Part shown: positions 1 through 50,673 of the stretch, one piece after another | How positions within the stretch are numbered: the first letter of the stretch is position 1 | Layout of the letters: each line of letters starts with the position of its first letter | Assembly (NCBI GenBank): GCA_041859375.1 | Contig: JBHEKP010000150.1 | Location: forward strand, 1 to 50,673 | Origin: Candidatus Hydrogenedentales bacterium | GTDB taxonomy: Bacteria; Hydrogenedentota; Hydrogenedentia; Hydrogenedentales; CAITNO01 | Direction: 5' to 3' | DNA length: 50,673 nt | Made by a program: the position numbers and the translations under genes | Notes under the pieces: model-generated | What the model was told of the DNA's origin: nothing | Databases searched by the model: none | What the model saw: the letters and a program-made list of their open reading frames with translations, nothing else

Positions 1-2
1 CT

Positions 3-704
3 TTCTGCCGGCGCCCCGCCGCCTTCGCCCTTTCCCTCGCGCTGACTCTCGCGGGGGCGGCGGCGGGTGGGGCGCTGCTGCTGGCGGCCCCCGACGCCAA
101 GGAGGTGCTCGTGCCCTTCGCCCACATCCAGGGCGACCCGGCGGACCGGGTGGCCTGGGAGGAGGAGAACGGCGGGGGGCGGGACCAGGGCGGCCACGGG
201 GCCTTCGCCGCGATGCTCATGACGCACAACACGCGGGTGTCCATATTCACCCTCGCGCTGGGCGTCACCTTCGGGCTCGGATCGGCGGTCATGCTTTTCT
301 ACAACGGGATCATCCTCGGCGTGGTGGCGCTGGACTACGCGCGCGCGGGGCAGGCGGTGTTCCTCACGGGATGGCTGCTGCCCCACGGATCCGTGGAAAT
401 CCCCGCCATCCTGATCGCGGGCCAGGCCGCGTTCGTGCTGGCGGCGGCGCTCATCGGGCGGAACAGGCCCGAGTCGCTCCGGGCGCGCCTGCGCGCCGCC
501 GCGCCGGACACCGCCACCCTCATCACGGGCGTGGCGGTGCTGCTGGTGTGGGCGGGCGTGGTGGAGGCCTTCTTCTCGCAGTACCACGAGCCGGCGCTTC
601 CGTACCTGGTGAAAATCCTGTTCGGCGCGGCGCAGCTCGCGGCGCTCGCGGCCTTCCTGGGCTGGTCGGGGCGGCGCGGCGGCGGGGGGGCCGGGGATGC
701 GTGA
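3..704 (+). CDS. SpoIIM/DUF95-family integral membrane protein; 5' end lies outside the window
   Basis: The frame is open from the first bases of the window, so listed ORF 105..704 is only the Met-initiated part. It is a polytopic membrane protein with MLFYNGIILGVVAL and LLPHGSVEIPAILIAGQA segments typical of SpoIIM/DUF95. Its stop overlaps the next start (ATGCGTGA). Confidence 0.75.
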   Translation, partial: FCRRPAAFALSLALTLAGAAAGGALLLAAPDAKEVLVPFAHIQGDPADRVAWEEENGGGRDQGGHGAFAAMLMTHNTRVSIFTLALGVTFGLGSAVMLFYNGIILGVVALDYARAGQAVFLTGWLLPHGSVEIPAILIAGQAAFVLAAALIGRNRPESLRARLRAAAPDTATLITGVAVLLVWAGVVEAFFSQYHEPALPYLVKILFGAAQLAALAAFLGWSGRRGGGGAGDA

Positions 705-1605
705 TCGGCGGACAAAACGGCTTGTGATCACCACGCCCGAGGGGGTGTCCTTTCCGCTGCTGCTGGCGGGGCCCGGGGCGCGCTTTCTGGCGTGGCTGGT
801 GGACACCATGTGCGTGGCGGCGTCCTTCATGCTCCTGTTTTCCCTGCTCGCGGCGCTGCGCGTCCTGGCCGCGGAGGTCCATGCCGTGCTTGTGTTCCTC
901 TCGCTCTTCGCGCTGCCCGTCGGCTTCAACCTGGCCTTTGAGTGGCTGTGGCGCGGCCAGACGCCCGGCAAGCGGCTGCTGGGGCTGCGGGTCATGGACG
1001 CGCAGGGGCTGCGGCTCCAGTTCAACCAGGTGCTGCTGCGCAACCTGATGCGGGTGGTGGACATGATGCCCGCCACCTACCTCGTCGGGGGCGTGGCCTG
1101 CCAGCTCAGCCCGCGCGGCCAGCGCCTGGGCGATCTCGTGGCGAACACCGTGGTGGTGCGCACCGTCCGGGGCGGCCTCCGCGAACTGCCCCCGCCGGAG
1201 GACGGCAAGTACAACTCCTTCCGGGACCATCCCGCCGTGGAGGCGCGGCTGCGCCGCGCGTGCACCCCCCGCGAGGCGGCCCTCGCCGTGGAGGCGCTGC
1301 TGCGCCGCGACGCCCTCGACCCCGACGCGCGGGTGGCGGTGTTTGCCGCCTTTGCGGCGCATTTCAAGGCCAAGGCCGCCTTTCCGGAAGGCGTCCTCGC
1401 GGGGATTACGGACGAGCAGTATGTGCGCAACGTGGTGGACTCCCTGCACCGGTTCCGGAGCCCCGCCCTGCGGTCCATGCCGGAGGAGGACGCACCGCCG
1501 CCTCCGGCGCCCCCGCCGCCGCCCCCTCCGGTGTCACCGCCCCCGCCGCCTCCGCCCCTGGTGTCGGCGCCCCCGCCCCCGCCGCCCGGCATGCATGAAG
1601 GGTGA
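697..1605 (+). CDS. RDD-family membrane protein with proline-rich C-terminal tail
   Basis: RDD-domain pattern (FLAWLVD..., WRGQTPGKRLLGLRV, RLGDLVANTVVV) with hydrophobic helices. The C-terminus is PPPPAPPPPPPPVSPPPPPPPLVSAPPPPPP. The gene is translationally coupled to the upstream gene. Confidence 0.85.
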   Translation: MRDRRTKRLVITTPEGVSFPLLLAGPGARFLAWLVDTMCVAASFMLLFSLLAALRVLAAEVHAVLVFLSLFALPVGFNLAFEWLWRGQTPGKRLLGLRVMDAQGLRLQFNQVLLRNLMRVVDMMPATYLVGGVACQLSPRGQRLGDLVANTVVVRTVRGGLRELPPPEDGKYNSFRDHPAVEARLRRACTPREAALAVEALLRRDALDPDARVAVFAAFAAHFKAKAAFPEGVLAGITDEQYVRNVVDSLHRFRSPALRSMPEEDAPPPPAPPPPPPPVSPPPPPPPLVSAPPPPPPGMHEG

Positions 1606-1609
1606 GCGA

Positions 1610-1777
1610 CGGGCATGGACGGGGCTATAATGCGCCCCCCAACCCGGCAAGGAGGCGGACGCCATGGGCGAACTGATTTACACCTTTGCGAGCATCGCCT
1701 CGCGCTTCAAAAACGGAACTACGGCGCTGACGGGCATGCGCCGGCTGGCGGACACGCTGCACCCGCTCGGGGTGCCC
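1610..1777. repeat. Direct repeat copy A: duplicated promoter, RBS and first 38 codons of the gene at 4753 (truncated copy)
   Basis: 1626..1777 aligns by eye with 4717..4866 with one substitution and one 2-nt indel (TATAAT, AAGGAGG, ATGGGCGAACTGATTTAC...GGGGTGCCC). Homology stops abruptly at 1777/1778. Looser similarity (GGCATGG) reaches ~1610/4690. Confidence 0.9.
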
Positions 1778-1785
1778 TTAATCAC

Positions 1786-1929
1786 GACGCACGGGTGGCC
1801 TTGTTCTGCTCCTTCGAAAACCATTTCAAAGCCAATGTCTCCTTCCCGGAAAGCATCCTCGAAGTCATGACTAATGATCAGTATGTGCGTGGCGTGTTGG
1901 ACTCCCTGCACCGGTTAACGAACCCCGCC
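1786..1929 (+). pseudogene. Fragment homologous to the 3' end of an RDD-family gene (second, diverged copy)
   Basis: The translation DARVALFCSFENHFKANVSFPESILEVMTNDQYVRGVLDSLHRLTNPA matches DARVAVFAAFAAHFKAKAAFPEGVLAGITDEQYVRNVVDSLHRFRSPA (encoded at 1324..1467) at about 28/48 residues. It has no start codon or N-terminal domain and uses AT-richer codons. Confidence 0.8.
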
Positions 1930-1949
1930 GCCACTAGCATAGCGAGCTC

Positions 1950-3083
1950 TTACCGCTCAATACGTTTCCAGTTGTTTTTGTCTGTAGCGTAGGAGAGACT
2001 TATCGTCACCGCCGCCTCATACGAAAGCGCCATTACCCCCTCGGCCGCAGCCCTTCGTTCCTGCTCGGCAAGTGCTTCCGCCCGCACATCAGGCATCATA
2101 CTGAGCAATAACGCCACGGCATGATCCGCGCGGGTGGGGTATGGAACCAACACGTCGCCTTTGGTTTCCTGATAAGGCGTGATGTCTTGGGTGAAGGGCA
2201 ACAAAAATTCTGCAATTTCCGGACGTCTAATGTAAACGAGTTCCCCGGCGTTGTCCAGTAGTTGCTCCGGTGTCGAACTATTCCGCATGACCGTGGCAAT
2301 ACAGGCATGGATGTCTGGAGACTCATAAATGCGCGCGCTGGCACGCATCGCCGCCCAAGTCAACGAACCTTTCCACGTCTCACATGACAGCAGCCTGGCG
2401 GGTTCTGTTTCGCCGCGTATTTGCTTGTCAAGCTCAATGGCCTGAGCAAGATGGGGTTTGACCGATTCCATGCCCGCCACGCCGCAGGCGCCAATCAAAA
2501 AATTAAGCGTTCCGGTACTGTCCCTTTCCTGAAGAAGTAATGCCAAGGCCTGTTCCATGGAATTCCTCGCCGAGCCTGAAAAATCACGGCTTAGCGTGAA
2601 CAAGCGCATGCCATCCCGGATAACAGCCAATGCCTCGCGCCGTCGCCCCGCATCCTCCTTGTTTCCCAGCCAGTCCAGCATGGATGCGGCCAGTGTTTCC
2701 ACAGCGGAAACACGGATTTCCAGATTAGATGAATTCGCTGAAAAGGCCGCGTAATTGCCGTAGGCTTCCCGCATGACCCAGATTGAAGGGTCATGGAAAA
2801 GCGGGGGAAACATTGGGAGAAATATTTCGGCACCCCGCTCACAAAGATCCCTCACATTAACCAACGAGGGGTCTATACTGTTTGCATGTTGCCTGACTCC
2901 CGCCACATAACGTGCGAAGAGTTCCTCATTTGAAAATTCTTCGAGCTGTTTTCTTCTCGCTTCGTCAGTATTTATGGTAGCGTTATTGTCTGATTGGCCT
3001 TGAGCAAGTCCAGTAATTATAAAAAAGGCCATAATTGAAAAAGCGACTACTCTGTATCGATAAATAACTAACACAAATTCCAT
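1950..3083 (-). CDS. Hypothetical secreted protein (alpha-helical, function unknown)
   Basis: The start was moved to ATG 3083 (MEFVLVIYRYRVVAFSIMAFFIITGLAQG signal peptide), preceded by GGAG (complement of 3091..3100). It begins 19 nt downstream of the 3103 stop of the upstream gene. GC is intermediate. Confidence 0.65.
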   Translation of the reverse strand: MEFVLVIYRYRVVAFSIMAFFIITGLAQGQSDNNATINTDEARRKQLEEFSNEELFARYVAGVRQHANSIDPSLVNVRDLCERGAEIFLPMFPPLFHDPSIWVMREAYGNYAAFSANSSNLEIRVSAVETLAASMLDWLGNKEDAGRRREALAVIRDGMRLFTLSRDFSGSARNSMEQALALLLQERDSTGTLNFLIGACGVAGMESVKPHLAQAIELDKQIRGETEPARLLSCETWKGSLTWAAMRASARIYESPDIHACIATVMRNSSTPEQLLDNAGELVYIRRPEIAEFLLPFTQDITPYQETKGDVLVPYPTRADHAVALLLSMMPDVRAEALAEQERRAAAEGVMALSYEAAVTISLSYATDKNNWKRIER

Positions 3084-3102
3084 AATAAACTCCTTTCCTC
3101 TA

Positions 3103-4311
3103 TCAATATTGCCATTTTCCAGCAACTTCCTTATGAATCTGATCCCATTGATCTTTTCTAAGAACAGTATTCGTGCCAATTGGAACTGAATAACCCATAA
3201 GATTTGATGTGTCATAATGTAACACTGCGTTTGGATTCTCAGACTGGTAAAAATCAGGTAGCTTCCCTATCATATGTCCAACTTCATGAGCAATTGTTTG
3301 AAAAAAAACAGGTTGATTAGATGAGCATGCCACAAACCCAAAGCGTCCTCCAAGGTATGCATAACCTCCTGCATTTTGTATATATGGAGGAACTATAAAA
3401 ATTACATAATTATTATTTCCGAATATTTGGCCACATGAATCGATTATTGCTTGGGGTTCTGTGGTGGTTTTTTGTATATTTGGATTTACATAAGGATCTT
3501 GATATTGTTCAAAATTCAAATATTCATTATTATCTAAATCATATACAGATTGCACTAAATTTGGATACAAGATTACATTAAATTTCACTACACATTGATT
3601 ATAGACAATATTATTAAGAAAGTTTTCAAGCATTGTAGAATTTAATAGGGTGCATTGTTGATTAATGACAACAACTTGAAACAATAATGTCTTTGGCTCC
3701 TGATATGCCACTACATTCAAACCACCTAAAATTTCCCCTGTAGCTGTGCTAAATGCATGAAACCCTGTCTCTGCTTTATCCATTATAGAAGCGGCATTAA
3801 GGCGAGTCCCATTAACATTATTACAAATATTTGCGTCACGAACTGTAAATATCTCCTGACTATTGCTAACAGAAAATTCGGTATATTCTCCCCCTTTTAT
3901 TGATAACCAAGAAAATACTGTATCAGCCATATATAATCGTTGATCAAAACCATATTTCGTATTAACATTTTTTGTAAATGATATTGGCCACGGGAAAGAA
4001 TTATTTAATGCACGTTCAATTAGATAAAGCGCCGATATGTTTCCATAATCGTCAATAATAAATTTCGGGGATGTATCAACTGGGCTATTTGATTTTATAA
4101 TAAGCTCCTTGTAATTTGAATTTTGAATTAGGGGCGGAACTTCCGTTTGGTTTGTCACAAGGGTAAAGTTATCTTTGTAAGATCTATTTATTTTTCCATT
4201 TATATAAAGCATATCGCTATTTCTACTAGATCGGACAAAATTACGACCCAATTTACCCAAAAAAATTTTTTTTCTTTGTATAACTATATCGTATTTTTCT
4301 GTGCTTGTCAA
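3103..4311 (-). CDS. Zincin metallopeptidase (HExxH; M64/reprolysin-like arrangement)
   Basis: C-terminal ...GGYAYLGGRFGFVACSSNQPVFFQTIAHEVGHMIGKLPDFYQ...SNLMGYS contains an HEVGH zinc site followed by a possible Met-turn. GC is ~32%. No signal peptide is seen at the listed start. Confidence 0.7.
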   Translation of the reverse strand: MTSTEKYDIVIQRKKIFLGKLGRNFVRSSRNSDMLYINGKINRSYKDNFTLVTNQTEVPPLIQNSNYKELIIKSNSPVDTSPKFIIDDYGNISALYLIERALNNSFPWPISFTKNVNTKYGFDQRLYMADTVFSWLSIKGGEYTEFSVSNSQEIFTVRDANICNNVNGTRLNAASIMDKAETGFHAFSTATGEILGGLNVVAYQEPKTLLFQVVVINQQCTLLNSTMLENFLNNIVYNQCVVKFNVILYPNLVQSVYDLDNNEYLNFEQYQDPYVNPNIQKTTTEPQAIIDSCGQIFGNNNYVIFIVPPYIQNAGGYAYLGGRFGFVACSSNQPVFFQTIAHEVGHMIGKLPDFYQSENPNAVLHYDTSNLMGYSVPIGTNTVLRKDQWDQIHKEVAGKWQY

Positions 4312-4689
4312 GTGCTGTTTTATACAAAACTAGTAGAAAGGCCTTTTCAGGAGAAGCGCTCTCCGTTTAAATTATTAACTACCTGCAGAACCTGTGGTAT
4401 GAGGAAGGACCCTAAAAGCGACAAAATAGTGATGCCTTGTATGCATGTCGTGCAGGCCGTATGTGATTGTGTTCAAGAGTATCCGCTGAACTTTAGCCCA
4501 TTCTTTTTTGTCTCAAATTTTAATCGGGGCTCAAAGAGAGGCCTGACATAGTTTGTATCTTAGCATGGTTTTTCGAATAGGCTTTAGCCATGTGACTTCG
4601 CTGGAGATAACGTGGTATTCCTTTGATTGCCCACGCTGGAACAAGGGAGCCGGTAGGTTAACTTTAATTTGGGGACTGTACACCGTCCC

Positions 4690-4866
4690 GGCATGGCGGG
4701 ACGCGCCGGACGCGGGTATAATGCCCCCCAACCCGGCAAGGAGGCGGACGCCATGGGCGAACTGATTTACACCTTTGCGAGCATCGCCTCGCGCTTCAAA
4801 AACGGAACCACGGCGCTGACGGGCATGCGCCGGCTGGCGGACACGCTGCACCCGCTCGGGGTGCCC
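4690..4866. repeat. Direct repeat copy B (intact promoter and 5' end of gene 4753)
   Basis: Partner of 1610..1777; the near-identical core is 4717..4866. Confidence 0.9.
4717..4744 (+). promoter_or_regulatory. TATAAT -10 box (4717..4722) and AAGGAGG RBS (4738..4744) for gene 4753
   Basis: Perfect TATAAT hexamer and a perfect Shine-Dalgarno 8 nt before the ATG at 4753. The same elements are duplicated at 1626..1653. No convincing -35 was seen. Confidence 0.5.
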
Positions 4867-6078
4867 GTGACCTGGCTGGTGAGCCCGGACTCGGCACGCG
4901 CCGCGGCGGCGCAAATCACGGAATGGCACGACGCCTTCGGCGACGAGGTGGCGGTGGCCCCGCCGGAGCTGTCCATCTCCCACCTGGTGGCCGACGCGCC
5001 CTACGGGGCGAGGCGCGACCGCTATGCCGCCGCCCGCGACGCCATACAGAAGGTGATGCCCTGGGCGGAGTGCGCCGTGGCGGCGGGCCACACGGACCCG
5101 GACATTGTCCGCATCTGCGCGGAGCTGGGCTTTGAGGGGCTCTGGGGCTTCTGCTGGGAGCAGATTGAGGTGGACGACATCACCGACCGGGGCTGCCCCT
5201 GGGGCTTTTATTACATGGACCGGGACGACCGGCTCCGTCCCGCGCGGGGGCGCGGCCCCGTGGCCATGGAGTGGACCGCCCACGACCTGCTCAAGACCTT
5301 CCACAGCGGCAGCCCCTGGCTCTACTCGACGGATCCCAACGATGTGGGGCGGGGCGGCCTCTGCGCCTGGGAGGACACGGACTACTGGAAGGCGGTGGCG
5401 GACCAGTACCTGCGGAACACGCGGCACAACGGCCAGGTGATCCTGCTCCAGCACCAGGAGTCGCACGAGATGGAAATCGCCGACGGCTGGCGCTGCTACA
5501 CGGAGGAGGACATCCGCGAGGCGCTCGTGTTTCTCGACGCTTTTGTGCGCCACCTGAAACCGAAGGCGCGCATCATGACCCTGGCGCAGGCGGCCCGCGC
5601 CTACCGGGAGCGGAACGAACACACGGCGTCCTCGTACATGCTGTGGGACGACGTCCCCGCGCCGCGCCACAACCCCGACTACGCCTGGAACAACTGCCCC
5701 GGCCCGTGGCCGAGGACCTTCCTGTTTTACGACCGGGACGCGCAGATGGTGTTTGTGGACGGCCAGGTCCATCCCGTGTGCCTGCGCAACTATGGCAAGG
5801 CCTGGGACCGGCTGGATTACTACGCGGAACACCGCATCCCCCGCCCGAAACTCATCCGCAACACCCAGTTCACCTGGAGCCGCGAGATTGAAATTGTGGT
5901 GGAAAGCGACCGGGCGCTGCCCTACGGGCTCACCCTCTGGGGCGATTACAGCCTCTACCAGTTGGGCGACTGCCCGGGGCTGATAGAGGGAAAAATCCTG
6001 CCCCATGAACTGCTTTTCCTGAGGTACGACCTGCAACCGGGCGAAAACCGCCTCCTCATCCGGCTCCAGGGGAAATAG
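4753..6078 (+). CDS. Conserved hypothetical protein (family not recognised)
   Basis: Host-like GC and codon usage, with a strong RBS. The start is taken at MGELIYTF rather than at the upstream ATG 4669. Length is 441 aa. Confidence 0.7.
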   Translation: MGELIYTFASIASRFKNGTTALTGMRRLADTLHPLGVPVTWLVSPDSARAAAAQITEWHDAFGDEVAVAPPELSISHLVADAPYGARRDRYAAARDAIQKVMPWAECAVAAGHTDPDIVRICAELGFEGLWGFCWEQIEVDDITDRGCPWGFYYMDRDDRLRPARGRGPVAMEWTAHDLLKTFHSGSPWLYSTDPNDVGRGGLCAWEDTDYWKAVADQYLRNTRHNGQVILLQHQESHEMEIADGWRCYTEEDIREALVFLDAFVRHLKPKARIMTLAQAARAYRERNEHTASSYMLWDDVPAPRHNPDYAWNNCPGPWPRTFLFYDRDAQMVFVDGQVHPVCLRNYGKAWDRLDYYAEHRIPRPKLIRNTQFTWSREIEIVVESDRALPYGLTLWGDYSLYQLGDCPGLIEGKILPHELLFLRYDLQPGENRLLIRLQGK

Positions 6079-6196
6079 CCCCAAAAAAAGGGTGGCCCCC
6101 CGGTGGGTGGGACTGGGGGGCCTGCATGCCCCATGGGGGCACGCGCAAGGGTTTCATGCAATTGGACCCGCCGCCGCCCGCCGGGGTTTCGCCCCG

Positions 6197-7075
6197 TTAA
6201 TATCCGGCTTCCGCCGCCGCGCGGCGCAGGTTGGCCAGGCCCAGCGTGATGCCCCTGACGGGCTCCTCGATGCCCTCGAATTCCAGGGAAACGATGCCGT
6301 TGTAGCCCGCCCGTTTCAGAATCCCAAGGCACTGCGCCACCGGCACCTCGCCGTGGCCCAGCACCGCGCCCCGCAGCCGGTTGCCCGCCCGCGTGGGAAA
6401 CCAGCCCCCGCCGGGGTCCGGCGACGACCCCGCCTTCCAGTGGAAGTCCTTGGCGTGCACATGAAACACATACGGCGCCAGCCGCCCCACCGCCCGCGCG
6501 GGGCCCTCGTCGGCGCACATGAAATTGCCCAAGTCCAGCAGCACCCCGAAGTTGGGGTGATCCACCGCGTCCACCAGCCGCTCCACCCGTTCGCTGTCCT
6601 GGCAGAAATAGCCGTGGTTTTCCACCATCGTCCGGATGCCCATCTCCGCCGCATGCTCCGTCACCATGCGGCAGCCCCGCGCCATGCGCGGCAGCGCGCT
6701 GTCAAAACTTTTCAGTCCGCCCCGGTCCGGCGGCCAGCCCCAGCCCGCGTCGTGGCGCATCATCGGCGCGCCCAGCGCCGCCGCCACGGCCAGTTCGCCC
6801 CTCAGCCGCCCCACTTCCGCCTCCAGGCACCCCCCCGAGCCGCACAGCAAATCCGCCGGTATGGTGTACGCCGCCACCTCCAGGCCCGCCGCCGCGCAGG
6901 CATCGCGCACCCGCGGCGCGAAGGACAGGGCGTCCGTCCCCTCCGGCGGCAGCAGCCCCGCAAACTCAATTACCTCAAACCCCAACTCCTTCGCCTTCGG
7001 GATGATGTCCATGAACCCCATCGCCCCCGCCTCCACCGCCTGGCTGAAACTGTACGAACTCACGCCGATCTTCAT
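6197..7075 (-). CDS. Sugar phosphate isomerase/epimerase (xylose-isomerase-like TIM barrel)
   Basis: MKIGVSSYSFSQ... start with a GGAG RBS. ENHGYF, HVHAKD and GIVSLEFEG motifs are typical of the AP-endonuclease-2/xylose isomerase-like TIM-barrel family. Confidence 0.85.
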   Translation of the reverse strand: MKIGVSSYSFSQAVEAGAMGFMDIIPKAKELGFEVIEFAGLLPPEGTDALSFAPRVRDACAAAGLEVAAYTIPADLLCGSGGCLEAEVGRLRGELAVAAALGAPMMRHDAGWGWPPDRGGLKSFDSALPRMARGCRMVTEHAAEMGIRTMVENHGYFCQDSERVERLVDAVDHPNFGVLLDLGNFMCADEGPARAVGRLAPYVFHVHAKDFHWKAGSSPDPGGGWFPTRAGNRLRGAVLGHGEVPVAQCLGILKRAGYNGIVSLEFEGIEEPVRGITLGLANLRRAAAEAGY

Positions 7076-7225
7076 GCGCCGCTCCTTCTCCCCGGCCCGT
7101 CTCCGCCCACTATAATCCATCCCGCCCCGCGCCCCAAAACACTGAACCGTGGGGGATGGGAAAAAGGGTGGCCGAACCCCCTCGTTCATCTTTATAATTG
7201 TCGAGGTGTTAACCGCCCCAGCGGG

Positions 7226-8401
7226 ATGGAATGGAGGAATCGGAACGTGTCTACTGCGTCAAAATGGTTCTATTGGTTCAGTTCCCTCGCCATGCTGGGC
7301 GGATTTCTCCTCTTTTCACCCAATGCCGCCGCCGACACATTCAAACGGACACCCGCCAACGGCGAGGATGCCGTGTGTTATGACATTAGCGCCGACGGGA
7401 ATATACTTCGCCTAGACTATGCACAGCAGAAGATGACGGTTCTCGGCACTGTGCCATTGAAAGGGAGTTCGCCGGACATATGCGTGTATGGGGCGATAGC
7501 CCCTGATGGTCGCGCGGCGTGGCTGCTCTTTCAAACATTAAAGGCCAACTGGACGCACAGTGCGCTGCACCATTTCGACATGGCGGAACAAAACCTGCGG
7601 GCGGCGGGCCATACGATCGAGACCGCCGGGGACTTCGCCATGGTCGCGGCAAGTTCCATGGCGTTCTATTGCGCGGAAACACCTTCAGAACCGGCGCTGC
7701 TGGTGAGGAAAACAGCCGATGGTTTTGAGAAACTCACCGCGAAATTCACCTTTGGCGGATGGCGCATTTTTTCCACCGCACCGGGTGGTGCTCTATTCTT
7801 GAGGCCCAATGCATACGGACCCGGTTATCTTTGTATTCAAACGGGCAGCGGCAGCGTTGTCCGGCACGGCACGGCGGAGGTTTTATGGGGCAGACAGGAT
7901 GTCTCGCGTGTGGGAATCAGCAATATTTGTGGTAACTACGGTCTGGTTGGTTGTGGGGCATCCGACGGCACACGTCTTTGCGCCATTCAAAACCTTGAGA
8001 CAAACGAGACCATTGCGGTTATTCCAAATGTTCCCGAAGGGGAGGCCGAGGCATGTCTGCACCGAATTGGCAGGGAGACACTGGCCATTGATGTTTTTTG
8101 CGGCGCCCATAACATCACCACAAAGGAGTTCCAATATTCAGGGCTTGTGAGGCGGTATGTTGTTGATCTCAAAAAGAAGTCCTTCTCAGGCCCCGAGGAA
8201 TTCAACTTTGAGCCCGCCACACAATTGATGCTCCGTGTGGGGACGGAACTCAGATCATGCCCCAGGCACCACTTCGGCTATGTGGGCATGCGTGACTTCG
8301 CGCATGGCGTTCAGATGGACACGCCTCTGGAAACATGGGATGACCGGACGCGACGAATTGACTTGTTGCGGTCCCGGCTGGCTGAAAAGCAGAATGAATG
8401 A
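7226..8401 (+). CDS. Hypothetical secreted or membrane-anchored protein
   Basis: Only the 3' part of listed ORF 6092..8401 is plausible. The start is ATG 7226 (MEWRNRNVSTASKWFYWFSSLAMLGGFLLFSPNAAA). GC is ~52%, intermediate between backbone and island. Confidence 0.6.
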   Translation: MEWRNRNVSTASKWFYWFSSLAMLGGFLLFSPNAAADTFKRTPANGEDAVCYDISADGNILRLDYAQQKMTVLGTVPLKGSSPDICVYGAIAPDGRAAWLLFQTLKANWTHSALHHFDMAEQNLRAAGHTIETAGDFAMVAASSMAFYCAETPSEPALLVRKTADGFEKLTAKFTFGGWRIFSTAPGGALFLRPNAYGPGYLCIQTGSGSVVRHGTAEVLWGRQDVSRVGISNICGNYGLVGCGASDGTRLCAIQNLETNETIAVIPNVPEGEAEACLHRIGRETLAIDVFCGAHNITTKEFQYSGLVRRYVVDLKKKSFSGPEEFNFEPATQLMLRVGTELRSCPRHHFGYVGMRDFAHGVQMDTPLETWDDRTRRIDLLRSRLAEKQNE

Positions 8402-8423
8402 TGCGCCGTGAAGAGACGGCAGG

Positions 8424-8447
8424 AAAGCGGAAACCCGCCGCTTTTTT
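8424..8447 (+). terminator. Possible intrinsic terminator after 7226..8401
   Basis: Short hairpin AGCGG-aaacccg-CCGCT followed by TTTTTT. Confidence 0.4.
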
Positions 8448-8674
8448 CGCGTGCCAATCATACCCCCAAAACGCCTTTCTCGTGGCCGCAAAGGACAATC
8501 TTCCCGACTCGGTCTGTTAAAATATACAGGCAGACATCAAAACATGTCCAAGACTCCCGCCCAAACAGCCTACTTCTGCCGTATATGGCGGTTAAAAAGG
8601 GTTGATTTTTTGAAAAAGACATGGTATCCTACAATCGGTTCAGTTAAGAAAATCAACTTAAAGGAGGAAGTTAC

Positions 8675-9340
8675 ATGAAAAAAGTAGCGATTTTTGTCTG
8701 TCTCATGTTGTGTTTTGGTGTTCAAGCGGGTGGACAGATTCCAGATCCGGTTACCTGTCTGTATTGCCCACTTTCTTCAATACCAGAGGGAACAACAGTG
8801 CTTTCATCATGGTGTAAGTCTCAAGTCAGTAAATTGGTACAGTATCAGAATCCCGTATTCACGAAACTGGCACCACAATATGTTTATGCAGGTGGCTGCA
8901 ATGATCCAGCACCGAAAACAGAGGTGTCTACGCTAACAATAGGTAAAAATCAGGAAACAAGTTGGACAATCTCTGGGGGAGTGGAGGGTGGATGGGCGCT
9001 TGGATGGACAGTAACGGGCCATTTTGAGGTAGGTTGGACTGGAACTTGGGGAGAGACAACAGAGGTTTCGGTTACGATGACCAGTGTTAGCAAAGGCAAT
9101 GAACGAATCAGAACAGAATTTGAAGTTACACGCACGGATTGGTCTAGTTATTTTGAAGAGACAAAAAGTGGCTTTATGGTATGTCATTATATTGGTGCAT
9201 CGCCAGACACAGGATTTTTAGTCCCTTGTCCAACAACAACCGAAAAAATAGATGGCAAGCCTGGAATAACACTCATGGCCAAAGAAAAAAGTGCTGTAAA
9301 CGATTGTCCTCCTCCGACAACTATTACATGTGATAAGTAA
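8675..9340 (+). CDS. Small secreted Cys-containing beta-rich protein (unknown function)
   Basis: AAGGAGG RBS and signal peptide MKKVAIFVCLMLCFGVQAGG. The central alternating Gly/Thr/Trp stretch is TLTIGKNQETSWTISGGVEGGWALGWTVTGHFEVGWTGTWGETTEVSVTMT. Confidence 0.7.
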   Translation: MKKVAIFVCLMLCFGVQAGGQIPDPVTCLYCPLSSIPEGTTVLSSWCKSQVSKLVQYQNPVFTKLAPQYVYAGGCNDPAPKTEVSTLTIGKNQETSWTISGGVEGGWALGWTVTGHFEVGWTGTWGETTEVSVTMTSVSKGNERIRTEFEVTRTDWSSYFEETKSGFMVCHYIGASPDTGFLVPCPTTTEKIDGKPGITLMAKEKSAVNDCPPPTTITCDK

Positions 9341-9450
9341 ACTATATCATACTTTGTTTTTTTGTATGGGATAAGTGTGTTCTTATTCAATCGTACAATT
9401 TGCTCGCAATAATTTATGTCAAGGTTGAGACAGAGTGGGAGGTGTTGAAA

Positions 9451-10839
9451 ATGAAATACTTTATTATATCATTTTTAATTCTAGCTACAAATATTAAATT
9501 AGCTAATGCAGAAAATAATAATAATGACGCATCAAATTCCTACGAATACTCTCAAACATCAATAAAAAACAAATTAGAAGCGCTTAAAACAAACAGTAAC
9601 ACGGATGATATTATTGAGATTATAAATATTGGAAAAAAACTTGAAATTATGGGGGATGATATATTAGCAACAGAATGTTTTGAGACCGTTGCAGTTTATG
9701 GTAAAAATCATATCGCTTATCGCTTTTTAGCTGCGGAAGCTGCAATAAATTTAGTGCTTTCTATGGGCTCAAATAGTTATTATCGCGCATCAAATTTACT
9801 TGAATTGGAAGTCTCATTAGCTCCTGAATTGCTAGCAAAGACACCAAAAAATATCAATAATGAAGGGTCAAAAATTAATATATTAGCCTGTTGTCCTGAT
9901 ATTCTTAGGGCAGAGATTATGGTGAAAACACAAAATTACTATTTGGCAATTCCCCTGCTTGAAAATATAATTTCAAATTATGATGACACACTAGGTAGAC
10001 TTGATAAAAAAACATTGCTTAATACAGGAATAGAGGAAAATGAGATATATGTTTGGCTTATTTTATGTTATGTAGATAATATTAAAAACAACAATTACGA
10101 TCGTAATAAAAACGAAAATAACTATGAAAATATATATAAAATTTTACTTAAATATATAGAAAATAGCAATAAGGACAACGGGCTTGATAGTCGCATTGTT
10201 GATAACATACCAGTGTTGTTAAATATATTTAAAGGGCCAGATGGGATTAAAAAAATTGAACAAATAATTCAAGTGGCTGGATTAAGTCGTGCGAAAATGT
10301 TGATGATTTTATTGGTATATCCAGATGAAGAGGCTCGCAAATTAAACACTACTGGTGAGGAAATGGATATTGCATACAAGCAATATTTATGTCTAGTAGA
10401 AAATTGTTTTGAAAACGAATCAAAAAAAGAATATTTAGTCGATTTTAATTTTTCTCGATTAAGAAATGCTATGCGAAAAGCAAAAAATCGTGAATTAGCA
10501 GATTTAATTATTAAGGACATTATTGAGATATTTCCCCTTTCGGAAGATCAAATGATAACTTTTTCTAGCCTCCAAATAGAATACGTTAATACGTTTTTAG
10601 ATGGTAAAATTAAAGATTTGCCTTTTGCGGAAATTGCAGTTGCAGCCAAAAAACTCCTTCCAAAACAAGAAAATGGGTTAAATGAGAATGGTACAATCAA
10701 GAACAATTTAAGCGGCAATAATGTGAATAATTACATCAATGATAGCAATTTTACTAAGCAGACATATATATGGGTAATTGTATTTTTTATTGGAATGCTT
10801 ATAGTTTTCATTGCATATATTATTCGAAAGCACAAGTGA
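9451..10839 (+). CDS. Hypothetical secreted helical-repeat protein with C-terminal membrane anchor
   Basis: Start at ATG 9451 after GGGAGG. Signal peptide [20 protein letters not shown] and C-terminal [22 protein letters not shown] followed by RKHK. Composition is Asn/Lys/Ile-rich. Confidence 0.7.
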
Positions 10840-12554
10840 TGCTTCCTTATCAAATAAACATAAATAATATTTTATTAACACCATATTTCTTTTCAATAAT
10901 ATTCGCTTTTGGTTTTGGTTATTTGTTGTTAATGGCGATTTCTAGAAAAATATACAATATTAAAAATATTGATGTATATTTTTTGTTTTTTGTATTTGTC
11001 GTCGCAATGGTGTTTTCGCATATTTATTGGTGTATTGAATATGGTGCTAATATTTTTTCATTAAATGTATTTAATTTATTTTCTCCTGGGCATGTATTTT
11101 ATGGTGGTCTATGTGGAGGGGTAGTTGCTTCTTATTTCTACGCCCGAATAAAAGGAATAAGATTTTTAACTTTATTAGATATGCTGGCTATCCCTACAGC
11201 TATTGGGTATGCAATCGTTCGCATTGGATGTTTTTTTACAGGGTGTTGTTATGGAAGAGAAACTGATTGTATATTTGGGGTTTCGTATCCTCCATTTGTA
11301 AAGGGTCCATATGCGCTGCAAGTGCATTATGGGAAGATTACGGTCCTATCTGACCATTCTATGCCTGTTCATCCATCACCCCTCTATTTATCGCTTGGAA
11401 GTATAATAATCGCTATTTATCTATCATATTGTACATTTAAAAAATGTTATCAAAGTGGTGAAATTGTAAAGAAATATATCATATTGTATGGCATCTTGCG
11501 CTTTTTTGTAGAATTTACTCGACAGAATGTCGGGAGTTTTTATATGTGGGGGATGTCCGGGGCTCAGTTCATATCACTCGGAATTATTTTTATTCCCATA
11601 TTTTTATCTTATATAGGCACCTGCCAATTTATATGGCAAAAGGGCATAAGAAAAAATAAAAATAATTCTAATGGTTTTTCTCTTGTTGAACTTCTTGTAG
11701 TAGTTGGCGTTTTGATCATGCTCGCCTCGTTGCTGTTACCGGCTCTTTCCAGCGCACAAGAGGCTTCAAGGCGATCTAGTTGTCAGAATAATTTGCGCCA
11801 ATGGGGAATGGCTTTTAAGATGTATAGTTCAGAGGCAAGAGGAGGATATTATCCTCCTATACAGTTAGAAATGACCGATCTTCGTAAAGGTGCTCTCGCA
11901 ATTGCTCCTAAACTAGATTCGATTTATCCAGAGTATGTCCCCAGCCTTGATATTTTAACTTGCCCAAGTGCAACGCATAGAATTAATAAAATTGACTTAT
12001 TTCGGGATAGAGGAAATATGGATCGATGTTATGCATATTTGGGATGGGTGTTAGACAAATGCGAAGAGAGTGGTCCGCGTATGACAGTACGTGAATTACT
12101 CGATTTAATTCCTTTTGTGGATTCAGATTTATATCAAGGCGAGCTAGAGGGACCTCGGCAATTCGTCCTACTTTGCGCTGCTATAGCTAGGAGGACTATA
12201 ATAGAATCTATATTTACATCACAGAATATTTTAGATATTAGTCGCAGGGTTGCTGCCACTGATGTAACTGTATGGGAATCTGACATTGGCAATGGAAATA
12301 CAAGCACCATTTTCCATATTAAGGAAGGAGTTGAACGATTCGCAGAGTTGGCCGAGAGCAACGTGTGGGTTATGTTTGACGCAATCTCTTCCGATGTGAA
12401 TCGTTTCAACCACGCTGTAGGTGGTGTGAATGTACTATATATGGACGGGCATGTTGAGTTATTACGATATCCAAGCAGGGCGCCTGTGAATAAAGGGATG
12501 GCATTATTTTTAGGAACTATTCTTGATAGACACTGGCTTCCGGAGTCTGAATAG
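10839..12554 (+). CDS. Fusion protein: Lgt-like (prolipoprotein diacylglyceryl transferase family) membrane domain + prepilin-type pseudopilin with H-X9-DG-like C-terminal motif
   Basis: The start overlaps the upstream stop (TGATG). The N-terminal half has Lgt-family motifs ([39 protein letters not shown]). At 11673/11676 there is a prepilin cleavage/methylation site [32 protein letters not shown], then [16 protein letters not shown] and [16 protein letters not shown]. Confidence 0.75.
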
Positions 12555-12829
12555 AGTGAATTGCTGAGCGGTATTTATCACTGTGAACCAAAGATCGTTG
12601 TGAGTGATATGAAATTAGATTTTAGGTCTTTTTCGTCGGTTCGTGTTGCAAAAGGCGGGATGCCTAATTAGGAGCATTTTTGCAATCAGCCGTGGGCCAC
12701 TAAGGGAACTCTAATAGATCTCCGGAAGCACCGGCAATTTAAGGAATGATTGCACGCACCATCGCCGTCGGCAAATGCAAGATTACGGCGTCTGGGATTG
12801 CCGGACAAGAGGACCGCCCCATTTTTGAT

Positions 12830-12951
12830 GCCCCAACGGGGCTGTGCAACAAAGCCTTGGGCTGTCCCGCCCCGAAGGGGCTGGACTACCTAGGGTAAGG
12901 CGGAACATATGGCCAACCTATCCTGTAGAGATTGCGCAGCCCCGTTAGGGC
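12830..12951. repeat. Imperfect inverted repeat / structured intergenic element
   Basis: Arm GCCCCAACGGGGCTGTGCAA (12830..12849) matches the reverse complement of TTGCGCAGCCCCGTTAGGGC (12932..12951) at 18/20. An inner hairpin GTCC-c-GCCCC-gaa-GGGGC-t-GGAC lies at 12864..12886. Confidence 0.5.
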
Positions 12952-13104
12952 AAAGAAGGACGGTATCATACGGTTCCTTGAATATGCCGACTATGAAGGC
13001 ACTATTGCGCCCGGCGATTAGGACCCCCAAAACGCCCCCCTTTACCCGCCCCGAGGCAATCGGCTAAAATCCATCCTCACCCGTGAAAACAAGGAACATC
13101 CACC

Positions 13105-14568
13105 ATGGACAGCACCTATTACAGCGAACTGCTTGAGAAATTCCTGAACGTCCGCGTCATGGCCGTGGGCGACATTTACCTGGATGAGAACGTCTTCGGC
13201 GCGGTGACGGAAGTCAGCCTGGAGGCGCCCATTCCCGTGTTTGAGGTGCGCGAGCGCCGCCACAACCCCGGCGCGGCGGGCAACGCCGCCTGCAACGCCG
13301 CCTCCCTCGGCGGCCGGGTCACCATGGTCGGCGTGGTGGGCAACGACGCCAACGCGGGCATTGTGAAGCATGAATTCGCGGTGCGCGGCGTGGACACCGC
13401 GGGCATCGTAACCGATCCGGACCGCCCCACCAACACCTACGGCAAGCTGAAGGCGGGCGGCCACAACATCCCCATGCAGGAGGTGCTCCGCACCGACACG
13501 CCCCGCCCGAAGATGATCAGCGGCGACATTGAGGACATGGTCTGCGATCAAATCCGCGCCATCGCCCCGGACGTGGACGCCATCCTCATCGGCGACCAGG
13601 TCTCCGCCACCATCTCCGACAAGGTCTACGCGACCATCCTCGAATGCGCCCGGAAATACAACCTTGTCACCGTGGCCGATTCCCGCGCACGCGCGGGCTA
13701 TTTCAAGGGCGTGGACGTCATCAAGCCCAACGACAAGGAGGCCGGGCTGGCGGCGGGCGTGGACGTGGTGGACGCCGCGACCCTGGAGCAGGCGGGCAAA
13801 TTCCTGCTCACCCGCGCCAAGAACGCCCTCGTCACCCTCGGCCCCGGCGGCATCACCGTCTTCGCCGCCGACGGCTCCATCGAAAACGTGCCCATCCGCC
13901 CCGTCACCGCCATTGACGTGACCGGCGCGGGCGACACCGTGGCCGCGGCCATCGTGCTCACCCTGGCGGCGGGCGGCACCCTGCGCGACGCCGCGTACCT
14001 CGGCAACACCGCCGCGGGCATCGCCGTGGTGCAGGAGGGCGTCGTCACCGTGTCCAACGCCGAGTTGCGCGACGCGGTTCTCGGCCCGCAGGGCCCGGAA
14101 AAGCTGAAAAGCCTCGACCAGCTCCGGGGCGTGGTGGAGAAGCTCCGCCGCGAGGGCAAAAAGGTGGTGTGGACCAACGGCTGCTTCGACATCCTCCACG
14201 CGGGCCACATCTCCTACCTGCTCCGCGCCCGCCAGGAGGGCGATGTCATGATCGTCGGCCTCAACAGCGACGCCTCGGTGCGCGAGAACAAGGGCGCAGA
14301 CCGGCCCGTCACCAACGAGCAGGACCGCGCCCTGGTCCTTTCCGCGCTGGAGTGTGTGGATTACATCGTCATCTTCGGCGACAAGACGCCCCTGCCCCTG
14401 CTGGACGCGCTCCGCCCCGCCGTGTATGTGAAGGGCGGCGACTACACCCTCGACACGATTGTGCAGGAGGAGCGCGCGCTTGTGGAGGGCTACGGCGGCC
14501 GCATCGCCATCATTCCCGGCCAGGAAGGCTACTCCACCACCAACATCATCAACCGCATCAAGGCCTGA
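13105..14568 (+). CDS. hldE: Bifunctional D-beta-D-heptose 7-phosphate kinase / D-beta-D-heptose 1-phosphate adenylyltransferase
   Basis: The N-terminal half is a ribokinase-like (PfkB) domain (VMAVGDIYLDE..., DVTGAGDTVAAA). The C-terminal half is a cytidylyltransferase domain (VVWTNGCFDILHAGHISYL, IVGLNSDASV). Confidence 0.92.
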   Translation: MDSTYYSELLEKFLNVRVMAVGDIYLDENVFGAVTEVSLEAPIPVFEVRERRHNPGAAGNAACNAASLGGRVTMVGVVGNDANAGIVKHEFAVRGVDTAGIVTDPDRPTNTYGKLKAGGHNIPMQEVLRTDTPRPKMISGDIEDMVCDQIRAIAPDVDAILIGDQVSATISDKVYATILECARKYNLVTVADSRARAGYFKGVDVIKPNDKEAGLAAGVDVVDAATLEQAGKFLLTRAKNALVTLGPGGITVFAADGSIENVPIRPVTAIDVTGAGDTVAAAIVLTLAAGGTLRDAAYLGNTAAGIAVVQEGVVTVSNAELRDAVLGPQGPEKLKSLDQLRGVVEKLRREGKKVVWTNGCFDILHAGHISYLLRARQEGDVMIVGLNSDASVRENKGADRPVTNEQDRALVLSALECVDYIVIFGDKTPLPLLDALRPAVYVKGGDYTLDTIVQEERALVEGYGGRIAIIPGQEGYSTTNIINRIKA

Positions 14569-14602
14569 CCGATCCCCCCTGCGGGGGACCGCCCGCGCGC
14601 CC

Positions 14603-17416
14603 TCAGTCGGAGACGCGCACCCCCGGTTCGGGCCGGAGCCGTCCCGCGTCCAGCGCCCTGAGGAAACCGTCCGCAGTGGCGGCGAGGAGGAGGGTGCGGT
14701 CGCCGGGCGCGGCGAAGAGGGCGAGCCCGCCCGCGGCGCCCCAGGCGCGGGTGTCGCGCCAGCGCACGGCCCCCCCGGATTCAAGGCACAGCACGGTTCC
14801 GTCGTCGGCCCCGATGATCACGGCGGTGCGGTCGGGCAGGGCGGCGGCGCGCACCGCGCCGGGCAGGGGGACCGCCCAGCGGGTTTTCCCGTCGGCTCCG
14901 ACGCCGACCGCGCCCGCCGCGCCCACGGCGATGAGGCAGGGCTTGGGGTCGCCGGGCCGGACCAGGTCGGGCAGCACGCGCAGCACCGCGCCCACGGGGG
15001 CGTCAATACGGCCCCGCCGCCCCGCCGAATCCCCCGTGAGGTCCGTGATGGTGCCGTTTTCCAGGCCGAGGAGCCAGCCCGACGAGACGCCGGGCCGCGC
15101 GGCCACGGCGGGCACGGGCGGTGCGGTGGGCGCGGCGTCGAGGGCCTCGCGCCGCTGCTCCGCGCCCGTGTCGTCGTAAAGCACGGCGAAGTGCAGCCCC
15201 CCGGCGTCGGTGCCCGCCACCCACACGCCGCCCCAGCCCAGTTCCGGCGGCACCGCGCCGAGCACGGGCCTGGCGAGGCCGGTTTCCCGCCTCCACACCA
15301 CCGCGCCGACCTGGGACACCCGCGCGAGGACGCCGGTTTCCGAAAGGGCCACAAAGACCTCCGCGTCATTTTCGGAGAAGCGGTGGGCGACGAGCCCCTC
15401 CGCCGCGAGGGGCGCGCCCAGCAGGGTTTCCCCGCGCACGCCGCCGTCGCCGTCGCAGAAGAGCAGGCGTCCCCGGTGGTCCGCCACCGCCGCCACGGGC
15501 CCCGCCGGGGTGAGGGCGACCGCGGGGCCGAGGGTCCAGCGCCCGCCCAGCCGCCGCCGCCACAGTTCGCCGCCCTCCAGGTCAAGGGCGGTGAGATCGC
15601 CCCACGCGCCCGCATGGATGAACCGCGCCTCCGGGCCGTTTTCGCCGTTCACCAGCATCATCGCGGGGGGGCCGGCGGGCCTGCCCGGAACGGCGGCCTC
15701 CCAAAGGCGCTTTGGCGCCGCCTCAAGCCCGAAGCGCCGGACCACCGCCGGGAAATCGGGCGCGGTGACGGTCATGGCAAAGCGGAGCGGGGCGCCCGCG
15801 CGGACCACGCCCTGAAGGGTGCGGGCGAGGGTCAGGGTTTCCCCCGCCTTAATTTTCAGGGGCGCCGTTCCCGAGCCGATGGCGCAGGCCCCGGGCGGGA
15901 GCACCTCCAGCCGGCCCCGCAGGGGGAAGGCGAGGGGGTTGGTGACGCCGCAGGCGAGGGCGGCCCGCAGGGGGCCCTCCTCCGGCGCGGGATCCACCGA
16001 CAGGAACATGGCGGCGGGCAGGGCGTAGGAGCGCAGGGGCAGCCCGTCCACCAGCACCGGTCCCTTTGCCGCCGGCACGCGGATTACCCCGCGTTTCGGC
16101 GCGTGGTGGGCGGTTTCGTCCGTTTCCAGCGCCACGGATTTGACCAGGGAGGCGCGCGCCGTCAGGCGCAGGGGCGTGCGGAGCCCCCGCCAGGACAGGA
16201 GCGCCGCGCCCCTTGCCCCCAGCAGAATCTCCGCGTCATGCCCCTGGAAGGGCAGGGTGCCGAGGCGGCGGTACTTCGCCAGCGGCCCCGGAAACACATA
16301 GTCCTTCAGGGTCACCGGCACGGGCGGCATGAAGCGCACCGCCCCCTCCCCGCCCTGGCGCAGGTGCCCGTACTGCGGCACGTCGTCCAGGGGCACGGGC
16401 CACCAGCCGCCCTTGGGCGCGCAAACACAGACATAGCCCGAGGAGCGCAGCAGCGCCATGTCGCGCAGCAGCCGGAATTGGGGAAGCCCCGTCCGGGCGG
16501 AGGGCAGGGGTCCCTCCATTACCACGGGCTCCAGCGCGGCCACCAGCCCCCCCTGCCGCCGCCACCGTGTCCGGTTTTCGGGCGTCAGCCGCGCCGCCGC
16601 CATTTTTTCCAGCCGCGCCGCGTAGCCGTCCAGGGCGGGCGCGTCCGTGAACCGCGCCGTTTCACGGCAGAGCAGGCGCACGGGAATCTCCCCGGCCACG
16701 CCGGTGGCCTCAAGCGCGCCCTCGTAGAAGGGAAGAAACAGGGGGGGCGCGTCCAGCGCGTCGCCGGTGATGATCAGAATCTCCCCCTTCGGAAAGGCGC
16801 GGATGAAGGCGCGGACGGCGCGCAGGGCGAAGCGCCGCGCCCCCGCCTCCAGCTCGCCGTCAAGCAGGTCTTGGGGATGGCCGTCCCAGCGGGGATCAAA
16901 CACGAGCGGCGCGGCGGTGGTGTCCAGGGCAAGGCCCCTCAGCCCCGCCCCGCGGCACACCTTCCCCGCCAGTTCAAAACGCGCCACGGCGGTGTCCCCG
17001 GCGCTTTTCCCGGTGAACCAGGGCGCCTCCGGCGCAAGCCGCACCAGCAGGAAATTGTCCGCCACGCCCGCGTCCGCAAGACGGCGGCAGGCCGGGCCGA
17101 GCTCGGCGGCCATGGGCGCCCATTCCCGGGGCAGCGCCGTGGGGGGGAAGGGGATGCCGCCGGAGGGGGGATCGGAGAGTGTGTCCATGACGCCCCGGAG
17201 CAGAAAGCCGCTGAAACCGCGTTCGCGCCAGATTTCCGTGTGGTTTGCCGCCCAGGTGGCGTTCACCGGCGCGTCCAGCAGCACGCGCGGCAACGGCACG
17301 CCGGCAACGGGGGCTCCGGCGGCGGGGGTGGAAATGCGCGCGCCCGCGTCCGCGCGTCCGGCGCACAGCGCCGCGCACAGGCACAAAACCGCCAACACCG
17401 CGCATCGGACATTCAT
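14603..17416 (-). CDS. Large secreted protein with C-terminal PQQ-like beta-propeller repeats
   Basis: Signal peptide MNVRCAVLAVLCLCAALCAGRADA. The C-terminal third has repeated G..W+ motifs (GGELWRRRLGG, VGAVVWRRETG, DGKTRWAVPLPG, SGGAVRWRDT). Composition is host-like. Confidence 0.75.
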   Translation of the reverse strand: MNVRCAVLAVLCLCAALCAGRADAGARISTPAAGAPVAGVPLPRVLLDAPVNATWAANHTEIWRERGFSGFLLRGVMDTLSDPPSGGIPFPPTALPREWAPMAAELGPACRRLADAGVADNFLLVRLAPEAPWFTGKSAGDTAVARFELAGKVCRGAGLRGLALDTTAAPLVFDPRWDGHPQDLLDGELEAGARRFALRAVRAFIRAFPKGEILIITGDALDAPPLFLPFYEGALEATGVAGEIPVRLLCRETARFTDAPALDGYAARLEKMAAARLTPENRTRWRRQGGLVAALEPVVMEGPLPSARTGLPQFRLLRDMALLRSSGYVCVCAPKGGWWPVPLDDVPQYGHLRQGGEGAVRFMPPVPVTLKDYVFPGPLAKYRRLGTLPFQGHDAEILLGARGAALLSWRGLRTPLRLTARASLVKSVALETDETAHHAPKRGVIRVPAAKGPVLVDGLPLRSYALPAAMFLSVDPAPEEGPLRAALACGVTNPLAFPLRGRLEVLPPGACAIGSGTAPLKIKAGETLTLARTLQGVVRAGAPLRFAMTVTAPDFPAVVRRFGLEAAPKRLWEAAVPGRPAGPPAMMLVNGENGPEARFIHAGAWGDLTALDLEGGELWRRRLGGRWTLGPAVALTPAGPVAAVADHRGRLLFCDGDGGVRGETLLGAPLAAEGLVAHRFSENDAEVFVALSETGVLARVSQVGAVVWRRETGLARPVLGAVPPELGWGGVWVAGTDAGGLHFAVLYDDTGAEQRREALDAAPTAPPVPAVAARPGVSSGWLLGLENGTITDLTGDSAGRRGRIDAPVGAVLRVLPDLVRPGDPKPCLIAVGAAGAVGVGADGKTRWAVPLPGAVRAAALPDRTAVIIGADDGTVLCLESGGAVRWRDTRAWGAAGGLALFAAPGDRTLLLAATADGFLRALDAGRLRPEPGVRVSD

Positions 17417-17528
17417 GGCCGCAATAATCCCCTGGGACAGGTTGCGCCCATCATGTCACGGGGACGCCGGTTTTGGCAAACCGGAAACCCCGCCGCGCGG
17501 TCCTGAGATGCCTTTTTCCGTGGTCCGG

Positions 17529-17768
17529 TCAGGAAACCGGGACGGTGGCGCCCGCCTTCATCACGTTCACCGCCTGGGGGCCCTTGCCGCCCTCGCGCAG
17601 CTCGTAGACGACATCATCGCCCTCGCGCAGCGTTCGGAAGCCCTCCATGACGATGGCCGTGTGGTGCACGAACACATCCGCCTCGTTTTCCCGGGCGATG
17701 AACCCATAGCCCTTCTGATCGTTGAACCACTTCACCTTGCCCGTCAATTTGCCGTCAGAATCGGACAT
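17529..17768 (-). CDS. Cold-shock protein (CspA family)
   Basis: The start was moved to [39 protein letters not shown] (RNP1/RNP2 motifs), preceded by GAGGAGGGGG. Confidence 0.93.
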
Positions 17769-17886
17769 AGTCCCCCTCCTCGTACCGGCAATTTGCGACC
17801 GGACCCGGGCGCGCAGACCCCCAAGCCTTCGCCGCACTACCATGCAACTGTTAGATCACCTCAACAACCTGCGCTGTTGTGGGGTT

Positions 17887-17915
17887 AGCATACCCCAAGC
17901 ACGGTATTTTGTCAA
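17887..17915 (-). promoter_or_regulatory. Sigma70-like promoter of the cold-shock gene
   Basis: The minus strand reads TTGACA-17 nt-TATGCT. This implies a ~110-nt 5' UTR, which is typical for csp genes. Confidence 0.6.
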
Positions 17916-18040
17916 TAAGAGAAGTATTCGCGATCGGCTCTGTTTTCGCAATTCTTGCAGGGTATTATTGGCGGGTGAGGGAAGACGCGACGGGGACGGC
18001 CACGGGAGACCGTCCCCCGGAGAAGAAGACAAGCGGCCGG

Positions 18041-19183
18041 TTATTTCGCCGCGCCGCCGTCGCGGGCGTCTTTGTGGTCCAGGAAACAGCATCCGGGGCA
18101 CATGGCGAAGAGCTTTTTCTGGCAGGTCTGGCGGAATCCGCGCATCACCATGCCGTTCCATATTTCCCTGAGGCTCTGTTCGCGCACGTTGCCGACCTTC
18201 ACGATCCAGCAGGGGTAGGCGTTGCCCTGCCTGCCGATGATGAGGGTGTTCCAGGCGTTGCGGCACTCGTAGTTCTTCAGGTTGATGCCCGTGTCGTAGT
18301 AGGCGATGAGTTCGCTCCGGGGCATGCGCGGCAGGCGCAGCTCGATGCCCGCGTCGCGCGCGGCCGCCTCGGTGCGGTCCAGCGCTTCGGCCAGCGCCTT
18401 CGGGTCAATGCGCGGCCAGTTGATGTCCGTGGTGCTGAAGGAGGCGGGATCCACCTCCCCGAGGCCGGGCAAGTCGTGCATGCGCGTTTCCGTCACGAGG
18501 TTCAGCACGTCCGCACCGGACCCGGCGATCACCGCCGGCATGTGGTGAAGGACGTCCACGTTGTCCTTCTGGATGACCGTGGTGACGTGAATCATGGGGC
18601 AGGCCCTGCCGGAGGCGTCGCGGTGCTTCCGCAGCATGCGGATGCCGGACATGGACCTTTCGAAGGCGCCGCGCAGCCGCCGTATCTCGTCGTGCCGGTC
18701 TCCCGGCCCCTCAAGGGAGGTGCCGGCGAAATTGAAGCCGAGTCCGCCGATGCGCCGCGGCGCCAGGGCCACCACGGCCTCCGCCCGGTCCTCCGGCAGC
18801 ATGGTTGTGTTCGACACGAAATGGGTGCGCGCCCGCGACGAGGCGTGGGTGAGCAGTTCCATGAAATCTTTGCGCACAAAGGGCTCGCCGCCGGTGAAGG
18901 TGATGAGGCTGAAGCGCTGCACCTGGTCAATCACCCGGTGCCATTCCTCCGTGGACAGCTCACCCTCCATCTGTTTCCGGGTCGGCACGTTTTCAAGAAA
19001 GTCAATGTACTGGCACATCTTGCAGCGCAGGTTGCAGCGGCGCGTCACCTCGAAATAGTAGTGCCAGGCGGGAAAGGCGTAGCCGGAGCGCATGTATTTG
19101 TACGGCACGGCGCTGTACATGCGCTGGGCCCACTCATAGAGGCTGGAAATGTGCAACAGGCCCTTGTCGGCTCGTTTTTGCAT
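18041..19183 (-). CDS. Radical SAM enzyme with C-terminal SPASM/twitch-like Cys cluster
   Basis: CNLRCKMC (CxxxCxxC) follows YYFEVTRR. The C-terminal cysteines are ECRNAW...GNAYPCW...QTCQKKLFAMCPGCCF. Confidence 0.85.
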   Translation of the reverse strand: MQKRADKGLLHISSLYEWAQRMYSAVPYKYMRSGYAFPAWHYYFEVTRRCNLRCKMCQYIDFLENVPTRKQMEGELSTEEWHRVIDQVQRFSLITFTGGEPFVRKDFMELLTHASSRARTHFVSNTTMLPEDRAEAVVALAPRRIGGLGFNFAGTSLEGPGDRHDEIRRLRGAFERSMSGIRMLRKHRDASGRACPMIHVTTVIQKDNVDVLHHMPAVIAGSGADVLNLVTETRMHDLPGLGEVDPASFSTTDINWPRIDPKALAEALDRTEAAARDAGIELRLPRMPRSELIAYYDTGINLKNYECRNAWNTLIIGRQGNAYPCWIVKVGNVREQSLREIWNGMVMRGFRQTCQKKLFAMCPGCCFLDHKDARDGGAAK

Positions 19184-19768
19184 GGCGCTCTTTCAAAAAA
19201 GGAAACCCGGGATGGGGCGCGTTAGGGAACAGCCCCTTCCGGCGGGGCTATTCCATGGCCTGTATTGTACACGCGCGCCGCCCCGCCGCTCCATCCTTCC
19301 CCACCGGGGCAGGCGCGCCGTTGTGGACAACAACGCACGCATATATGAAATAAACAAAAAATGCGAATATGGCGCGCAAAAAAAACGATGACCAGCCGTT
19401 TCCACTAATATTTTTGTTGAAAAAAAGTTGTTTACAACCTATGATTTGACTAGAGCACAGCACTTATTTTGAATGGGCCGTGTTTCCACACAACCCATAT
19501 TCAATTTTTTTTGTCCTTATGTTTTTTGAGGCGCACATCAGTCGGCCTTGCAACGCACAAGGAAAACCGTGGTGAAAAAATGGATGGCGTGCACCGGGGG
19601 GGAAGCGGCGCTTTTTCCCAACCGCCACGCATCCACCCCCTCCACCCCCGTCCTTTCCCGCCATCGAATCCCCTCCCTTGGTTTCCAACAACGAACGGGC
19701 CGCACACTGGCCCGGAGTTGCGCGGTATTTTCCCGCACCCGTTCCGATCAAAAGGAGAATGCGAACTA

Positions 19769-22700
19769 ATGCAAACATCCACCACTTCCCCGGCCGCACG
19801 ATTCTTCGGAGTTTCCCTTGCCGCGGCCGGAATGATGCTGTGCGCTTTTCTTTGCGCCACAGGCGCGCAGGCCGCCACGCTTGACGACCTGTACAAAAAC
19901 AGCGGCTCCCCCTCGCTGGGCAGGGTGGTTCTCGCCCCGGGAGACTGGGTGACCATCAACACGAGGAATGCCGGCGGCGCCAACCCGACCTTTGTGGTCA
20001 ACGGCACAACAACATACACGGGTGTTGCGATAAATTACGGCCAGGGTGAAGTGGCCGTTTTTTATTTCGATCACCTCAACGTCCCCGAAGGTGTTGACAT
20101 CACGGTCACCGGCACCCGCCCCCTGTCCATCGTGTCCGACAATGACATGGTGTGGGGTGCCTCCGTGCTCGTGCCCGCCGGACAGCTTGGCGGCGGCGCG
20201 GGCGGCGCGGGCCGGGCGGGCGGCGGCGGCGGCGCGGGCGGCGGCGGCGGCGCGGGTGGCCGGGGCGGTTCGGGCGGCGGCGGCGGCGGCGGCGGCAACC
20301 GGGTTGGCGGCGGGAACACCACGGGCGGCGCGGGCGGCCGGGGCAGCGCGGGGCTGGACGGTGTTTCAGGCGGCGCGGGCAATTCGGGCGGCACAGGCGT
20401 GCAGGGGTTTGCCGGCGGGGCCGGATTCGGCGGAACGCCCGCGCCTGCGGGCGGCGCGGGCGGCGGCAGCGGGTCCGGCCTGGACGGCGGACTCCGGGGC
20501 ACCGGCGGCCCCCAGACGGGCTTGACGGCCGGGGGTATTCTTACAGCGGACGAACTCCATGTGCCGGTGGACACCGGCTTTTTGGGCATCACGCTTCATG
20601 CGTATATCCGGGTCGGCCTGGGTGGTTCGGACGGCACCAGCAATCCGGGCAACGCGGGCAGTCCGGGCAATGACGGCCTGGCGGGCCAGTCCGGCGGCCA
20701 GGGTGCGGCGGCAGAGTATGACAACACCGGTTTGGCGGACACGCTGACGCTGGCGGCGGGTTCGGGCGGCGCGGGTGGCGGCGGCGGCGGCGGCGGTGCG
20801 GGCGGTGCGGGCGGCGGCGGCGGTGGCGGCGGTTCGGGTGGTGCGGGCGGCGGCGGCGGCGCCGGTTCAACAATCAGTGTTTCCGGACTGGACTGGCTTA
20901 TTGATCTGTTTTTTGGCGGCCGCGACATCGCCGGGTCGGGCGGCGGCGGCGGCGGTTCCGGTGCGGGCTGTTCGGGCGGTTCGGCGGGCGCGGCGGGCGC
21001 GGCGGGCGGCCAGGGAAGGATGAAGAAGAATGCCTCTCCGGGCAACGGCGGCGCGGGCGCCGGGGCCAATGGCGGCGGTGGCGGCGGCGCGGCGTCTCCG
21101 GGGGGAAGCGGCGCGGCGGGCGGCGGCGGTGTCGGCGGCACGGCGGGCGCGGGCGGCACGGGTGGTTCGGGTGGTTCGGGCGGTTCGGGCGGCGCTGGCG
21201 GCGGCTCCTTTGTGCTTGCGGCGCGCGGCGTGCTTCAAATCATCGGCGCGCCGATTTTTGACGTTTCATCCACCGGCGGAACGACGGGCGCCGGCGGCAA
21301 CAACGGCGCGGCGGGCGCGGGCGGCACGGCGGGCAGCTCGGGCGGCGCGGGCGGCGCCGGACCTTCAATTATCATAGAAAACGGCACCATTGCCGGGCTT
21401 CTTGGGTCAAACGCGAGCCTTTTGAGCAAGGGCGGCAACGGCGGTGACGGCGGCAAGGGCGGCACGGGCGGCGCGGGCGGCCGGGGCGGCAAGGGCGGCA
21501 CGGGCGGCGCGGGCGGCCTGGGGGTGCCGGGCATGGTCAAGCTCCAGGGCTCCATCATCCTTGTGGACGATCAGGCCACCGTGGCGGCCAACAACGTGAA
21601 CGGCGCCACCGCCGCGAAACGGAACGGCTTCTTTTCGCGCATTTCGAACATGGGGCAGCAGCTGTTGTCGGACAACGTTCCCGCGTTCGACGCGCCCAAC
21701 ATCAACCGGGGCGTGCTGACCAACCCCACGGCGATCCAGGGCCCGAACTCCTTCGACGCCGATCCGGGCCATCCCTTCATCGGCGAGCTTCGCAACAGCA
21801 ACCAGGCCCTGCCTTACCGCATGGCGGACACGGAGGGCTTCCTGGACACGGCGGGCGGATTCTGGAACCAGGCCGAGATAATCCCCGGACAGTTCCCGAA
21901 CCTCCGCAACGTGGAAATCGCCCGTGTTTCCGGCATATTCAACGGTTACGATCAGATTTATGTGAGAAACAGAAGCGCCGTCACGGCAAACGGCGTGATG
22001 CTCAACGTTGACGGCGTGGCGACGCCGCTGCCGCCCGAGCCGGGCTCCTCGGTTCCGGGGAGCATGTCCCCCGGCAGCGTGTTCACCACGACGGTGGCCA
22101 GCACGGTTTCCTATGTGGGTCTTGGCGCGGGCGTGATGACCTTCGCGCCGCCCGTTTCCAGGACGGCGACGGTCAACAGCACCGTCGCCCTCTCCGTGAC
22201 GGTCACCCAGAGCAACGGCACCCCGACCTACAGGTGGCAGTATTACAACCCGGACACGGGCCTTTGGGTGAACTACACGGGCGCGAACGCAAACACCCGC
22301 GCCATCAGCTATGATGTTGACTGCGCGCCGCTTTACGAGACGGACCGGTTCCGGTGCGTCATCGAGGACAACACCCAGCAGGTCATTGCGGGCCCGGCCA
22401 CGATCACCTATGTGGACGTGCCGATAACCTTCAACTCCCAGGCGGGCCCGGTGGGGATCAGGGTGGGCGACACGCCGCCCCCGATAATGGTGGACGCGCA
22501 GGGCGGAAACGCCATGACCTATTACGGCCCCCCCGGCAATTTTGACTTCCAGTGGGAGCGCCTCAACCCGGTGAGCAACCTTTGGGAGCCGCTCGCCTCG
22601 AACCCCGGCAATTACACGGCCGCGGGCGACCAGTTGAGCCTTGCCAACGCCCAGCTTTCCGACAGCGGCTCCTTCCGCTGCGTGGTTTATGACGCGCCCT

Positions 22701-25700
22701 TCCCGGGGTGCAAGGTGTCGCCGCCGGTGGCGACCGGCGTTTACCTGATCACCGTGTACGACAACCTCGCGATCCGCACCCAGCCCCAGGGGCAGACGGC
22801 GCATCTGGGCCAGGACTTCCTGCTCTCGGTGGATGTTCCGGAGACGCTGAGGAACATCACCTACACGTGGGAAAAATTCACCGGCACCCCGCCGGCGTCG
22901 GGATGTCCCGACCCGCTTTCCCCGAACTGGGCCCCCGTTCCCGGGGCGTCCGGCACGCCGAAGCACATGATGGCCGCCGAAACCGCCACCGACGGCTACT
23001 ACCGCGTGACGCTGGCGGATCCGCTGGGGAGCGTGGTGCGCTCGGACTGCGCCCGCATGACGGCGCTCCCCTTTGCCCTTTCGCGCGAGCCGGAGGATCT
23101 GTACGCGTACACGGCCGCGGTCCCGCCGCAAATCGAGGTGGTGGCGGAGGACGCGCGGGGCACGGTTGAGTACCAGTGGTTCCGGGTCGGCGCGAAGGCG
23201 CAGATCCCGATTCCGGGCGCGACGGGCAGCACCCTGTCCTTTGCGTCCCCGACGGTGGGCGAGGAAACCTACCAGTGCCGGGTGGTTGACAACACCGGCG
23301 CGCCCTCGCCCGAGGAAATATGGACCCGCCCGGCGAAGGTCCGCGTGGCGAAGCCCTTCACGCTGCTGCAGGGTCTTCAGGACGATCTTGCCGCCGCCGA
23401 GGGCCAGCCGAAGACCTTTGCCGTGCAAACCGAGGGAGGCCTGGACGTGCATTACCAGTGGAGCAGGGATGGCCAGCCCATCACGACGCCGGACGCGCCC
23501 GTTTACACCATCCCCTCGGTTTCACTGGAGGACGCCGGCATCTATTCCGTCCTGGTCACCTATCGGGGCGGATCCGTCTCGTCGTCGGCGAACCTTCAGG
23601 TCAGCGGCGGGGTGCCCGCGGCGTCGCCGTGGGGCCTTTGCGCGCTGGCGGCGCTGGTCGCCTGTGCCGCGGCGTGGCTTCTTTGCCGCCGCCCGTCACG
23701 GCGCGCGCTGCTGCCGCTGCTGCTGGCGGGCCTGATGCTCGCCGCCTCGCCGGCGGGCGCGCAGACCGCGCCGGACTTTGACAAGGTGCTGCTCGATCTC
23801 AAGGCGGTGCTGAGCAACCTGTTCACGGTGAACGGCACGGACACGTGGAGCGGCGGCGCCTCGCCCATCTACCAGCGGGTGCAGGGGCAGTCGGGCTTCG
23901 TCGGGTACGATCTGAGCCTTGCGAAGCACGGTGGCAACGGCATAGACAGCGACGACTACTTCTCGCTGGTCGAGACGATCGTGAACACGAGCCAGACGTG
24001 CACGCCGCCCCTGAACACGGTGAACCCGAGCATCATCCCGAACATCCGGTCGGCCTACTGGGTTTCGCGGAACCAGGTCAGGAACCTCGAGCTGACATTG
24101 CGCAACCTGAACGTGCACATTAACAACCTGTCGATATCGGGCATGAACTTCTCCAACCTCGACATTCTCGTTCCGTCCATCACGACGGGCCAGGAGAACA
24201 CACTTCTTGGCTTCCCGGTGGACATTCCCAGCCTCTGGACCAACAAGTACCCGGCGGGCAGTTCGGGCCTGCTGGCGGACGCGGTTGAGCTTCAGGGTCT
24301 TACGGACGCGAACGGGAACCCGGTGGTGTACGACCTTGAGAACTGCCTGATGGACGTGGGCGCGGCGGTCATGACCACGGGCGACGAGGCGGCCATCAAC
24401 TGGTACCGCGGCCTTGTGGGCAACCTCTGCAACGGCATCATCCAGAACGTGGTGCCCAAGCTGCTTGAGGGCATCGCGGGGAAGTCGCTCGACAAGGGGC
24501 TCACCGAGTCGCAGCAGAAGAGCGTGGCCGATCAGCTTTACGCGGCGTCCATCGCGGGCTCGGTGTACGTGGTGTCGGACTGTGCCGGCTGCGAAAAGCA
24601 GGACAAGGCCCTTTACGTGATGACGGGGTGCTCGACACAGGTCATCAACGTTAACATCAACGAGCCGGGGACCGTTGTGAACGGATCCGTCACGATCAAC
24701 GGCGCGGATCTCTGCACCTCCCTGAACGAGGCCATCGGCCAGTTTGCCTGCGGCGCCTATCCCTGCCAGACGGCCCGCCTGGCGTCCACGGGTGATTTGA
24801 ACATGGACGGCCGGACCAACCGCGCCTCCTACGCCCTTGTGTCGGGCGCGCGCGGCGCCTGGTTTGAGGCCGAGGCGGCGGACTTCCCGGAGATTAATGT
24901 CCAGAACTGGCCGGCCCAGCCGGTCAACCCGACCTTCCTGGGGACCATCCCGATGGCGGTTGACGTGGACCACACCCGCGCGGGCGCGCCCAACTACCGG
25001 TTCAGGCTCTACAGGCGCGCCACGCCCGCCGAGCCCTGGGTGCAGGTTGACACCTCGTCCGGTTCATACAACACTTCGACGGGGGTGTACTCCTTCAGCC
25101 TTGACGTGAACTGGCTCCAGGAGCGCCAGTTCCTGTGGACCGTTGAGACCGGCTGCGGCACGGGCCTGAAGCAGTCGCAGGTGTACGCGATCAACGTGCC
25201 CGCGCCCGCCATCACCTTCAACCCGGCGCTGCCCGCGGCGCAGTGCGTGCGCGAGAACGATCCCTTCAGCTTCACGGTTTCGGCGACGTGCCCGCAGGGC
25301 AGCCTGTCGTACCAGTGGCAGCAGGACAGCGGCGCGGGCTGGGCCAATGTGGCCGGGGCGACGGGCCTCACCCTGAGCAGGCCCCAGGCCTCTGCGCAGA
25401 CCCACGCGGGCGTGTACCGCTGCGTGGTGACGAACACCCTCAGCTACCCCGGGGGTTCGGCCTCGTACTCTGCGTTTTCGCCCACGGCCAAGCTGAGCGT
25501 CCTGTATTACCACACCCAGCCGGGCCAGTTTGTCTCGGTCCTGATGGGCACGGGATTCTCCCTGTCGGTGCGTCCGGCGGGCGGCAACGTGGCCTACCCC
25601 GTTCCGTTCTCCGTCCCCGACGCGCAGTACCTGCCCCAGTACACCTACCAGTGGTATCTCAACGATGTGCTGATTCCGGCGGCGTCCAACGCCACGGCGG

Positions 25701-27127
25701 TCACGCCCCGCCTTGTTGTCGCCGCGGCCACCGCGGGCGACGCGGGCGACTACCACTGCGTCATCCGCGACGGCTGCGTCCCCGTGGGATACGGCTTCAC
25801 GCCGAAGACAAAGGTCACCGTCACGGACAGCCCCATCATCATCCCCGATGACGGGCAGCCGGTTGGCGGCGGCCGCCTTGTGGGCGGTGATCCGAAGGGA
25901 TTCCGGGTGGTCGCCACGGGCGGCGAACCGGGACAGCCGCTGACCTGCGAGTGGTACCGGGCGGTGGACGCGGTGGGCAACGGCGCGGTGCTGGTGGCCC
26001 CGCAGGCCGACATGTCGGACATCGGCGGCGGGTTCTTCGAGTCCGTCTTTACCATCAACACGCTTCCTGCGCTGTCGGACACGGGCTACTACTTTGCCAA
26101 GCTGTCCGACGGGCTTCAGGTGGTCGCGTCCATCCCCGCGCCCTACTTTGTGGGCACGCCCCTGACGGTGGTCACCCCGCCGGTGGGGGGGGCCTTCCAC
26201 CACACGACGGAGCACGATCCGGTGCTTTCGGTCGAGATGTCGGGCGGCGTGGGTGCGCTCACCTATGCGTGGTACCGGAACGGCCAGCCCCTTGAGGTCA
26301 ACTCGCCCACCTACAACCTGACCCCCCTTGCGGGCCATGACACCGGCACCTATGAGGTCCGGGTGCGCGACATGGGCACGGGCGACGGGCCGCTTTACGC
26401 CCTGACGCCCACGTATGAGGGGCCGGGCGGGGTGTATGTGTCGCCCCCGGTGCAGATGTCGGTGGCGCCGGAGCTGCTCATGGAGCCGTCGGGCCAGCCC
26501 AAACACCAAACCGGCCCGGTGGGCGGCAGCTACACCTTCAGCGTGGCCACCATGGGCGGCGCGACGCCGCTGGGTTACCAGTGGTTCCGCCGCGCGGGCG
26601 GCGCGGGCACCGACGTCCCCGTGGGCAACGCGCCCTCCTTTACGGTGCCGAGCGCCGGATTGAACGACCAGGGGTTGTACTACTGCGTCATCACGGACCA
26701 GCTTGGCGGTCCCGAGGGGTCGATCACCACGGTGGGCGGCCGCCTGACCCTTGTGGGCACCGACGCCCCGTCGGAGCTGACCATCCTTGTCCAGCCGCAG
26801 GATGTTTCCGTCCAGGAGGGCGGCGACCTGGTCCTGAGCGTGCTGGCGGGCGGCGGCCAGACCACGAACTACACCTTCTCCTGGACCAGAAACGGCCAGC
26901 CCGTTGCCGGCGCCGACGAGGGCGCGCTTCTCATCACACCGGCGACCGGGGATGATGGGGGCGTCTACCGGGTCACGGTGTGCGCGGGTTTGGAGTGTGT
27001 GGAGAGCGCCGCCGCCGTGGTCACCGTCGGCGAGCCGGTGCCCCTGGCCGGCGGCCTTGGCCTTGCGGCCCTGGCCTTGCTGGCCGCGCTGGGCGGGGCC
27101 TCCTCGCTGCGGCGCCCCCGGCGCTGA
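19769..27127 (+). CDS. Giant (2452 aa) glycine-rich, Ig-repeat surface protein with internal and terminal PEP-CTERM-like sorting signals
   Basis: Start at ATG 19769 after AGGAG, with signal peptide MQTSTTSPAARFFGVSLAAAGMMLCAFLCATGAQA. GGxGG tracts span ~20170..21540. Ig-like repeats (YQW...DxGxYxC) span ~22135..23600 and ~25200..27040. The C-terminus is EPVPLAGGLGLAALALLAALGGASSLRRPRR. Confidence 0.85.
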   Translation: MQTSTTSPAARFFGVSLAAAGMMLCAFLCATGAQAATLDDLYKNSGSPSLGRVVLAPGDWVTINTRNAGGANPTFVVNGTTTYTGVAINYGQGEVAVFYFDHLNVPEGVDITVTGTRPLSIVSDNDMVWGASVLVPAGQLGGGAGGAGRAGGGGGAGGGGGAGGRGGSGGGGGGGGNRVGGGNTTGGAGGRGSAGLDGVSGGAGNSGGTGVQGFAGGAGFGGTPAPAGGAGGGSGSGLDGGLRGTGGPQTGLTAGGILTADELHVPVDTGFLGITLHAYIRVGLGGSDGTSNPGNAGSPGNDGLAGQSGGQGAAAEYDNTGLADTLTLAAGSGGAGGGGGGGGAGGAGGGGGGGGSGGAGGGGGAGSTISVSGLDWLIDLFFGGRDIAGSGGGGGGSGAGCSGGSAGAAGAAGGQGRMKKNASPGNGGAGAGANGGGGGGAASPGGSGAAGGGGVGGTAGAGGTGGSGGSGGSGGAGGGSFVLAARGVLQIIGAPIFDVSSTGGTTGAGGNNGAAGAGGTAGSSGGAGGAGPSIIIENGTIAGLLGSNASLLSKGGNGGDGGKGGTGGAGGRGGKGGTGGAGGLGVPGMVKLQGSIILVDDQATVAANNVNGATAAKRNGFFSRISNMGQQLLSDNVPAFDAPNINRGVLTNPTAIQGPNSFDADPGHPFIGELRNSNQALPYRMADTEGFLDTAGGFWNQAEIIPGQFPNLRNVEIARVSGIFNGYDQIYVRNRSAVTANGVMLNVDGVATPLPPEPGSSVPGSMSPGSVFTTTVASTVSYVGLGAGVMTFAPPVSRTATVNSTVALSVTVTQSNGTPTYRWQYYNPDTGLWVNYTGANANTRAISYDVDCAPLYETDRFRCVIEDNTQQVIAGPATITYVDVPITFNSQAGPVGIRVGDTPPPIMVDAQGGNAMTYYGPPGNFDFQWERLNPVSNLWEPLASNPGNYTAAGDQLSLANAQLSDSGSFRCVVYDAPFPGCKVSPPVATGVYLITVYDNLAIRTQPQGQTAHLGQDFLLSVDVPETLRNITYTWEKFTGTPPASGCPDPLSPNWAPVPGASGTPKHMMAAETATDGYYRVTLADPLGSVVRSDCARMTALPFALSREPEDLYAYTAAVPPQIEVVAEDARGTVEYQWFRVGAKAQIPIPGATGSTLSFASPTVGEETYQCRVVDNTGAPSPEEIWTRPAKVRVAKPFTLLQGLQDDLAAAEGQPKTFAVQTEGGLDVHYQWSRDGQPITTPDAPVYTIPSVSLEDAGIYSVLVTYRGGSVSSSANLQVSGGVPAASPWGLCALAALVACAAAWLLCRRPSRRALLPLLLAGLMLAASPAGAQTAPDFDKVLLDLKAVLSNLFTVNGTDTWSGGASPIYQRVQGQSGFVGYDLSLAKHGGNGIDSDDYFSLVETIVNTSQTCTPPLNTVNPSIIPNIRSAYWVSRNQVRNLELTLRNLNVHINNLSISGMNFSNLDILVPSITTGQENTLLGFPVDIPSLWTNKYPAGSSGLLADAVELQGLTDANGNPVVYDLENCLMDVGAAVMTTGDEAAINWYRGLVGNLCNGIIQNVVPKLLEGIAGKSLDKGLTESQQKSVADQLYAASIAGSVYVVSDCAGCEKQDKALYVMTGCSTQVINVNINEPGTVVNGSVTINGADLCTSLNEAIGQFACGAYPCQTARLASTGDLNMDGRTNRASYALVSGARGAWFEAEAADFPEINVQNWPAQPVNPTFLGTIPMAVDVDHTRAGAPNYRFRLYRRATPAEPWVQVDTSSGSYNTSTGVYSFSLDVNWLQERQFLWTVETGCGTGLKQSQVYAINVPAPAITFNPALPAAQCVRENDPFSFTVSATCPQGSLSYQWQQDSGAGWANVAGATGLTLSRPQASAQTHAGVYRCVVTNTLSYPGGSASYSAFSPTAKLSVLYYHTQPGQFVSVLMGTGFSLSVRPAGGNVAYPVPFSVPDAQYLPQYTYQWYLNDVLIPAASNATAVTPRLVVAAATAGDAGDYHCVIRDGCVPVGYGFTPKTKVTVTDSPIIIPDDGQPVGGGRLVGGDPKGFRVVATGGEPGQPLTCEWYRAVDAVGNGAVLVAPQADMSDIGGGFFESVFTINTLPALSDTGYYFAKLSDGLQVVASIPAPYFVGTPLTVVTPPVGGAFHHTTEHDPVLSVEMSGGVGALTYAWYRNGQPLEVNSPTYNLTPLAGHDTGTYEVRVRDMGTGDGPLYALTPTYEGPGGVYVSPPVQMSVAPELLMEPSGQPKHQTGPVGGSYTFSVATMGGATPLGYQWFRRAGGAGTDVPVGNAPSFTVPSAGLNDQGLYYCVITDQLGGPEGSITTVGGRLTLVGTDAPSELTILVQPQDVSVQEGGDLVLSVLAGGGQTTNYTFSWTRNGQPVAGADEGALLITPATGDDGGVYRVTVCAGLECVESAAAVVTVGEPVPLAGGLGLAALALLAALGGASSLRRPRR

Positions 27128-27139
27128 TTTGTGAAAGGT

Positions 27140-27171
27140 CCGGCGCGGCGCCGTAAAAGGTGCCGCGCCGG
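27140..27171 (+). terminator. Hairpin terminator after the giant gene
   Basis: CCGGCGCGGC (27140..27149) pairs with GCCGCGCCGG (27162..27171). The T-tract is weak (TTGT). Confidence 0.5.
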
Positions 27172-27221
27172 TTGTCCGGTTGATGTGCGGCAGACGCCGC
27201 GGTCCGGCCACTTTAAGGGTC

Positions 27222-27251
27222 TTGTCAGCAAGGATAGGCCTCGGGTATTAT
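27222..27251 (+). promoter_or_regulatory. Candidate promoter TTGTCA-18-TATTAT
   Basis: Hexamers at 27222..27227 and 27246..27251. A homologous block upstream of the ABC operon reads TTGCCG-18-TATCAT (33736..33765). Confidence 0.35.
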
Positions 27252-27335
27252 GAACACAGAGTTGAAAAAGGTCCGTTTCCAAACTGAGGGGCGTCCTCGT
27301 CGCGGCGCCCCCGGCATGATAATTAAATGGAAGAC

Positions 27336-27367
27336 GGGGCGTCCCCATCGGGGACGCCCCTGTTTTT
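27336..27367 (+). terminator. Intrinsic terminator inside the leader of gene 27417 (attenuator candidate)
   Basis: GGGGCGTCCCC-atc-GGGGACGCCCC (11-bp perfect stem) followed by TGTTTTTG, 50 nt upstream of the ATG. Confidence 0.6.
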
Positions 27368-27416
27368 GCATTGGCGTTATGTGTGTGAAGCACCGCAACA
27401 GGTTGGGAGTCACGGC

Positions 27417-28487
<1,071 letters not shown>

Positions 28488-28534
28488 CCATGGGCGCCCT
28501 CATCCAGGATTCAACCCCGTCAGGGAGCATGATT

Positions 28535-31500
28535 ATGAGCCATCAGACAATGAAACGGAGCCGGTTGCTGCGGTCCTATCTGTTCATCACCGCGGCGGCC
28601 CTGCTCGCCGCAACAACAGGCGGCGCGGAAGTGTTCTACTGGAGCGACTACAACTCGGGAATACCACCCGTTTGGGGTGGCACCGTGACCGGTTCAGCCG
28701 GCGCGGAGGGGGGGTATGTGCGCCTGACGAACACCGGCGGCAGCCTGCAGGGCACCTTGGTGCTGCCGAGTCCGGGGAAACCCCTGCCCACGTATAACTT
28801 CTACGCGGACATCTTTATCGGCGGCGGCTCCAATCCGGGGGCGGATGGAATGTGCATTGGCTATGGGAACTACGCCGCCAACGCGAATTTCGGGGAGCAG
28901 GGCATGGGCACCGGTCTTGAACTTCGCATTGTCACGTACACCACCCGCCAGATGCGGCTGTGTTACAACGGGGCGGTCATTGCCCAATGGGCTTTCGCGG
29001 ACGGCGACATCCACACGAACTCGTGGGTTCCCATCCAGATCATGATGACGGCGGACGGGCGCTGCACGGTCTACCACAACCGCACGCTTCGCCTCGGCCC
29101 GGTGGCTATTCCCGGCTGGGCCCCCCAAAGCGCGTGGCGGGTGGCCGTGGGCGCCCGCACGGGCGGCAACGTTGACAACCACCGCGTGGACAATGTGCGG
29201 GTGACCACCTCCGAACCTTTTGTGACCTCCATTAACCGGGCCAGCGCCAACCCCGTGGGCGGGGCCACCTCCTCCGTGAACTACACGGTCACGCTTTCGG
29301 AGCCGGTGAACAATCTCGGCACGGCGGATTTCAACCTGACCCAGGTCAGCGGCACGCCCACCGCGGTCATCGCCTCCGTGTCGGCCGCCTCTGTGAACGC
29401 TTCGGAGGCGTTCACCACCGCCGGTTCGGGCGGCATCGGCACGCTTGCCGGACTCGCCACCGTCTCAGGCGGTGTTTTGCACCTGACCGAGGCGACGAAC
29501 GGCCAGGCCGGCTGGTGGTATCACAACCCGGGAAAGGCCATGACGGCGTTCCATGCGACATTCAGTCTTCGCGTCGGCGGCGGAAGCAGCGCGGACGGCT
29601 GCTGGTTCGGCTATGGCCCGCAGGACACTTCGGGTGTTGACGGCTCGACCACGGGCTTCTATGTCGTGTTTGACAGTTACGACAACGGCGGCGAGACAAC
29701 CCCGGACATCACCGTGAGGCACAACAACAACACCTACGCCGTTGCACGGAGGGATTTCCGCGGGGACGTGTACAAAAACGTTTCGGTCACCGTGACGACC
29801 GACGGCTTGTGCACCGTGATACACGACGGGACGCCCATTTTCGTTGACCTTCCCATAGGCACCTATACCCCCCAGGCATCATGGCGTTTTGGTTTTGGCG
29901 GGTTCACGGGCGGGGCCAACGACCGCCATTACATTGACAATTATGCCGTGACGGACAACGCGCACACCGTCACGCTGAACACGCTGGGCGGGCAGGGGCA
30001 GCTCCGCATGAACCTGAACGGCGCGGTGGTGCAGGACAAGTACGGCGCGAACATCACCCCGAACGCCTTCACCACGGGCCAGGCGTACGACTTTGACTTC
30101 GTCGCGCCGACGGTGACGATTAACCAGGCGGCGGCGCAGGCGGATCCGGCCTCCGCGGCGCCCATTAATTTCACCATCGTCTTCAACGAGGCCGTCAACC
30201 CGGCCACGTTCACCAATGGCGACGTGGCCATCACGGGAACGACGGGCGGCGTGAAGTCGGTGGCGCTGTCCACGTCGAACAACATCACCTGGAACGCGGC
30301 GGTGAGCGGCATGACCTCGCCGGGTGTCGTGATAGCGAACATTGCGGCAAATGCCGCCACGGATGTCCTCGGCAACAACAGCCAGGCGGCCACGTTCACC
30401 GACAACGAGGTGACCTGGGATCCGCCGATATACACGGTGACCTTTGACCCGAACCTCGGCAATCCGCCGAGCTTCCCCACAAAGGACGTGTACGCGGGCG
30501 ACCCCTACGGCACGCTGCCCACGGTGACCCGCGCGGACTGTTCCTTTAACGGCTGGTTCACCGCGCCCACGGGCGGCAGCCTTGTGACGGACGCCACCAC
30601 GGTTACGAACGCGTCGAACCACACGCTGTACGCGCAGTGGACGATTACCAGCGCCTACTGCACGGGCGGCGGCGGCGGTGCCGGCGGCGGCGGCGGCGGG
30701 GGCGGCGGCGGTCGCGCCGGTATGGCGGCCGGGGGCGGGGGCGGTTCTGCGGGGACGGCCGGCGCGGACGGCGCCGGGCAGGTTTCCCCGCCGTCGGCGG
30801 GCCTGGCCGGTTCCACCGGCGCGGCGGGCGCGAACGGCGTGATGTATGGTCTCGGCTGGACGGCGGCCCCCGCCGGCGGGTCCAGCGCAGGCGGCGGCGC
30901 GGGCGGCGCAGGCGGTGTTGGCGGCGCTGGCGGCGCAGGCGGCACGGGCGCGCTGGGCGCAGGCGGCGGCGGCTCCTTTGTGCTTTCGGCCAAGGGCCTG
31001 CTTCGCATCACGGGCCCCGCGCTTCTTGACGTTTCGGCGGCCCCCGCGGTTCTCGGCGGCGCTGGCGGCAACGCGCAGCCCGCGGGTCTTGGCATGGCGG
31101 GCCAGAAGGGCGGCGTCCCCGGCGCGGGCGGTGCTGCCGTCTCGGGCACGGGCAGCGGCGGCCCCAGCCAGAGCGGGAAGGGCGGCAGCTCGAAGAAATA
31201 CGGTGACGGCACCTCCGGCGGCGTTGGCGGCACGGGCGGCGCTGGCGGCATCGGCGGCGTGGGCGGCTCCGGCGGCCGGGGCGGCTTCGGCACGCCGGGC
31301 ATGGTGAAGCTTCACGGATCGGTCGTTCAGGCCTCCGCGGCCACCTTCTCTGCGCAGAACGTGTTCAGCCAGCAGGCGAACCAGAACGGTGCGTGCACGA
31401 TAGTCTCGAACATGACGGCATCGGCGCGCAACGTGAACAAGCCGACGATGGAGCAGTTTGCGACCCCGAACCAGATGCCCGTGCTTGGCGCGGCGCGCAA

Positions 31501-33658
31501 CGACGCGGTTCTGACGCGCCCGACGAACGCGCCGTACGAGACGGCCGGCACGGCGTACCCGCTGATACCCACGCTTGAGGGCGGCCCTTACACCTACGGC
31601 TGGTGCGTTTCGGACTACTGGAACAAGGCCGAGGTGGAGTCGGCGATTGCGGACAAGACGGGCCTTCGGACGGTGTTGCTGACGCAGTCGACGACCCCGG
31701 CGTCGGTGTTCGAGGGTTACAGCCAGTTTGTCATGGTCAACTACGGCGCCACGGCCCTTGACAACATCGCGGTGAAGATTGGGACGAGCAGCGCTGTGCT
31801 CATCCAGGGCGCCTCCGGCACGCCGGGCCGTCTTGAGCCCGGCCAGGCGTGGACGACGACGGTGGTTTCCGGGACGGTGGTGACGGGTGGCACCGGGGTG
31901 GCCATCACGGGCCAGCCGACGGACCAGACGGTGAACCCTGGCGCGACGGCGACGTTCACGGTCACGGCGACGGGTTCGGACATCAACTACCAGTGGCGCC
32001 GGGGCGCGGACCCGATACCGGGCGCGACGGGCCCGAGCTACTCTTTCACGGCGCAGGCATCTGACGACGGCGCGGAGTTCCGCTGCCATGTGACGAACCC
32101 TGGCGCGACGCCGCCGTACTTCAGCGAGGTGTTGTCCGATGCGGCGCGGCTTTCCGTGAACCAGCCGGTGACGATCACGACGGAGCCTGTTTCCCAGTCT
32201 GTGGCCTACCAGACGCCCGTGACGTTCACGGTTGCGGCCGGGGGCACGCCGCCCTTCAGCTACGAGTGGGAGAAGGACGGCGTTGCGCTGGTACCCGCGC
32301 AGACGGGCCCGTCGTTCACGATAGCGTCGGCGGTGGGTTCGGACGCCGGGGTGTACCGGTGCGCGGTGCGCAACGTTGTGAACCCGTCCCCCTCGGCGGC
32401 GGTTTACAGCGCCGGGGCTGCGCTGACGGTTCTTGATCCCGGGATCACGTCTAATCCGTCGGACCTGAGCCGTGTGACGGGCCAGTCGGCGGTGTTCACG
32501 GTTCTTGTGAACGGTTCCGGCGCGCTTTCGTACCAGTGGGAGAAGTCCCCCGACGGCGCGACGAACTGGACGCCGGTCGGCACGGGCGATCCCCGGATCA
32601 CGGGAGCGGACACCTACGAGCTGACGGTGAGCAACTGCGTTGGTTCGGACGCGGGCTACTACCGTGTTCAGGTGACGGGCGCGGGCGTGGCGGTTTCTGG
32701 TTCGGCGCGCCTTCAGGTGAGCGATCCCGCGATTCTCGTGGAGCCGCTGCCCCAGACGGTTGATCCCGGCCAGCCGGCGGTGTTCACGGTGACGGCGGGC
32801 GGCACGCCCCTTGGCGGGGGCGACTTTGGCTACCAGTGGTACAAGGGCACGGAGCTGGTAACCGGCGCGGTTGGCGCGACTTACACGATACCCGCGGCGG
32901 TGTGGTCTGACGCGGGCAGCTACCGCTGCCTTGTGACGGGTCTGAACGGCACGATTTACTCGAACTACGCGCCGCTTGCGGTGCGCGGCGCGCCGATAAC
33001 GCTTGATCCGCAGAAGCCCGGGGACGCGGCGGCGTACACGGGCGACACGGTGGTGCTCGAGGTGTCGGCCGGCGGCGGGTTTGGGTCCGGCGGCGCCCCT
33101 GTGTTCGGCTACCAGTGGTGGTTTGCGACGTCCAAGGCCGCGGCGCCGCTTTCCGGCGAAACCGGCCCGGTGCTGACGCTCTCGCCGGTGGGGCTTGCCG
33201 ACGCGGGCGAGTACTACTGCGTGGTGAGCGACGACTCGCCGTACCCGGCGCAGTCGCGGACGGCGTTGGTGCAGGTTGCGGAGCCGCTTGCGATCACGGT
33301 TTACCCGCAGGGCGCGTCGAAGAACGTTGGCGAGACGCACACGATGACGGTTGCGACCAGCGGCGGCCTTGGCGCGGTGACGTACACGTGGAAGAGGAAC
33401 GGGACCGTGGTGGCGTCGGGTGTGGACCTGACGAGTTACACGACGCCGCCGCTGACCTACCCGGCGTACGACAACGCGTCGTACGTGGTTGAGATCAGCG
33501 ACGAGTCGACGCGCCCCGCGCTGACGACGGCGAGCGCGCCCGCGGTGATCACGCTTTTGAACGTGGTGTTCATGCCCGCGCTGGGCATGGCGGGCCTTGG
33601 CCTGTTGGCGGCGGCGTGCGCCCTTGGCGGCGCGCGCGTTCTGCGCGGGCGCAAATAG
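28535..33658 (+). CDS. Giant (~1707 aa) surface protein: 2 lectin/LamG-like domains, Listeria-Bacteroides repeat, Gly-rich region, Ig-like array, PEP-CTERM-like anchor
   Basis: The start is ambiguous (ATG 28490, 28529, 28535 or 28550); 28535 lies 7 nt after GGGAG. Signal peptide KRSRLLRSYLFITAAALLAATTGGA. Two copies of a ...GxxxLT...G......FxxxFxxxxGGGSxADGxxxGYG lectin-like pattern. YTVTFDPNLG...FNGWFTAPTGG...YAQW lies at ~30427..30650. The Gly-rich region spans 30660..31300 and the Ig repeats ~31895..33560. The C-terminus is MPALGMAGLGLLAAACALGGARVLRGRK. Confidence 0.8.
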   Translation: MSHQTMKRSRLLRSYLFITAAALLAATTGGAEVFYWSDYNSGIPPVWGGTVTGSAGAEGGYVRLTNTGGSLQGTLVLPSPGKPLPTYNFYADIFIGGGSNPGADGMCIGYGNYAANANFGEQGMGTGLELRIVTYTTRQMRLCYNGAVIAQWAFADGDIHTNSWVPIQIMMTADGRCTVYHNRTLRLGPVAIPGWAPQSAWRVAVGARTGGNVDNHRVDNVRVTTSEPFVTSINRASANPVGGATSSVNYTVTLSEPVNNLGTADFNLTQVSGTPTAVIASVSAASVNASEAFTTAGSGGIGTLAGLATVSGGVLHLTEATNGQAGWWYHNPGKAMTAFHATFSLRVGGGSSADGCWFGYGPQDTSGVDGSTTGFYVVFDSYDNGGETTPDITVRHNNNTYAVARRDFRGDVYKNVSVTVTTDGLCTVIHDGTPIFVDLPIGTYTPQASWRFGFGGFTGGANDRHYIDNYAVTDNAHTVTLNTLGGQGQLRMNLNGAVVQDKYGANITPNAFTTGQAYDFDFVAPTVTINQAAAQADPASAAPINFTIVFNEAVNPATFTNGDVAITGTTGGVKSVALSTSNNITWNAAVSGMTSPGVVIANIAANAATDVLGNNSQAATFTDNEVTWDPPIYTVTFDPNLGNPPSFPTKDVYAGDPYGTLPTVTRADCSFNGWFTAPTGGSLVTDATTVTNASNHTLYAQWTITSAYCTGGGGGAGGGGGGGGGGRAGMAAGGGGGSAGTAGADGAGQVSPPSAGLAGSTGAAGANGVMYGLGWTAAPAGGSSAGGGAGGAGGVGGAGGAGGTGALGAGGGGSFVLSAKGLLRITGPALLDVSAAPAVLGGAGGNAQPAGLGMAGQKGGVPGAGGAAVSGTGSGGPSQSGKGGSSKKYGDGTSGGVGGTGGAGGIGGVGGSGGRGGFGTPGMVKLHGSVVQASAATFSAQNVFSQQANQNGACTIVSNMTASARNVNKPTMEQFATPNQMPVLGAARNDAVLTRPTNAPYETAGTAYPLIPTLEGGPYTYGWCVSDYWNKAEVESAIADKTGLRTVLLTQSTTPASVFEGYSQFVMVNYGATALDNIAVKIGTSSAVLIQGASGTPGRLEPGQAWTTTVVSGTVVTGGTGVAITGQPTDQTVNPGATATFTVTATGSDINYQWRRGADPIPGATGPSYSFTAQASDDGAEFRCHVTNPGATPPYFSEVLSDAARLSVNQPVTITTEPVSQSVAYQTPVTFTVAAGGTPPFSYEWEKDGVALVPAQTGPSFTIASAVGSDAGVYRCAVRNVVNPSPSAAVYSAGAALTVLDPGITSNPSDLSRVTGQSAVFTVLVNGSGALSYQWEKSPDGATNWTPVGTGDPRITGADTYELTVSNCVGSDAGYYRVQVTGAGVAVSGSARLQVSDPAILVEPLPQTVDPGQPAVFTVTAGGTPLGGGDFGYQWYKGTELVTGAVGATYTIPAAVWSDAGSYRCLVTGLNGTIYSNYAPLAVRGAPITLDPQKPGDAAAYTGDTVVLEVSAGGGFGSGGAPVFGYQWWFATSKAAAPLSGETGPVLTLSPVGLADAGEYYCVVSDDSPYPAQSRTALVQVAEPLAITVYPQGASKNVGETHTMTVATSGGLGAVTYTWKRNGTVVASGVDLTSYTTPPLTYPAYDNASYVVEISDESTRPALTTASAPAVITLLNVVFMPALGMAGLGLLAAACALGGARVLRGRK

Positions 33659-33691
33659 CGCGGGGCTTTCCCCCGTGACCGGATGAGACAC

Positions 33692-33731
33692 GGCCGGGCC
33701 GCGGCAGACGCCGCGGTCCGGCCTCTTTTTT
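33692..33731 (+). terminator. Strong rho-independent terminator
   Basis: A 14-bp stem GGCCGGGCCGCGGC / GCCGCGGTCCGGCC (one G-U pair) with loop AGAC, followed by TCTTTTTT. Confidence 0.85.
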
Positions 33732-33829
33732 GGGATTGCCGGAAAGGGCAAGCCTCGGGTATCATCAGCGAACGGCTGATATGGGTTGATTTCCGCACCA
33801 CGGCAACGCAGGGAGTACCGGTCACGCCG

Positions 33830-35479
33830 ATGAACCGCGCGCGCATCACAAGGCCCCTTTCCATGGCGGCGGTGGTCCTGCTGGCCCTCTGGGCGCTGTG
33901 GCCCCCGGCGGAAGAGGCGGAAACCGCGCCGCCCGGCGGGGCCCTTCCGGGCGGTGGGGCCGCGCCTCCGGGGGTGAAACACACGATCAAGTTCAGCCCC
34001 GGCATGTCCTACATGCCCGGATCGGTTCCCTACGGCATCGGCAAGCCGCTGCGCGGGCTTGAAACGGTGCTTCGTGAATTCGAGGCGCGCTTCCCCGACA
34101 CGCGCGTCCAGGTCATCAACGTTCCCATCAACCGCGAGTATCTTGTCACCCAGCTTTCCAGCGGCATGGCCCCGGACATCCTCAACGTGAACGTGGAGGA
34201 CGTGTGGGTGGACGTGCAGAAGAACTGGTATGTGCCGCTGGACAAATTCCTGGAGTCGCCCAACGAATTCGTGCGTGAGAAGGGCGACCCGGCCGCGCCC
34301 GGCTTCAACCAGTGGTGGGACATGTTCAAGTATCAGGCCATCAGCCGGGGCAAGGCCGCGCCGGACGGCCTGATGTACTGCGTCAGCTACGACATGGTCG
34401 AAACCGCCATTTTCTACAACAAGGACATCTTCCGGAAGGCGGGGGTGGGGGTGCCCCAAACCTGGGAGGAGTTCATGGCGCTGTGTGAAAAACTGGAGGC
34501 CACGCCCGTCCCCTTCGACGGCGAGGCGGAGCCGCGCGCCGTCACCCCGGTGATTTTGACCGTGGAGATCATGGCGGACTGGTGCAACGATCTTTTCTTC
34601 GACCAGTTGTACGGCCCCCTGCTGCCCGGCATCGACCTGCTGAAGGATCCGCTGCGCGAGCCCTACCTCCAGGGTTACCTCGACGATGTGGAGCTGTGCT
34701 TCCTTCACCGGAAGGGGTTTTTCACGGAGCGCGACCCGCGCTACCGCGAGGGCTGGCGGATCATGCGCGAATTCAGGCGGCACTGCAACAAGAGCATCGG
34801 ATCCACCATCGACTTTCTGCGCGAGTTCGCCACCCAGCGCGGCGCGATGATCTGGCTTCCCTGCACGCTGGCGCACCGGCTGAAAAACGACCACCGCCTC
34901 GGCTTTGAGTGGGGCCAGTTCTACCCGCCTCCCTTCACAAAAAAGACCAGCAAGTACGCGTCCGGCGCGCCCATGTGCGTCATCGGCGGGTCGTCGGTCC
35001 AGCTTGAGGTGACCAACAGCGCCCTGGGCGACACCCCGGCGGGGCTGCCCTTCGCGGAGCGGATTGAAAAGTCGGAACGGCTGGGGCGGGTGATGCAGCT
35101 CCTCCAGTTCCTCTGCCTTCCGGAAAACCACGAGCGCATCGTGAACGAGTACGAGGGATTCCTGCCCAACATCAAGGGCGTGGAGACGCTGCCGGTGCTG
35201 AAGCCCTTCGAGGAGATTCTGGCGCGGCCCTACACCACCACGAAGTGGGTGTTTTCCTTCGATCTGCGTTTTTACGAGACGCTCCGGCGGCTGCTGGAGC
35301 TGTACCTGAACGACGGCACCGATCTGGACGGGTTCATGGAGTGGCAGCAGGCGAACCTGCGCGCGGCCATGGACAACCTGGAGCGGCGCAAGCCCGTGCC
35401 CATGGAGGAGATGGAGCGGGCCTGGAGGGAACTGGCGCCGGTGCGCGCCCAAATGGAGGATCTGCCCGGCGGCCTGTGA
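33830..35479 (+). CDS. ABC transporter extracellular solute-binding protein (family 1, sugar type)
   Basis: Start at MNRARITRPLSMAAVVLLALWALW (signal/anchor). The size (~550 aa) and the adjacent MalF/MalG-type permeases support the call. Similarity was judged by eye only. Confidence 0.7.
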   Translation: MNRARITRPLSMAAVVLLALWALWPPAEEAETAPPGGALPGGGAAPPGVKHTIKFSPGMSYMPGSVPYGIGKPLRGLETVLREFEARFPDTRVQVINVPINREYLVTQLSSGMAPDILNVNVEDVWVDVQKNWYVPLDKFLESPNEFVREKGDPAAPGFNQWWDMFKYQAISRGKAAPDGLMYCVSYDMVETAIFYNKDIFRKAGVGVPQTWEEFMALCEKLEATPVPFDGEAEPRAVTPVILTVEIMADWCNDLFFDQLYGPLLPGIDLLKDPLREPYLQGYLDDVELCFLHRKGFFTERDPRYREGWRIMREFRRHCNKSIGSTIDFLREFATQRGAMIWLPCTLAHRLKNDHRLGFEWGQFYPPPFTKKTSKYASGAPMCVIGGSSVQLEVTNSALGDTPAGLPFAERIEKSERLGRVMQLLQFLCLPENHERIVNEYEGFLPNIKGVETLPVLKPFEEILARPYTTTKWVFSFDLRFYETLRRLLELYLNDGTDLDGFMEWQQANLRAAMDNLERRKPVPMEEMERAWRELAPVRAQMEDLPGGL

Positions 35480-35498
35480 CCGGGCAAAGGGAGTCATC

Positions 35499-36110
35499 AT
35501 GGAGATCACACTGCGCCCGGAGGAGGAGCGGGATTACCGGCTGGTGGAGCACATCACCCGGGAGGCCTTCTGGAACGTCTACAAGCCCGGCTGCGACGAG
35601 CATTTCATCCTGCACAACCTGCGGGGCGCGCCGTCCTTCATCCGGGAGCTTGATTATGTGGCGGAGGCGGACGGGGAGGTTGCGGGAAACATCGTCTACA
35701 GCAGGGGAACCGTGGCGGACGCCGCCGGAACGGCGCACGAAGTCATTGGCTTCGGACCGGTCAGCGTGCTTCCCGCGCTCCAGGGACGGGGGATAGGGGC
35801 GCGCCTCATCCGCCACACCCTCGGCCTCGCCCGCGAAGCGGGCCACCGGGGGGTGATCATATTCGGCAACCCCGCATATTACCACCGCTTCGGCTTTGAA
35901 AACGCGGCAAGGTTCGGCATCACCACGGCGGACGGGGCCAACTTTGACGCTTTCATGGCCTTGGAACTGCGCGCGGGCGGGCTTGACGGGATCACGGGGC
36001 GCTTTCTTGAGGATCCGGTCTTCCGCCCGGCCCCGGCGGCGCTTGAGGCGTATGACCGGGGCTTCCCCGCGCGGGAGAAACTGGTGACGGACACGCAGTT
36101 GAAACCGTGA
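35499..36110 (+). CDS. GNAT-family N-acetyltransferase
   Basis: Acetyl-CoA binding motif LQGRGIGARLIRHTLGLAREAGH, with a GNPAYYHRFGF tail typical of this GNAT subgroup. Confidence 0.85.
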   Translation: MEITLRPEEERDYRLVEHITREAFWNVYKPGCDEHFILHNLRGAPSFIRELDYVAEADGEVAGNIVYSRGTVADAAGTAHEVIGFGPVSVLPALQGRGIGARLIRHTLGLAREAGHRGVIIFGNPAYYHRFGFENAARFGITTADGANFDAFMALELRAGGLDGITGRFLEDPVFRPAPAALEAYDRGFPAREKLVTDTQLKP

Positions 36111-37069
36111 AGGCGGAACAACGGCGGGGGATTGGCGGCATGGCTGAAACAGGCGGAAAAGAAAGCCGGATCGGTTACCGGATGCGCGAGGCGCTGGCCT
36201 GCCACGGGCTTTCGTCGGCGAGCGTGGCGCTGCTGCTCGTGTTTGTGTACCTGCCCGTGTGCTGGGCCTTTGTCAGCTCCCTCTATGAATTCGAAATCGG
36301 CGCGGAGGCGCGCTTCATCGGGCTGGGCAACTACCGGGAAATGCTCTTCTCCGACCCGGTGATCCGGCCGTCCTTCATCAACATGGCCCTGCTCACGCTC
36401 ATCGCCGTGGCCATCCGGCTGACGGTGCCGCTCGTGGTGGCCAAGCTCATCCACTCCCTGCCGGGCGAGCGCGAGCGCTACTTCTACCGGGTGCTCTTCC
36501 TGGTGCCCATCGTGGTGCCGGGCGTGGCGGTGCAGATGATCTGGGGCGGGCTGGTCTACGCCGACCGGGGCCTGCTCAACGAGCTGCTCACGGCGGCGGG
36601 CCTTCAGGAATGGACGGCGGGCTGGCTCAACGACCCGAAGACGGCGCTGGCCGCCTTCGCCATGATCGGCTTCCCCTTCGCGGGCGGCATGGAAATCCTG
36701 ATTTACTATGCGGGGCTGTCATCCATCCCGCAGAGTGTGAACGAGGCGGCGGCGATGGAGGGCTGCACCGGCCTGCGCAAGTTCCTTTACATCGACGTGC
36801 CCATGGTGATGAGCCAGCTCAAGCTGATCCTCATCCTGACCATCATCGGCGGTGTCCAGTCCTACGAGGCGCTCTTTGTGCTGACCAAGGGCGGTCCGGG
36901 CTTCACCACCACGGTGCCCGCGCTCTGGATGTACTACAACGCCTTCAGCTTCCAGCGCATGGGCTACGCCTGCGCCATCGGCGTGGGCCTCTTCTGCATC
37001 GTCTTCGCGCTGACCGCGCTGAACCTGCGCTACTTCAAGTCCTCCGCGGATCTGGAGGGGCCCAAATGA
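36107..37069 (+). CDS. ABC sugar transporter permease (MalF/UgpA-like)
   Basis: The GTG start overlaps the GNAT stop (GTGA); an alternative ATG lies at 36140. Six hydrophobic segments and an EAA-like loop (VNEAAAMEGCTGLRKFLYIDVP). Confidence 0.85.
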   Translation: MKAEQRRGIGGMAETGGKESRIGYRMREALACHGLSSASVALLLVFVYLPVCWAFVSSLYEFEIGAEARFIGLGNYREMLFSDPVIRPSFINMALLTLIAVAIRLTVPLVVAKLIHSLPGERERYFYRVLFLVPIVVPGVAVQMIWGGLVYADRGLLNELLTAAGLQEWTAGWLNDPKTALAAFAMIGFPFAGGMEILIYYAGLSSIPQSVNEAAAMEGCTGLRKFLYIDVPMVMSQLKLILILTIIGGVQSYEALFVLTKGGPGFTTTVPALWMYYNAFSFQRMGYACAIGVGLFCIVFALTALNLRYFKSSADLEGPK

Positions 37070-38013
37070 GCCGGACCGCGCAGCGCATCACCCTCCATGC
37101 CGTGCTGGCCGCCTTCGCGGCGCTCACGATGCTCCCTTTCGCCTTCGCGCTCAACAACTCCTTCCGCACCAACTCCGAGATGTACCACGCCTTCTTCGGA
37201 CTGCCCGAGTCCGCGGGGCTGTCGCTGGCGGCGGCGGCGCAGCTTGCCCGGGGCGACGGCGCGCCCCTGGCGGCGCGCGACGGGGAGGGTGCGCCGGTCA
37301 TGCTTGCGCCGCGCGAAGCGCTCCGGCAGGGCGTCAGGACGGCGCTCACCGGCTACCGCCTCGCGTGGTCCCAGATACGCCCCCAGATGATCAACTCCCT
37401 CGTGGTCTCCCTGGGCACGGCGGCGGGGGTGCTGCTGCTCTCCTCCGTCACCGCCTTTGTGCTGTCCCGGCAAAGGTACCCCGGCAGGCGCGCCGTCTTC
37501 TTCCTCATCATCAGCGGCATGATGTTCCCCGGCGTGCTCACCTTCGTGCCCGGCTACATGGTGGTGAAGGGCATGGGCCTGCTGGACACCTACTGGGCGC
37601 TGCTGCTGCCCTACATCGCGGGCGGGCAGATCTTCGGCATCTTCGTGATGAAAAGCTTCTTCGACGGGCTGCCGGAGGATCTTTTCGAGGCGGCGCGCAT
37701 GGACGGCGCGGGGCGGCTCCAGTGCTACTGGCACATCGTGCTGCCGCTGTCGAAGCCGGTCTTGTCGGTGGTGGCGATCATGAGCATCCTGGGCACGTGG
37801 AACAACTTCATGTGGCCCTTTGTCACCCAGCCGAACGGCCGGTGCCACGTGGTGGCGTCGGGCCTGTACGTGCTGGCCACCTCGGCCTACGCCTCCAACC
37901 TGTCCACACTCTTCGCGGCCTACATGATCTCCAGCATCCCCCTGCTTGTCCTCTTTGTCTACGCCACCAAGCCCTTCATCCAGGGAATCACCTCCGGCGC
38001 GTTCAAGGCCTGA
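37066..38013 (+). CDS. ABC sugar transporter permease (MalG/UgpE-like)
   Basis: ATGA overlap with the upstream stop. The start is MSRTAQRITLHAVLAAFAALTMLPF and the EAA loop is LFEAARMDGAGRLQCYWHIVLP. The listed ORF start at 36610 is a shadow extension. Confidence 0.88.
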   Translation: MSRTAQRITLHAVLAAFAALTMLPFAFALNNSFRTNSEMYHAFFGLPESAGLSLAAAAQLARGDGAPLAARDGEGAPVMLAPREALRQGVRTALTGYRLAWSQIRPQMINSLVVSLGTAAGVLLLSSVTAFVLSRQRYPGRRAVFFLIISGMMFPGVLTFVPGYMVVKGMGLLDTYWALLLPYIAGGQIFGIFVMKSFFDGLPEDLFEAARMDGAGRLQCYWHIVLPLSKPVLSVVAIMSILGTWNNFMWPFVTQPNGRCHVVASGLYVLATSAYASNLSTLFAAYMISSIPLLVLFVYATKPFIQGITSGAFKA

Positions 38014-38061
38014 GACGCACCAAGCCCATTTTTTGCAGCAGGTTATGCAAAAAATACCGGC

Positions 38062-38095
38062 GGGCATGCCTTGGTATTTTTGGGGCATGCCTTGG
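38062..38095 (+). promoter_or_regulatory. Tandem 13-bp motif GGGCATGCCTTGG x2 (operator-like)
   Basis: Copies at 38062..38074 and 38083..38095 are spaced 21 bp start to start. Each contains the palindrome GGCATGCC. They lie ~100 nt upstream of the C25 protease gene. Confidence 0.3.
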
Positions 38096-38197
38096 AATAG
38101 CCCCCCGGACCAGTTTGTTCCACTATTCACAGATTAGACGGCATCCCGGGGCCGCCTTTCCGCATGCAGCGGACAACATGTGAAGGATTTTTTGCAC

Positions 38198-41152
38198 ATG
38201 AACATTTCCCCCACCCCCCCAAGGGACCGCCGCTTCCTGCCGCATTGCGCCGGGGCGCTGCTACTTGCAGTGCTTCTTGCGGCTTCCCTGGGCGCCTGCA
38301 AAAAGAAACCGGATGTGGTTGCGCCGGCCAATGTCACAAACTTCACCGCCGTGTCCGGTGACGCCCAGGCGGTGCTGGCCTGGACCAACCCCGGCGACAC
38401 GGATTTCACGGGGGTGCTCATCAAACGGAAGCTCGGCGGCTATTCCGAATCACCCACGGACGGCGAAACGGTGCTGGACGACACATCAACCACCCTTGCC
38501 GACACCGGCCTGGAAAACGGGAAAACCTATTATTACACCGCCTTTTCCCATGACGCGGCGCTGAACTATTCCCCGGGGGTGCAGGCCGCCGCGCTGCCCA
38601 CCAGCAATGCGGCGTCACCGAACATACTGGTCGGCTACTCCGACACGAGGGACGCCCTCGACGGAGAGCCGGGCGGCGCGCTGCCCGACGCCGAGGCGGC
38701 GGCGCTGGCGGAAATTCTGGGCCGCTCCGAAGAGGCCTACCGCGCGGGTGATCCCTGCGGGGCGGCGGGCATTCTCAGGGAGTATGAGGAGGCCGCGCAG
38801 ACGGGCCGGGGCGGATCCGCGGACGTTGCGGCCAGGGGGGTGTACGAGGAGCTGTACAACCTGGGCCGCCGCCTGCGCTATGACATGCGCGCGCCCGGCT
38901 CCCCCTGCGACGGCGAGTCCCGTGTGGGCCTGGAGGCGCTGGCGCTTGTGGACGAGCAGACCAGCGACAACACCGGTTTGGAAACGGAGATCAGCTTCGG
39001 CGAGCCGAAGGTGCAAACCATCCTTGCGGGCGGCGAGGTGTTCACGCGCATGGACATTCCCGGCGCGGACGCGGACACGGGACGCCCCGGATTCCCCGCC
39101 GTGCCGATTCTGCGGCGGCTGGTGGCCGTTCCGGAGGGCGCGGAGGTGATTCCCGAGGTCACCGTCCATGCGGGCGAGACCATTGCGGCGAACCTTGCGC
39201 CGGCGCAGTTCCAGCCGGTGGACCAAAGCCGGCAGGATCAGGACCCCTCCGGGCCGCCCGATCCCCAGACGTTCCAGGATCCCGTGTTCACGAAAGATCC
39301 CGAGATATACGCCGCCGACCGCCCCTGGCCGCCCAATGCCGTTTCGGTGAGCCCCGCGGGCAGGTCGCGCGACGTGAACTACCACATCATCGAGGTCGCC
39401 TCGGGCCAGTACAACCCGGCCTCCGGCGAACTCACACTGTTCGACAGGGTGGACGTGAAAATATCCTTCAAGGGCGGCAGGGGCTTCTTTGCCACCGAGG
39501 TGATGGACAGTCCCTTTGAAAGCCGGCCGGACGTGTTCACGGGCGCGGCCCTCAACGGATCCGCCATTCTGGGGCATCTTGGCCCCCGCGGAATCACACC
39601 GCTGATCACGGGCGAGGAGTTCATGATTCTCACCCATCCCAATTTCCGCGCCGCGGCGGACGCCCTCGCGGCTTGGAAGAACGAGAAGGGCATCATGACC
39701 CGCGTCTTCGAGGTGGGCGGCGGCACGGATTACGCCACCAACACGGCGATTGCCGGACTGATAAAGGACGAGTACGAAAACAGCATGATCCGCCCGTCCT
39801 ACGCGCTGCTCCTCGGCGACGCGGAGTTCATTCCGACGTGGTACATCACCGCCAACCAGCCGGGGCTCGTGGGCAGCGCCACCATCGGCACGGACTACCG
39901 CTACGCCTCCTTCACCGGCGTGCTGGCGGGCGTGTTCCCGGACATCGCCGTGGGGCGCATTCCCGTGGACTCGCTGAACGACGCCAACACGGTGGTGAAC
40001 AAGATCATCAACTATGAAAAAACCCCGCCGGGCTTCGCCAACAGCGCGTTTTACAGCAACGCGGCCATCGCGGCGCAGTTCCAGTGCTGCCGCAAGGACA
40101 CGGCGCAGGCGGGCCTTGACCAGCGCACCTTCATCGAGGTTTCCGAGTTCGCGCGGAACGTGATGAACGCGCGCGGCAAGACGGTGCAGCGCATTTACAC
40201 GGAGACGGTTGACGGGGGTTGCGCCGACTGCACCCCGCCCTCGGCGGCCTACACCGGCGACAGCACCCCCAGGAAGTATTTCGACGGCACCGCGCTGCCC
40301 GCCGACCTTGCGCCGGGCGGCGGTTTCGCATGGTCCGGCGGCAACGCCGACATCGTCAACGCGTGGAACGCGGGCCGGTTCCTCTTCATCCACCGCGACC
40401 ACGGCTGGCCCGGCGGCTGGGGCAACCCGCCGTTCAGCTGGGCCGACGCCTCCGCCCTCACCAACGGGGCGCTGCTGCCGGTGGTGTTCAGCGTGAACTG
40501 CGCCAGCGGGCTCTTTGACAACGAGACCGCCGGGGGCGCGCTGGGCTCGGTGGCGAACGCAACCTACTTCGCCGAGCGCCTGCTGATCAACCCCAACGGC
40601 GGCGCGGTGGGTGTGCTTGGGGACACGCGCAACAGCCCGAGCTGGGCGAACTCCGCCCTGATGCGCGGGTTTATTGACGCCATCTGGCCCGCGGCCGTGC
40701 CGGGTTTCGGCGGTGACAAATCCAAGCGCCGCCTGGGCGACATCCTGAACCACGCGAAACTCTACCTCTTCACCCAGGCGGGCGTCGAGGGCACCGGGGT
40801 GTCCTGGGCCGACACCGGCGACGAGCTGCGTCTCTGGAACTGCCTGGGCGATCCGACCCTTGAGCTGTGGACGGCGTTCCCCTACACCCTGACGATTCCC
40901 GTGCCCTCAAAGGTGCTTTACCTGAACGGCGTGCTCAACATCACGCACAGTGTGGAGGGCGCGGTAATCACCGCCACCCAGCCGACCCGGCTCGGCGGGC
41001 CCCGGGCCGTGGGCCGCGCCGTGGTCAAGGGGGGCACCGCCGTGATGGAGTTTTTCCAGGAGCCCAACCTGCAGAGCCCCATCCAGTACGCGGTCAACCT
41101 TGACGACAGTGTCAGCGTGGCGGCGGAGCTGGAGACTGAATTCACGAACTGA
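38198..41152 (+). CDS. Peptidase C25 (gingipain-like) lipoprotein with N-terminal fibronectin type III domain
   Basis: Lipobox LAASLGAC and an FN3-like segment (NFTAVSGDAQAVLAWTNPGDTDFTGVLIKR...GKTYYYTAFSHD). C25 catalytic-domain pattern: LLLGDAEFIPTWY, DIAVGRIPV, FIHRDHGWPGGWG (His) and VVFSVNCASGLFD (Cys). Confidence 0.8.
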   Translation: MNISPTPPRDRRFLPHCAGALLLAVLLAASLGACKKKPDVVAPANVTNFTAVSGDAQAVLAWTNPGDTDFTGVLIKRKLGGYSESPTDGETVLDDTSTTLADTGLENGKTYYYTAFSHDAALNYSPGVQAAALPTSNAASPNILVGYSDTRDALDGEPGGALPDAEAAALAEILGRSEEAYRAGDPCGAAGILREYEEAAQTGRGGSADVAARGVYEELYNLGRRLRYDMRAPGSPCDGESRVGLEALALVDEQTSDNTGLETEISFGEPKVQTILAGGEVFTRMDIPGADADTGRPGFPAVPILRRLVAVPEGAEVIPEVTVHAGETIAANLAPAQFQPVDQSRQDQDPSGPPDPQTFQDPVFTKDPEIYAADRPWPPNAVSVSPAGRSRDVNYHIIEVASGQYNPASGELTLFDRVDVKISFKGGRGFFATEVMDSPFESRPDVFTGAALNGSAILGHLGPRGITPLITGEEFMILTHPNFRAAADALAAWKNEKGIMTRVFEVGGGTDYATNTAIAGLIKDEYENSMIRPSYALLLGDAEFIPTWYITANQPGLVGSATIGTDYRYASFTGVLAGVFPDIAVGRIPVDSLNDANTVVNKIINYEKTPPGFANSAFYSNAAIAAQFQCCRKDTAQAGLDQRTFIEVSEFARNVMNARGKTVQRIYTETVDGGCADCTPPSAAYTGDSTPRKYFDGTALPADLAPGGGFAWSGGNADIVNAWNAGRFLFIHRDHGWPGGWGNPPFSWADASALTNGALLPVVFSVNCASGLFDNETAGGALGSVANATYFAERLLINPNGGAVGVLGDTRNSPSWANSALMRGFIDAIWPAAVPGFGGDKSKRRLGDILNHAKLYLFTQAGVEGTGVSWADTGDELRLWNCLGDPTLELWTAFPYTLTIPVPSKVLYLNGVLNITHSVEGAVITATQPTRLGGPRAVGRAVVKGGTAVMEFFQEPNLQSPIQYAVNLDDSVSVAAELETEFTN

Positions 41153-41163
41153 GGCAAACACGC

Positions 41164-41202
41164 GGGCCGGAACCGGGTGCCCGGTTCCGGCCCGTTTTTT
41201 TT
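41164..41202. terminator. Strong terminator between convergent genes
   Basis: GGGCCGGAACCGG-gtgc-CCGGTTCCGGCCC (13-bp perfect stem) followed by G + T8. Confidence 0.9.
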
Positions 41203-41217
41203 CGCGGGGGGACGGGC

Positions 41218-41823
41218 CTACGGCTGGCCGTGGCGGGGGTGGTTCACCTTTGCGTTGGGCAGCTCAAACAGGGCGTTGATGCGGTCGCGCAACTGCTCCA
41301 CCGGGAAGGGCTTTTTCAGGAAATCATCGAAGCCGTGGTCCGACAGGGCCTTGATTTCCGGCTCCTCAATGTAGGCCGCCGTGCCGAGCACGCGGGTGTT
41401 GCGCGTTTCCGCGCGGTTCTTGATCCGCTCGCAGACCATGCGCCCGTCCATTTCGGAGAGGTGCACGTCCAGGATGACCACCTGCGGGTTGTGCTCCACC
41501 ACCATGACGCCCGCGTCAAACCCGGAGGAGGCGGTCATGACGGAATACATCTCCTCGCGGGCCAGCACCGAGGGGATGGAGTCGAGATAATAGGGGTCGT
41601 CGTCAATCACCAGCACCCGCCGGTCGCCCTCCTCCAGCCGCTCCAGCGGAATGCCGTGGCTGAGCATGAATTTGCGCAGGCTGAGATAGGGGATGCGCCG
41701 GTCGCCGCCCGGCCCGAGCCGGTAGCCGTCAATCTGTCCGAGATCGAACCAGCGGGAAACCGTGTCGGCGGACACGCCGCAGATGAGCGCCACCTCGCCG
41801 GTGGTAAAAACGCGATTTTTCAT
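41218..41823 (-). CDS. Response regulator: excisionase/MerR-type HTH (HTH_17) fused to a receiver domain
   Basis: Start at MKNRVFTTGEVALICGVSADTVSRWFDLGQIDGYRLGPGGDRRIP. Receiver motifs are RVLVIDDD, VILDVHLSEMDG and LKKPF. No kinase gene lies nearby. Confidence 0.8.
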   Translation of the reverse strand: MKNRVFTTGEVALICGVSADTVSRWFDLGQIDGYRLGPGGDRRIPYLSLRKFMLSHGIPLERLEEGDRRVLVIDDDPYYLDSIPSVLAREEMYSVMTASSGFDAGVMVVEHNPQVVILDVHLSEMDGRMVCERIKNRAETRNTRVLGTAAYIEEPEIKALSDHGFDDFLKKPFPVEQLRDRINALFELPNAKVNHPRHGQP

Positions 41824-42006
41824 GACATTCCCTTTTCCGGGTATTCTTGATCCCCCGTGTATGCGGGGTATGCGGGATTGGCTAAAAATGTACCACGCCC
41901 CCGGACGGGCAGTCAACGGGCGCGGACGCGGCCGGGGGGCTTTTGCCTTGGCCGTGCCGGTTTCTGTATTGTGACGGGCGAACGCCAACAACAGGGAGAG
42001 TCCGTC

Positions 42007-44334
42007 ATGGTGCCGATGCTTTGCCTTGGAGTGCTGCTTTCCGCGGGCGCCGCCGCGCCGGTCGTGGCCGGTCCGTCCGCCATCCTTTACGCGCGCGAGC
42101 TCGCGGACGGCGGCATCGCCGCCGCCACACCGGGGGAATACCATTTCTGGGTGTGGGCCGCGCCGGGGGGCACGGCGACCCTGACGGTGGGCGGCCGCGC
42201 CCTGGAGGCGGCCGTGCCCAGGCAGGAAAAGCAGGAGCGGGGGCAGGAGGCAATGTGGGCCTATGCGGGCGCGCTGAAGCTGGACAGGGAGGCCGCCGCG
42301 GTGAAACTGGACGGCGCCTGGGCGGTGGCGCTAAGCGCCCGCAGGGACTATGATCCCGCGCTGGTGATGGCGGACATGCGCGCCGTGGAGGGGCCCCGCG
42401 CGGTGGACGACCGGCGCGTGCGCCAGCTTCGGCACACGGACACGGTGTTCATGATGCCCCAATACCGGAGCCTGGAGGAATGGACGGCAAAGGCCGACGG
42501 CATCCGGCGGCGCATGCTGCTGAGTTCCGGCCTGGTGCCGGAGCCGGAAAAGACGCCGCTCAACCCGCAACTCTCCGGTCTGATTGATCACGGCGACTAC
42601 ACGGTGGAGAAGGCGGCCTTTGAGGTTGTGCCGGGCTTTTTCTGCACGGGCAACCTTTACCGGCCCAAGGGCGACGGGCCCTTCCCGGCGATTGTGAACC
42701 CCCACGGCCACTGGCAGAGCGGACGCCTTGAGGACTCGGAGATGTGCTCCGTGCCCGCACGCTGCATCACCTTCGCAAAAATGGGCGCGGTGGCCTTCAC
42801 CTACGACATGGTGGGCTACAACGACAGCCGCCAGTTTGTCCACCGCTGGGGCGGGGAGCGGGAGAAGCTCTGGGGCGTGCACCCCTTCGCTCTCCAGCTG
42901 CTCACCAGCATCCGCGCCGTGGATTTTGTCAGCGGCCTGCCGGGGGTTGACCCCGCGCGCATCGGCTGCACGGGCGCGTCGGGCGGCGGCACCCAGACCT
43001 TCGCCCTTTACACCGCCGATCCGCGCATCGCCGCGGCCGCGCCGGTGAACATGATCTCCTCCACGATGCAGGGCGGCTGCGTGTGCGAGAACGCGCCGCT
43101 CATCCGCTATTCCAACTCGAACATGGAAATCGGCGCGATGATGGCGCCGAAGCCGCTGCTCATGGTGGCGGCCACGGGCGACTGGACCCGCGAGACGCCC
43201 CGTGTCGAATACCCCGCCATCCGGAGCGTCTACGCCCTTTACGGCGCGGAGGCGAAGGTGGAAAGCGCCCAGTTCGACTACGGCCACAACTACAACAAGG
43301 ACAGCCGCGAGGCGGTGTACCGCTTCTTCGGAAGGCACCTGATCGACCCCAATCGCGACTGGACCGGCTTCACCGAGCCCGAACACAGGAAGGACCCGGA
43401 TGAGGCGCTGCGCGTGTTCCCCGGCGAGGGCCCGATGGAGGGCTACAAGAGCATGGGCCAGCAGGAGGTCATTGACGGATTCATCGCCCGCAACAAGGCC
43501 AAGTGGGACGCGGTGCTCCCCGCCGACGCCGGCGGGGTGAAGGCCTTCCAGGAACAGTACGGCACGGTCCTCGCCGACGTGCTGGGCGTGGCCCCGCCCG
43601 ATCCGAACGGGTTGCGCTGCGAGCGCGCGGGCCGCGCCGCGGAACGGGAGGGCTGCATGGCCGAGCGCTGGGTCATCAGCCGCGCGGCGCAGGGCGACGC
43701 GGTGCCCGCGGTGCTTTTCCGCGGAAGGGACAACACACCGCAGGACGCGGTGATCCTCGTTCACGGCGCGGGCAAGGCCGCCCTGATCGACCCGGAAAAG
43801 GGCGGCCCCGGCCCCCTGGCCGCCGCGCTTGCGGCGAAGGGGAAGGCCGTGCTGGTCATCGACCCCTTCCTGGCGGGGGACCACCAGCCCCCGGCGGAAA
43901 GCCGCTCCCGCGACGCCATGAAGGTCGGCGTGTTCCCCTTCCTCGACACCTTCGAGCCCACGGACGCCGCCTGCCGCGTGCAGGACGTGCTCACCGCCGC
44001 CGCGTTCCTCCGGGCGCGCCGCGACATGACGGGCCGCATTGAGCTGGCCGGGCTGGGCGGCGCGGGGGTCGCCTGCCTCCTCGCCGCGGCGGTGGATCCG
44101 GGCATCGCCGCCGTGGCGGCGGACCTGGAAAATTTCCCCCTGGACGACGACGACGCCTGGGTGCGGGACAACTACATCCCCTGCATCCGCAGCGTGGGCG
44201 ACGCGCGCACCGCCGCCGCCATGATTGCCCCCCGGCCGCTGACGCTTTGGAACGTGAACGGCGCGGAGGGCATCGGCCGCTACGGGGCGAAACTCCTTTC
44301 CGGCGCGCCCGCGCCGGGGGATATGCTGCCGTGA
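42007..44334 (+). CDS. Secreted alpha/beta hydrolase (acetyl-xylan-esterase / dienelactone-hydrolase-like)
   Basis: Start at MVPMLCLGVLLSAGAAAPVVAG. The nucleophile elbow is GCTGASGGGTQT, after FPAIVNPHGHW. A second hydrolase-like segment is VILVHGAGKAAL. Confidence 0.75.
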   Translation: MVPMLCLGVLLSAGAAAPVVAGPSAILYARELADGGIAAATPGEYHFWVWAAPGGTATLTVGGRALEAAVPRQEKQERGQEAMWAYAGALKLDREAAAVKLDGAWAVALSARRDYDPALVMADMRAVEGPRAVDDRRVRQLRHTDTVFMMPQYRSLEEWTAKADGIRRRMLLSSGLVPEPEKTPLNPQLSGLIDHGDYTVEKAAFEVVPGFFCTGNLYRPKGDGPFPAIVNPHGHWQSGRLEDSEMCSVPARCITFAKMGAVAFTYDMVGYNDSRQFVHRWGGEREKLWGVHPFALQLLTSIRAVDFVSGLPGVDPARIGCTGASGGGTQTFALYTADPRIAAAAPVNMISSTMQGGCVCENAPLIRYSNSNMEIGAMMAPKPLLMVAATGDWTRETPRVEYPAIRSVYALYGAEAKVESAQFDYGHNYNKDSREAVYRFFGRHLIDPNRDWTGFTEPEHRKDPDEALRVFPGEGPMEGYKSMGQQEVIDGFIARNKAKWDAVLPADAGGVKAFQEQYGTVLADVLGVAPPDPNGLRCERAGRAAEREGCMAERWVISRAAQGDAVPAVLFRGRDNTPQDAVILVHGAGKAALIDPEKGGPGPLAAALAAKGKAVLVIDPFLAGDHQPPAESRSRDAMKVGVFPFLDTFEPTDAACRVQDVLTAAAFLRARRDMTGRIELAGLGGAGVACLLAAAVDPGIAAVAADLENFPLDDDDAWVRDNYIPCIRSVGDARTAAAMIAPRPLTLWNVNGAEGIGRYGAKLLSGAPAPGDMLP

Positions 44335-45173
44335 GCGCAGCCGGTGAAGGATTGGCGCGCGACGCCCTGCTCCACATCACCGACCTGCATTTTTGGAAGG
44401 TGACCTGGAACCCGCTGCGCCTGATGGGCAAGCGCTTTCTGGGCAACGCCAACCTGTGGCTGCGCCGCCGCCGCCAGGTGAACATTGACCTTGCCGAAAC
44501 CACGGCGGACCTGCTGTGCGCCTCGGGCGTGCGGTGCGTGGTTGCGGGCGGCGACCTCACCACCACCTCGCTGGCGGAGGAGTACGCCCGCGCGGCGGAA
44601 TTCCTTGACCTGCTGGCGGCGCGCGGGCTCCGGGTGTGGGCCATTCCCGGCAACCACGATGTGTACACCTTCGGTTCGGCCCGGAGGGACCTGTTCCGCC
44701 GCTTCCTGGGGCGCTTCATGCCCGGCGACGCCCTGCCCGTCCGCGTGGCGCTGCCCGGCGGCACGCCCCTGATTTTCGCCCCCACCACCTGCCCCAACCT
44801 GATCACCTCGCGGGGGCGCGTCACCCGCGCGGAAATCGCCGAAACGGCCCGGCTCGCGGCGGACAGCCCGCCGGGGCCGGTGATCGTCGCGGGCCACTAC
44901 CCGCTCCTGTTCAAAACGGACGCCTACCACGAGCAGCCCACCCACCGCCTGCGCAACGCCGCCGCGCTGCGCGACGCCCTCGGCGAAACGGGGCGCACCC
45001 TCCTTTACCTTGCCGGGCATGTGCACCGGTTCAGCGAAACCACCGACGCCCGCCACCCCGCCATGACCCACGTCACCAGCCCCGCGCTCTTTTACAGCCG
45101 GGGTGGCGGCTACTCCGAAATCACCGTGCGCGACGGCGGTTTCCAGGTCCGGCTCCGGCGCACGGGCCCCTGA
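44331..45173 (+). CDS. Metallophosphoesterase (calcineurin-like)
   Basis: The GTG start overlaps the upstream stop (GTGA). Motifs are HITDLHF, GGDLTT, IPGNHD, GHYPL and AGHVHRF. Confidence 0.85.
   Translation: MSAAGEGLARDALLHITDLHFWKVTWNPLRLMGKRFLGNANLWLRRRRQVNIDLAETTADLLCASGVRCVVAGGDLTTTSLAEEYARAAEFLDLLAARGLRVWAIPGNHDVYTFGSARRDLFRRFLGRFMPGDALPVRVALPGGTPLIFAPTTCPNLITSRGRVTRAEIAETARLAADSPPGPVIVAGHYPLLFKTDAYHEQPTHRLRNAAALRDALGETGRTLLYLAGHVHRFSETTDARHPAMTHVTSPALFYSRGGGYSEITVRDGGFQVRLRRTGP
45155..45173. repeat. Direct repeat (left, att-like): last codons plus stop of the metallophosphoesterase gene
   Basis: CCGGCGCACGGGCCCCTGA matches CCAGCGCACGGGTCCCTGA at 47555..47573 at 17/19. Both sit exactly at the GC-content breakpoints of island 3. 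Confidence 0.6.
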
Positions 45174-45411
45174 ACGGGAAGAACCAAAGACATTGACAAA
45201 TCACAACAACCCTGATAGTTTACTGGCAAGTCGTGACAAGAGGGGGAGGTTGGCATGGCGTTGGGCCGCAAAAAAGGGAACCAGATGGTGAGAGAGGATA
45301 TTTTTACGGATGTTCGGGTTGTCAAAAGTGCATCGTATACCAACTCTGGAAGGCATTAAAACGATTTTTAGAAAACTAAATATATGCACAACGAGCAAGA
45401 AGGAAAGTTCC

Positions 45412-46311
45412 GTGAAAAATAATTTTGGCAAGTCAACAAATGTCTGCAACATATTTATAACATCAGTTGTGCTGCAAATTATCATCCATATAAATACGTT
45501 ATCGATTGCCAACGCAGATCAATTATATATAGAAAATCAAAAAGAATTAGACGAATATTATAATAATGCAATAGAGCGATTTTGTTTGGGAAAACACGGT
45601 GAACTAATATGTCCAGAAAGAAATCAACAAAAGCATTCTAATGTTTTTGCAATAAAATCAAGTGACAATTCGATAATTCTATATCTAAAGCATAATAATA
45701 AAATATTCATATTCGGAAGAGTAGATAACTCAAACAACATAACATACTCAAATATAGAACACTTTTCCAATTTACTTAAAAAGCCGTTTTGCGGTATAAA
45801 AAAATGGCCCAGCTCCAATAATTTTGAAGACGCGCACAATGGGGGTAAAAACATATTTTCAGATTTGTCGTCGTGTAAAATACCAAACAAACCAGACAAT
45901 TGCATAATGATTGCTTACGCGACTTGGAGCAATAGTATATACTTTAGCCGGAATGAAAATATTATGTCACCATTTCCAATCTGGCTAATAAAAAACAATA
46001 TTAATGACATATCGATAATATCGTCAGAAAATCCAAATATTACTATAGGAGAGATCAAAAAGACAGAACACAGAAATAGAATATACGCAACAATAAAATT
46101 TTATCATACAATAGATTTTTCCGCAATCAACAGCAATAAATACAAGAAATATACTCAAGAAGTATATCCATACTTTGACTTCAACGAAGGTCTGAAATTG
46201 CCCCCAAGTGGATTAATTTTGAACCCTATGTGTCCGTTAGTTGATACATACAAAGTATTTTACAATAAACATGGAGCGGTGGAATATGTTATGGAACCGC
46301 TTCGCGACTAA
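45412..46311 (+). CDS. Hypothetical secreted protein (island 3, paralog 1)
   Basis: The preferred start is GTG 45412 after AAGAAGGAAAG, giving signal peptide (M)KNNFGKSTNVCNIFITSVVLQIIIHINTLSIANA. An alternative ATG lies at 45310. Confidence 0.6.
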   Translation: MKNNFGKSTNVCNIFITSVVLQIIIHINTLSIANADQLYIENQKELDEYYNNAIERFCLGKHGELICPERNQQKHSNVFAIKSSDNSIILYLKHNNKIFIFGRVDNSNNITYSNIEHFSNLLKKPFCGIKKWPSSNNFEDAHNGGKNIFSDLSSCKIPNKPDNCIMIAYATWSNSIYFSRNENIMSPFPIWLIKNNINDISIISSENPNITIGEIKKTEHRNRIYATIKFYHTIDFSAINSNKYKKYTQEVYPYFDFNEGLKLPPSGLILNPMCPLVDTYKVFYNKHGAVEYVMEPLRD

Positions 46312-46501
46312 ATTTTCCCTGTATATGGATGTCCGGAACATGGAGGTTTACAGTGCTAAAGACATCGCCAAATTGGTGCTGCGTGCCAACGACTACCAAC
46401 TCTCGGCGCTCCTGCTGGTTCTGGAGCATGGACACCGACAGACAAGGAGAGTGTGCGGAGGAATATTGCGCAGATGAAATGCCAACACCGAGAGACATAA
46501 T

Positions 46502-47344
46502 GTGAAATCAATTGCACTGTGTTTAAATAAATTTTTCGGATTATATTGCTTAACTATTGTATTGATTATGTCCTCCGAATTGGCATATGCCACAAATAAA
46601 ATAATAGATGATAATGATAAATTCTCCATGGCCAAATCAATTGGGTTCTTCTATGTTGGAAAATATGGAGAATTGATAATGCCAGACAGTGAAGTTGTGC
46701 ACAGTAATTCTATAGTTCGCGTAACACGGAACAAACAGGGTGGATTAAATTTATATTATTCAGTGCTTGCCTTTGAATATAAACTTTGCGCCAAAGTTTC
46801 AAAAAATGGAGAATTCGTGCCTTTGAAATATACTGTGCATTGTAAGTCGGAGAAAGATTATTGTGGACCAACAAAATGGTTGCACTATGACAAAGACGGA
46901 CTTCCGGCATTTCCCCGGGCAAAGTGTATGCTTGCAGATTATTCTAAATTACAGAAAATAGGTGACATGCCAAATGATACGATAGGTGTTGTCTACATAT
47001 TGGAAAGAGGTGATTATTATTTTGGCAATCTTTCTTCTCCGCGTCATCCTAAAGCGATATGCTGGGTGGTAAAAAATAATGATAATGGATTTGTATTTAT
47101 TGACAACGAGGACAAAGATAACAATATTGTGTTGCGAGTCGATGGAAATAGAAAAGCTCACTGGATGGGTAATGCTTCGATCGAAGCAAGAGATTATTGC
47201 TATTGGATATATACAGACATGACAACAAAGCAACCATGTCTTCCTAAATATGGTACAATAATTAGTAATTATGAATGCTATCCAGAATCCCAAATTATAT
47301 GGAAAACCGCAGAAGGTCATTTTTTTGCTGAAGAAATTCAATAG
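46502..47344 (+). CDS. Hypothetical secreted protein (island 3, paralog 2)
   Basis: GTG start with signal peptide KSIALCLNKFFGLYCLTIVLIMSSELAYA. It shares GK(H/Y)GELI(C/M)P, C-G-x-x-K-W and W-(L/V)-(I/V)-K-N-N segments with 45412..46311. Confidence 0.6.
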   Translation: MKSIALCLNKFFGLYCLTIVLIMSSELAYATNKIIDDNDKFSMAKSIGFFYVGKYGELIMPDSEVVHSNSIVRVTRNKQGGLNLYYSVLAFEYKLCAKVSKNGEFVPLKYTVHCKSEKDYCGPTKWLHYDKDGLPAFPRAKCMLADYSKLQKIGDMPNDTIGVVYILERGDYYFGNLSSPRHPKAICWVVKNNDNGFVFIDNEDKDNNIVLRVDGNRKAHWMGNASIEARDYCYWIYTDMTTKQPCLPKYGTIISNYECYPESQIIWKTAEGHFFAEEIQ

Positions 47345-47554
47345 CATAAAAGGAACCTAATATGAATATTTTCAACTCTCGTCATCCAGTTGTACTGGGA
47401 GACACTTATTATTTTTGAATTTTTTTACCACATTCCATTCCCCTTAACGGCATACAAGTCATAATAATACAAAAAAACACCATTTTGAGGGTAGACGCGT
47501 CCGGAAGCGCAAGAAGCCGCCTCGATGCTTTGCAGGAACCGTAGTATTTCCCTT

Positions 47555-47573
47555 CCAGCGCACGGGTCCCTGA
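47555..47573. repeat. Direct repeat (right, att-like): remnant copy of the gene 3' end
   Basis: Partner of 45155..45173. It reads ...QRTGP* in frame, mirroring ...RRTGP* of the intact gene. Confidence 0.6.
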
Positions 47574-47619
47574 GGGCGGGGTTGGAAAAACTTCCCTCCG
47601 CGCCGTCTTTTTGGCCATA

Positions 47620-48525
47620 ATGCGGCCCATGGAACCGGCAACACCCGAGATGCCCCCCTTTGAGTTTGCGAAAAGGGATTATCCCCTCGCCCCGGCGACG
47701 CTGTACAACATCGGCGGCCCGGCGCGGGTGGCGCTGCTGCCGCGCACCGCTTCGGAGGTGGAGCAGGCCTACCGGTGGATGATTGCCCAGCCGGGGCCGA
47801 AGCTGGTGCTGGGCGGCGGATCGAACGTGCTCATCGCCGACGGCGGCTTCGACGGGGTGGTCTTTTTCACCACCCACCTCACCGGGCTGGAGCCGCTGGG
47901 GGGGGGACGGTACCGCATCGGATCGGGCATTTCCCTGGGCAGGGTGGTGCGCGACATCATGCTGCCCGGCAATTACGCCGGGGTGGGCGCGCTTACGGGC
48001 ATTCCCGGTTCGGTGGGCGGCGCGATTTACATGAACGCGGGCACGGTGAACGGGAGCACCTGCGAATTCCTGGAGAGCGTGGATTTGATGGGGCCGGGGG
48101 GCCTGCGCTCCGAGGCGGTCACCCCGGAGCTGTACTCCTACCGGGGCCAGTCCTTCTGCGGCCTTTACGAGGTCATCCTCGGCGGAACCTTCCGCTTCAC
48201 CCCGTCGGGGGAGGACCAGCGCGCCGTCTACGACCATTACATGCGCCGCCGCCGCGAGAAGCAGCCCCAGGGCCTTTGCTGCGGCAGTGTGTTCAAGAAC
48301 CCCCCGAACGACCATGCGGGCCGCCTCATCGAGGCCTGCGGCCTCAAGGGCCTGCGCCGGGGCGGCGCGGTCATCAGCCCCATGCACGCCAATTTCATCA
48401 TGAACGAGGACAACGCCACCTTCGCCGACGTCCTCGGCCTCATCCAAGCCGCCCGCGACGCCGTCCGCGGGCGCTTCGGCGTCACCCTTGAGACCGAGGT
48501 CCGCATCATCGGCGGAGAGGTCTGA
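47620..48525 (+). CDS. murB: UDP-N-acetylenolpyruvoylglucosamine reductase
   Basis: FAD-binding domain pattern (YNIGGPARV, VLGGGSNVLIADGGFDG, GIPGSVGGAIYMNAG) and a C-terminal GSVFKNP...GGAVISPMHANFI. The start is uncertain (TTG 47611, ATG 47620 or 47629). Confidence 0.92.
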   Translation: MRPMEPATPEMPPFEFAKRDYPLAPATLYNIGGPARVALLPRTASEVEQAYRWMIAQPGPKLVLGGGSNVLIADGGFDGVVFFTTHLTGLEPLGGGRYRIGSGISLGRVVRDIMLPGNYAGVGALTGIPGSVGGAIYMNAGTVNGSTCEFLESVDLMGPGGLRSEAVTPELYSYRGQSFCGLYEVILGGTFRFTPSGEDQRAVYDHYMRRRREKQPQGLCCGSVFKNPPNDHAGRLIEACGLKGLRRGGAVISPMHANFIMNEDNATFADVLGLIQAARDAVRGRFGVTLETEVRIIGGEV

Positions 48526-48579
48526 CGGGAGGGATGTTTTGCTCATAAAGAGAGTAAAAAATGTCATGAGGAAGGGCCA

Positions 48580-48762
48580 ATGAACAGCAGCCGAGATCAA
48601 CTTCAACAGTGGTTGAACGAGCCCGAGGGGTCACATTTTGAATTTAAAGAAGCAAAAGGCGGTTACTCCTTTGACAAATTGGTGGATTATTGCATCGCAC
48701 TGGCGAATGGGGGGGGCGGCACACGGGCTTGTTTGGCCGCCTTGAGGACAATAGCCGCTTAG
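48580..48762 (+). pseudogene. 5' remnant of an AlbA_2/Schlafen-type putative DNA-binding (divergent AAA) protein gene
   Basis: EGSHFEFKEAKGGYSFDKLVDYCIALANGGGG matches the conserved N-terminus of this family. After a G8 run the reading frame degenerates and stops. The remainder is replaced by the Xre-ImmA module. Confidence 0.55.
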
Positions 48763-48780
48763 CATTAGCCAAAGGGGCGG

Positions 48781-48809
48781 TTGACAAAATACGTATTATA
48801 ATGCATAAT
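48781..48809 (+). promoter_or_regulatory. Near-consensus sigma70 promoter TTGACA-17-CATAAT
   Basis: Hexamers at 48781..48786 and 48804..48809. A GAGGAG RBS at 48817..48822 precedes ATG 48831. Confidence 0.65.
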
Positions 48810-48830
48810 GTCAACCGAGGAGACTGTGCC

Positions 48831-49895
48831 ATGATTGGAGAAAGAATTAAACAAGCAAGACGGATTGCCTGTCTTTCCTTGCGTGGACTTGGCGAAAAAG
48901 TTGGCGTCAGCCATCAAGCCATTGCCAAGTACGAGAGGGAAGAAGACATTCCCAGCTCCGGTGTGCTCTTGAAACTGAGCAACGCCTTGAACGTGGGCGT
49001 TGACTTTTTCTTGCAGCCCGTTGAGGTGTCGGTGTCTCAGCCGGAATTCCGAAAGCACTCCCGTTTGGGCAAGAAACAACAGGATTCAATCGTTGCCCGT
49101 GTGGAGGACTGGATCGCGCGAAGCATTGAAGTCAATAACCTGATAACGTTGGAAGAACGTGTCGATTTCCAGTTTCCAGCGAGTTTTCCGCGAAAGGTTT
49201 CCACGTTCGAGGAGGTTGAAAAGGCAGCCATTGCTGTCCGGGGTGCATGGGAACTGGGTCTTGACCCCATACAGAATCTGACGGAGGTCCTTGAAGAGCA
49301 CGGAATCCGTGTCGGCTCATTGGATGCCGAGACCCATTTTGACGCGTTGACTTTGTGGGCGAATGATGCGATTCCTGTCATCGTTGTTCGTGCAGGTATG
49401 CCGGGAGACCGCCAACGGCTTAGTCTGGCCCACGAATTGGGTCATATCCTCTTGAAACCAGCCCTAGACGATGAAAAAATGATGCAGTGCTTTGCGGGAG
49501 CTTTTTTGGTGCCCGCGCCCGTTGCCCGGATGGAATTGGGAAATATCCGAAGCAAGCTGGACCCAATTGAGCTTCACATGCTCAAGCACAAGTACGGCAT
49601 GAGCATGTCAGCGTGGGTTGTAAGGGCCAGACAGCTTGGCATAATCTCAGAATCCACTGCTCAAGGCCTATTCATAACGTTCAGCACGCAAGGATGGCGA
49701 GACAAAGAGCCGGGCGAAGTCTTTCCCCCCGAACAGCCGAAAAGGATGACCCGCCAAGTAATGCAACTCGTAACTGAAGAGGTCATTTCCGAGTCTCGGG
49801 CGAAGGAACTTCTAGGCCGTTCCCTGGACGATTTCAGAAAGGCATTCTCAAAGGAACACGATGGATTCCCCACGGGCAATCATAACAGACGCTAA
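48831..49895 (+). CDS. Xre-family HTH fused to an ImmA/IrrE (COG2856) zinc metallopeptidase domain
   Basis: MIGERIKQARRIACLSLRGLGEKVGVSHQAIAKYEREEDIPSSGVLLKLSNAL is a Cro/C1-type HTH. HELGHILL is the HExxH site of the ImmA/IrrE domain. Confidence 0.85.
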   Translation: MIGERIKQARRIACLSLRGLGEKVGVSHQAIAKYEREEDIPSSGVLLKLSNALNVGVDFFLQPVEVSVSQPEFRKHSRLGKKQQDSIVARVEDWIARSIEVNNLITLEERVDFQFPASFPRKVSTFEEVEKAAIAVRGAWELGLDPIQNLTEVLEEHGIRVGSLDAETHFDALTLWANDAIPVIVVRAGMPGDRQRLSLAHELGHILLKPALDDEKMMQCFAGAFLVPAPVARMELGNIRSKLDPIELHMLKHKYGMSMSAWVVRARQLGIISESTAQGLFITFSTQGWRDKEPGEVFPPEQPKRMTRQVMQLVTEEVISESRAKELLGRSLDDFRKAFSKEHDGFPTGNHNRR

Positions 49896-50364
49896 CATCT
49901 GGATTGACTTGAACCGGGGTGGAATAACTGCTGAAGCATTCAAGCTCGATCTCCTGTTCAAGACACCGGACCTTGTGGCGCATGAGATTCTCTCACCTTC
50001 AGCGGCTTCATTGAAGCGGTCGGGGTTGCACGTCGTTGAATTGCCGGGCACTCGTGTGCTGGAAATCATCCAGCTGGCCCGAAAGTATCCACGACCCTCA
50101 CGGCCAGACTTGTCCGCGCTGGTCCTTGCTGCCGCAGAAGAAGCCATCTTGCTGACGGGCGATAAAGCGCTTCGAGCCGCCGGAGAAGAGGAAGGGGTTG
50201 AGGTTCGAGGCCTGCTTTGGCTGTTGGACGAGATGGTGAAATCCCAGGTGTTGACAGGGGGCAAGGCGATTGCTGTACTTCAACAGATGCTTGAGAACGG
50301 AAGCCGACTTCCTCAGGCGGATTGTGACCGATGCATTCAGGCTTGGCGGGCAGCCAAACGATAG
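49861..50364 (+). CDS. PIN-like (DUF3368-type) putative nuclease / toxin
   Basis: N-terminal IITDANIWIDL and C-terminal DLSALVLAAAEEAILLTGDKALRAAGEEEGVEVRGLLWLLDEMV match the PIN-like DUF3368 layout. It overlaps the upstream gene by 35 nt. Confidence 0.6.
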   Translation: MDSPRAIITDANIWIDLNRGGITAEAFKLDLLFKTPDLVAHEILSPSAASLKRSGLHVVELPGTRVLEIIQLARKYPRPSRPDLSALVLAAAEEAILLTGDKALRAAGEEEGVEVRGLLWLLDEMVKSQVLTGGKAIAVLQQMLENGSRLPQADCDRCIQAWRAAKR

Positions 50365-50372
50365 GAAGCAAT

Positions 50373-50588
50373 TCAATTCGACATTGAAGCGGTTGCCCTG
50401 ACAACCCGCCTCGTCTGGTACTCATTCAGGTCCAGCATATTTCGCAGTTCCGCCTGGGTGGTTTCCGGCAGACGCCTCAATCTGAGGAACTGCCCAACCC
50501 GCCTCCAGCCGCGTATTTTGTGACGTTTGAGCAGTTCAAGCACGGCCAGCCAGGTCACCTTGTTTCCGCGGCTTCTAACCAGGGACAT
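50373..50588 (-). CDS. Small hypothetical ORF (possibly a gene fragment)
   Basis: Only an open frame of 71 aa in a mid-GC region. No recognisable motif and no clear RBS. Confidence 0.25.
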   Translation of the reverse strand: MSLVRSRGNKVTWLAVLELLKRHKIRGWRRVGQFLRLRRLPETTQAELRNMLDLNEYQTRRVVRATASMSN

Positions 50589-50673
50589 TATCTGCTAGCG
50601 TTTTTCTTTTGAGTAGATATCGGTCATTGTTGATGTGTCATGCGAATATTGACCTTTGAGTCGGGCTTCAAAG

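Follow-up and report, generated by a model that had tools for sequence, protein, structure and literature searches.

Results

Anatomy of an AT-rich insertion between two host genes

The sequence studied here is contig JBHEKP010000150.1 (assembly GCA_041859375.1) of a Candidatus Hydrogenedentales bacterium, the whole 50,673 nt of which we refer to as the window; the host is an uncultured wastewater species of Candidatus Hydrogenedentota. At positions 1610–4866 lies an island in which an AT-rich foreign segment of ~2.95 kb (1778–4722) separates an RDD-family membrane protein gene from a second host gene, here called geneX, and comprises a relic RDD pseudogene, a cassette of two genes and a spacer of ~400 nt. 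The features of the locus are as follows.

697–1605, plus strand: intact RDD-family membrane protein gene (Pfam PF06271, E = 3.9e-18)
1312–1467, plus strand: stretch of the RDD gene homologous to the relic (codons ~206–257; 74% over 156 nt)
1617–1777, plus strand: repeat copy A, with the native upstream region, TATAAT, AAGGAGG, an ATG at 1664 and 38 codons, ending at 1777
1664–1870, plus strand: chimeric open reading frame of 68 codons, 38 from geneX followed by 30 out of frame through the relic
1774–1941, plus strand: decayed RDD relic covering the gene's 3' part from codon ~206, mid-gene, with tblastx similarity out to 1941
1950–3083, minus strand: cargo gene 2, an open reading frame with a ribosome-binding site, 377 aa, 51% GC, its 5' ~180 nt AT-rich
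3103–4311, minus strand: cargo gene 1, a 402-codon open reading frame whose gene call of 369 aa starts at the ATG at 4212, 33% GC
4283–4311, minus strand: promoter-like site TTGACA-17-TATAGT ahead of the cassette, with 11 of 12 consensus matches
4312–4707, no strand: non-coding spacer, 38–50% GC, GC-rich over its last ~30 nt
4708–4866, plus strand: repeat copy B, which drives the intact geneX
4753–6078, plus strand: geneX, intact, 441 aa, a conserved protein of uncharacterised function

The RDD gene closes an operon of the order DUF4129-DUF4350-MoxR-DUF58-SpoIIM-RDD, a context seen in contigs L001 and L063; its C-terminal region is conserved across 119 homologues, and the length of its Pro-rich tail (1468–1605) differs among strains through indels. 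GeneX occurs in Hydrogenedentota, Latescibacterota and KSB1. The fall in GC content that had been predicted across the island is evident, from 0.73 in the flanks (~72%) to 0.54–0.56 at 1800–2850 and 0.30–0.35 at 3000–4350, with 0.67–0.75 reached again from 4650.

A repeat search, alignment and BLAST each confirmed the original prediction of a near-identical direct repeat of ~150 bp containing TATAAT, AAGGAGG and, from the ATG at 1664 or 4753, 38 geneX codons. Positions 1626–1777 and 4717–4866 are one substitution and one 2-nt indel apart: TATAAT (1626–1631 and 4717–4722) is followed by the indel (GC at 1632–1633) and then by 144 nt with a single substitution, T1720 versus C4809, the latter stretch being returned by the repeat search as 1634–1777 and 4723–4866 at 99% identity. 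BLAST widens the repeat to 1617–1777 and 4708–4866, adding nine nucleotides with two mismatches. Copy A, as predicted, is truncated at 1777, and the chimeric reading frame that runs on into the relic, called as a gene of 68 aa in L001 and L002, is an accidental by-product of this junction. The first 15 nt of copy B (GGACGCGGGTATAAT) are an island-specific variant with two substitutions and then a 2-nt deletion, a left edge found in island-bearing contigs only, and the following 144 nt match the host type exactly. Both repeat copies are host-type, and in L001 and L002 they are 100% identical to each other. T1720 is private to the window and occurs on copy A only, showing that the two copies are not one collapsed repeat; it also ties copy A both to the RDD side and to the island, since it lies 87 nt from the copy-A-specific indel and 58 nt from the relic, so that RDD, copy A and relic are linked by ordinary reads and k-mers.

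At the right end of the island, only positions 4708–4722 are convincingly homologous to the host, and the spacer shows no significant similarity to host sequence. We considered positions 4560–4716 as the 3' end of a donor's RDD gene and dropped this candidate, because they resemble the host's RDD tail and intergenic region no better than shuffled sequences do. Searches for further relics (blastn with word size 7, and tblastx) that compared the island with the remaining window and the extended contig returned the RDD relic alone.

The second RDD copy is a decayed pseudogene

Relic positions 1774–1929 align without gaps to 1312–1467 of the host RDD gene (74% nucleotide identity over 156 nt, blastn E = 5e-21; 56–58% identity at the protein level). 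The predicted second RDD 3' end is present, although its homology begins at 1774 and not at 1786, and neither it nor the direct repeat is a product of chance. It therefore overlaps copy A by the four nucleotides GCCC (1774–1777), which, with the host RDD gene used as a proxy for the donor sequence, we infer to be a microhomology joint.

Residues that are 95–100% invariant in the family have been lost from the relic, its differences from the host gene are spread 12:10:19 over the three codon positions with a dN/dS of ~0.46, and 30 of the 41 changes are GC>AT, all of which identifies it as a decayed pseudogene. Its AT-richness, as judged from these substitutions, reflects AT-biased pseudogene decay and so provides no readout of donor GC; the earlier view that the copy is written in the AT-richer codons of a lower-GC genome is not supported. 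The relic and the host RDD gene have lineage-specific derived residues in common, indicating that the relic derives from a relative of the host lineage, and it retains the ancestral residues L10, V22 and E30, which are gone from the host gene.

Filled and empty alleles coexist in the population

An exact empty site, consisting of RDD, a single repeat copy and geneX, was found in seven conspecific contigs from seven samples (L004–L008, L063 and L064), with flanks 99.0–99.6% identical. The left flank of copy A matches the empty sites exactly; these consist of that flank, one repeat and the right flank of copy B. Comparison of empty and filled alleles shows full-length RDD and geneX genes in each and no deletion of recipient DNA, bearing out the predicted insertion that left both genes intact. 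Junction spanning, which had been named as a check, was obtained for both junctions from at least four independent assemblies: L001 and L002 contain the full filled structure, L012 (SPAdes) extends from the tail of RDD across the repeat to the island, and L013 (MEGAHIT) and the Logan unitigs L014–L016 and L018 add to these. The insertion structure is real and strain-variable.

Among carriers, the island is 5–10 times less diverse than its flanks (0.3–1.4 versus 4–10 differences per kb), and all four combinations of presence and absence of island 1 (described here) and island 2 occur, with mosaic flank haplotypes. Together these observations show that recombination within the population moves the allele or causes its loss. 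Its filled form segregates today among recombining strains and can be removed precisely by RecA-type recombination between the repeats. Over its 50 kb, the window has four strain-variable low-GC islets, one with a 9-bp flanking repeat and none with mobility genes.

For relatives, 41 geneX loci were compared, taken from GTDB species representatives whose amino acid identity was 75% or lower. None of them has a homologue of RDD, SpoIIM, the AP-endonuclease or the cargo within 8 kb of geneX, and a second geneX 5' end is absent at 41 of 41. The suggested empty-site comparison thus succeeds within the species (seven contigs) but not among relatives, where RDD lies near geneX at none of the loci, and a donor with the same RDD–geneX synteny, as originally proposed, was not found.

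The island carries a mosaic cassette and no mobility genes

The product of cargo gene 2 is a helical, predicted secreted protein with an N-terminal signal or transmembrane segment. It matched no family in Pfam, NCBIfam or PHROGs and has one homologue among 5.8 billion proteins (P0003, 42% identity, in L061). Cargo gene 1 is predicted, from its sequence and a structural model, to encode an Ig-like beta domain and a metzincin-like HExxH zinc-metallopeptidase domain, and lacks the ~79 N-terminal residues and signal peptide found in homologues. The conserved motif is TIAHELGHxxGxLxD...NLM...LRKxQWD; HEVGH is present in cargo gene 1, and the alignments show H342, E343 and H346 to be (nearly) invariant. 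Profile searches matched IgA protease M64 and snapalysin (M7) with E = 7e-4 to 3e-3, and a Foldseek search with the AF2 model (pLDDT 73.6) retrieved ADAM, ADAMTS and snake-venom metalloproteinases with E as low as 4e-6, the ADAM and ADAMTS catalytic domains having E from 4e-6 to 1e-3 and a TM (target) score of 0.5–0.6. Cargo gene 1 is thus a predicted metzincin, with HExxH within the metzincin catalytic fold and all matches below curated family thresholds. The promoter-like site ahead of the cassette is a consensus match only, there being 12 such sites versus 5 expected in this AT-rich region.

The cassette's sole relative (42% and 40% amino acid identity) sits in a different, GC-rich context in L061, so that in a broad sense it can be called mobile DNA. 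Taken together with the cassette's mosaic composition (51% and 33% GC), this location elsewhere shows that the insert is not single-donor DNA; it is a patchwork of the RDD relic, a 51%-GC gene, a 5'-truncated 33%-GC metallopeptidase-like gene and the spacer, containing DNA of more than one donor. The predicted origin from a related genome therefore stands for the relic but not for the insert as a whole. Tracing a donor lineage, also suggested originally, gave little: the 72-aa relic peptide returned only itself from 5.8 billion proteins, cargo gene 2 its single homologue, and an exact 40-nt relic pattern had as its sole match in the JGI metagenomes JADHEF010000571.1, which is the same contig as L002. 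Exact-protein look-ups with both cargo proteins led to the same island only, every copy ending in the repeat. No toxin or immunity families were matched among the cargo, and the cargo proteins of islands 1, 2 and 3 show no mutual similarity, two weak paralogues inside island 3 excepted.

In agreement with the original prediction, no integrase, transposase or other mobility family was detected in the island's reading frames (Pfam, NCBIfam, PHROGs), and a tRNA scan found none within the window. Rfam gave no matches, and the search for terminal inverted repeats scored at the shuffle mean. The island therefore lacks the marks of a transposon or insertion sequence, having neither a transposase nor terminal inverted repeats and a repeat of 144–161 bp rather than a short target-site duplication. 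Those of an integrase-type island, prophage, ICE or CIME are likewise missing: there is no recombinase gene and no recurrent att site (no tRNA, and a duplicated geneX 5' end at 0 of 41 loci).

Discussion

A probable homology-dependent duplicative integration

Entry by ordinary recombination without a dedicated mobility enzyme, an event of known kind, is most likely. We consider it probable that this took the form of homology-dependent duplicative integration (Campbell-type or "ends-in") via the geneX promoter and 5' end, combined with one illegitimate joint. The incoming molecule would have carried, or copied by gap repair, the 144–161 bp of geneX promoter and 5' end, and would have recombined with the chromosomal copy either as a circle, by a single crossover of Campbell type, or in an ends-in arrangement with the same effect. 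Such a crossover would duplicate the 144–161 bp on both sides of the insert and leave both host genes intact. The molecule's other joint would be illegitimate, a fusion of the repeat end to the mid-RDD relic, apparently at GCCC; it is read in this way because the left end of the insert starts mid-gene with the GCCC overlap.

The structure is that expected of a Campbell-type event, with direct repeats of a chromosomal segment around the insert, one copy in the empty site, no deletion and intact flanking genes, in line with the single crossover of a circular molecule in the geneX 5' end that had been proposed. There is a precedent in E. coli conjugation, where 56 of 60 clones screened for integration by one-sided homology (homology-facilitated illegitimate recombination, HFIR) proved instead to be single crossovers of re-circularised molecules with duplications of 109–950 bp (PMC3240628). 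As in that system, duplicated homology flanks the insert, the recipient loses no DNA and keeps its target genes intact, a dedicated recombinase is unnecessary and the event is reversible via the repeats. It differs in being a natural event in an uncultured phylum, read from its final structure, in that the circle's joint would be an illegitimate fusion to a pseudogene relic, and in that both repeats are host-type, the incoming homology being host-derived or later converted.

This last point rules against the simplest version originally suggested, a crossover with a diverged donor copy, since both repeats are host-type while the adjoining relic is only 74% identical to RDD. An added assumption is needed, namely a conspecific last donor, gap-repair copying of the host repeat, or later gene conversion. 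It also counts against integration that protein, metagenome and exact-match searches found neither a circular form nor a donor genome. Presence and absence around a 144-nt repeat are symmetric, and later deletion could have produced the empty sites, so neither the direction nor the age of the event is fixed; both are presumed here, as is the circular or ends-in intermediate.

Alternative origins

HFIR itself, acting on a linear fragment from a conspecific strain that already had the order relic-cassette-spacer-repeat-geneX, is unlikely. The homologous crossover would lie in geneX or further downstream, and the relic end would have been joined to the resident repeat end at GCCC. Where PMC3240628 and PMC5361080 treat the process (citing de Vries & Wackernagel 2002, Prudhomme et al. 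2002 and Meier & Wackernagel 2003), it has one homologous junction and one illegitimate junction with GC-rich microhomology of 3–10 bp, trapping foreign DNA beside the anchor, and the putative four-nucleotide microhomology here would fall within this range. HFIR would moreover explain two host-type repeat copies without gene conversion, in a population that recombines freely. However, its products, as described in PMC3240628, normally pair insertion with a recipient deletion of similar size, whereas here the anchor of 144–161 bp is duplicated and nothing is lost. Nor did any contig show the required precursor allele, one with no repeat ahead of the relic; the relic runs into the repeat in every island contig that is long enough.

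We give little credence to an old origin in situ, in which an ancient tandem duplication of a unit from the RDD 3' end to the geneX 5' end received later insertions while the relic decayed in place, the repeats being kept identical by gene conversion or recombination with empty alleles and the empty sites being secondary deletions. The relic is indeed closest to the host RDD gene, with derived residues in common, its AT-biased and nearly position-independent substitutions fit neutral decay in place in a 72%-GC genome, and precise loss would be easy given the 144-nt direct repeat. Yet neutral DNA of such age should match or exceed its surroundings in diversity, not fall 5–10 times below them, and the relic's ancestral L10, V22 and E30, missing from the host gene, imply that it was not copied from the present gene. 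The 33%-GC and 51%-GC genes would also remain foreign, and the arrangement is found at 0 of the 41 relatives' loci.

Site-specific integration, with the repeat as an att site in the geneX 5' end and the island as a recombinase-less remnant or satellite (cis-mobilizable-like) served by an integrase elsewhere, is very improbable. Direct repeats do flank the island, and it brings a replacement promoter and 5' end that keep the target gene intact, as many integrative elements do, but an integrase is absent from both island and window, the left arm opens mid-pseudogene, none of the 41 related loci has a second geneX 5' end, and the insert is merely 3 kb of unrelated patchwork.

Finally, an assembly artefact, in which an empty-site chromosome and a distinct molecule of 3.1 kb (circular or unrelated) sharing the 144-nt segment were wrongly threaded, is scarcely tenable. 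In its favour, the repeat exceeds the k-mers used (k127, k141, k31), so that a circle together with an empty chromosome would give a de Bruijn graph no different from that of the integrated form, island contigs with lengths of 3005 and 3227 nt stop exactly k-1 or k nt into the repeat, and filled and empty contigs occur together in sample ERZ28615113. Against it, the same path is taken in three long contigs from different samples and pipelines (the window, L001, L002), L012 joins the RDD tail to the island, and T1720 marks copy A against the C of copy B.

Relation to other systems

Orphan 3' ends in Rhs, CDI and T6SS effector-immunity arrays (PMC5361080) offer a likeness, being diverged same-orientation copies of a 3' end downstream and beside acquired genes. 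Unlike those, the RDD C-terminus is a conserved family domain and not a polymorphic toxin, an immunity-gene logic is lacking, invariant residues are gone from the relic and the functional RDD gene has not been displaced. Flexible genomic islets without mobility genes (PMC2884548) are similarly a few kb in size and polymorphic within species, with illegitimate and homologous recombination invoked; ~10% of such small strain-variable segments have flanking direct repeats, mostly <30 bp, whereas the repeat here measures 144–161 bp and includes a promoter and 38 codons.

While the class of mechanism is already known and the cargo is without established function, the island is a clean natural case, segregating in an uncultured phylum, of mobility-gene-free foreign DNA added between two undamaged genes. 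The route it illustrates is short homology plus one illegitimate joint, and the event is interpretable because both allele states, the repeat, the relic and population data are at hand. It is quite unlikely, in our estimate, that the locus reflects recombinase-free gene movement of a more general kind, in which a cassette would use the host promoter and 5' end as a portable homology arm and would enter, leave and pass from strain to strain by host homologous recombination alone, the target gene always being restored; if true, the four islets in the window would point to a route of gene gain in Hydrogenedentota that is independent of mobile elements. For annotation, the locus is a caution that an apparent second copy of an upstream gene may be a pseudogene relic, whose AT-richness stems from decay and not from donor GC.

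Island 1 lies between the RDD gene and geneX

We found, as the original prediction had it from the sequence, an AT-rich insert bracketed by a direct repeat and carrying a second RDD 3′ end, with a marked fall in GC (0.73 in the flanks, 0.54–0.56 at 1800–2850, 0.30–0.35 at 3000–4350 and high again from ~4650). A repeat search placed the two copies at 1634–1777 (copy A) and 4723–4866 (copy B), with 99% identity. Alignment including TATAAT extends them to 1626–1777 and 4717–4866, the differences being a 2-nt GC indel (1632–1633) and T1720/C4809, and BLAST adds 9 nt with two mismatches (1617–1777/4708–4866). Copy A ends at 1777, with the RDD relic directly after it.

Features of the island-1 locus and of island 2
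697–1605, RDD gene (Pfam PF06271)
1626–1777 and 4717–4866, direct repeat with TATAAT, AAGGAGG, ATG (1664/4753) and 38 codons of geneX
1774–~1941, RDD relic, CCCTTAATCACGAC, part of the insert 1778–4722 (2945 nt)
1950–3083, minus strand, cargo gene, 377 aa, signal or transmembrane segment, 51% GC
3103–4311, minus strand, cargo gene, 33% GC, GC3 0.22, HExxH domain
4311–4283, promoter-like site, near consensus (consensus match only)
Left edge of copy B, island-specific, GGACGCGGGTATAATGCCCCCC
4753–6078, geneX
7141–13024, island 2, 5.9 kb, low GC (27–57%), between AP-endonuclease-family and PfkB/CTP-transferase genes, 2.3 kb downstream of island 1

The 377-aa protein has no family match in Pfam, NCBIfam or PHROGs, and its single homologue among 5.8 billion proteins is P0003 (42%). 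The product of 3103–4311 carries the conserved motif TIAHELGHxxGxLxD...NLM...LRKxQWD and gives profile matches to IgA protease M64 and snapalysin; in its AF2 model (pLDDT 73.6), the C-terminal ~210 residues superpose on the catalytic domains of ADAM, ADAMTS and snake-venom metalloproteinases. Its homologues P0005, P0007 and P0008 have ~79 extra N-terminal residues that include a signal peptide. Because homology begins at 4251 and a stop codon occupies 4312–4314, the gene is 5′-truncated.

The only relative found of this gene pair, L061 (Logan SRR3330206, 1–2199), encodes a 176–193-aa HExxH protein followed by the 360-aa P0003, in the same order as island 1, at ~50% GC and with GC-rich sequence on either side that has no relation to RDD or geneX. 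The two cargo genes form a cassette, itself a mosaic, since the GC switch of the window is located within the 377-aa gene, in its 5′ end. L061 shares its sequencing project with the MAG of the closest geneX relative found (L021, 75%). The spacer at 4312–4707 has no significant similarity to host DNA. Pfam, NCBIfam, PHROG and sequence searches of island 1 returned no integrase, transposase, tRNA, Rfam family or terminal inverted repeat, bearing out the predicted absence of mobility genes.

The RDD relic is a decayed remnant from the host lineage or one close to it

The relic (1774–1929) matches RDD 1312–1467 at 74% over 156 ungapped nt and at 56–58% at the protein level. Compared with 120 RDD homologues it is closest to the host protein (56%, the next at 50–54%), and the two agree at A1, A9, F14 and H46 of the 55-residue segment, where the rest of the family differs; these host-specific residues trace it to the host lineage or to one closely related, in keeping with the related source first proposed. 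Where relic and host differ, the family majority residue is kept by the host at 13 positions and by the relic at 2–3; the relic is ancestral at L10, V22 and E30, and so was not copied from the present host gene.

Six relic changes (P4H, A15E, G31V, D34N, E35D and N40G) fall on residues 83–100% conserved in the family, the differences from host RDD are spread over codon positions as 12:10:19 with dN/dS ~0.46 (0.26/0.56), and 30 of the 41 nucleotide changes are GC>AT (AT>GC, 6 of 41). On these grounds the reading of a functional orthologue with AT-richer codon usage was rejected; the relic is a pseudogene remnant that drifted under AT-biased mutation. The lower-GC donor with the same RDD–geneX synteny, as first proposed, is not supported: the AT-richness reflects decay, and none of 41 related loci has RDD near geneX, so that this adjacency is specific to the lineage. 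Those loci also lack SpoIIM, the AP-endonuclease-family gene and any cargo homologue near geneX. Among GTDB representative genomes, the geneX relatives are Candidatus Hydrogenedentes/Hydrogenedentota MAGs at ≤75% identity, with Latescibacterota and KSB1 more distant; wastewater metagenome is the label on one source record.

In-frame indels distinguish strains in the proline-rich C-terminal tail of the intact RDD gene (1468–1605, (CCG/CCC)n), so that RDD products are called at 292–295 aa in other assemblies; no other part of the flank varies as much.

Filled and empty alleles coexist within the species

Searching public assemblies for exact matches to the geneX, cargo and RDD proteins retrieved conspecific contigs whose flanks are 99.0–99.6% identical to those of the window. 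Filled contigs occur in samples ERZ28614854/SAMEA4700777, ERZ15184813, ERZ27239140, ERR2607456 and SRR30164233, empty ones in SRR30207020/21/31/32 and ERZ15185865, and the two kinds side by side in ERZ28615113.

Alleles of the island-1 site in conspecific contigs
L001 (ENA MUNK22-1 scaffold_213), filled, whole structure
L002 (GCA_016278185.1, JADHEF010000571.1), filled, whole structure
L012 (SPAdes), filled, RDD tail to copy A to island to copy B
L013 (MEGAHIT k141) and Logan unitigs L014–L016 and L018, filled, island plus exactly k or k-1 repeat bases per end
L004, L005, L006, L007, L008, L063 (302-kb contig) and L064, empty

The empty contigs run from the left flank of copy A through a single repeat into the right flank of copy B and on to geneX, and this exact empty site, set against the filled alleles, upholds the predicted insertion and duplication with RDD and geneX intact. 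A free 3.1-kb circle threaded into an empty chromosome during assembly would yield the same graph, the repeat being longer than the k-mers used, but we consider this very improbable: three long contigs from different pipelines share the structure, L012 joins the RDD tail to the island, and a private T1720 in copy A of the window (C in copy B) phases RDD, copy A and relic on one molecule. Island 1 is therefore real and polymorphic within the species.

A proposed homology-dependent duplicative integration best fits island 1

At the left junction, copy A terminates ...GGGGTGCCC and the relic opens GCC CTT AAT. With host RDD (GAC GCC CTC GAC) as donor proxy, GCCC is common to the copy A end and the RDD piece, which fits an illegitimate joint in mid-gene at a 4-nt microhomology. 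At the right junction, the island edge of copy B reads GGACGCGGGTATAAT with a 2-nt deletion, as against GGACGGGGCTATAATGC on the host edge; this variant was seen in island-bearing contigs only, and the 144 nt after it are identical to the host type. Island DNA thereby takes the place of the -35 region of copy B, which precedes geneX.

Homology-dependent duplicative integration is the best fit to this structure. A molecule with the relic, cassette, spacer and the geneX promoter and 5′ end would have been closed at the GCCC joint, and one recombination with the chromosomal geneX 5′ end, through a Campbell-type circle or an equivalent ends-in route, would then have inserted it. Island 1 would be an instance of the known Campbell, or insertion-duplication, kind of integration. 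Amarir-Bouhram and colleagues obtained the same outcome in E. coli: they screened 60 clones for integration with one-sided homology (homology-facilitated illegitimate recombination, HFIR), and 56 proved to be single crossovers in which partly degraded molecules had re-circularised and 109–950 bp of homology were duplicated, true HFIR accounting for 4 of 60 (PMC3240628).

The insertion-duplication part of the originally proposed crossover stands, with an addition. Had a single crossover involved a donor copy with the divergence of the relic, one diverged copy should remain, yet copies A and B are 100% identical over 144 nt in L001 and L002, so an extra condition is required: two host-type copies must reflect a conspecific last donor, an incoming repeat copied from the host through ends-in gap repair with promoter-region homology as the primer, or later homogenisation.

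HFIR from a conspecific strain with the cassette already upstream of geneX is a possible alternative, and would give one homologous and one illegitimate junction, as proposed for island 1; however, canonical HFIR couples insertion to deletion at 3–10-bp microhomology (PMC3240628, PMC5361080), and the deletion signature is absent here. Site-specific integration by an integrase acting in trans is less likely, because the 41 related loci all lack a second geneX 5′ end, so that this gene end is not a recurrent insertion site. Also less likely is an ancient in-situ origin with empty sites as secondary deletions, against which stand the ancestral residues of the relic and the lower diversity of the island compared to its flanks.

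Islands 1 and 2 vary within a freely recombining population

Compared with L001 or L002, the window has 0.3–1.4 differences per kb in island 1 and 4–10 per kb in the flanks; the common ancestor of the island copies is more recent than that of the core DNA around them. These data agree with a recent gain spread by flank-mediated recombination, and also with a low-frequency allele often lost via the 144-nt repeat; gain and loss readings of the direction and age of the event are both compatible with the population data.

A 9-bp direct repeat, CCCCAAAAC (7132–7140/13016–13024), brackets island 2, which has neither terminal inverted repeats nor mobility genes. L001–L003 and L063 lack island 2 and contain the 9-bp sequence once, and L004 and L005 contain the left junction of the island. 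All four combinations of islands 1 and 2 were seen (+/+ in the window, +/- in L001 and L002, -/+ in L004 and L005, -/- in L063), and flank SNP haplotypes, also between the islands, are mosaic; together these point to a freely recombining population and imply either that recombination is frequent or that the islands were repeatedly gained and lost. A 594-aa ORF of island 2 (10770–12554, 37% GC) fuses a prolipoprotein diacylglyceryl transferase (Lgt) domain to an N-terminal-methylation/DUF1559 pseudopilin-like domain.

Island 1 falls in the broader class of small strain-variable segments from illegitimate and homologous recombination (PMC2884548). Its likeness to the orphan 3′-end arrays of Rhs, CDI and T6SS systems (PMC5361080) is superficial, since their defining features are lacking and the RDD C-terminus is conserved, not a polymorphic toxin. 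Among several islets of this general type in the window, it offers a well-resolved natural case from an uncultured phylum.

Other features of the window

A third low-GC stretch (~45000–47400, ~35% GC), present in L065–L069, holds ORFs 45310–46311 and 46502–47344, distant paralogues (25% identity) with no family matches. A fourth segment, at ~48520–50673 (52% GC), is strain-specific. Here the window diverges from L065 after MurB, L065 going on to PhoU_div and PHO4, and the window carrying an spr1629-family HTH repressor/antitoxin-like gene (48690–49895) and an overlapping 167-aa ORF. At 19469–33658 the window encodes very large products (2552, 386 and 1722 aa) whose ORFs contain glycine-rich repeats by the hundred, in a 9-nt phase, and a 94-nt repeat (27187–27280/33701–33794, 72%) lies in the region of these ORFs.

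Follow-up and report, generated by a model that had tools for sequence, protein, structure and literature searches.

AT-rich, strain-variable islets in a GC-rich Hydrogenedentota chromosome look like mosaics acquired by recombination

How do stretches of strongly AT-rich DNA come to lie in a GC-rich chromosome, between intact host genes and without genes for their own mobility? The question was raised by a 50,673-nt stretch of DNA (the window) from an uncultured member of Candidatus Hydrogenedentota, a host of about 70% GC found in wastewater-type metagenomes. Three segments had very low GC compared with the backbone, namely island 1 (1778-4722), island 2 (7141-13024) and island 3 (45174-47553). 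An earlier note, made from the sequence without database searches, had placed these segments far below the backbone in GC, and both 500-nt windows and GC3 values agreed: the backbone had 65-78% GC and the island cores 27-35% (500-nt windows; about 3000-4500, 9000-12500 and 45250-47500).

GC3 of the backbone genes was 0.88-0.92 (about 0.90). A low class with GC3 of 0.22-0.32 (about 0.27) comprised I1_369, I2_221, I2_462, I2_LgtPil, I3a and I3b, and each island also contained a mid class with GC3 of 0.48-0.61 (about 0.55) and about 50-55% GC, formed by the RDD' fragment, I1_377, I2_384, a small ORF and the island edges. The three classes were discrete and nested, low inside mid inside backbone, and the presence of the mid class within each island indicates that the islands are nested composites rather than uniform blocks. 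The AT-rich segments are real, strain-polymorphic, compositionally in discrete classes and free of mobility genes, with junctions built as detailed below.

Island 1 is enclosed by a duplication of host sequence that covers the promoter and first 37 codons of the downstream gene X. The left flanking copy (1608-1777, + strand), with the native intergenic promoter (-10 TATAAT) and these 37 codons, matched the only copy that strain L003, with its empty site, carries. Positions 1634-1777 recur at 4723-4866 (+ strand), where the right copy continues into intact gene X (4753-6078); the two were identical at 143 of 144 nt here and at 144 of 144 in L001. The RDD' fragment (1778-1992, + strand; GC3 0.48) is the 3' portion of a diverged gene of the RDD family and meets codon 37 of X at a GCCC microhomology of 4-5 nt. 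It had been recognized in the earlier note as an RDD ortholog fragment, and positions 1774-1929 were indeed 74% identical in nucleotides, and about 64% in amino acids, to host RDD 1312-1467. I1_377 (1950-3083, - strand; 377 aa) has a signal peptide and no known domain, and is mid-GC (GC3 0.54) except for roughly its first 45-60 codons, which are low-GC (GC3 0.30); its sole homologue, P0002, was 42% identical. I1_369 (3103-4212, - strand; 369 aa, GC3 0.22) has in its C-terminus HEVGHMIGKLPD and NLMGY, which resemble the zinc-protease motif of metzincins; its Pfam matches were all sub-threshold, and no signal peptide was read from its translation. The same gene pair was found on L014, there at a uniform ~51% GC. 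The right end (4213-4722) consists of an AT-rich upstream region (4213-4664, 40% GC) and P' (4665-4722), which reproduces the host RDD-end and promoter region in diverged form, with indels. RDD' and P', diverged versions of the RDD 3' end and the promoter of the host, flank the cargo.

Island 2 lies between two copies of the 9-nt direct repeat CCCCAAAAC (7132-7140 and 13025-13033). I2_384 (7247-8401, + strand; 384 aa, mid-GC, GC3 0.61) has a signal peptide and no known domain; I2_221 (8675-9340, + strand; 221 aa, low class, GC3 0.32) is Cys-, Thr- and Gly-rich with a signal peptide, and a homologue search returned none. The Asn-rich I2_462 (9451-10839, + strand; 462 aa, GC3 0.23) combines a signal peptide with a C-terminal membrane anchor, and on L095 and L096 the gene immediately before the pilin gene encodes a homologue (about 33% identical). 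The pseudopilin of H-X9-DG/DUF1559 type that the earlier note had seen at 10839 was recovered by domain searches, fused to Lgt: I2_LgtPil (10839-12554, + strand; 571 aa) joins an Lgt domain (PF01790, 4.7e-40) to a prepilin N_methyl motif, DUF1559 and H-X9-DG, with GC3 of 0.30 uniform along the gene. Its homologue on L095 (49% GC) was 56% identical, its pilin half had a 77% identical homologue on L096 (67% GC), a homologue in a Hydrogenedentes MAG was 38% identical and encoded at native composition, and in L105 the fusion has native composition. The non-coding right end (12555-13024, + strand; 51% GC) includes about 250 nt with strong structure (12780-13030, z = -5.8), which matched no Rfam family.

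At island 3, the last 20 nt of a metallophosphoesterase-like gene (about 44331-45173), TCCGGCGCACGGGCCCCTGA (45154-45173, + strand), are repeated as TCCAGCGCACGGGTCCCTGA (47554-47573, + strand) just before the murB promoter; the two copies were identical at 18 of 20 nt (z = 6.2 versus shuffles). The mid-GC leader (45174-45317, + strand) contains the start (45255) of a small mid-GC ORF, about 67 aa long and uninterrupted in L097. In the window this ORF is interrupted by the 1006-nt low-GC I3a cassette (45318-46323, + strand), encoding one predicted secreted protein (45412-46311) and inserted between the 13-nt repeats TA(C/T)GGATGT(T/C)CGG at 45305-45317 and 46324-46336, with the displaced 3' part of the ORF at 46324-46477 (+ strand). 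I3b (46502-47344, + strand; GC3 0.30) is a predicted secreted-protein gene and a distant paralogue of I3a (25% identity, with a common GK(H/Y)GELI motif), whose family had only 8 members among 1.84 billion representative proteins. Two further islands were seen beside the three considered here. Island 4 (48526-50673, + strand; ~53% GC), outside the three-island finding, runs off the window end and carries a RmrA-like HTH+M78 regulator and a PIN-like gene; it is bounded by ~48-nt copies of the murB 3' end, and its site is empty in L104. Island 5 shows diverged host-flank copies with indels beside its repeat, the same pattern as in island 1.

Comparison with other strains gave precise empty sites. 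L001 (ENA scaffold) and L002 (GCA_016278185.1) carry island 1 with both junctions at more than 99% identity, and L003 (GCA_964634585.1) had the exact empty site with one repeat copy. Island 2 was missing from L001-L008, where CCCCAAAAC occurs once, and present in the Logan contigs L009-L013; the I3a sub-cassette was missing from L097 and present in L104. No empty site for island 3 as a whole was found among the strains compared. The island 1 junctions recurred in assemblies from other samples, and those of island 2 in other assemblies too. The precise empty sites of island 1, island 2 and I3a in conspecific strains indicate that the islands are not chimeras. Nor are the islands conserved at the same loci in distant relatives: some conspecific strains lack them, and in the closest relatives even the gene order flanking the islands was not kept. 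Island 1 showed 0-1.7 differences per kb versus 5.7-18 per kb in its flanks, and island 4 showed 0.9 versus 6.2 per kb. Island 2 showed 0 differences in 5.7 kb versus 4.4-4.8 per kb in its flanks, a contrast drawn from contigs of one run set with adjacent accession numbers, whose samples the window may share, and which strain mixing during assembly could inflate. That islands 1 and 2 are nearly difference-free while their flanks differ by 0.4-1.8% suggests recent spread. Island 3b diverged more than the backbone (13.8 versus 6.2 differences per kb), indicating that not all islets are recent.

Putative signal peptides, in which a charged n-region is followed by a hydrophobic core and an AXA-like cleavage site, were read directly from the translations of six island ORFs (starts 3083(-), 7247, 8675, 9451, 45412 and 46502), in line with the earlier claim that most island ORFs begin with a Sec-type signal or anchor. 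There are three cargo sets: in island 1 a predicted secreted protein accompanies the metzincin-like one, in island 2 the Lgt-pseudopilin fusion is paired with a membrane-anchored protein, and in island 3 two predicted secreted proteins are paralogous.

As for their origin, the relatives of the host HldE were all Hydrogenedentota MAGs, with locus GC from 38% to 68%. Four of these lineages had an HldE GC3 of 0.30-0.33 and two had one of 0.54-0.55, values that match both foreign GC3 classes. Every named homologue of the Lgt-pseudopilin came from Hydrogenedentes, the only recognisable cargo families, this fusion included, had named homologues in Hydrogenedentota, and gene pairs of islands 1 and 2 recurred as pairs on L014, L095 and L096 (49-67% GC). 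No low-GC donor genome with near-identical copies was found; the best identities were 42-77%, in mid- or high-GC contigs. Judged from these sequence comparisons, both foreign compositions most likely came from other lineages of the host's own phylum, which spans those values. The homologues, the recurring gene pairs and the GC3 levels of the phylum support the earlier proposal of donors related to the host, whereas its attribution to PVC-like bacteria gave way to Hydrogenedentota for host and named homologues alike.

Searches with Pfam, NCBIfam, PHROGs and PADLOC gave no match to integrase, transposase or phage genes in islands 1-3, as the earlier note had claimed, and neither the 50-kb window nor roughly 40 kb of further flanking sequence from other strains contained an integrase. 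Neither attC sites nor terminal inverted repeats were found at the islands, and no sequence was shared among them, including any common end or repeat core. The flanking direct repeats, of 9, 13, 20, ~48 and 144 nt, are unrelated in sequence, and two islands retain diverged copies of the adjoining host gene or promoter. Islands 1-3 are all intergenic with the adjoining host genes intact; the preserved neighbours described earlier were thus confirmed, with gene-end duplication at islands 1 (144 nt) and 3 (20 nt). Of the two interpretations first offered, a dedicated trans-mobilised cassette system found no support in shared ends, repeat core, attC sites or terminal inverted repeats, and recombination-driven exchange between lineages of very different GC is favoured by the diverged host-flank copies and the varying repeat lengths.

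Two other explanations are extremely improbable. Reads of co-occurring low-GC organisms might have been mis-joined into a high-GC contig during assembly or binning, as a metagenomic source and an extreme GC contrast could suggest; moreover, several strain contigs are broken at the repeat of island 1, of which L004 has 141 nt and L008 127 nt at the contig start, and Logan contigs break at 12787-12811, within island 2. However, identical junctions were obtained across samples and assemblers (the ENA scaffold, two NCBI MAGs, k141/k127 MEGAHIT-style contigs and Logan contigs), the inserts rejoin the host at the exact nucleotide of departure, unlike a mis-join, and the 9-13-nt repeats of island 2 and I3a are too short for mis-joins in a de Bruijn graph. 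The low-GC ORFs, at 221-571 codons, also far exceed the chance average of about a dozen estimated from base composition, and their intactness speaks against the other explanation, that AT-richness arose in place through AT-biased mutation (deaminase- or RIP-like decay of duplicates) or partial amelioration of old inserts. RDD' is a lower-GC copy of the adjacent gene end in which 31 of the 44 substitutions replaced G/C by A/T, and in 500-nt windows the GC of island 2 seems to trace a V. Yet transitions and transversions are mixed in RDD', 7 of about 45 A/T sites changed to G/C, as in ordinary orthologous divergence, and GC3 stays level along each gene and forms discrete classes, with window smoothing and amino-acid content producing the V shape. 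Whole islands missing from about 99% identical strains, and nearly difference-free where present, leave no time for such a process.

A more serious alternative, though clearly the less probable one, is that the islands are site-specific integrative elements or their decayed remnants (CIME- or IME-like satellites), with integrases from another part of the genome or from a helper element inserting and excising them and the repeats representing attL and attR. Precise empty sites, direct repeats exactly at compositional boundaries and the recent movement implied by nearly difference-free islands all fit; two repeats overlap gene 3' ends (murB and the metallophosphoesterase-like gene), a classic signature of integrase-mediated integration, island 4 replaces the terminal codons of murB (GGE-stop to GGEV-stop) in a manner typical of integrase targets, and its ImmR/ImmA-like HTH-M78 regulator is of a type common in such elements. 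The lack of an integrase in islands, window and strain flanks counts against it, and five repeats of 9 to 144 nt with no common core, in islands that have no end sequence in common, would need several different integrases. The diverged host flank with indels at islands 1 and 5 fits recombination at an orthologous locus rather than attP, and about 25 nt past the stop in the 1-kb I3a are too little for a complex att site. Gene cassettes of the integron type (a CALIN array) or MITE-like non-autonomous transposons are very unlikely, even if the units are small, mostly with one to four ORFs, I3a is nested within an existing island, and the 9- and 13-nt repeats resemble target-site duplications. No attC-like imperfect palindrome followed the ORFs, no R'/R'' core sites were found at the junctions, and terminal inverted repeats and common end sequences were lacking; imperfect repeats of 9 to 144 nt are also incompatible with the staggered cut of a single transposase.

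We therefore favour, with reasonable but far from complete confidence, recently acquired, strain-variable islets that are mosaics from other lineages of the phylum, integrated by housekeeping recombination. Most likely, DNA of relatives would be taken up and integrated with one end anchored through homology to the conserved neighbouring gene or promoter and the other joined at a short microhomology, that is, by homology-facilitated illegitimate recombination (HFIR) or its equivalent, one crossover with a circularised fragment. Such recombination would create direct repeats of arbitrary length and diverged host-flank copies, the same flanking homology could later spread or remove an islet between conspecific strains, and later cassettes may insert into already foreign DNA. 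The host duplication at island 1 is incompatible with simple replacement by one linear fragment and needs a circular intermediate or a two-chromatid event.

Low-GC acquired islands in high-GC genomes are usual targets of the xenogeneic silencers Lsr2, MvaT and H-NS. The islets resemble them in having AT-rich accessory genes, frequently encoding surface or secreted proteins, in a GC-rich chromosome, but are much smaller (1-6 kb) and have probable donors within the host phylum. CIMEs and IMEs, familiar from the Streptococcus CIME literature, are islands bounded by att repeats with the integrase supplied in trans; boundary direct repeats, precise empty sites, the absence of an own recombinase and the location of some at gene 3' ends are common to both, whereas the islets have no common att core in repeats of 9 to 144 nt, carry diverged host-flank copies beside the repeats and showed no helper element within the window and strain flanks.

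A close parallel is given by horizontal-transfer hotspots and genomic islets that lack mobile-element genes and whose content is exchanged through recombination at the core genes on either side (Oliveira et al. 2017, PMC5635113). The islets found here share with them accessory genes between conserved core genes without integrase or transposase, strain-variable presence, nested insertions and quick gene turnover, and would need only housekeeping recombination and DNA with homologous flanks. The islets differ in a compositional contrast far above the usual (GC3 0.27 versus 0.90), in two discrete foreign classes with one nested within the other, in scars (duplicated gene ends, diverged flanks) that a clean double crossover does not leave, and in a host from an uncultured phylum. 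Module displacement of the HFIR type has been invoked for T6SS effector-immunity modules in Vibrio cholerae and for Rhs C-terminal displacement (PMC5361080, citing de Vries & Wackernagel 2002 and Prudhomme et al. 2002 for HFIR). There, as in the islets, one end is anchored in a conserved neighbour and the other joined at microhomology, the incoming DNA brings its own anchor copy, displaced or duplicated gene ends remain, and no dedicated recombinase is involved; for the islets this likeness is read from the scars. Unlike those arrays, the islets occupy several unrelated loci rather than forming toxin arrays on a conserved secretion-system gene, and at island 1 host sequence was duplicated, not deleted, which calls for a Campbell-type or two-chromatid variant.

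The islets look horizontally acquired through recombination, a striking case of a known kind rather than a new kind of mobile element. Which lineages donated the DNA, how it recombined and what role it plays are inferred here; the cargo would represent accessory secretome and envelope genes of the host.

The 500-nt GC profile showed a backbone of 65-78% GC interrupted by three troughs, at ~3000-4500, ~9000-12500 and ~45250-47500, in which GC fell to 27-35%. The contrast between AT-rich segments and a GC-rich backbone described in the earlier note was therefore borne out, and third-codon-position GC (GC3) sharpened it into three discrete classes: 0.88-0.92 in the backbone genes (RDD, gene X, the AP-endonuclease-like gene, HldE, the metallophosphoesterase-like gene and MurB), 0.22-0.32 in six island genes (I1_369, I2_221, I2_462, I2_LgtPil, I3a and I3b), and 0.48-0.61 in RDD' (a diverged fragment of RDD), I1_377, I2_384 and the island 4 genes at the right window end. 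At 60-nt resolution the layout was nested, with low-GC DNA enclosed by mid-GC DNA and the latter by backbone. Island 1 (1778-4722) was mid-GC at 1778-~2950, low at ~2950-~4580 and mid again over a short stretch to 4722; island 2 (7141-13024) was mid at 7141-~8560, low at ~8560-~12700 and mid to 13024; and island 3 (45174-47553) was mid at 45174-45317, low at 45318-46323, mid at 46324-46477, low to ~47480 and mid to 47553. GC3 was flat along each gene, indicating that the V-shaped gradient of island 2 is a product of window smoothing and amino-acid content; together with the three discrete classes, this ruled out a smooth gradient arising from local mutation or amelioration. The I1_377 gene (1950-3083, minus strand) was compositionally chimeric, with a GC3 of 0.30 in the first ~45-60 codons (the signal peptide region) and 0.52-0.65 in the remainder, which implies a recombination breakpoint within the gene and an earlier exchange between homologous low-GC and mid-GC cassettes.

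Exact look-up of the HldE protein yielded independent contigs from assemblies in ENA, NCBI and Logan, which were compared with the window by BLAST. Island 1 and its two junctions were present in the strain contigs L001 and L002 at 99.2-99.6% identity, and L003 carried the exact empty site. Island 2 was absent from all of L001-L008, and its genes and junctions were found in L009-L013. L097, which belongs with L002 to one metagenome-assembled genome (MAG), contained island 3 without 45318-46323 (the I3a cassette), and L104 contained the I3a cassette and lacked island 4. The strains with these empty sites were 98.6-99.7% identical to the window, and the host sequence resumed after each insert at the very nucleotide where it had been interrupted. 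No empty site was recovered for island 3 as a whole, as the exact-protein look-ups were defeated by start-codon and allele differences. The repeats at two of the junctions, of 9-13 nt, are too short to fool a de Bruijn-graph assembler. The islands are not artefacts.

The empty site of island 1 consists, in order, of the RDD stop, the promoter and gene X. In the occupied site, 1608-1777 hold the native promoter plus codons 1-37 of X; after them come the RDD' 3' fragment (1778-1992), two cargo genes, AT-rich DNA, P' (4665-4722; a diverged copy of the RDD end and promoter containing indels) and a 144-nt exact repeat at the right end that continues into intact X (4753-6078). Codon 37 of X joins RDD' at GCCC, a putative microhomology for which host RDD served as stand-in for the donor sequence. 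RDD' was 74% identical to host RDD at the nucleotide level. Decay of the duplicated DNA by a deaminase- or RIP-like process was rejected, since the RDD' substitutions comprised transitions, transversions and back-changes, with codon-position differences of 16/16/26. Differences between strains, both substitutions and indels, were concentrated in the proline-rich C-terminal tail of host RDD (PPPP repeats, 1486-1600), a tail that is absent from RDD'. Island 2 comprises 5,884 nt between two copies of CCCCAAAAC, of which the empty site has a single copy, and a search for concealed diverged flank copies at its ends gave no alignment above shuffled controls. Island 3 is bounded by two 20-nt copies (18/20 identical) of the 3' end of the upstream gene, and the I3a cassette, of 1,006 nt, lies within a small mid-GC ORF with 13-nt imperfect repeats on either side.

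Two further islands were found, one at the right end of the window and one in L097 only. Island 4 (48526-50673, continuing to ~15762 of L097; ~53% GC) is bounded by two copies, ~48 nt long, of the 3' end of murB. It encodes an RmrA-like HTH_3+Peptidase_M78 regulator (48690-49895), which was the sole match in the PADLOC defence-system search, a PIN/DUF3368-like gene (49861-50364) and a 71-aa ORF, and it supplies new terminal codons to murB, changing the MurB C-terminus from GGE-stop to GGEV-stop. Its ends carry N- and C-terminal pieces of apparently one broken regulator gene, indicating that island 4 is itself a nested insertion. Island 5 (L097 19420-20641; 1.2 kb, ~50% GC), present in L097 and absent from L104, encodes one 348-aa signal-peptide protein. 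The repeat on either side of it measures 20-30 nt and takes in the -10 box of the BNR-repeat gene downstream; as in island 1, the right copy has a diverged upstream extension. A flank-homologous, donor-type anchor was found beside the cargo in island 1 (RDD' and P') and island 5 (the diverged promoter copy). Island 2 and the I3a cassette had 9-13-nt repeats only and no larger anchor.

Searches with Pfam, NCBIfam, PHROGs and PADLOC found no integrase, transposase, conjugation or phage gene among all island proteins, in agreement with the reading from sequence that the islands are free of mobility genes. There was no recombinase or other mobility gene among the backbone genes of the window, and tyrosine and serine recombinases were absent from the islands, from the window as a whole and from the strain flanks that were fetched. 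No sequence was common to the islands, and the five flanking repeats (9, 13, 20, ~48 and 144 nt) were unrelated in sequence, with no att-type conserved core. The window contained no tRNA genes, and Rfam gave no match in the window or in 12500-13110. Integron cassettes or a CALIN were rejected, as no attC imperfect palindromes were found at cassette ends and I3a is followed by only ~25 nt after its stop codon; insertion sequences, transposons and MITEs were rejected, as the island ends had no inverted repeats and the flanking repeats were imperfect and of 9-144 nt rather than fixed length. Viral contigs scanned with I1_369, I2_462 and I3b gave no relatives and PHROGs gave nothing for islands 1-3, leaving a phage origin rejected as well. 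Assembly chimera, in-place AT-biased mutation, integron cassettes and transposons are each contradicted by specific tests.

The variable, unrelated repeats, the retained diverged gene and promoter pieces, the putative microhomology join and the absence of a recombinase from the islands and the window fit integration by housekeeping recombination, which on these sequence features is the most likely route. In homology-facilitated illegitimate recombination (HFIR), one end would be anchored through homology to the conserved flank and the other would be joined illegitimately; alternatively, a circularised donor fragment may have entered by a single crossover, which would also account for the duplicated host segment. 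The islands would later be exchanged among conspecific strains via the flanking homology. A recombination route has been put forward for hotspots without mobile-element genes (PMC5635113), and the same kind of route for module displacement at Vibrio T6SS and Rhs loci (PMC5361080). Integrases acting in trans are an unlikely alternative, least so for those repeats that sit at gene 3' ends: the islands have no common core or end sequence, and there are diverged flank copies. The same features divide the two proposals of the earlier note, for the diverged flank copies and variable repeats support recombination-driven exchange, whereas the lack of shared ends or core leaves a dedicated trans-mobilised cassette system unsupported.

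Somewhat less probable still is a recombinase-free shuttle, in which the flanking repeats would act as portable homology patches throughout the phylum, across ~38-70% GC. An islet would be excised by recombination between its own repeats as a circle with one repeat copy, and the circle would be transferred to another strain or species, where one crossover would return it to the same site. If this were true, secretome and envelope genes would circulate among Hydrogenedentota lineages of ~38% to ~70% GC, and low-GC cassettes would land preferentially in foreign DNA, giving the nesting of low-GC in mid-GC in backbone DNA.

Under the preferred reading of housekeeping recombination, with no mobility genes, strain presence/absence between conserved flanks and a flank-homologous anchor, the case is an extreme and well-documented one of recombination-acquired islets without mobile-element genes, a known kind and no new class of element. 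The nesting, together with the direct evidence that I3a landed in existing island DNA, suggests that later insertions are tolerated where foreign DNA is already in place. Since RDD' and P' are mid-GC, island 1 probably came directly from a mid-GC relative in which RDD and X were likewise neighbours; this donor would already have carried the low-GC gene.

When the window was compared with other strains, island 1 had 0-1.7 differences/kb inside and 5.7-18/kb in its flanks, and island 4 had 0.9/kb inside and 6.2/kb in its flanks. Island 2 had 0 differences in 5.7 kb and 4.4-4.8/kb in its flanks, a contrast that strain mixing could exaggerate, as the island 2 contigs come from one run set with adjacent accessions and the window possibly from the same samples. 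Set against L001, L002 and L003, it is the window that has the outlying backbone, yet the copies of island 1 in the strains having the island were almost identical to its own. Given also that L003 is without it, the spread of islands 1, 2 and 4 seems to postdate the divergence of the strains. Island 3b, with 13.8 differences/kb relative to L097 and 6.2/kb in its flanks, is older than the other islands.

The cargo is largely of exported type, as had been proposed: six island ORFs, read from their translations, have a typical signal peptide at the start. The pseudopilin noted at 10839 was likewise recovered, as an H-X9-DG/DUF1559-type protein fused to Lgt. This ORF (10839-12554; I2_LgtPil) comprises an Lgt domain, a prepilin N_methyl motif (PF07963, 20.9 bits, just under the 21.2-bit cut-off), DUF1559 (PF07596, 31.6 bits; cut-off 23.3) and H-X9-DG (TIGR04294, 20 bits; cut-off 19), and with its methylation motif, DUF1559 and H-X9-DG it belongs to the DUF1559/H-X9-DG prepilin-like family. 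The fusion of Lgt to DUF1559/H-X9-DG in one ORF recurs in Hydrogenedentota (the window and loci L095 and L105; proteins P0004 and P0006), and the pilin of locus L096 is without an Lgt domain. In I1_369, HEVGHMIGKLPD and NLMGY are visible and would correspond to a metzincin-like HExxHxxGxxH/D zinc-binding motif and Met-turn, and its Pfam and NCBIfam matches to M11, Reprolysin_3/4/5 and M6 were all below cut-off (E = 0.004-0.05). Neither I1_369 nor I2_221 had a sequence match in the PDB, and the single-sequence structure prediction of I2_221 was unusable (pLDDT 32). The I3a/I3b family has eight members only among 1.84 billion representative proteins; all those examined have a signal peptide and a G-x-HGELI motif, with amino-acid compositions from AT-type to GC-type.

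Among species-representative genomes, the relatives of HldE were overwhelmingly labelled as Hydrogenedentota or Hydrogenedentes MAGs, the others bearing generic or evidently mislabelled names, and the closest match was 84% identical. These relatives place the host in Hydrogenedentota, and the PVC attribution made earlier is wrong. Gene order around HldE was not retained even in the closest relatives, and locus GC ranged from 38% to 68% across the phylum. GC3 of HldE was 0.30-0.33 in four of these loci (L037, L038, L040 and L049) and 0.54-0.55 in two (L044 and L046), and these two levels are the two foreign classes of the islands. The Lgt-pseudopilin homologues carrying organism names were all from Hydrogenedentes, and the same fusion occurs at native composition (62% GC, similar to its flanks) in a Hydrogenedentes MAG. 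In L095 (49% GC) the gene immediately upstream of the fusion, which is 56% identical to that of the window, is an I2_462 homologue; L096 (67% GC) has the same I2_462-pilin pair, its pilin being 77% identical to the window pilin half. The island 1 gene pair has one known relative pair, in L014, of uniform ~51% GC. No near-identical donor copies of island genes were found. The island cargo belongs to accessory gene families that are typical of the phylum and occur in it at many levels of GC, and the window copies are of foreign composition. In 64 HldE loci of other Hydrogenedentota (L015-L094; 1.08 Mb), all centred on this one conserved gene, no segment lay at least 15 GC points below the locus median over at least 900 nt, and the dips that did occur were mild (10-13 points) and 15 in number. 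This contradicts extreme islets as a general feature of Hydrogenedentota, and their density seems particular to this species or region.

Other parts of the window showed further structure. The non-coding right end of island 2 (12780-13030, plus strand) had a folding energy of -114 kcal/mol, compared with -86 kcal/mol for shuffled sequences (z = -5.8 on the plus and -3.4 on the minus strand), and contains a 21-nt inverted repeat (12829-12849/12932-12952). It had no Rfam family match and no further copy in 1.4 Mb of fetched loci, and Logan contigs break at 12787-12811, within the structured stretch; it may be a novel structured RNA or DNA element. Two giant ORFs, 19469-27127 (~2,550 aa) and 28490-33658 (~1,720 aa), contain long Gly-rich tracts with 9-nt periodic GGC-type repeats, and the former varies in length between strains (2,430 aa in L001 and 2,418 aa in L004). 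A 94-nt direct repeat (72% identical; 27187-27280/33701-33794), opening with GCGGCAGACGCCGCGGTCCGGCC, is located a short way upstream of two genes (27327 and 33683), for which it may serve as a common leader or regulatory element.

For an uncultured phylum, the locus is a clean natural case of accessory genes entering a chromosome without mobile-element machinery: it has exact empty sites, junction repeats of varied size, retained pieces of donor flank genes and islands that hardly differ between strains whose backgrounds have diverged. Outliers of 40 GC points in a MAG are not necessarily contamination, and trimming them automatically is unwise. Gene flow inside Hydrogenedentota apparently crosses very large GC differences. 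The cargo, with its Lgt-pseudopilin fusion, putative protease pair and very rare secreted families, suggests that the cell surface varies from strain to strain, which may matter for interactions with phages, predators or competitors in wastewater communities.

Follow-up and report, generated by a model that had tools for sequence, protein, structure and literature searches.

An Lgt-like seven-transmembrane domain fused in frame to a DUF1559 pseudopilin in a conserved cassette of Hydrogenedentes-like bacteria

The Lgt of E. coli (5AZB/5AZC) is a seven-transmembrane (7-TM) protein with an arm and head fold, whose N-terminus faces the outside and whose C-terminus faces the inside of the cell. Its residues Y26, R143, G154, R239, H103 and N146 are essential (PMC4728403, PMC13251419), the changes H103Y and E151A/Q destroy its function and TM7 borders a side cleft proposed to be the entry of the peptide substrate (PMC4728403). 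The arm-2/HGGL and head regions have been tied to protein-substrate specificity, and Cys or aromatic replacements at such essential sites occur in distant natural Lgts (PMC13251419). Accessory second copies of lgt are found by their likely clients, as is the case of a plasmid lgt located beside conjugation lipoproteins (PMC13251419). In the Cys-type Lgts (R-x-G-C-x3-G-C-C-[YW]-G), for example those of Leptospira interrogans and M. smegmatis (MSMEG_5408), Cys stands in place of N146 and E151 and an aromatic residue in place of H103, and Leptospira Lgt with N146C complements E. coli in part (PMC13251419). The Cys-type pattern has more than 600 matches over many phyla, in stand-alone proteins of about 240-290 aa.

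The major pseudopilin of type II secretion, GspG, and the type IV pilins PilE, PilA and geopilin have in common a class III signal-peptide motif and a long N-terminal helix, with Glu5 in a hydrophobic alpha1-N segment. Prepilin peptidases cleave behind Gly(-1), on the cytoplasmic face of the membrane, and known leaders are roughly 5-30 residues long. The DUF1559/H-X9-DG proteins of Planctomycetes, Verrucomicrobia, Lentisphaerae and Hydrogenedentes carry the prepilin site G/F[ST]L.ELLV (the slash marks the cut) behind a leader of 3-25 residues with its own Met, as well as a Cys36 in RRxSCQNNL, a CPS motif and a C-terminal NH...DGHV. In the literature that we searched, we found nothing relevant on a function for DUF1559 or on its fusion to Lgt.

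We analysed a 50,673-nt stretch of DNA (hereafter the window) from a Candidatus Hydrogenedentales bacterium, in which a first-pass annotation had proposed that a single ORF joins an Lgt-like 7-TM domain to a prepilin-type pseudopilin. This proposal is borne out by HMM searches, a fold match, contigs crossing the junction and orthologues. The ORF consists of an Lgt-family 7-TM domain, a 17-residue basic linker and a prepilin site continued by a DUF1559/H-X9-DG pseudopilin (Table 1). The program-made ORF is 10770..12554, the real start being the ATG at 10839, which shares 1 nt with the stop of the upstream gene (TGATG); M-x-P is the N-terminal start in all orthologues of the fusion gene.

Table 1. 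Coordinates of the fusion gene, its parts and the two upstream cassette genes in the window
Feature	Position	Strand	Basis
Cassette gene A, 221-aa secreted Cys-rich protein, signal peptide then CxxC	8675..9340	+	ORF
Cassette gene B, 462-aa helical protein	9451..10839	+	gene call in L005
Fused Lgt-like/pseudopilin ORF	10839..12554	+	571 aa + stop
Lgt-like 7-TM domain, residues 1-262	10839..11624	+	PF01790, phmmer vs 5azb, AF2/Foldseek, hydropathy
Lgt-like signature motif, residues R128-G139	11220..11255	+	aligned to 5azb, E. coli G142-RLGNFINGELW-G154
Cytoplasmic basic linker ("leader"), residues 263-279, ending in Gly(-1)	11625..11675	+	charge count, start-codon scan
Pilin alpha1-N TM segment, residues 280-300, Phe(+1), Glu(+5)	11676..11738	+	alignment A1 and pilin N-terminus matches
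Predicted mature DUF1559/H-X9-DG pseudopilin, residues 280-571	11676..12551	+	PF07596, TIGR04294, homologues, AF2
C-terminal H-x-DG motif, H525...D536-G537-H538	12411..12452	+	TIGR04294; invariant in alignment A1

The Lgt-family motifs noted earlier in residues 1-~265 are present, FFVEFTRQ included, and the PF01790 (LGT) profile matches residues 6-256 with 138 bits (E 4.3e-40, cut-off 24.9) over positions 4-237 of 240. A phmmer comparison of this half with 5azb gave an E-value of 2.1e-10. AF2 models were built for each half separately because joint MAFFT alignments (A3/A4) placed Lgt-like sequences on the pilin half. The Lgt half has an arm-1 hairpin, TM1-TM4, a periplasmic head domain (~135-179) and TM5-TM7, with the same orientation as E. 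coli Lgt; 5azb is the sole significant Foldseek match of its model (pLDDT 90.7; E 1.8e-9, TM 0.73/0.72 over 265 columns). Membership in the Lgt family is thus upheld; the reading as a canonical Lgt is not, since the TIGR00544 lgt equivalog model reaches only 96.3 bits (cut-off 118.9) and the protein is of the Cys type. The scores of the NF0007xx subfamily models are all far under their cut-offs. In the alignment to 5azb, the equivalents of Y26, R143, G154, H196-P197, Y235, R239, E243 and R246 are retained, and Y16, R128, G139 and R221 (equivalent to Y26, R143, G154 and R239) do not vary within the fusion clade or among 120 other Cys-type proteins. E. coli H103, N146 and E151 are, in contrast, replaced by Tyr88, Cys131 and Cys136. 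Of the 120 stand-alone Lgt-like proteins closest to this half, about 110 share the Cys signature motif. By its sequence, then, the Lgt half is a member of the widespread Cys-type subfamily, within which the fusions and their kin make up a narrow branch of their own. Given that H103Y and E151A/Q inactivate the E. coli enzyme, canonical activity is not to be assumed. The changes specific to the clade cluster in arm-2 by the HGGL position, where His85 lies three residues ahead of the H103 position, and in an insertion in the head domain. Because the lipid-binding/catalytic core is retained and the specificity elements have diverged, the Lgt half is probably an active, specialised transferase serving the cassette module; unlike E. 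coli Lgt, it is joined to a pilin and encoded in a cassette and would not be a housekeeping enzyme.

The C-terminal half has the DUF1559/H-X9-DG pilin body that had been predicted. PF07596 (DUF1559) scores 31.8 bits (cut-off 23.3) over residues 305-335 only (profile positions 2-32) and TIGR04294 (H-X9-DG) 20 bits (cut-off 19), the spacing by count being H525-x10-D536-G537; the GspG and PilA equivalog models are far under their cut-offs. The whole half is 35-77% identical to more than 100 proteins carrying both PF07963 and PF07596, hundreds of DUF1559 members are 35-50% identical to it, and its hundreds of stand-alone homologues are mostly named Hydrogenedentes. The family-invariant C36, N39, L40, C96-P-S and H...DGH are all present, and H525, D536, G537 and H538 are invariant in our alignment A1. 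Cys36 is invariant in all DUF1559 proteins and therefore implies no Lgt-linked specificity. What distinguishes the fusion clade from ordinary DUF1559 members is its own alpha1-N face, with small or polar residues at G11, S14, S18 and S25, and also L19. The AF2 model of the pilin half (pLDDT 91.2) has a 50-residue N-terminal helix, as in the type IV pilins; unlike GspG and these pilins, its globular domain has no detectable solved relative (no Foldseek match in the PDB with E < 1).

Between the halves, the predicted basic linker is followed at 279/280 by the predicted prepilin site, G279/F280-SLVELLVVV, and sequence matches link the pilin N-terminus to those of PilE1, geopilin, PilA and GspG. 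Alignment A1 shows no variation at G279, F280, E284, L285, L286 and V287. The linker sequence varies freely among the five fusions known (see below), while every one of them, and their relatives too, has Gly(-1), Phe(+1) and Glu(+5). The PF07963 (N_methyl) profile scores 21.0 bits over residues 275-299, slightly under its gathering cut-off of 21.2, and this shortfall was counted against the view that the precursor is cleaved; the orthologues P0002 and P0004 have precomputed PF07963 matches, weak where a strength is stated. The linker contains four K/R and no D/E, a charge pattern in agreement with the positive-inside rule, and the known topology of Lgt (PMC4728403) places the C-terminus of the Lgt half in the cytoplasm. 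These data support the earlier suggestion that the fusion is topologically coherent. Also as noted before, the pilin part has no start of its own: none of the 40 codons preceding G279 is an ATG, GTG or TTG.

It could be argued that two genes were joined artificially in sequencing or assembly, by a frameshift or as a chimera. Composition does shift sharply around the cassette, all Logan contigs break 230-260 nt past the gene, at a short repeat within 12741-12842, and one orthologue (L004) contains a frameshift, though within its Lgt domain. We nevertheless consider the probability of such an artefact next to negligible because: (i), DNA contigs from runs X1 and X3 and RNA contigs from the metatranscriptome runs X21 and X24 cross the junction (11600-11700) with 0 differences and 0 gaps; (ii), an independent Logan contig of 7975 nt corresponds to window positions 4837..12811 with 99.875% identity and 0 gaps, passing unbroken from 72% GC DNA into the low-GC island that holds the cassette; (iii), the same in-frame junction is present in four other lineages and, (iv), a separate pilin gene would have no start codon. 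As far as contigs can tell, the DNA and RNA data and the orthologues thus rule out a frameshift near 11600..11680 that would have merged two genes. The fusion gene is genuine and transcribed, the RNA depth over it being low.

Such fusions are rare: among 1.84 billion representative proteins scanned, both halves occur together in only three other clusters, and public data hold five fused sequences, including that of the window, one of them carrying the NCBI name "prolipoprotein diacylglyceryl transferase". At E <= 1e-3, 182,079 representatives match the fused protein, the best 150 mostly through the pilin half. The four other fused lineages (P0002, P0004, P0241 and P0242), P0004 being seen on 9 contigs from several samples, have the same in-frame junction, at identities of 29-57%; in the Lgt half the fusions are only 29-46% identical. 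The architecture had been thought to be without a described example; this holds for the literature searched, and a database search shows that it is not a one-off. In three related loci, the Lgt-like and pilin genes are separate, in the same order and behind the same upstream genes as in the fusion, with a gap of 16 nt (L007) or overlaps of 8 nt (L009) and 11 nt (L090); L007 and L090 come from near-complete contigs of 5.1 and 3.5 Mb. The fused halves and the split proteins form one clade in the Lgt-half tree and again in the pilin-half tree; both are neighbour-joining trees built without support values, their topologies agree and the fused and split states are interleaved in each. The comparison of these sequences indicates that the fusion and the adjacent split genes are a fusion/fission pair within a conserved cassette. 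A general link between Cys-type Lgts and pilins is ruled out: none of the 80 best Cys-type Lgt loci of other lineages has a prepilin gene within 5 kb, whereas the positive controls worked. The link is therefore specific to the fusion/split clade.

The order of the cassette is conserved: a Cys-rich secreted protein of ~220 aa, a helical, C-terminally anchored protein of ~450-540 aa that would lie in the periplasm, the Lgt-like gene and the pilin gene. Gene A has no Pfam or NCBIfam match, and its position is filled by genes of similar size with a common Cys pattern in L008 (223 aa), L090 (207 aa) and L092 (228 aa). The product of gene B, for which Pfam gave no match, starts with a signal peptide and carries a TM anchor at its C-terminal end as well as a basic tail. 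In L004, L006 and L008 its homologues immediately precede the Lgt/pilin genes, and L001, L007, L090 and L092 have a positional analogue whose profile is only weakly similar (E 5.8e-4 and probability 29% by hhalign). A homologue search with the 462-aa protein among the best 8000 candidates by common words returned only itself, these candidates probably being chance matches to an N/K/I-rich query. The tRNA and Rfam scans of the window were both empty. As with the accessory lgt copies, an Lgt paralogue is found here in a specialised envelope cluster; those copies have lipoprotein partners, whereas the partner here is a prepilin and no canonical lipobox was seen by eye in the cassette proteins or in the pilin.

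Could the fusion nonetheless be a neutral or decaying read-through, in which a small indel joined overlapping genes and left the pilin part or the whole gene non-functional? The genes overlap or abut in the split relatives, so that a single indel would suffice. The cassette is a 27-42% GC island within a 68% GC contig, which suggests foreign DNA; RNA depth over the gene is low and the Lgt gene is absent in some relatives. This scenario is improbable in our view, because all 571 codons are intact, the family-invariant residues are all retained in both halves, the pilin half is 77% identical to its closest relative, P0003, although the two differ widely in GC content (42% against 66%), and the fused state is retained in lineages down to 36% identity. 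P0003 itself has no Lgt domain at all, so the pilin has no strict need for the fusion. Possible Lgt "remnants" in its 26-residue leader were judged to be chance 3-mer matches. P0003 and P0243, both on short contigs, have no Lgt gene directly upstream, and the partnership is thus dispensable in some lineages. Where both parts occur, fused or adjacent, the Lgt-like protein and the pseudopilin probably work together; the split-gene relatives within the same cassette give independent support to the functional coupling that the first-pass annotation had put forward.

We find it reasonably probable that this genuine, expressed fusion in a conserved envelope cassette of Hydrogenedentes-like bacteria is made as a precursor that is cut into an Lgt-like enzyme and a pseudopilin. 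In the window, the stop codon of the Lgt-like gene and the start codon of the pilin gene have been lost, so that the cell makes one 8-TM precursor composed of the seven Lgt helices (N out, C in), the basic cytoplasmic linker, the in-to-out pilin helix and a periplasmic globular domain. The prepilin peptidase of the cell would then cut behind Gly279 and free a normal pseudopilin with an N-terminal Phe, and the free Lgt-like enzyme would remain, an end state equivalent to that of the relatives with separate genes. The Lgt domain would in effect be an unusually large leader, made 1:1 with the pilin and beside it in the membrane.

A different outcome, which we regard as somewhat unlikely, is that the fusion stays uncleaved: the pseudopilin would be tethered to the 7-TM domain, either serving the enzyme as a membrane-anchored periplasmic binding or recognition module or being merely anchored by the enzyme fold, and would never enter a filament. 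The prepilin site lies 279 residues deep, behind the 7-TM domain, with no short leader at the start of the protein; the ordinary DUF1559 leader is thus replaced by an enzyme domain. Such a polytopic leader has no known precedent, and we know of no prepilin peptidase that acts on one of 279 residues. Moreover, four of the five fused lineages have no in-frame internal start codon and could not make the pilin alone (in L001, a Shine-Dalgarno sequence and an ATG lie 9 codons ahead of the cleavage site, hence some fusions may also do so). No prepilin peptidase, T2SS or T4P genes are present in the window, unlike the setting of GspG and type IV pilins, and the DUF1559 family is little treated in the literature searched. 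On the other hand, if the protein were neither processed nor assembled, it would be difficult to see why fusions whose Lgt halves have diverged so far all keep Gly(-1), Phe(+1) and a Glu(+5) buried in the membrane. The split relatives make two polypeptides, so a covalent tether is not required, and the interleaving of fused and split states in both trees argues in the same direction.

One may also ask what the Lgt-like enzyme acts upon. We can offer only a speculative answer, quite unlikely as it stands: the Lgt-like domain may use membrane phospholipid to modify the pseudopilin to which it is fused, or else the Cys-rich secreted protein of the cassette, at a non-canonical acceptor site, before or around cleavage by the prepilin peptidase. 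Two features fit this idea, namely the tethering of a pilin helix resembling a signal peptide to TM7, the helix that borders the proposed substrate cleft of Lgt, and the clade-specific Ser/Gly face of that helix.

The rarity of the fusion family, and the fact that all its known members are from uncultured organisms, set practical limits to its study. The DUF1559/H-X9-DG prepilins are nevertheless among the largest uncharacterised families of Planctomycetes-like and Hydrogenedentes bacteria, and Cys-type Lgt paralogues are present in many phyla without an assigned role. Few signals of joint function can be read from genomes alone; a conserved fusion/fission pair is among them, and the locus therefore offers both families a concrete, testable partner. 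It also raises the biochemical question of whether a prepilin peptidase can act on a substrate that has a whole 7-TM enzyme as its "leader". Should the Lgt-like domain modify the pilin or the Cys-rich protein, Lgt chemistry would extend past the classical lipobox lipoproteins; pilins would then be lipidated, or modified with a head-group, in a manner that is new, and this would provide a first function for a Cys-type Lgt paralogue and for a DUF1559 protein.

The plus-strand reading frame is unbroken to 12554 and opens mechanically at 10770; its biological start is the ATG at 10839, a codon that overlaps the upstream TGA by one base (TGATG) and yields an N-terminal M-x-P common to all orthologues. 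Read from there, the protein is 571 residues long. HMM searches upheld the Lgt homology claimed for the N-terminal half: PF01790 (LGT) matched residues 6-256 over almost the entire profile (E 4.3e-40), with a score against the lgt equivalog TIGR00544 of 96 bits, under the 118.9 cut-off. The pseudopilin assignment made in the first-pass annotation also stands, with a DUF1559/SBP_bac_10 match of 31.8 bits covering only the N-terminal part of the profile, as does the H-X9-DG assignment (TIGR04294, 20 bits for a cut-off of 19; the spacing as counted is H525-x10-DG). N_methyl (residues 275-299) scored just under its cut-off, 21.0 vs 21.2 bits. As first noted, an independent pilin start is absent: the 40 codons preceding Gly279 hold no in-frame ATG, GTG or TTG, and the organism can therefore make the pilin part only as a fusion. 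DNA contigs from two sequencing runs, X1 and X3, span 11600-11700 with zero differences, which speaks against a frameshift having merged two genes. An independent single-run Logan contig of 7975 nt matches 4837..12811 gap-free at 99.875% identity and encodes an identical protein, and two metatranscriptome contigs of the same study, X21 (551 nt, 11386..11936) and X24 (234 nt, 11586..11819), cross the junction with no differences or gaps, carried-over DNA being a possible source of both. Judged by these contigs the fusion is not an assembly or sequencing artefact, a reading to which we give almost no credence.

The search for the same architecture suggested initially did return further two-half proteins, and the fusion is conserved but rare. 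A word-indexed search found two: P0004 (595 aa, 38% identity), present on nine contigs, two NCBI Hydrogenedentes MAGs among them, and named by NCBI only 'prolipoprotein diacylglyceryl transferase', and P0002 (56% identity). Exhaustive HMMER against 1.84 billion representative proteins brought in P0241 (593 aa, 42%) and P0242 (578 aa, 36%), no other protein among the best 150 spanning both halves. All five fusions carry G/F[ST]L.ELLV (the slash marks the cleavage site) behind a variable, mostly basic linker, and four of the five lack an internal start codon. The exception is the P0004 gene at locus L001, where the fused ORF contains, at 8820-8840, a Shine-Dalgarno sequence (AAGGAG) and an ATG (M278, nine codons ahead of the cleavage site); they look like what is left of a separate pilin gene and may still permit independent pilin synthesis there. 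The window's gene has nothing comparable. In the contig of P0002 itself (L004, GCA_964513635.1), a frameshift at 1539-1569 splits the Lgt domain into overlapping ORFs (1198-1569 and 1539-2972), so that this MAG either is misassembled here or carries a pseudogene; the frameshift lies inside the Lgt domain, away from the Lgt-pilin junction, which is in frame.

Neighbour-joining trees of both halves have the same branching order. A single DUF1559 subclade takes in every fused pilin half along with a few unfused pilins, and a single clade every fused Lgt half along with two stand-alone Lgt-like proteins, P0287 and P0316, whose loci show what this locus looks like unfused (see table). Because these split relatives show the same genes at the same locus, the Lgt-like and pilin genes are a fusion/fission ('Rosetta stone') pair within a conserved cassette. 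The ~220-aa cassette proteins have in common a signal peptide, a CxxC after it and more conserved Cys; those of ~450-540 aa are helical proteins that carry a signal peptide and, C-terminally, a TM anchor, and they form two groups with only weak similarity to each other (hhalign E 5.8e-4, probability 29%). Cys-type Lgt-like genes (E. coli N146/E151 replaced by Cys) are common, since scanning genomes with the Lgt-clade alignment gave more than 600 pattern matches in many phyla. None of the best 80 of these loci had a prepilin/DUF1559 gene within 5 kb, positive controls worked, and the Lgt-pilin link is thus specific to this clade. The partnership can be lost, since no Lgt gene adjoins the pilin either at L091 (P0243) or at L006, where pilin P0003 (77% identical) has a 26-residue leader and its gene immediately follows the upstream gene.

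Gene order at cassette loci with split or fused Lgt-like and pilin genes
Locus	Genes in order	Lgt-pilin junction	Strand
L007 (5.1-Mb contig)	537-aa gene, Lgt-like 268 aa, DUF1559 pilin 320 aa	16-nt gap	
L009	Lgt-like, pilin	8-nt overlap	
L090 (3.5-Mb contig)	207 aa, 524 aa, Lgt-like 279 aa, pilin 320 aa	11-nt overlap	
L008	223 aa, 445 aa, Lgt-like, end of contig		
L092	228 aa, 500 aa, fusion	fused	
Window	221 aa (8675..9340), 462 aa (9451..10839), fusion	fused	+

The cassette occupies one of three low-GC islands (8500-12600, 3000-4500 and 45000-47000; 27-48% GC) in a contig otherwise of 64-76% GC. Its own island (27-42% GC within a 66-76% background; Lgt half 32%, pilin half 42%) could stem from horizontal acquisition or from local compositional drift. 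The GC gradient is gradual on both sides, and P0003, the nearest pilin orthologue, lies on a 66% GC contig. A single Logan contig spans the left edge unbroken, whereas at the right edge there is a short multi-copy element where all Logan contigs break. This intergenic element downstream of the fusion gene (12741-12907; breaks at 12787-12816) has doubled DNA depth, a metatranscriptome depth of 128 vs 4-18 over the fusion gene, two GCCCC-N3-GGGGC hairpins, a fold z-score of only -1.55 and no Rfam match; a repeat-borne small RNA and a REP-like element are candidates for what it is. A 144-nt direct repeat (1634-1777 and 4723-4866, 99% identical) flanks the 3000-4500 island, whose two minus-strand ORFs 1950-3215 and 3103-4311 have no Pfam match; the arrangement resembles an insertion whose flanks were duplicated. 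Further along, the ORFs at 19469-27127, 27327-28487 and 28490-33658 include giants of 2552 and 1722 aa, with 9-nt-periodic GGC-rich repeats encoding Gly-rich tracts. A 94-nt sequence present in two copies (72% identity) may serve as a common leader or regulatory element: one copy, at 27187-27280, is just upstream of ORF 27327, and the other, at 33701-33794, straddles the start of ORF 33683, which encodes an SBP_bac_1 solute-binding protein. A gingipain-like Peptidase_C25 with propeptide domain (38180-41152) and an HTH + Peptidase_M78 (IrrE-like) regulator (48690-49895) appear unrelated to the fusion.

Among solved structures, phmmer matched the Lgt half to E. coli Lgt alone (E 2.1e-10), and its AF2 model (pLDDT 90.7), in which an arm-1 hairpin and seven TM helices are predicted along with a head domain that separates TM4 from TM5, had the E. 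coli structure 5AZB as its only significant Foldseek match (TM-score 0.73/0.72). Relative to E. coli Lgt, Y26, R143, G145, G154, H196-P197, Y201, Y235, R239, E243 and R246 are retained, whereas H103 is replaced by Tyr and N146 and E151 by Cys. E. coli Lgt does not complement with H103A/N/Q/R/Y or E151A/Q (PMC4728403); in a large-scale survey, natural Lgts carry Y/W/F at H103 and C or C/D at N146/E151, and a Leptospira Lgt with N146C partially restores E. coli (PMC13251419). Among the 120 nearest stand-alone homologues, ~110 contain the motif R-x-G-C-x3-G-C-C-[YW]-G. From these residues, variants and motif, we assign the half to the Cys-type subfamily and consider it probably catalytically competent, while not demonstrably a canonical Lgt. 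Compared with 120 other Cys-type proteins, the fusion clade differs at arm-2 and the TM2 end (S60, Y63, W64, E67), at H85 (Leu in the others), three residues ahead of the H103 position, at Y124 and P181, and by a head-domain insertion of roughly 12-15 residues. Since protein-substrate specificity is tied to arm-2, the H103 region and the head domain (PMC13251419), we infer a specialised substrate.

Sequence matches link the first ~55 residues of the pilin half to the N-terminal helices found in PilE1, geopilin, PilA and GspG. Its AF2 model (pLDDT 91.2, pTM 0.88) has a helix at residues 3-53 and then a mixed alpha/beta domain, and Foldseek found no solved structural relative of the model; the family-invariant E5, P22, C36 (in RRxSCQNNL), C96-P-S and H...DGH are present. 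Against 224 other DUF1559 proteins, the Lgt-linked pilins differ along one TM-helix face (G11, S14, S18, L19, S25 vs A11, G14, A18, I19, A25), which would fit a changed intramembrane contact, and at R41 and S52.

The N-terminal strand of Lgt lies in the periplasmic head and there are seven TM helices (PMC4728403), which therefore places the C-terminus in the cytoplasm. Hydropathy and charge counts agree, with 3-4 K/R in the predicted cytoplasmic loops and four K/R and zero acidic residues in the linker, so that the fusion is topologically coherent, as proposed. Following this cytoplasmic linker, the pilin helix would cross from inside to outside like any prepilin, with its cleavage site on the cytoplasmic side of the membrane, which is where prepilin peptidases cut. 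Inspection by eye found no canonical lipobox in any cassette protein, and no secretion or pilus genes lie within the window. An uncleaved fusion, its pilin domain staying tethered, is the main rival and a rather doubtful one; neutral or decaying read-through is improbable. We lean towards processing at Gly279 as the most likely reading because a single clade alternates between split and fused states, Gly(-1), Phe(+1) and Glu(+5) are invariant, and the linker drifts freely. Cleavage after Gly279 would separate the Lgt-like enzyme from the pilin and yield the same two proteins as in the split relatives, with the enzyme domain in the role of an outsized leader produced 1:1 with the pilin.

The literature searched describes no Lgt-pilin fusion and holds almost nothing on DUF1559; the sequences were already public and under-annotated. 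What is new here is the meeting of two known families in a conserved and rare architecture, which points to the Lgt-like protein and the pilin as functional partners.

Follow-up and report, generated by a model that had tools for sequence, protein, structure and literature searches.

The 2452-residue protein encoded by the open reading frame at 19769-27127 comprises, on the comparison of its sequence with related proteins, two complete surface proteins, the anchor tail of the first running directly into the secretion signal of the second. The junction between them is shared by relatives and probably allows the cell to divide the single product in two. With moderate confidence, the gene is regarded as an evolutionarily conserved fusion that joins, in frame, two whole Sec-exported surface proteins, with a hairpin at the junction and a predicted cleavage into two products.

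The window, by which is meant the whole stretch of 50,673 nucleotides that was analysed, comes from an uncultured wastewater bacterium. The frame was translated from 19469 to 27127, and the start was taken as the ATG at 19769, which is preceded by AAAGGAGAA, giving a translation of 2452 residues without an in-frame stop codon at any point, the junction included. The GC3 of the frame is 0.85 versus 0.59-0.66 in the long overlapping ORFs of the opposite strand. An N-terminal signal peptide equivalent to that of the window protein, followed by ATLDDLY, is found in the orthologue on contig L006. Exact-sequence look-ups found neither the 2452-residue protein nor its paralogue encoded at 28490-33658 on record, and scanning the window for tRNAs and Rfam families gave no hits.

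The junction (23612-23761) reads VPAASP, a 19-residue hydrophobic helix, RRPSRR and a 19-residue signal-peptide-like segment ending in AGA/Q (the solidus marks the predicted cut), with V1282 at 23612, A1331 ending at 23761 (counted from ATG 19769) and the predicted signal peptidase I site falling between 23761 and 23762 (Table 1). The residues quoted for this region in the initial annotation (about 1282-1331) match the translation exactly, and the C-terminal tails quoted there for the 2452-residue protein and for the 28490-33658 protein occur verbatim in the translations. All 19-mers of the protein were ranked on the membrane-insertion free-energy scale of Hessa et al. 2005. First comes the helix 1288-1306 (-1.34), and the N-terminal signal peptide, the helix at the C-terminus and the segment 1313-1331 complete the top four, while the median 19-mer scores 16.7; Kyte-Doolittle hydropathy is concordant. 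This strong transmembrane propensity is at variance with an ordinary interdomain linker, the outcome that had been named as speaking against a hairpin. Windows carrying at least four Arg/Lys in seven residues occur in the whole protein only at 1306-1307, 1744 and 2446. When 110 long ORFs and proteins were passed through a simple detector of hairpins, it flagged only these junctions, their orthologues and true polytopic membrane proteins. The features of the junction exceed chance composition, and chance composition was rejected as their source, the junction holding two of the four top hydrophobic stretches and one of the three Arg clusters.

Table 1. Features of the fused gene and of the tail of the neighbouring paralogue, in positions of the window.
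Feature	Position	Strand	Residues	Description
Whole ORF	19769..27127	+	2452 and stop	Two surface-protein modules, read as fused
N-terminal signal peptide	19769..19873	+	1-35	Ends AQA/A; hydrophobic peak at 12-30
Module 1	19874..23611	+	36-1281	N-terminal domain, glycine-rich region, conserved middle region, Ig-like repeats
Tail signature motif VPAASP	23612..23629	+	1282-1287	Aligns with [VL]P[AV] of 12 C-terminal tails
Internal transmembrane helix WGLCALAALVACAAAWLLC	23630..23686	+	1288-1306	Proposed stop-transfer; most hydrophobic 19-mer of the protein
Arg cluster RRPSRR	23687..23704	+	1307-1312	End of tail and next n-region; predicted cytoplasmic loop
Internal signal-peptide h- and c-regions ALLPLLLAGLMLAASPAGA	23705..23761	+	1313-1331	
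Module 2 head domain	23762..24901	+	about 1332-1711	30 homologue clusters; no Pfam match
Module 2 Ig-like repeat array	24902..27031	+	about 1712-2421	Pfam Ig_3, I-set, BiPBP_C
C-terminal tail EPVPLAGGLGLAALALLAALGGASSLRRPRR	27032..27124	+	2422-2452	From translation, alignment and hydrophobicity
C-terminal tail of neighbouring paralogue MPALGMAGLGLLAAACALGGARVLRGRK	33572..33655	+		Same tail family

The first half of the junction had been described as having the layout of a C-terminal tail, with a Pro-containing motif, a hydrophobic helix and an Arg cluster, and this is borne out by a gap-free, in-register alignment of the internal tail with 12 tails that stand at the actual C-termini of proteins of this family (consensus VPAAGxxGLxxLAAxxAxGGAxxLRRR). 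In this alignment the Pro of [VL]P[AV] is invariant and the Gly six residues later nearly so. When 17 tails are aligned, the Pro is again invariant and one Gly and one Leu are conserved in at least 90%, both of them within the helix and not in a compact motif; the consensus motif is VPAAG and a conserved Glu is absent. Three copies of the tail occur in the 50-kb window, the internal one ending at residue 1312 of 2452 and the other two being terminal. The examples belong mostly to one protein family, and some lie on other proteins, namely the upstream module of the database protein P0003, which is unrelated to module 1, and a Big_13/Ig_3 protein encoded beside the L006 orthologue, which has a different set of N-terminal domains and ends in LPVPGPARPWIISAALACVMAGVWALRRGRGLRRPRA followed by the stop.

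The term PEP-CTERM-like, which the initial annotation had applied to this tail, holds for the layout and fails for the motif, which is VPAASP and not PEP, and for the model, since the internal tail does not match TIGR02595. In the search with PEP-CTERM-type models that had been proposed as a check, every curated CTERM model stayed below its cut-off. For TIGR02595 (cut-off 16 bits), the C-terminal tail of the protein itself scores 8.8 bits and the best tail of the family, on a homologue, 14.9 bits. IPTL-CTERM (TIGR04174, cut-off 20.5 bits) comes just short with the internal tail of the window protein (19.8) and with those of the database protein P0001 (19.8) and of the orthologue on contig L001 (18.9), and midcut-by-XrtH (NF033207, cut-off 45 bits) gives 21.9 bits for the whole protein and 22.4 for the best orthologue. 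There is no LPXTG motif in the segment, and the LPXTG_anchor model (cut-off 15.9 bits) does not match the tails of the window and gives 9.3 and 10.2 bits on two homologue tails. As none of the curated sorting-signal models passed, the tail may be a plain membrane anchor. Pfam and NCBIfam searches of the ORFs of the 50-kb window found no exosortase, rhomboid/rhombosortase, CPBP protease or sortase, and none of these classes was found beside the L001 and L006 orthologues. A C25 peptidase at 38180-41152 was considered as the sorting enzyme and was not adopted as a candidate; only the catalytic part of the PorU model is matched (76 versus 420 bits), and the peptidase is also absent from the L001 and L006 neighbourhoods.

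The second half had been likened to the h-region and AxA cleavage site of a Sec signal peptide with the Arg cluster as its n-region, and the comparison with stand-alone homologues upholds this. About 25 homologues of the module 2 head domain stand alone and open with an ordinary N-terminal signal peptide, and their phmmer alignments start at query residues 53-77, corresponding to hit residues 4-30. The internal segment aligns column for column with these true N-terminal signal peptides; A(-1) is invariant and Q(+1) nearly so, the cleavage sites fall in the same columns, and RRPSRR occupies the columns of the n-regions. The features used to define a Sec/signal peptidase I signal (a positive n-region, a hydrophobic core of about 7-15 residues and small residues at -3 and -1) are all present, in the form of RRPSRR as the n-region, ALLPLLLAGLMLAA as the core and SPAGA/Q at the cut. 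All orthologues retain a loop of 6-10 residues with positive charge. Between non-identical members of the clade of fused sequences to which the window protein belongs, 8-12 of the 19 positions of the segment differ, and -3 and -1 are always Ala, with G, R, Q and Q at -2. Such invariant Ala beside a variable -2 is the -3/-1 rule pattern that would be expected if cleavage were still under selection; the conserved AxA is somewhat less telling because the region is Ala-rich.

Each half of the protein has counterparts elsewhere. Residues 481-1264 of module 1, which matches Ig_3, Ig_2 and I-set of Pfam, are paralogous to residues 830-1580 of the stand-alone 28490-33658 protein, which closes with a tail of the same type and then a stop. 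Word-indexed protein searches returned only four weak matches for module 1 (E 1e-18 to 9e-7, 23-34% identity), all of them carrying Ig-type domains, and no match at E <= 0.001 for the junction and head domain; such searches were insufficient here, and the head-domain homologues were obtained by an exhaustive profile-free search. The AlphaFold2 model of the head domain is moderately confident (pLDDT 74, pTM 0.73), and a Foldseek search of it against the PDB gave nothing at E <= 0.001, the weak matches having the size of a single Ig-like domain.

Orthologue comparison, proposed at the outset to decide between one gene and two, gave one ORF in every orthologue compared, and no stop codon was seen between the modules in orthologues or independent assemblies. 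The single ORF is kept through the junction in five other distinct orthologous sequences from separate records and assemblies, at four levels of divergence: contigs L005 (99.5% identity), L001 (69%), L006 (58%) and L007 (58%) and one database protein (about 50%). The proteins with a continuous frame across it are P0001 and P0002. L005 comes from a different assembly and shows one Cys-to-Arg change in the loop, and in both L005 and L001 the junction is crossed by a single tblastn HSP of about 1,970-1,980 residues. Synteny does not extend to the flanks of the orthologues. The fusion is old and stably maintained, being still present at about 47-51% identity (P0002).

A gene fusion through a membrane hairpin is well supported by these comparisons. 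The initial annotation had it that two adjacent surface-protein genes were fused; the fusion stands, both halves existing as separate gene types, and the adjacency is conjectural: at the stand-alone loci examined no tail-bearing gene lies immediately upstream of a module-2-type gene. Such a fusion would have removed what separated the two genes, namely a stop codon, an intergenic region and a start codon, and the Arg cluster of the first tail would now double as the n-region of the second signal peptide. The event probably happened twice. In P0003 the module that precedes this junction has no similarity to module 1 (E >= 1), and the downstream domain of the protein is 45-46% identical to stand-alone proteins over about 400 residues (62% over 150) versus 32% to the window clade. 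Neighbour-joining recovers the window clade with 100% bootstrap support and places P0003 elsewhere, at a weakly supported position (54% and 26%).

As proposed, module 1 would comprise a signal peptide followed by a Gly-rich region, Ig-like repeats and a tripartite anchor tail made up of VP motif, helix and Arg cluster, and module 2 would comprise a signal peptide, a head domain, Ig-like repeats and a tail of the same kind. The topology is predicted from hydropathy, homology and the positive-inside rule, and both cleavages, like the place where the products end up, are predictions too. Export of module 1 would be initiated by the N-terminal signal peptide and transfer halted by the helix 1288-1306, leaving RRPSRR in the cytoplasm, after which the segment 1313-1331 would re-enter the translocon in the manner of a signal peptide and restart export. 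Two enzymes, signal peptidase I and a sorting enzyme, are inferred to cut the protein. The former, at AGA/Q, would release module 2 as a chain of its own, which would end up held by the tail at its C-terminus, with module 1 remaining held by the first tail together with the leftover signal peptide; the putative sorting enzyme may process both tails at the VP motif, as with the C-terminal copies. The outcome would be two proteins, separately anchored or released, in 1:1 amounts from one ORF. Polyprotein processing of this kind would fit the conserved AxA/Q site. The stronger proposition, that these are true Sec-dependent polyproteins in which a mid-chain tail serves as stop-transfer before a cleavable internal signal peptide and one ORF gives rise to two giant surface proteins sorted separately, and that the arrangement has arisen at least twice and been selected, is put at slightly less than an even chance.

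A different reading of the same segment is that the junction is a permanent, uncut two-helix hairpin, the product being a single three-helix protein with two large lobes outside the cytoplasm and the AxA a relic of the ancestral signal peptide. Anchors with two transmembrane helices are known, this reading agrees just as well with the fusion and with the hairpin topology, and the segment gives a weak, sub-threshold match to the N-terminal double-transmembrane domain TIGR02226 (15.3 versus 23.05 bits). The uncut hairpin is nevertheless considered unlikely, as the second segment keeps the geometry of a signal peptide: its hydrophobic core is 12-14 residues long, a Pro/Gly precedes the predicted cut by about 4-6 residues in the window protein, L001, L006 and P0003, and the 18-20 residues from the last charge to -1 equal those of stand-alone signal peptides. 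The Ala residues at -3 and -1 are invariant beside the variable -2 in sequences that are only 47-69% identical. A relic site would moreover be expected to drift, whereas the substitutions between near-identical strains, which cluster in the junction (5 of 21), spare -3, -1 and +1.

The remaining explanations concern the reading frame itself. It is highly improbable that module 2 is also, or instead, translated from an internal start. The segment does contain two in-frame start codons, GTG 23612 and ATG 23735, and no others; the claim that it has neither a stop nor a plausible internal start agrees with the finding that both codons, unlike the true start ATG 19769, lack a Shine-Dalgarno-like or AT-rich stretch upstream. 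Initiation at M1323 would leave MLAASPAGA, too short a stretch to serve as the signal peptide of a domain that all homologues export, and neither position is conserved, Leu replacing M1323 in L001, L006, L007 and P0002, and Thr (P0002) or Leu (P0003) replacing V1282. An assembly or sequencing artefact hiding a stop or frameshift between two ordinary genes could be suspected from the long glycine-rich, GC-rich repeats of the gene and from the breaks upstream of the junction in at least three other assemblies (L001, L005 and L007 begin in the Gly-rich region). The junction itself is not repetitive, however, the frame is preserved through it in the five other sequences mentioned above, and the alternative frames stop at 23735 and 23781, neither of which yields a sensible gene end or start. 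The artefact is hardly credible and, on this comparison, appears largely refuted.

If the cleavages occur, the gene would represent a natural bacterial polyprotein in which two giant surface proteins are produced by means of the general secretion machinery only, in a constant 1:1 ratio and at one location. The sorting enzyme of this class of tails would then need no free C-terminus, and the junction offers a natural test of whether a C-terminal-type sorting tail works mid-chain, which would constrain the mechanism of the enzyme. Annotation pipelines seek signal peptides at N-termini and tails at C-termini only, and would thus misdescribe this protein and perhaps others of like build. The weight of these points is limited by the same arrangement of elements having already been proposed for streptococcal Zmp proteases and by the processing here being a prediction.

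Among known sorting signals, TIGR04174, TIGR02595 and the other tripartite signals share with the present tail a short Pro motif, a transmembrane helix and an Arg cluster (Haft; bioRxiv 10.1101/2023.06.07.544157; PMC1569441), as well as N-terminal signal peptides on the carrier proteins and probably the presence of several copies per genome (three are seen here in 50 kb). The generic description of such signals, a strongly hydrophobic helix followed by 2-5 basic residues, occurring several times per genome on signal-peptide proteins that are otherwise dissimilar (bioRxiv 10.1101/2023.06.07.544157), applies here as regards the helix and basic cluster, with the helix 1288-1306 followed by RRPSRR. 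Unlike the tripartite C-terminal signals, the motif of the window protein is without Glu and its internal copy lies 1,140 residues from the C-terminus. The best-scoring curated model, midcut-by-XrtH (E 1.4e-4), whose name indicates a sorting-type signal cut in mid-protein, aligns residues 1258-1330 with profile positions 22-85 of 175; it differs in that the scores lie well under the cut-off, no exosortase is found in the window, and, the profile being only 175 positions long, small proteins are modelled and not giant multi-domain ones. No papers on midcut-by-XrtH or IPTL-CTERM were found in the literature searched.

The division of one ORF into two membrane or exported proteins at a signal peptide located internally, just behind a transmembrane segment, has parallels in the FbcH cytochrome b/c1 precursor of Bradyrhizobium japonicum and in flavivirus-type polyproteins processed by signal peptidase, where subunits of one complex and structural proteins, respectively, are joined. 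To our knowledge, none of these pairs a surface-protein sorting tail with an internal signal peptide, and the literature searched gave no usable paper on bacterial internal-signal-peptide polyproteins.

The closest precedent appears to be the N-terminus of the streptococcal Zmp/IgA1 proteases, which likewise has a signal peptide, a sorting motif that is not C-terminal, a hydrophobic helix and a proposed second signal peptide with a second signal-peptidase site, and in which the unusual position of the motif has been reported to be required for correct localisation. The order of the elements alone is common to the two, which have no sequence homology. The Zmp proteins employ LPXTG and sortase at a Gram-positive wall, whereas the present protein, from an uncultured bacterium, has a VP-type tail, and the searches of the window and of the genes beside the orthologues gave no sorting enzyme for it. 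In Zmp the motif follows the first signal peptide almost directly, whereas in the window protein a complete surface protein of 1,250 residues precedes the motif, and two large products would therefore be formed here instead of one re-anchored protease.

The organism is uncultured, and contigs carrying the right-hand part of the window come from wastewater and other metagenomes. On translation, the frame 19469-27127 was open from end to end, with a third-position GC content of 0.85 in the giant ORF as against 0.59-0.66 in the long ORFs overlapping it on the opposite strand. Translation probably starts at the ATG at 19769, with AAAGGAGAA just upstream, giving a product of 2452 residues that begins with a normal signal peptide (MQTST...GAQA/A, a slash marking the cleavage position) and ends in EPVPLAGGLGLAALALLAALGGASSLRRPRR. 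Residues 1282-1333, encoded around 23612-23761, read VPAASP-WGLCALAALVACAAAWLLC-RRPSRR-ALLPLLLAGLMLAASPAGA/QT, identical to the junction quoted in the initial annotation. They connect module 1 (residues 36-1281), which comprises a glycine-rich region and Ig-like repeats, to module 2, in which Ig-like repeats follow a head domain some 380 residues long.

Residues 1260-1800, used as the query of an exhaustive phmmer search, yielded 30 clusters; the matched region is internal in three of these, all of which have the same junction. Further copies were obtained from scans of public contigs. The initial annotation had reported that no stop codon separates the modules, and a search for one in the orthologues was negative: since the ORFs of L005, L001, L006 and L007 run uninterrupted through the junction, the fusion is not refuted on this ground. 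Single tblastn HSPs of about 1,970-1,980 residues span the junction in L001 and L005, and the L006 gene is full-length (2460 residues from the first start codon, 2468 from stop to stop). The single ORF is not an assembly artefact.

Features of the window and sequences sharing the junction
Feature	Position or contig	Strand	Length	Identity	Remark
Low-GC ORF	9400-10839	+			Signal-peptide-like N-terminus; ends in hydrophobic helix and RKHK
Lgt/DUF1559 ORF	10770-12554	+			Lgt domain (aa 29-279) directly into prepilin-type leader with N-methylation motif, then DUF1559
Radical SAM/SPASM maturase-like gene	18041-19183	-			Directly upstream of giant gene, divergent
Module 2 head domain	23762-24901	+			Family of large exported proteins, about 30 clusters (including P0004-P0030)
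Short module-1-like ORF	27327-28487	+			Signal peptide, N-domain, Gly-rich region; long poly-Gly run, then stop
Neighbour of giant gene	28490-33658	+	1722 aa		Own signal peptide and extra domains
Peptidase C25 gene	38180-41152	+			Large; gingipain/PorU-like
Island ORF	45310-46311
HTH_3/peptidase M78 gene	48690-49895				Downstream of murB
Cluster P0001			1902 aa	61% to query	Junction internal
Cluster P0002			2477 aa	51% to query	Junction internal
Cluster P0003			2267 aa	37% to query	Junction internal
Locus L005	JADHEF010000104.1			99.5%	ORF continuous across junction
Locus L001	MAG contig labelled 'uncultured Nitrospirales'			69%	ORF continuous across junction
Loci L006, L007	Two JGI metagenome contigs			58%	ORF continuous across junction

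Hydrophobicity over 19-residue windows of the giant protein is highest in the internal helix; the other three of the top four are the N-terminal signal peptide, the C-terminal helix and the internal signal-like segment. Arg/Lys clusters occur at three sites only, two of them directly after the internal and the C-terminal helices. A detector of the helix/basic loop/helix arrangement, run on 110 long ORFs and proteins, picked out the junction and its orthologues and otherwise only true polytopic membrane proteins. The features of the junction are not due to chance.

The first half of the junction is, by homology, a tail. The internal segments of the window protein, L001, P0001, P0002 and P0003 align gaplessly and in register with 12 true C-terminal tails of the same protein family, with the consensus VPAAGxxGLxxLAAxxAxGGAxxLRRR and an invariant Pro. 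The neighbour of the giant gene ends in MPALGMAGLGLLAAACALGGARVLRGRK, and a very similar tail, LPVPGPARPWIISAALACVMAGVWALRRGRGLRRPRA, terminates a Big_13 protein with a different N-terminal domain set that adjoins the L006 orthologue. The tail of the low-GC ORF at 9400-10839 is of a different, AT-rich anchor style.

The second half is, again by homology, a signal peptide. Among the homologues of the downstream domain, about 25 stand alone, each starting with an ordinary signal peptide followed by A/Q; the internal segments share alignment columns with these signal peptides, A(-1) being invariant and Q(+1) nearly so, and the Arg cluster of the tail falls where the stand-alone proteins carry a Met-Lys/Arg n-region. 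Within the fused clade (the window protein and its fused orthologues), positions -3 and -1 are always Ala, position -2 varies (Gly, Arg or Gln), and non-identical members differ from one another at 8-12 of the 19 segment positions; the AxA pattern looks like that expected where selection still maintains a signal peptidase I site. Between near-identical strains (window and L005; L006 and L007), about 1,800 compared residues show 21 amino-acid differences, five of them in the 50-residue junction, including Cys1306 to Arg in L005; these five substitutions preserve charge, hydrophobicity and the AxA/Q site. The junction evolves rapidly with its class retained, as is typical of signal peptides and anchors.

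Residues 481-1264 of module 1 are paralogous to the stand-alone neighbour, whose tail is terminal, and module-2-type proteins mostly stand alone; therefore, two gene types have been joined. The fusion of two surface-protein genes, as originally proposed, is supported by these relationships and by the homology of both junction halves. No stand-alone locus examined showed two adjacent genes, the arrangement presumed to have preceded fusion. The upstream module of P0003 has no detectable similarity to module 1, and a Pfam search gave no domain in the first 1,086 residues of P0003. The downstream domain of this protein resembles stand-alone proteins (45-46%; 62% over 150 residues) more than it does the window clade (32%). 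Neighbour-joining recovers the window clade with 100% bootstrap support and places P0003 elsewhere, among stand-alone proteins, with weak support (54% and 26%). Two independent fusions would be the simplest reading.

Conserved across the head-domain family are an acidic DNDGNGIDDDDHF-like motif and several Cys residues. The domain has no Pfam match, and when its AlphaFold2 model (pLDDT 74, pTM 0.73) was compared with the PDB, nothing matched at E <= 0.001; the weaker matches (E >= 0.12) were to antibody variable domains, with alignments of about 75-125 columns, as long as one Ig-like domain.

A plausible course of processing can be proposed from the sequence. The N-terminal signal peptide would begin the export of module 1, and the helix 1288-1306 would act as a stop-transfer segment, with RRPSRR on the cytoplasmic side according to the positive-inside rule. 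Segment 1313-1331 would then re-insert and restart export of module 2, signal peptidase I would cleave after A1331, and the last tail would impose a second stop of transfer; both tails may later be processed at the VP motif by a putative enzyme. The main rival, in which the hairpin stays uncut and merely anchors a two-lobed protein, is considered rather improbable, because, after long divergence, the second segment still has the length of a signal peptide and a canonical -3/-1 site. Production of module 2 from an internal translation start is unlikely, as the initial annotation had held: a ribosome-binding site is lacking, and initiation at M1323, which is not conserved, would leave the product without a signal peptide.

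Of the two ORFs following the giant gene, the first resembles the N-terminal part of module 1; the second starts two bases later and, after its extra domains, resumes the part homologous to residues 481-1264. The pair has the appearance of a module-1-type gene interrupted by an inserted signal-peptide-carrying cassette. Both ORFs match L005 at 99-100% with the same spacing, the comparison covering ORF matches and spacing. A second in-frame fusion containing an internal targeting signal is the Lgt/DUF1559 ORF, whose GC content increases along its length. Blocks of 27-40% GC (3000-4300, 8600-12500 and 45300-47350) interrupt a genome of about 68% GC, and their ORFs have no Pfam matches except Lgt. 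In at least three other assemblies (L010-L012) the island ORF, which lies in the last of these blocks, is flanked by the same high-GC genes, so this island is real, is not explained by chimeric assembly and may be foreign DNA. The maturase-like gene has no evident link to the giant gene. In the otherwise syntenic L010, PhoU_div and PHO4 genes (13394-15062) replace the HTH_3/peptidase M78 gene, which looks like strain-level variation in gene content. The peptidase C25, a possible lipoprotein with an LGAC motif, is encoded 11 kb downstream from the tail-bearing proteins. Its match to the model of PorU, the T9SS sortase, is confined to the catalytic part (76 vs 420 bits), and its gene is conserved in L010-L012 and absent beside the L001 and L006 orthologues.

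Among curated sorting-signal models, none reached its cut-off on the tail (IPTL-CTERM, 19.8 vs 20.5; midcut-by-XrtH, 21.9 vs 45). The 'PEP-CTERM-like' designation of the initial annotation holds for the layout but not for the motif, since the tail lacks PEP and the PEP-CTERM model has no match on the internal tail (at most 14.9 vs a cut-off of 16 on a homologue). ORF domain scans detected no exosortase-like, rhomboid, CPBP or sortase genes in the window or beside the orthologues. The tail shares with published tripartite sorting signals the helix and the basic cluster. It occurs in three copies in the window, and its signal-peptide-bearing carriers come mostly from one protein family. The internal copy is by definition not near the C-terminus, and the signature motif is weak. 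The same principle operates in FbcH of Bradyrhizobium japonicum, the cytochrome b/c1 precursor, and in viral polyproteins processed by signal peptidase. New here are the complete giant surface protein upstream, a tail of a different, unassigned class and the recurrence of the fusion.

What the first reader, a model, noticed from the sequence alone, without database searches (positions are those of the whole stretch)
45155..47573. Island 3: AT-rich cassette flanked by a 19-bp att-like direct repeat that reconstitutes the 3' end of the metallophosphoesterase gene
Seen in sequence:
- CCGGCGCACGGGCCCCTGA (last codons RRTGP plus stop, 45155..45173) recurs as CCAGCGCACGGGTCCCTGA (QRTGP plus stop) at 47555..47573.
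- These are exactly the two points where GC switches between ~70% and ~30%.
- A 17/19 match at both breakpoints is unlikely by chance; my rough estimate is below 1% for the windows inspected.

Established knowledge: integrative elements that target the 3' end of a gene carry a copy of that end in attP, so the gene is restored after insertion.

Inference: the 2.4-kb segment is a site-specifically integrated cassette whose recombinase is absent, either lost or supplied in trans.
Basis: partly seen in the sequence, partly recalled or inferred. Interest (0 to 1): 0.65.

Follow-up and report, generated by a model that had tools for sequence, protein, structure and literature searches.

The report
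Recombinase-less gene cassette inserted after a stop codon
A 2.4-kb AT-rich segment in an uncultured wastewater bacterium (Hydrogenedentota) is a real insertion bounded by a short repeat of the upstream gene's last codons; a related strain has the unoccupied site, and the segment carries no recombinase of its own.

Summary
TCCGGCGCACGGGCCCCTGA (45154-45173) recurs as TCCAGCGCACGGGTCCCTGA (47554-47573), 18/20 here and 19/20 in a 99.4%-identical strain. No other copy exists in the window, and chance gives about 0.3% or less.

Independent assemblies and eight public runs cross both junctions, so it is not a mis-join. A low-depth contig from a strain about 6% divergent carries the empty site with one repeat copy: ...TCCGGCGCGCGGGCCCCTGAGCGGGGC|GGAAAAAC...

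The segment is composite:
- A 1.4-kb cassette: about 300 nt of non-coding leader, the o2 ORF, a hairpin, and a 180-nt trailer.
- A nested 1.0-kb module (o1) bounded by GGATGTYCGG, which sister strains lack.

The same leader and trailer (81-82% identical) flank a distant paralogue at a second locus of the same genome. That copy is bounded by a roughly 300-nt repeat starting in the upstream gene's last codons.

Next door, a 2.6-kb toxin-antitoxin-like island repeats 48-51 nt of the murB 3' end and is present or absent within the population.

No recombinase was found. Site-specific integration in trans is the best-supported mechanism, but it is inferred, not shown. o1 and o2 are secreted proteins of an orphan family with unknown function.

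The parts
44331..45173 (+). Metallophosphoesterase gene (mpe), the target gene. It is 280 aa as called in public assemblies; the mechanical ORF starts at 44247.
   Evidence: Pfam Metallophos E 4e-10. The protein cluster has 20 members; the 15 listed all end in RLRR[T/A]GP. Synteny with the upstream S15-like gene is kept across Hydrogenedentota.
45154..45173 (+). Left copy of the direct repeat (attL-like): TCCGGCGCACGGGCCCCTGA. It encodes the last five codons plus the stop of mpe. With a gap it extends to CGGG at 45178.
45174..45317 (+). Cassette leader, part 1. Homology to the paralogous cassette starts at 45175-45181 (GAACCAAAG). Contains a promoter-like TTGACA (45193-45198), a 17-nt spacer and TAGTTT (45216-45221).
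   Evidence: 86% identical to L040 9648-9789. Contigs with a different left flank join exactly at 45181. The promoter call is inference: the consensus scan did not list it.
45308..45317 (+). Left copy of the 10-nt repeat GGATGTTCGG that bounds the nested o1 module.
   Evidence: Joint 45307->46327 (skips 1019 nt, 6 nt fit either side) in X2, X6, X12 and X15. The site is continuous in L030 and L037.
45318..46326 (+). Nested o1 module. It is absent from 99.4%-identical strains. Its right end, ...TTTTCCCTGTATAT, resembles the cassette's right end.
   Evidence: A different, ORF-less module of about 103 nt with homologous ends sits at the same site in the paralogous leader in other strains.
45412..46311 (+). 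o1: a secreted orphan-family protein, 299 aa from GTG 45412. The mechanical ORF runs from ATG 45310 (333 aa). About 30% GC.
   Evidence: 25% identical to o2, E 2e-7. No Pfam, NCBIfam or PHROG match. The signal-peptide-like N-terminus is read from the sequence.
46327..46501 (+). Right copy of GGATGTCCGG (46327-46336) followed by leader part 2, running up to the o2 start codon.
   Evidence: 77% identical to L040 9780-9955. The small ORF across the leader shows no coding constraint. There is no RNA-structure signal and no Rfam hit.
46502..47344 (+). o2: a secreted orphan-family protein, 280 aa. Present in metatranscriptome assemblies.
   Evidence: Only its own 99% cluster appears among 5.8 billion proteins. 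The profile search finds 5 more distant members. The AF2 model has pLDDT 66 and no PDB fold match.
47374..47553 (+). Cassette trailer. Contains the hairpin GTCATCCAG-TTGTA-CTGGGAGAC (47379-47401) and then about 150 nt of conserved non-coding sequence ending ...GTAGTATTTCCCT.
   Evidence: 82% identical to L040 10959-11137, and the homology stops one base before the right repeat copy. Reading the hairpin as a terminator is inference (one search lists none).
47554..47573 (+). Right copy of the direct repeat (attR-like): TCCAGCGCACGGGTCCCTGA. With a gap it extends through GGGCGGGG to 47581.
   Evidence: It reads 19/20 in L030.
47584..48525 (+). Right flank and murB. The ORF runs 47611-48525, but the start codon is uncertain. 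In the empty-site strain this flank follows the mpe stop codon after 7 nt.
   Evidence: NCBIfam murB E 5e-53, Pfam MurB_C and FAD_binding_4.
48475..48525 (+). Left copy of a second att-like repeat (the murB 3' end) that bounds the neighbouring 2.6-kb island. Its right copy lies beyond the window end, at L030 11739-11789.

Best explanation
Island 3 is a small integrated element with no recombinase gene of its own. It sits immediately after the stop codon of the metallophosphoesterase gene, in front of murB.

SHOWN:
- It is bounded by a 20-nt direct repeat (18-19/20) made of the gene's last five codons plus the stop.
- A related strain has the uninterrupted site with one repeat copy.
- The element has two nested units. 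The first is a 1.4-kb cassette: about 300 nt of non-coding leader, the o2 ORF, a hairpin and a 180-nt non-coding trailer. The second is a 1.0-kb module carrying o1, which splits the leader, is bounded by GGATGTYCGG, and is missing in sister strains.
- The same leader and trailer flank a distant paralogue of o1/o2 at a second locus of the same genome. That copy is again bounded by direct repeats that begin in the last codons of the upstream gene.
- The neighbouring island repeats the 3' end of murB in the same geometry and is polymorphic within the population.

INFERRED:
- These units enter and leave by conservative site-specific recombination between an element-borne site (trailer end + core + leader start) and a chromosomal site at the gene's 3' end.
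- A recombinase encoded elsewhere catalyses this.
- The crossover lies near a TYCG...CAC motif that opens all three repeats, and the repeat keeps the target ORF intact.

The cargo is a pair of secreted, beta-rich proteins of an orphan family. o2 is transcribed in situ. Their function is unknown.
For: - Repeat real, unique and unlikely by chance.
- Junctions confirmed in independent assemblies (L030, L037, L038, L039) and by contigs of X1, X2, X4, X6, X13, X14, X15 and X17.
- Empty site. A 165-nt contig in X1/X4 joins the mpe end to 47584. Its sequence is GGCTCCGGCGCGCGGGCCCCTGAGCGGGGC|GGAAAAAC. It has one repeat copy, and the bases after TGA match the right-junction flank (GGGCGGGGTTGGAAAAAC) apart from small indels.
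- No recombinase in the island or in the scanned window ORFs, and no tRNA.
- Paralogous cassette in the same MAG (L040). Leader 81% and trailer 82% identical, ORFs only about 22% aa identical. Bounded by a 206-nt repeat at 98% identity that extends to about 300 nt and starts at TCCGYCAC in or next to the upstream gene's last codons.
- Nested o1 module present or absent at one precise site, with a second kind of module at that site in the paralogous leader.
- Island 4. A 48-51-nt repeat of the murB end, in which both copies end in a stop codon. In X6 the main contig has the empty site, with the joint at the left end of the repeat. The island is at 25-45% of flank depth in X1, X2 and X13.
- The three repeats start with TCCRGCGCAC, TTCGGCGTCAC and TCCGYCAC.
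Against: - No recombinase has been identified anywhere.
- No circular (attP) junction was seen. However, only assembler contigs were available, not raw reads, and contigs drop rare forms.
- The repeat lengths differ widely (10, 20-27, 48-51 and about 300 nt), and the repeat sequences differ between loci. This is not what a single strict integrase with one core would give.
- The shared start motif was defined after looking at the sequences, and it has 7 other matches in the window.
- The empty-site allele comes from a strain about 6% divergent. It is a sister-lineage state, not an excision product.
- At the two positions where the copies differ, that allele matches the left copy. The direction of the exchange is therefore open.
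Confidence: 0.6

Rival explanations
1. The repeats were made without a dedicated recombinase. Two routes are possible. A circular or linear DNA carrying a short copy of the gene end could integrate by single-crossover homologous recombination (Campbell type). Alternatively, insertion by replication template switching could duplicate the target. The island would then spread between strains by ordinary homologous recombination in the flanks.
For: - Repeat lengths are variable and locus-specific (10 to about 300 nt), and their sequences differ between loci.
- No recombinase and no circle were found.
- The 206-nt, 98%-identical repeat in L040 is long enough for RecA-type recombination.
Against: - Repeats of 10 and 20 nt are too short for efficient homologous recombination (established knowledge of minimal homology length).
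- Three independent repeats start with a similar motif and two of them end exactly at the stop codon.
- One 10-nt site in the leader has been hit by at least two different modules in two paralogous leaders. This points to site recognition rather than random breakage.
Confidence: 0.22
2. The island is ancestral at this position. The 'empty' allele arose by deletion between two fortuitously similar 20-mers. The repeat would then be a substrate for loss, not a footprint of entry.
For: - Presence/absence data alone do not give polarity.
- The island is fixed in all strains at 97% identity or above that were seen. It is missing only in one divergent lineage at low depth.
Against: - The composition (30-50% GC against 70%) and the orphan genes mark the segment as foreign.
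- A sister cassette with the same ends sits at a different locus.
- In the empty allele the bases after TGA follow the right-junction flank and show no trace of the leader.
- No relative, close or distant, has anything similar after mpe.
Confidence: 0.08
3. The 18/20 match is a coincidence of GC-rich sequence. The island came in by recombination in the flanking genes.
For: - Short GC-rich matches are common in a 70% GC genome.
- blastn gives E = 0.04-0.4 when the match is scored against the whole window without regard to position.
Against: - Position-aware tests give 0/2000 and 8/3000.
- The empty site has exactly one copy.
- The same geometry recurs at murB and at the L040 locus.
Confidence: 0.05
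4. Assembly chimera: an AT-rich fragment from another organism was mis-joined into a GC-rich contig.
For: The extreme GC contrast in a metagenome-derived contig.
Against: - Both junctions are reproduced in independent assemblies and in runs from several studies. Depth is even across the junctions: 17.6, 16.9 and 18.2 in X1.
Confidence: 0.01

Closest known systems
CIMEs (cis-mobilizable elements), e.g. the ICESt1-related elements at the 3' end of fda in Streptococcus thermophilus. They are defined as elements that have lost integration and transfer genes but keep attL and attR (PMC5704250, read).
   Same: - Flanked by att-like direct repeats at the 3' end of a protein-coding gene.
- No recombinase or transfer genes.
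- Tandem or neighbouring accretion of several such units (island 3 next to island 4; nested o1 module).
   Different: - There are no remnants of ICE/IME genes. The unit is a compact, apparently purpose-built cassette (leader, ORF, trailer) rather than a decayed large element.
- It is multi-copy, with conserved non-coding ends and swapped ORFs.
- The phylum has no described ICEs.
- Cis-mobilisation could not be tested.
Integrase-borne genomic islands and prophages that target the 3' end of tRNA, tmRNA or protein genes and carry a copy of that end. One example is the Dehalococcoides islands at ssrA (PMC3146451, title and abstract seen). Tycheposons of marine cyanobacteria are another example, cited from my own knowledge.
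   Same: [quoted passage not shown]
- An empty site with one copy.
- For island 4, the element-borne copy alters the last codon (…GGEV* against …GGE*).
   Different: - No integrase in the element.
- Size is 1.4-2.6 kb rather than 10-100 kb.
- The targets are stop-codon-proximal parts of ordinary protein genes.
Integron gene cassettes and CALINs
   Same: - Small single-ORF units.
- Recombinase encoded elsewhere.
- Insertion at a defined site downstream of a promoter (the o1 module in the leader).
- ORF-less 'empty' cassettes exist (the ~103-nt module).
   Different: - No GTTRRRY or RYYYAAC core sites at any boundary.
- No attC-like imperfect palindrome was recognised.
- No intI or attI was found.
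- The outer cassette has its own promoter-like box and is dispersed at unrelated chromosomal loci.
Phage morons (promoter-gene-terminator units of deviating, often lower GC)
   Same: An autonomous-looking transcription unit of lower GC than its surroundings, with cargo of unknown function.
   Different: - No prophage context.
- No PHROG match.
- The leader and trailer are not found in 2.9 million viral contigs.
- Bounded by target-derived repeats.

Membership tests
Site-specifically integrated element at the 3' end of a gene (attL/attR) | Direct repeat (att core) at both junctions | tested here: met
   18/20 here and 19/20 in L030. The repeat is unique in the window, with chance about 0.3% or less.
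Site-specifically integrated element at the 3' end of a gene (attL/attR) | Unoccupied site (attB) with a single repeat copy in a related genome | tested here: met
   The X1/X4 contig reads GGCTCCGGCGCGCGGGCCCCTGAGCGGGGC|GGAAAAAC. It comes from a strain about 6% divergent and is only 165 nt long at depth 2.6.
Site-specifically integrated element at the 3' end of a gene (attL/attR) | [quoted passage not shown] | tested here: met
   The left copy encodes RRTGP plus the stop of mpe. The 15 listed members of the 20-member cluster are full length.
Site-specifically integrated element at the 3' end of a gene (attL/attR) | Integrase or recombinase gene inside the element | tested here: not met
   The island has only o1, o2 and a non-coding leader and trailer. 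There are no Pfam, NCBIfam or PHROG hits. None was found in the other scanned window ORFs.
Site-specifically integrated element at the 3' end of a gene (attL/attR) | Excised circular form (attP junction) detectable | tested here: inconclusive
   No back-joining contig was seen in 10 runs. However, only assembler contigs were available, and these drop rare variants.
CIME (cis-mobilizable element) | Keeps attL and attR but lacks integration and transfer genes | tested here: met
   As in the rows above. The definition is from PMC5704250.
CIME (cis-mobilizable element) | Derived by decay of an ICE or IME (gene remnants or related autonomous elements) | tested here: not met
   No remnants were found. 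The cargo is an orphan secreted-protein family, and no related autonomous element turned up.
CIME (cis-mobilizable element) | Mobilised when an ICE or IME integrates alongside | not testable with these tools
   Needs a cultured host or time-series long reads.
Integron gene cassette | attC with R''/R' core sites (RYYYAAC ... GTTRRRY) at the cassette boundary | tested here: not met
   Neither motif occurs within +/-30 nt of any of the four boundaries.
Integron gene cassette | intI integrase and attI platform nearby | tested here: not met
   No integrase was found among the scanned ORFs of the 50-kb window. The two giant ORFs at 19469-27127 and 28490-33658 and several smaller ORFs were not scanned.
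Transposon / insertion sequence | Terminal inverted repeats, a transposase and a target duplication of fixed length | tested here: not met
   The best inverted match between the 60-nt ends is 9-10 of 14. No transposase was found. Repeat lengths are 10, 20-27, 48-51 and about 300 nt.
Phage moron / prophage remnant | Embedded in phage genes, or with relatives in phage genomes | tested here: not met
   No PHROG hit for o1, o2 or P0139. The leader and trailer are absent from viral contigs.

The most novel reading that the evidence does not exclude
The leader-ORF-trailer units may be a so far undescribed kind of recombinase-less mobile gene cassette in Hydrogenedentota.

In this reading the cassettes are promoter-bearing single-gene units with conserved non-coding ends. 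They insert at stop-codon-proximal sites of unrelated housekeeping genes and duplicate the gene end. They also serve as landing pads themselves: the GGATGTYCGG site in the leader accepts further ORF or ORF-less modules.

The result would be a dispersed, integron-like system for swapping AT-rich secreted-protein genes, driven by a still unknown recombinase with a loose TYCG...CAC core preference.
Probability: 0.2. Interest if true: 0.7.

Novelty: new variant of a known kind. Interest (0 to 1): 0.45.

Why it matters
Gene flow in candidate phyla such as Hydrogenedentota is almost undescribed. A literature search for the phylum name plus 'genomic island' returned one unrelated paper.

This one 6-kb stretch holds three separate insertion/deletion polymorphisms, each bounded by repeats: the cassette, the nested module and the neighbouring toxin-antitoxin island. 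Empty and occupied alleles of each coexist in public wastewater and biofilm metagenomes.

That gives a concrete, testable entry point for finding the recombinase. It also allows a test of whether small recombinase-less cassettes are a general route by which these 70%-GC genomes take up 30%-GC secreted-protein genes.

If the mechanism turns out to be ordinary integrase action on decayed islands, the finding is a well-documented example of a known process in a new phylum.

Tried and rejected
1. Small protein in the leader (67 aa in L030, 81 aa in L040). Rejected. Differences between the paralogues are spread 13/10/10 over codon positions. The frame is not kept across the conserved 3' part. Only near-identical copies exist in the protein database.
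2. Structured leader RNA or riboswitch. No support. The folding z-score is -0.02, only 1 compensatory pair was found in 69, and there is no Rfam hit.
3. ncRNA or tRNA as the target. The window has no tRNA or tmRNA. The L040 repeat region gave only sub-threshold Rfam noise.
4. Function of o1/o2. No Pfam, NCBIfam or PHROG match. AF2 with 2 sequences was useless (pLDDT 30). With 7 sequences it reached pLDDT 66, but there was no PDB match (best E 0.1, TM about 0.1).
5. Relatives with an empty site among species representatives. Not useful. The closest have 59% aa identity or less, and none has murB within 10 kb after mpe. The metagenome scan gave only one close locus.
6. Other islands of the window sharing leader, trailer or o1/o2 paralogues. 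None found.
7. The 29-nt unit CCGYCACCCCGCGCCTGTAGGGGCGGACC of L040 as a genome-wide REP. Rejected: it is absent from the window and from the other loci.
8. Flanking repeats around family members in other organisms (L042, L044). None found. The cassette architecture is so far specific to this species.
9. Integron core sites and terminal inverted repeats. Absent.
10. Phage origin of the leader and trailer. No match in viral contigs.


Full report
**1. The observation**

The repeat finder extends them by one base to 20 nt: 45154-45173 TCCGGCGCACGGGCCCCTGA and 47554-47573 TCCAGCGCACGGGTCCCTGA, 18/20. With up to three mismatches the consensus occurs nowhere else in the window on either strand, against 0.01 expected.

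None of 2000 shuffles of the two boundary zones reached 18/20, for zones of +/-40, 60 or 100 nt. Random pairs of real GC-rich 121-nt stretches from the same window reached it 8 times in 3000. In a 99.4%-identical strain (L030) and in several runs the right copy has C at 47567, so there the repeat is 19/20.

The left copy is the true end of a Metallophos-family gene. All 15 listed members of its 20-member protein cluster end in RLRR[T/A]GP.

The GC statement needs softening. The copies lie at the outer rims of the low-GC segment, but the first 150 nt and the last 70 nt inside them are about 50-55% GC. Only the two ORFs are about 30% GC.

**2. Organism and context**

Relatives of the phosphoesterase all come from Candidatus Hydrogenedentota MAGs. 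Public runs holding this sequence are wastewater, sludge and biofilm metagenomes from many studies.

The upstream S15-like gene and mpe are syntenic across the phylum. murB is not within 10 kb downstream of mpe in any of 29 species representatives. Outside the species' own cluster the closest relatives have no more than 61% aa identity. Species-level comparison therefore could not provide an empty site, and the C-terminal tail of mpe is variable among these relatives.

**3. Not an artefact, and an empty site exists**

Contigs from X1, X2, X4, X6, X13, X14, X15 and X17 cross both junctions at even depth. So do the independent assemblies L030, L037, L038 and L039.

In X1/X4 a 165-nt contig at depth 2.6 (main strain about 18) runs from the mpe end straight into the murB flank. 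Laying the right flank alone exposed its sequence. The three junctions compare as follows:

| Junction | Sequence |
|---|---|
| Empty site | GGCTCCGGCGCGCGGGCCCCTGAGCGGGGC then GGAAAAACTTCC |
| Left junction | GGCTCCGGCGCACGGGCCCCTGA-ACGGGAAGAACCAAAG |
| Right junction | CCCTTCCAGCGCACGGGTCCCTGA-GGGCGGGGTTGGAAAAAC |

- The empty allele has one repeat copy.
- After TGA it follows the right-junction flank apart from small indels.
- It shows no trace of the island.
- It differs from the window at 7 of 119 upstream bases, so it belongs to a sister lineage and is not an excision product.
- At the two positions where the copies differ it matches the left copy. Whether the left or the right copy is element-borne therefore stays open.

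**4. Anatomy**

The island has two ORFs, o1 (45412-46311 from GTG) and o2 (46502-47344). Both have signal-peptide-like N-termini and are 25% identical to each other. Neither matches Pfam, NCBIfam or PHROGs.

Strain L030 carries the island but lacks window 45318-46323. The same joint, 45307->46327, appears in X2, X6, X12 and X15. The o1 unit is therefore a separate, nested 1.0-kb module. It is bounded by GGATGTTCGG and GGATGTCCGG, and the unoccupied site reads GGATGTCCGG.

Without the module, about 300 nt of leader run from the mpe stop to the o2 start. The 67-codon ORF across the leader is not a gene:
- The paralogous copy keeps the nucleotides but not the frame.
- Differences fall 13/10/10 on the three codon positions.

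The leader is also not detectably structured. After o2 come a hairpin and about 150 nt of further non-coding trailer.

**5. A second copy of the cassette**

A profile of o1+o2 searched against 1.8 billion representatives found only five more proteins. The best of these, P0139, is encoded on another contig of the same MAG as L030.

At that locus (L040):
- The leader is 81% and the trailer 82% identical to island 3, while the ORFs share about 22% aa identity.
- Leader homology begins at window 45175-45181.
- Trailer homology ends at 47552-47553, one base before the right repeat copy.
- The L040 cassette is bounded by a 206-nt repeat at 98% identity, which extends at lower identity to about 300 nt. 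It starts at TCCGYCAC, next to the repeated last codons plus stop of the upstream gene.

Contigs in X1, X2, X4, X12, X13 and X14 with this other left flank join island-3-like sequence exactly at 45181.

In some strains the GGATGTYCGG site of that paralogous leader holds a different, ORF-less module of about 103 nt, whose ends are homologous to the o1 module ends. One short site has therefore been used repeatedly.

**6. The neighbour behaves the same way**

L030 shows that the 3' end of murB (window 48475-48525) recurs 2.6 kb downstream, 45/48 by blastn, and both copies end in a stop codon (…IIGGEV* and …IIGGE*).

The segment between the copies (about 52% GC) carries three things:
- an HTH-M78 repressor/antitoxin-like gene;
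- a PIN-like gene;
- the two halves of a disrupted AlbA_2-like gene (a domain assignment read from the sequence, not scanned).

In X6 the main contig joins L030 9098->11739, which is the empty site, and the joint lies at the left end of the repeat. In X1, X2 and X13 the island has only 25-45% of the flank depth. Here the empty allele is of the right-copy type, so the copy now completing murB came with the island. This is the textbook geometry.

**7. Mechanism**

The following steps are shown:
- insertion/deletion polymorphisms with one repeat copy at the empty site, in three cases;
- target-derived repeats that keep the upstream ORF complete;
- conserved non-coding element ends;
- absence of any recombinase, transposase, terminal inverted repeats or integron core sites.

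The following steps are inferred:
- conservative site-specific recombination by an enzyme encoded elsewhere;
- a crossover near the left end of the repeats, where all three begin with TCCRGCGCAC, TTCGGCGTCAC or TCCGYCAC.

This motif was defined after the fact and has seven other matches in the window. The widely different repeat lengths and sequences are the main argument for the rival explanation: Campbell-type homologous integration, or template-switch duplication.

**8. Cargo**

o2 is found in metatranscriptome assemblies from several studies. In X12 it lies on one RNA-run contig with the start of murB. This suggests transcription and read-through, although DNA carry-over cannot be excluded.

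The promoter-like box TTGACA-17-TAGTTT at 45193-45221 is nearly identical in both cassettes, differing at one spacer base. It recurs in a third context. It fails the E. coli-type consensus scan.

The 7-sequence AF2 model (pLDDT 66) is beta-rich and has no PDB neighbour. Function remains unknown beyond 'secreted protein of an orphan family'.

**9. Comparison and verdict**

The closest described category is the CIME: attL and attR retained, integration genes absent (PMC5704250). More broadly it resembles islands that target gene 3' ends.

It differs in several ways:
- it is a compact single-gene cassette with conserved non-coding ends;
- it is multi-copy;
- it is nested;
- it has no ICE/IME remnants.

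I rate it a new variant of a known kind, of moderate interest. The insertion, the att-like repeat and the missing recombinase hold. The recombination mechanism is inferred, and the '2.4-kb cassette' is really two nested units.

Noticed in passing
window 48475-50673, continuing in L030 9153-11789: 'Island 4' is a segment of about 2.6 kb and about 52% GC. It carries an HTH-M78 (spr1629-type) repressor/antitoxin-like gene and a PIN-like gene. It is bounded by a 48-51-nt direct repeat of the murB 3' end. It is absent from the main strain of X6 and present at only 25-45% of flank depth in X1, X2 and X13.
   Followed up: partly
window 48580-48762 and L030 11429-11611: These look like the N-terminal and C-terminal pieces of one AlbA_2/HTH-type gene. 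The toxin-antitoxin-like pair appears to have split them inside island 4. The domain assignment is my own reading of the sequence; I did not scan these pieces.
   Followed up: no
window 1615-1992 (after the RDD-family gene 697-1605): Immediately downstream of the RDD gene lies a diverged, lower-GC copy of its C-terminal 58 codons (55% aa identity, E 2e-20). It sits at the left edge of AT-rich island 1. This is another gene-end duplication next to an island.
   Followed up: partly
window 2800-4450 and 8600-12800: Two further AT-rich islands with orphan secreted-looking ORFs. One ORF (3103-4311, minus strand) has an HEVGH zinc-protease-like motif. Another (10770-12554) fuses an AT-rich Lgt domain to the GC-richer N-terminus of a DUF1559/N_methyl protein. 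They are unrelated to island 3 at the DNA and protein level.
   Followed up: partly
L040 9233-9404: Three tandem 61-nt units each repeat the last codons plus stop (VTPRL*) of the upstream gene. A fourth, degenerate copy lies after the cassette. They could be scars of serial integrations or a local tandem duplication. The unit is not a genome-wide REP.
   Followed up: partly
L040 17690-17860: Arrays of short tandem motifs (RTGGACGGG about 4 times, AATCCTGTC 4 times) are followed by a copy of the trailer hairpin (86% over 51 nt). They lie at the edge of yet another AT-rich island, which carries an SLFN-like helicase and an HTH gene. This may be a set of protein-binding sites at an element end.
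   Followed up: no
L030 11374-11425: A 50-nt stretch inside island 4 has 4-6 times the local depth and many different flanks in all runs. It is a multi-copy repeat of unknown kind.
   Followed up: no
window 45192-45223: In X13 the promoter-like box ATTGACAAATCACAACAACCCTGATAGTTTAC also occurs on a contig with unrelated flanks on both sides. It may be a reusable promoter module.
   Followed up: no
L044 976-2834: In another, unidentified organism of about 60% GC, two members of the o1/o2 family lie in tandem at native GC content and without flanking repeats. The family is therefore not intrinsically AT-rich or cassette-borne.
   Followed up: partly
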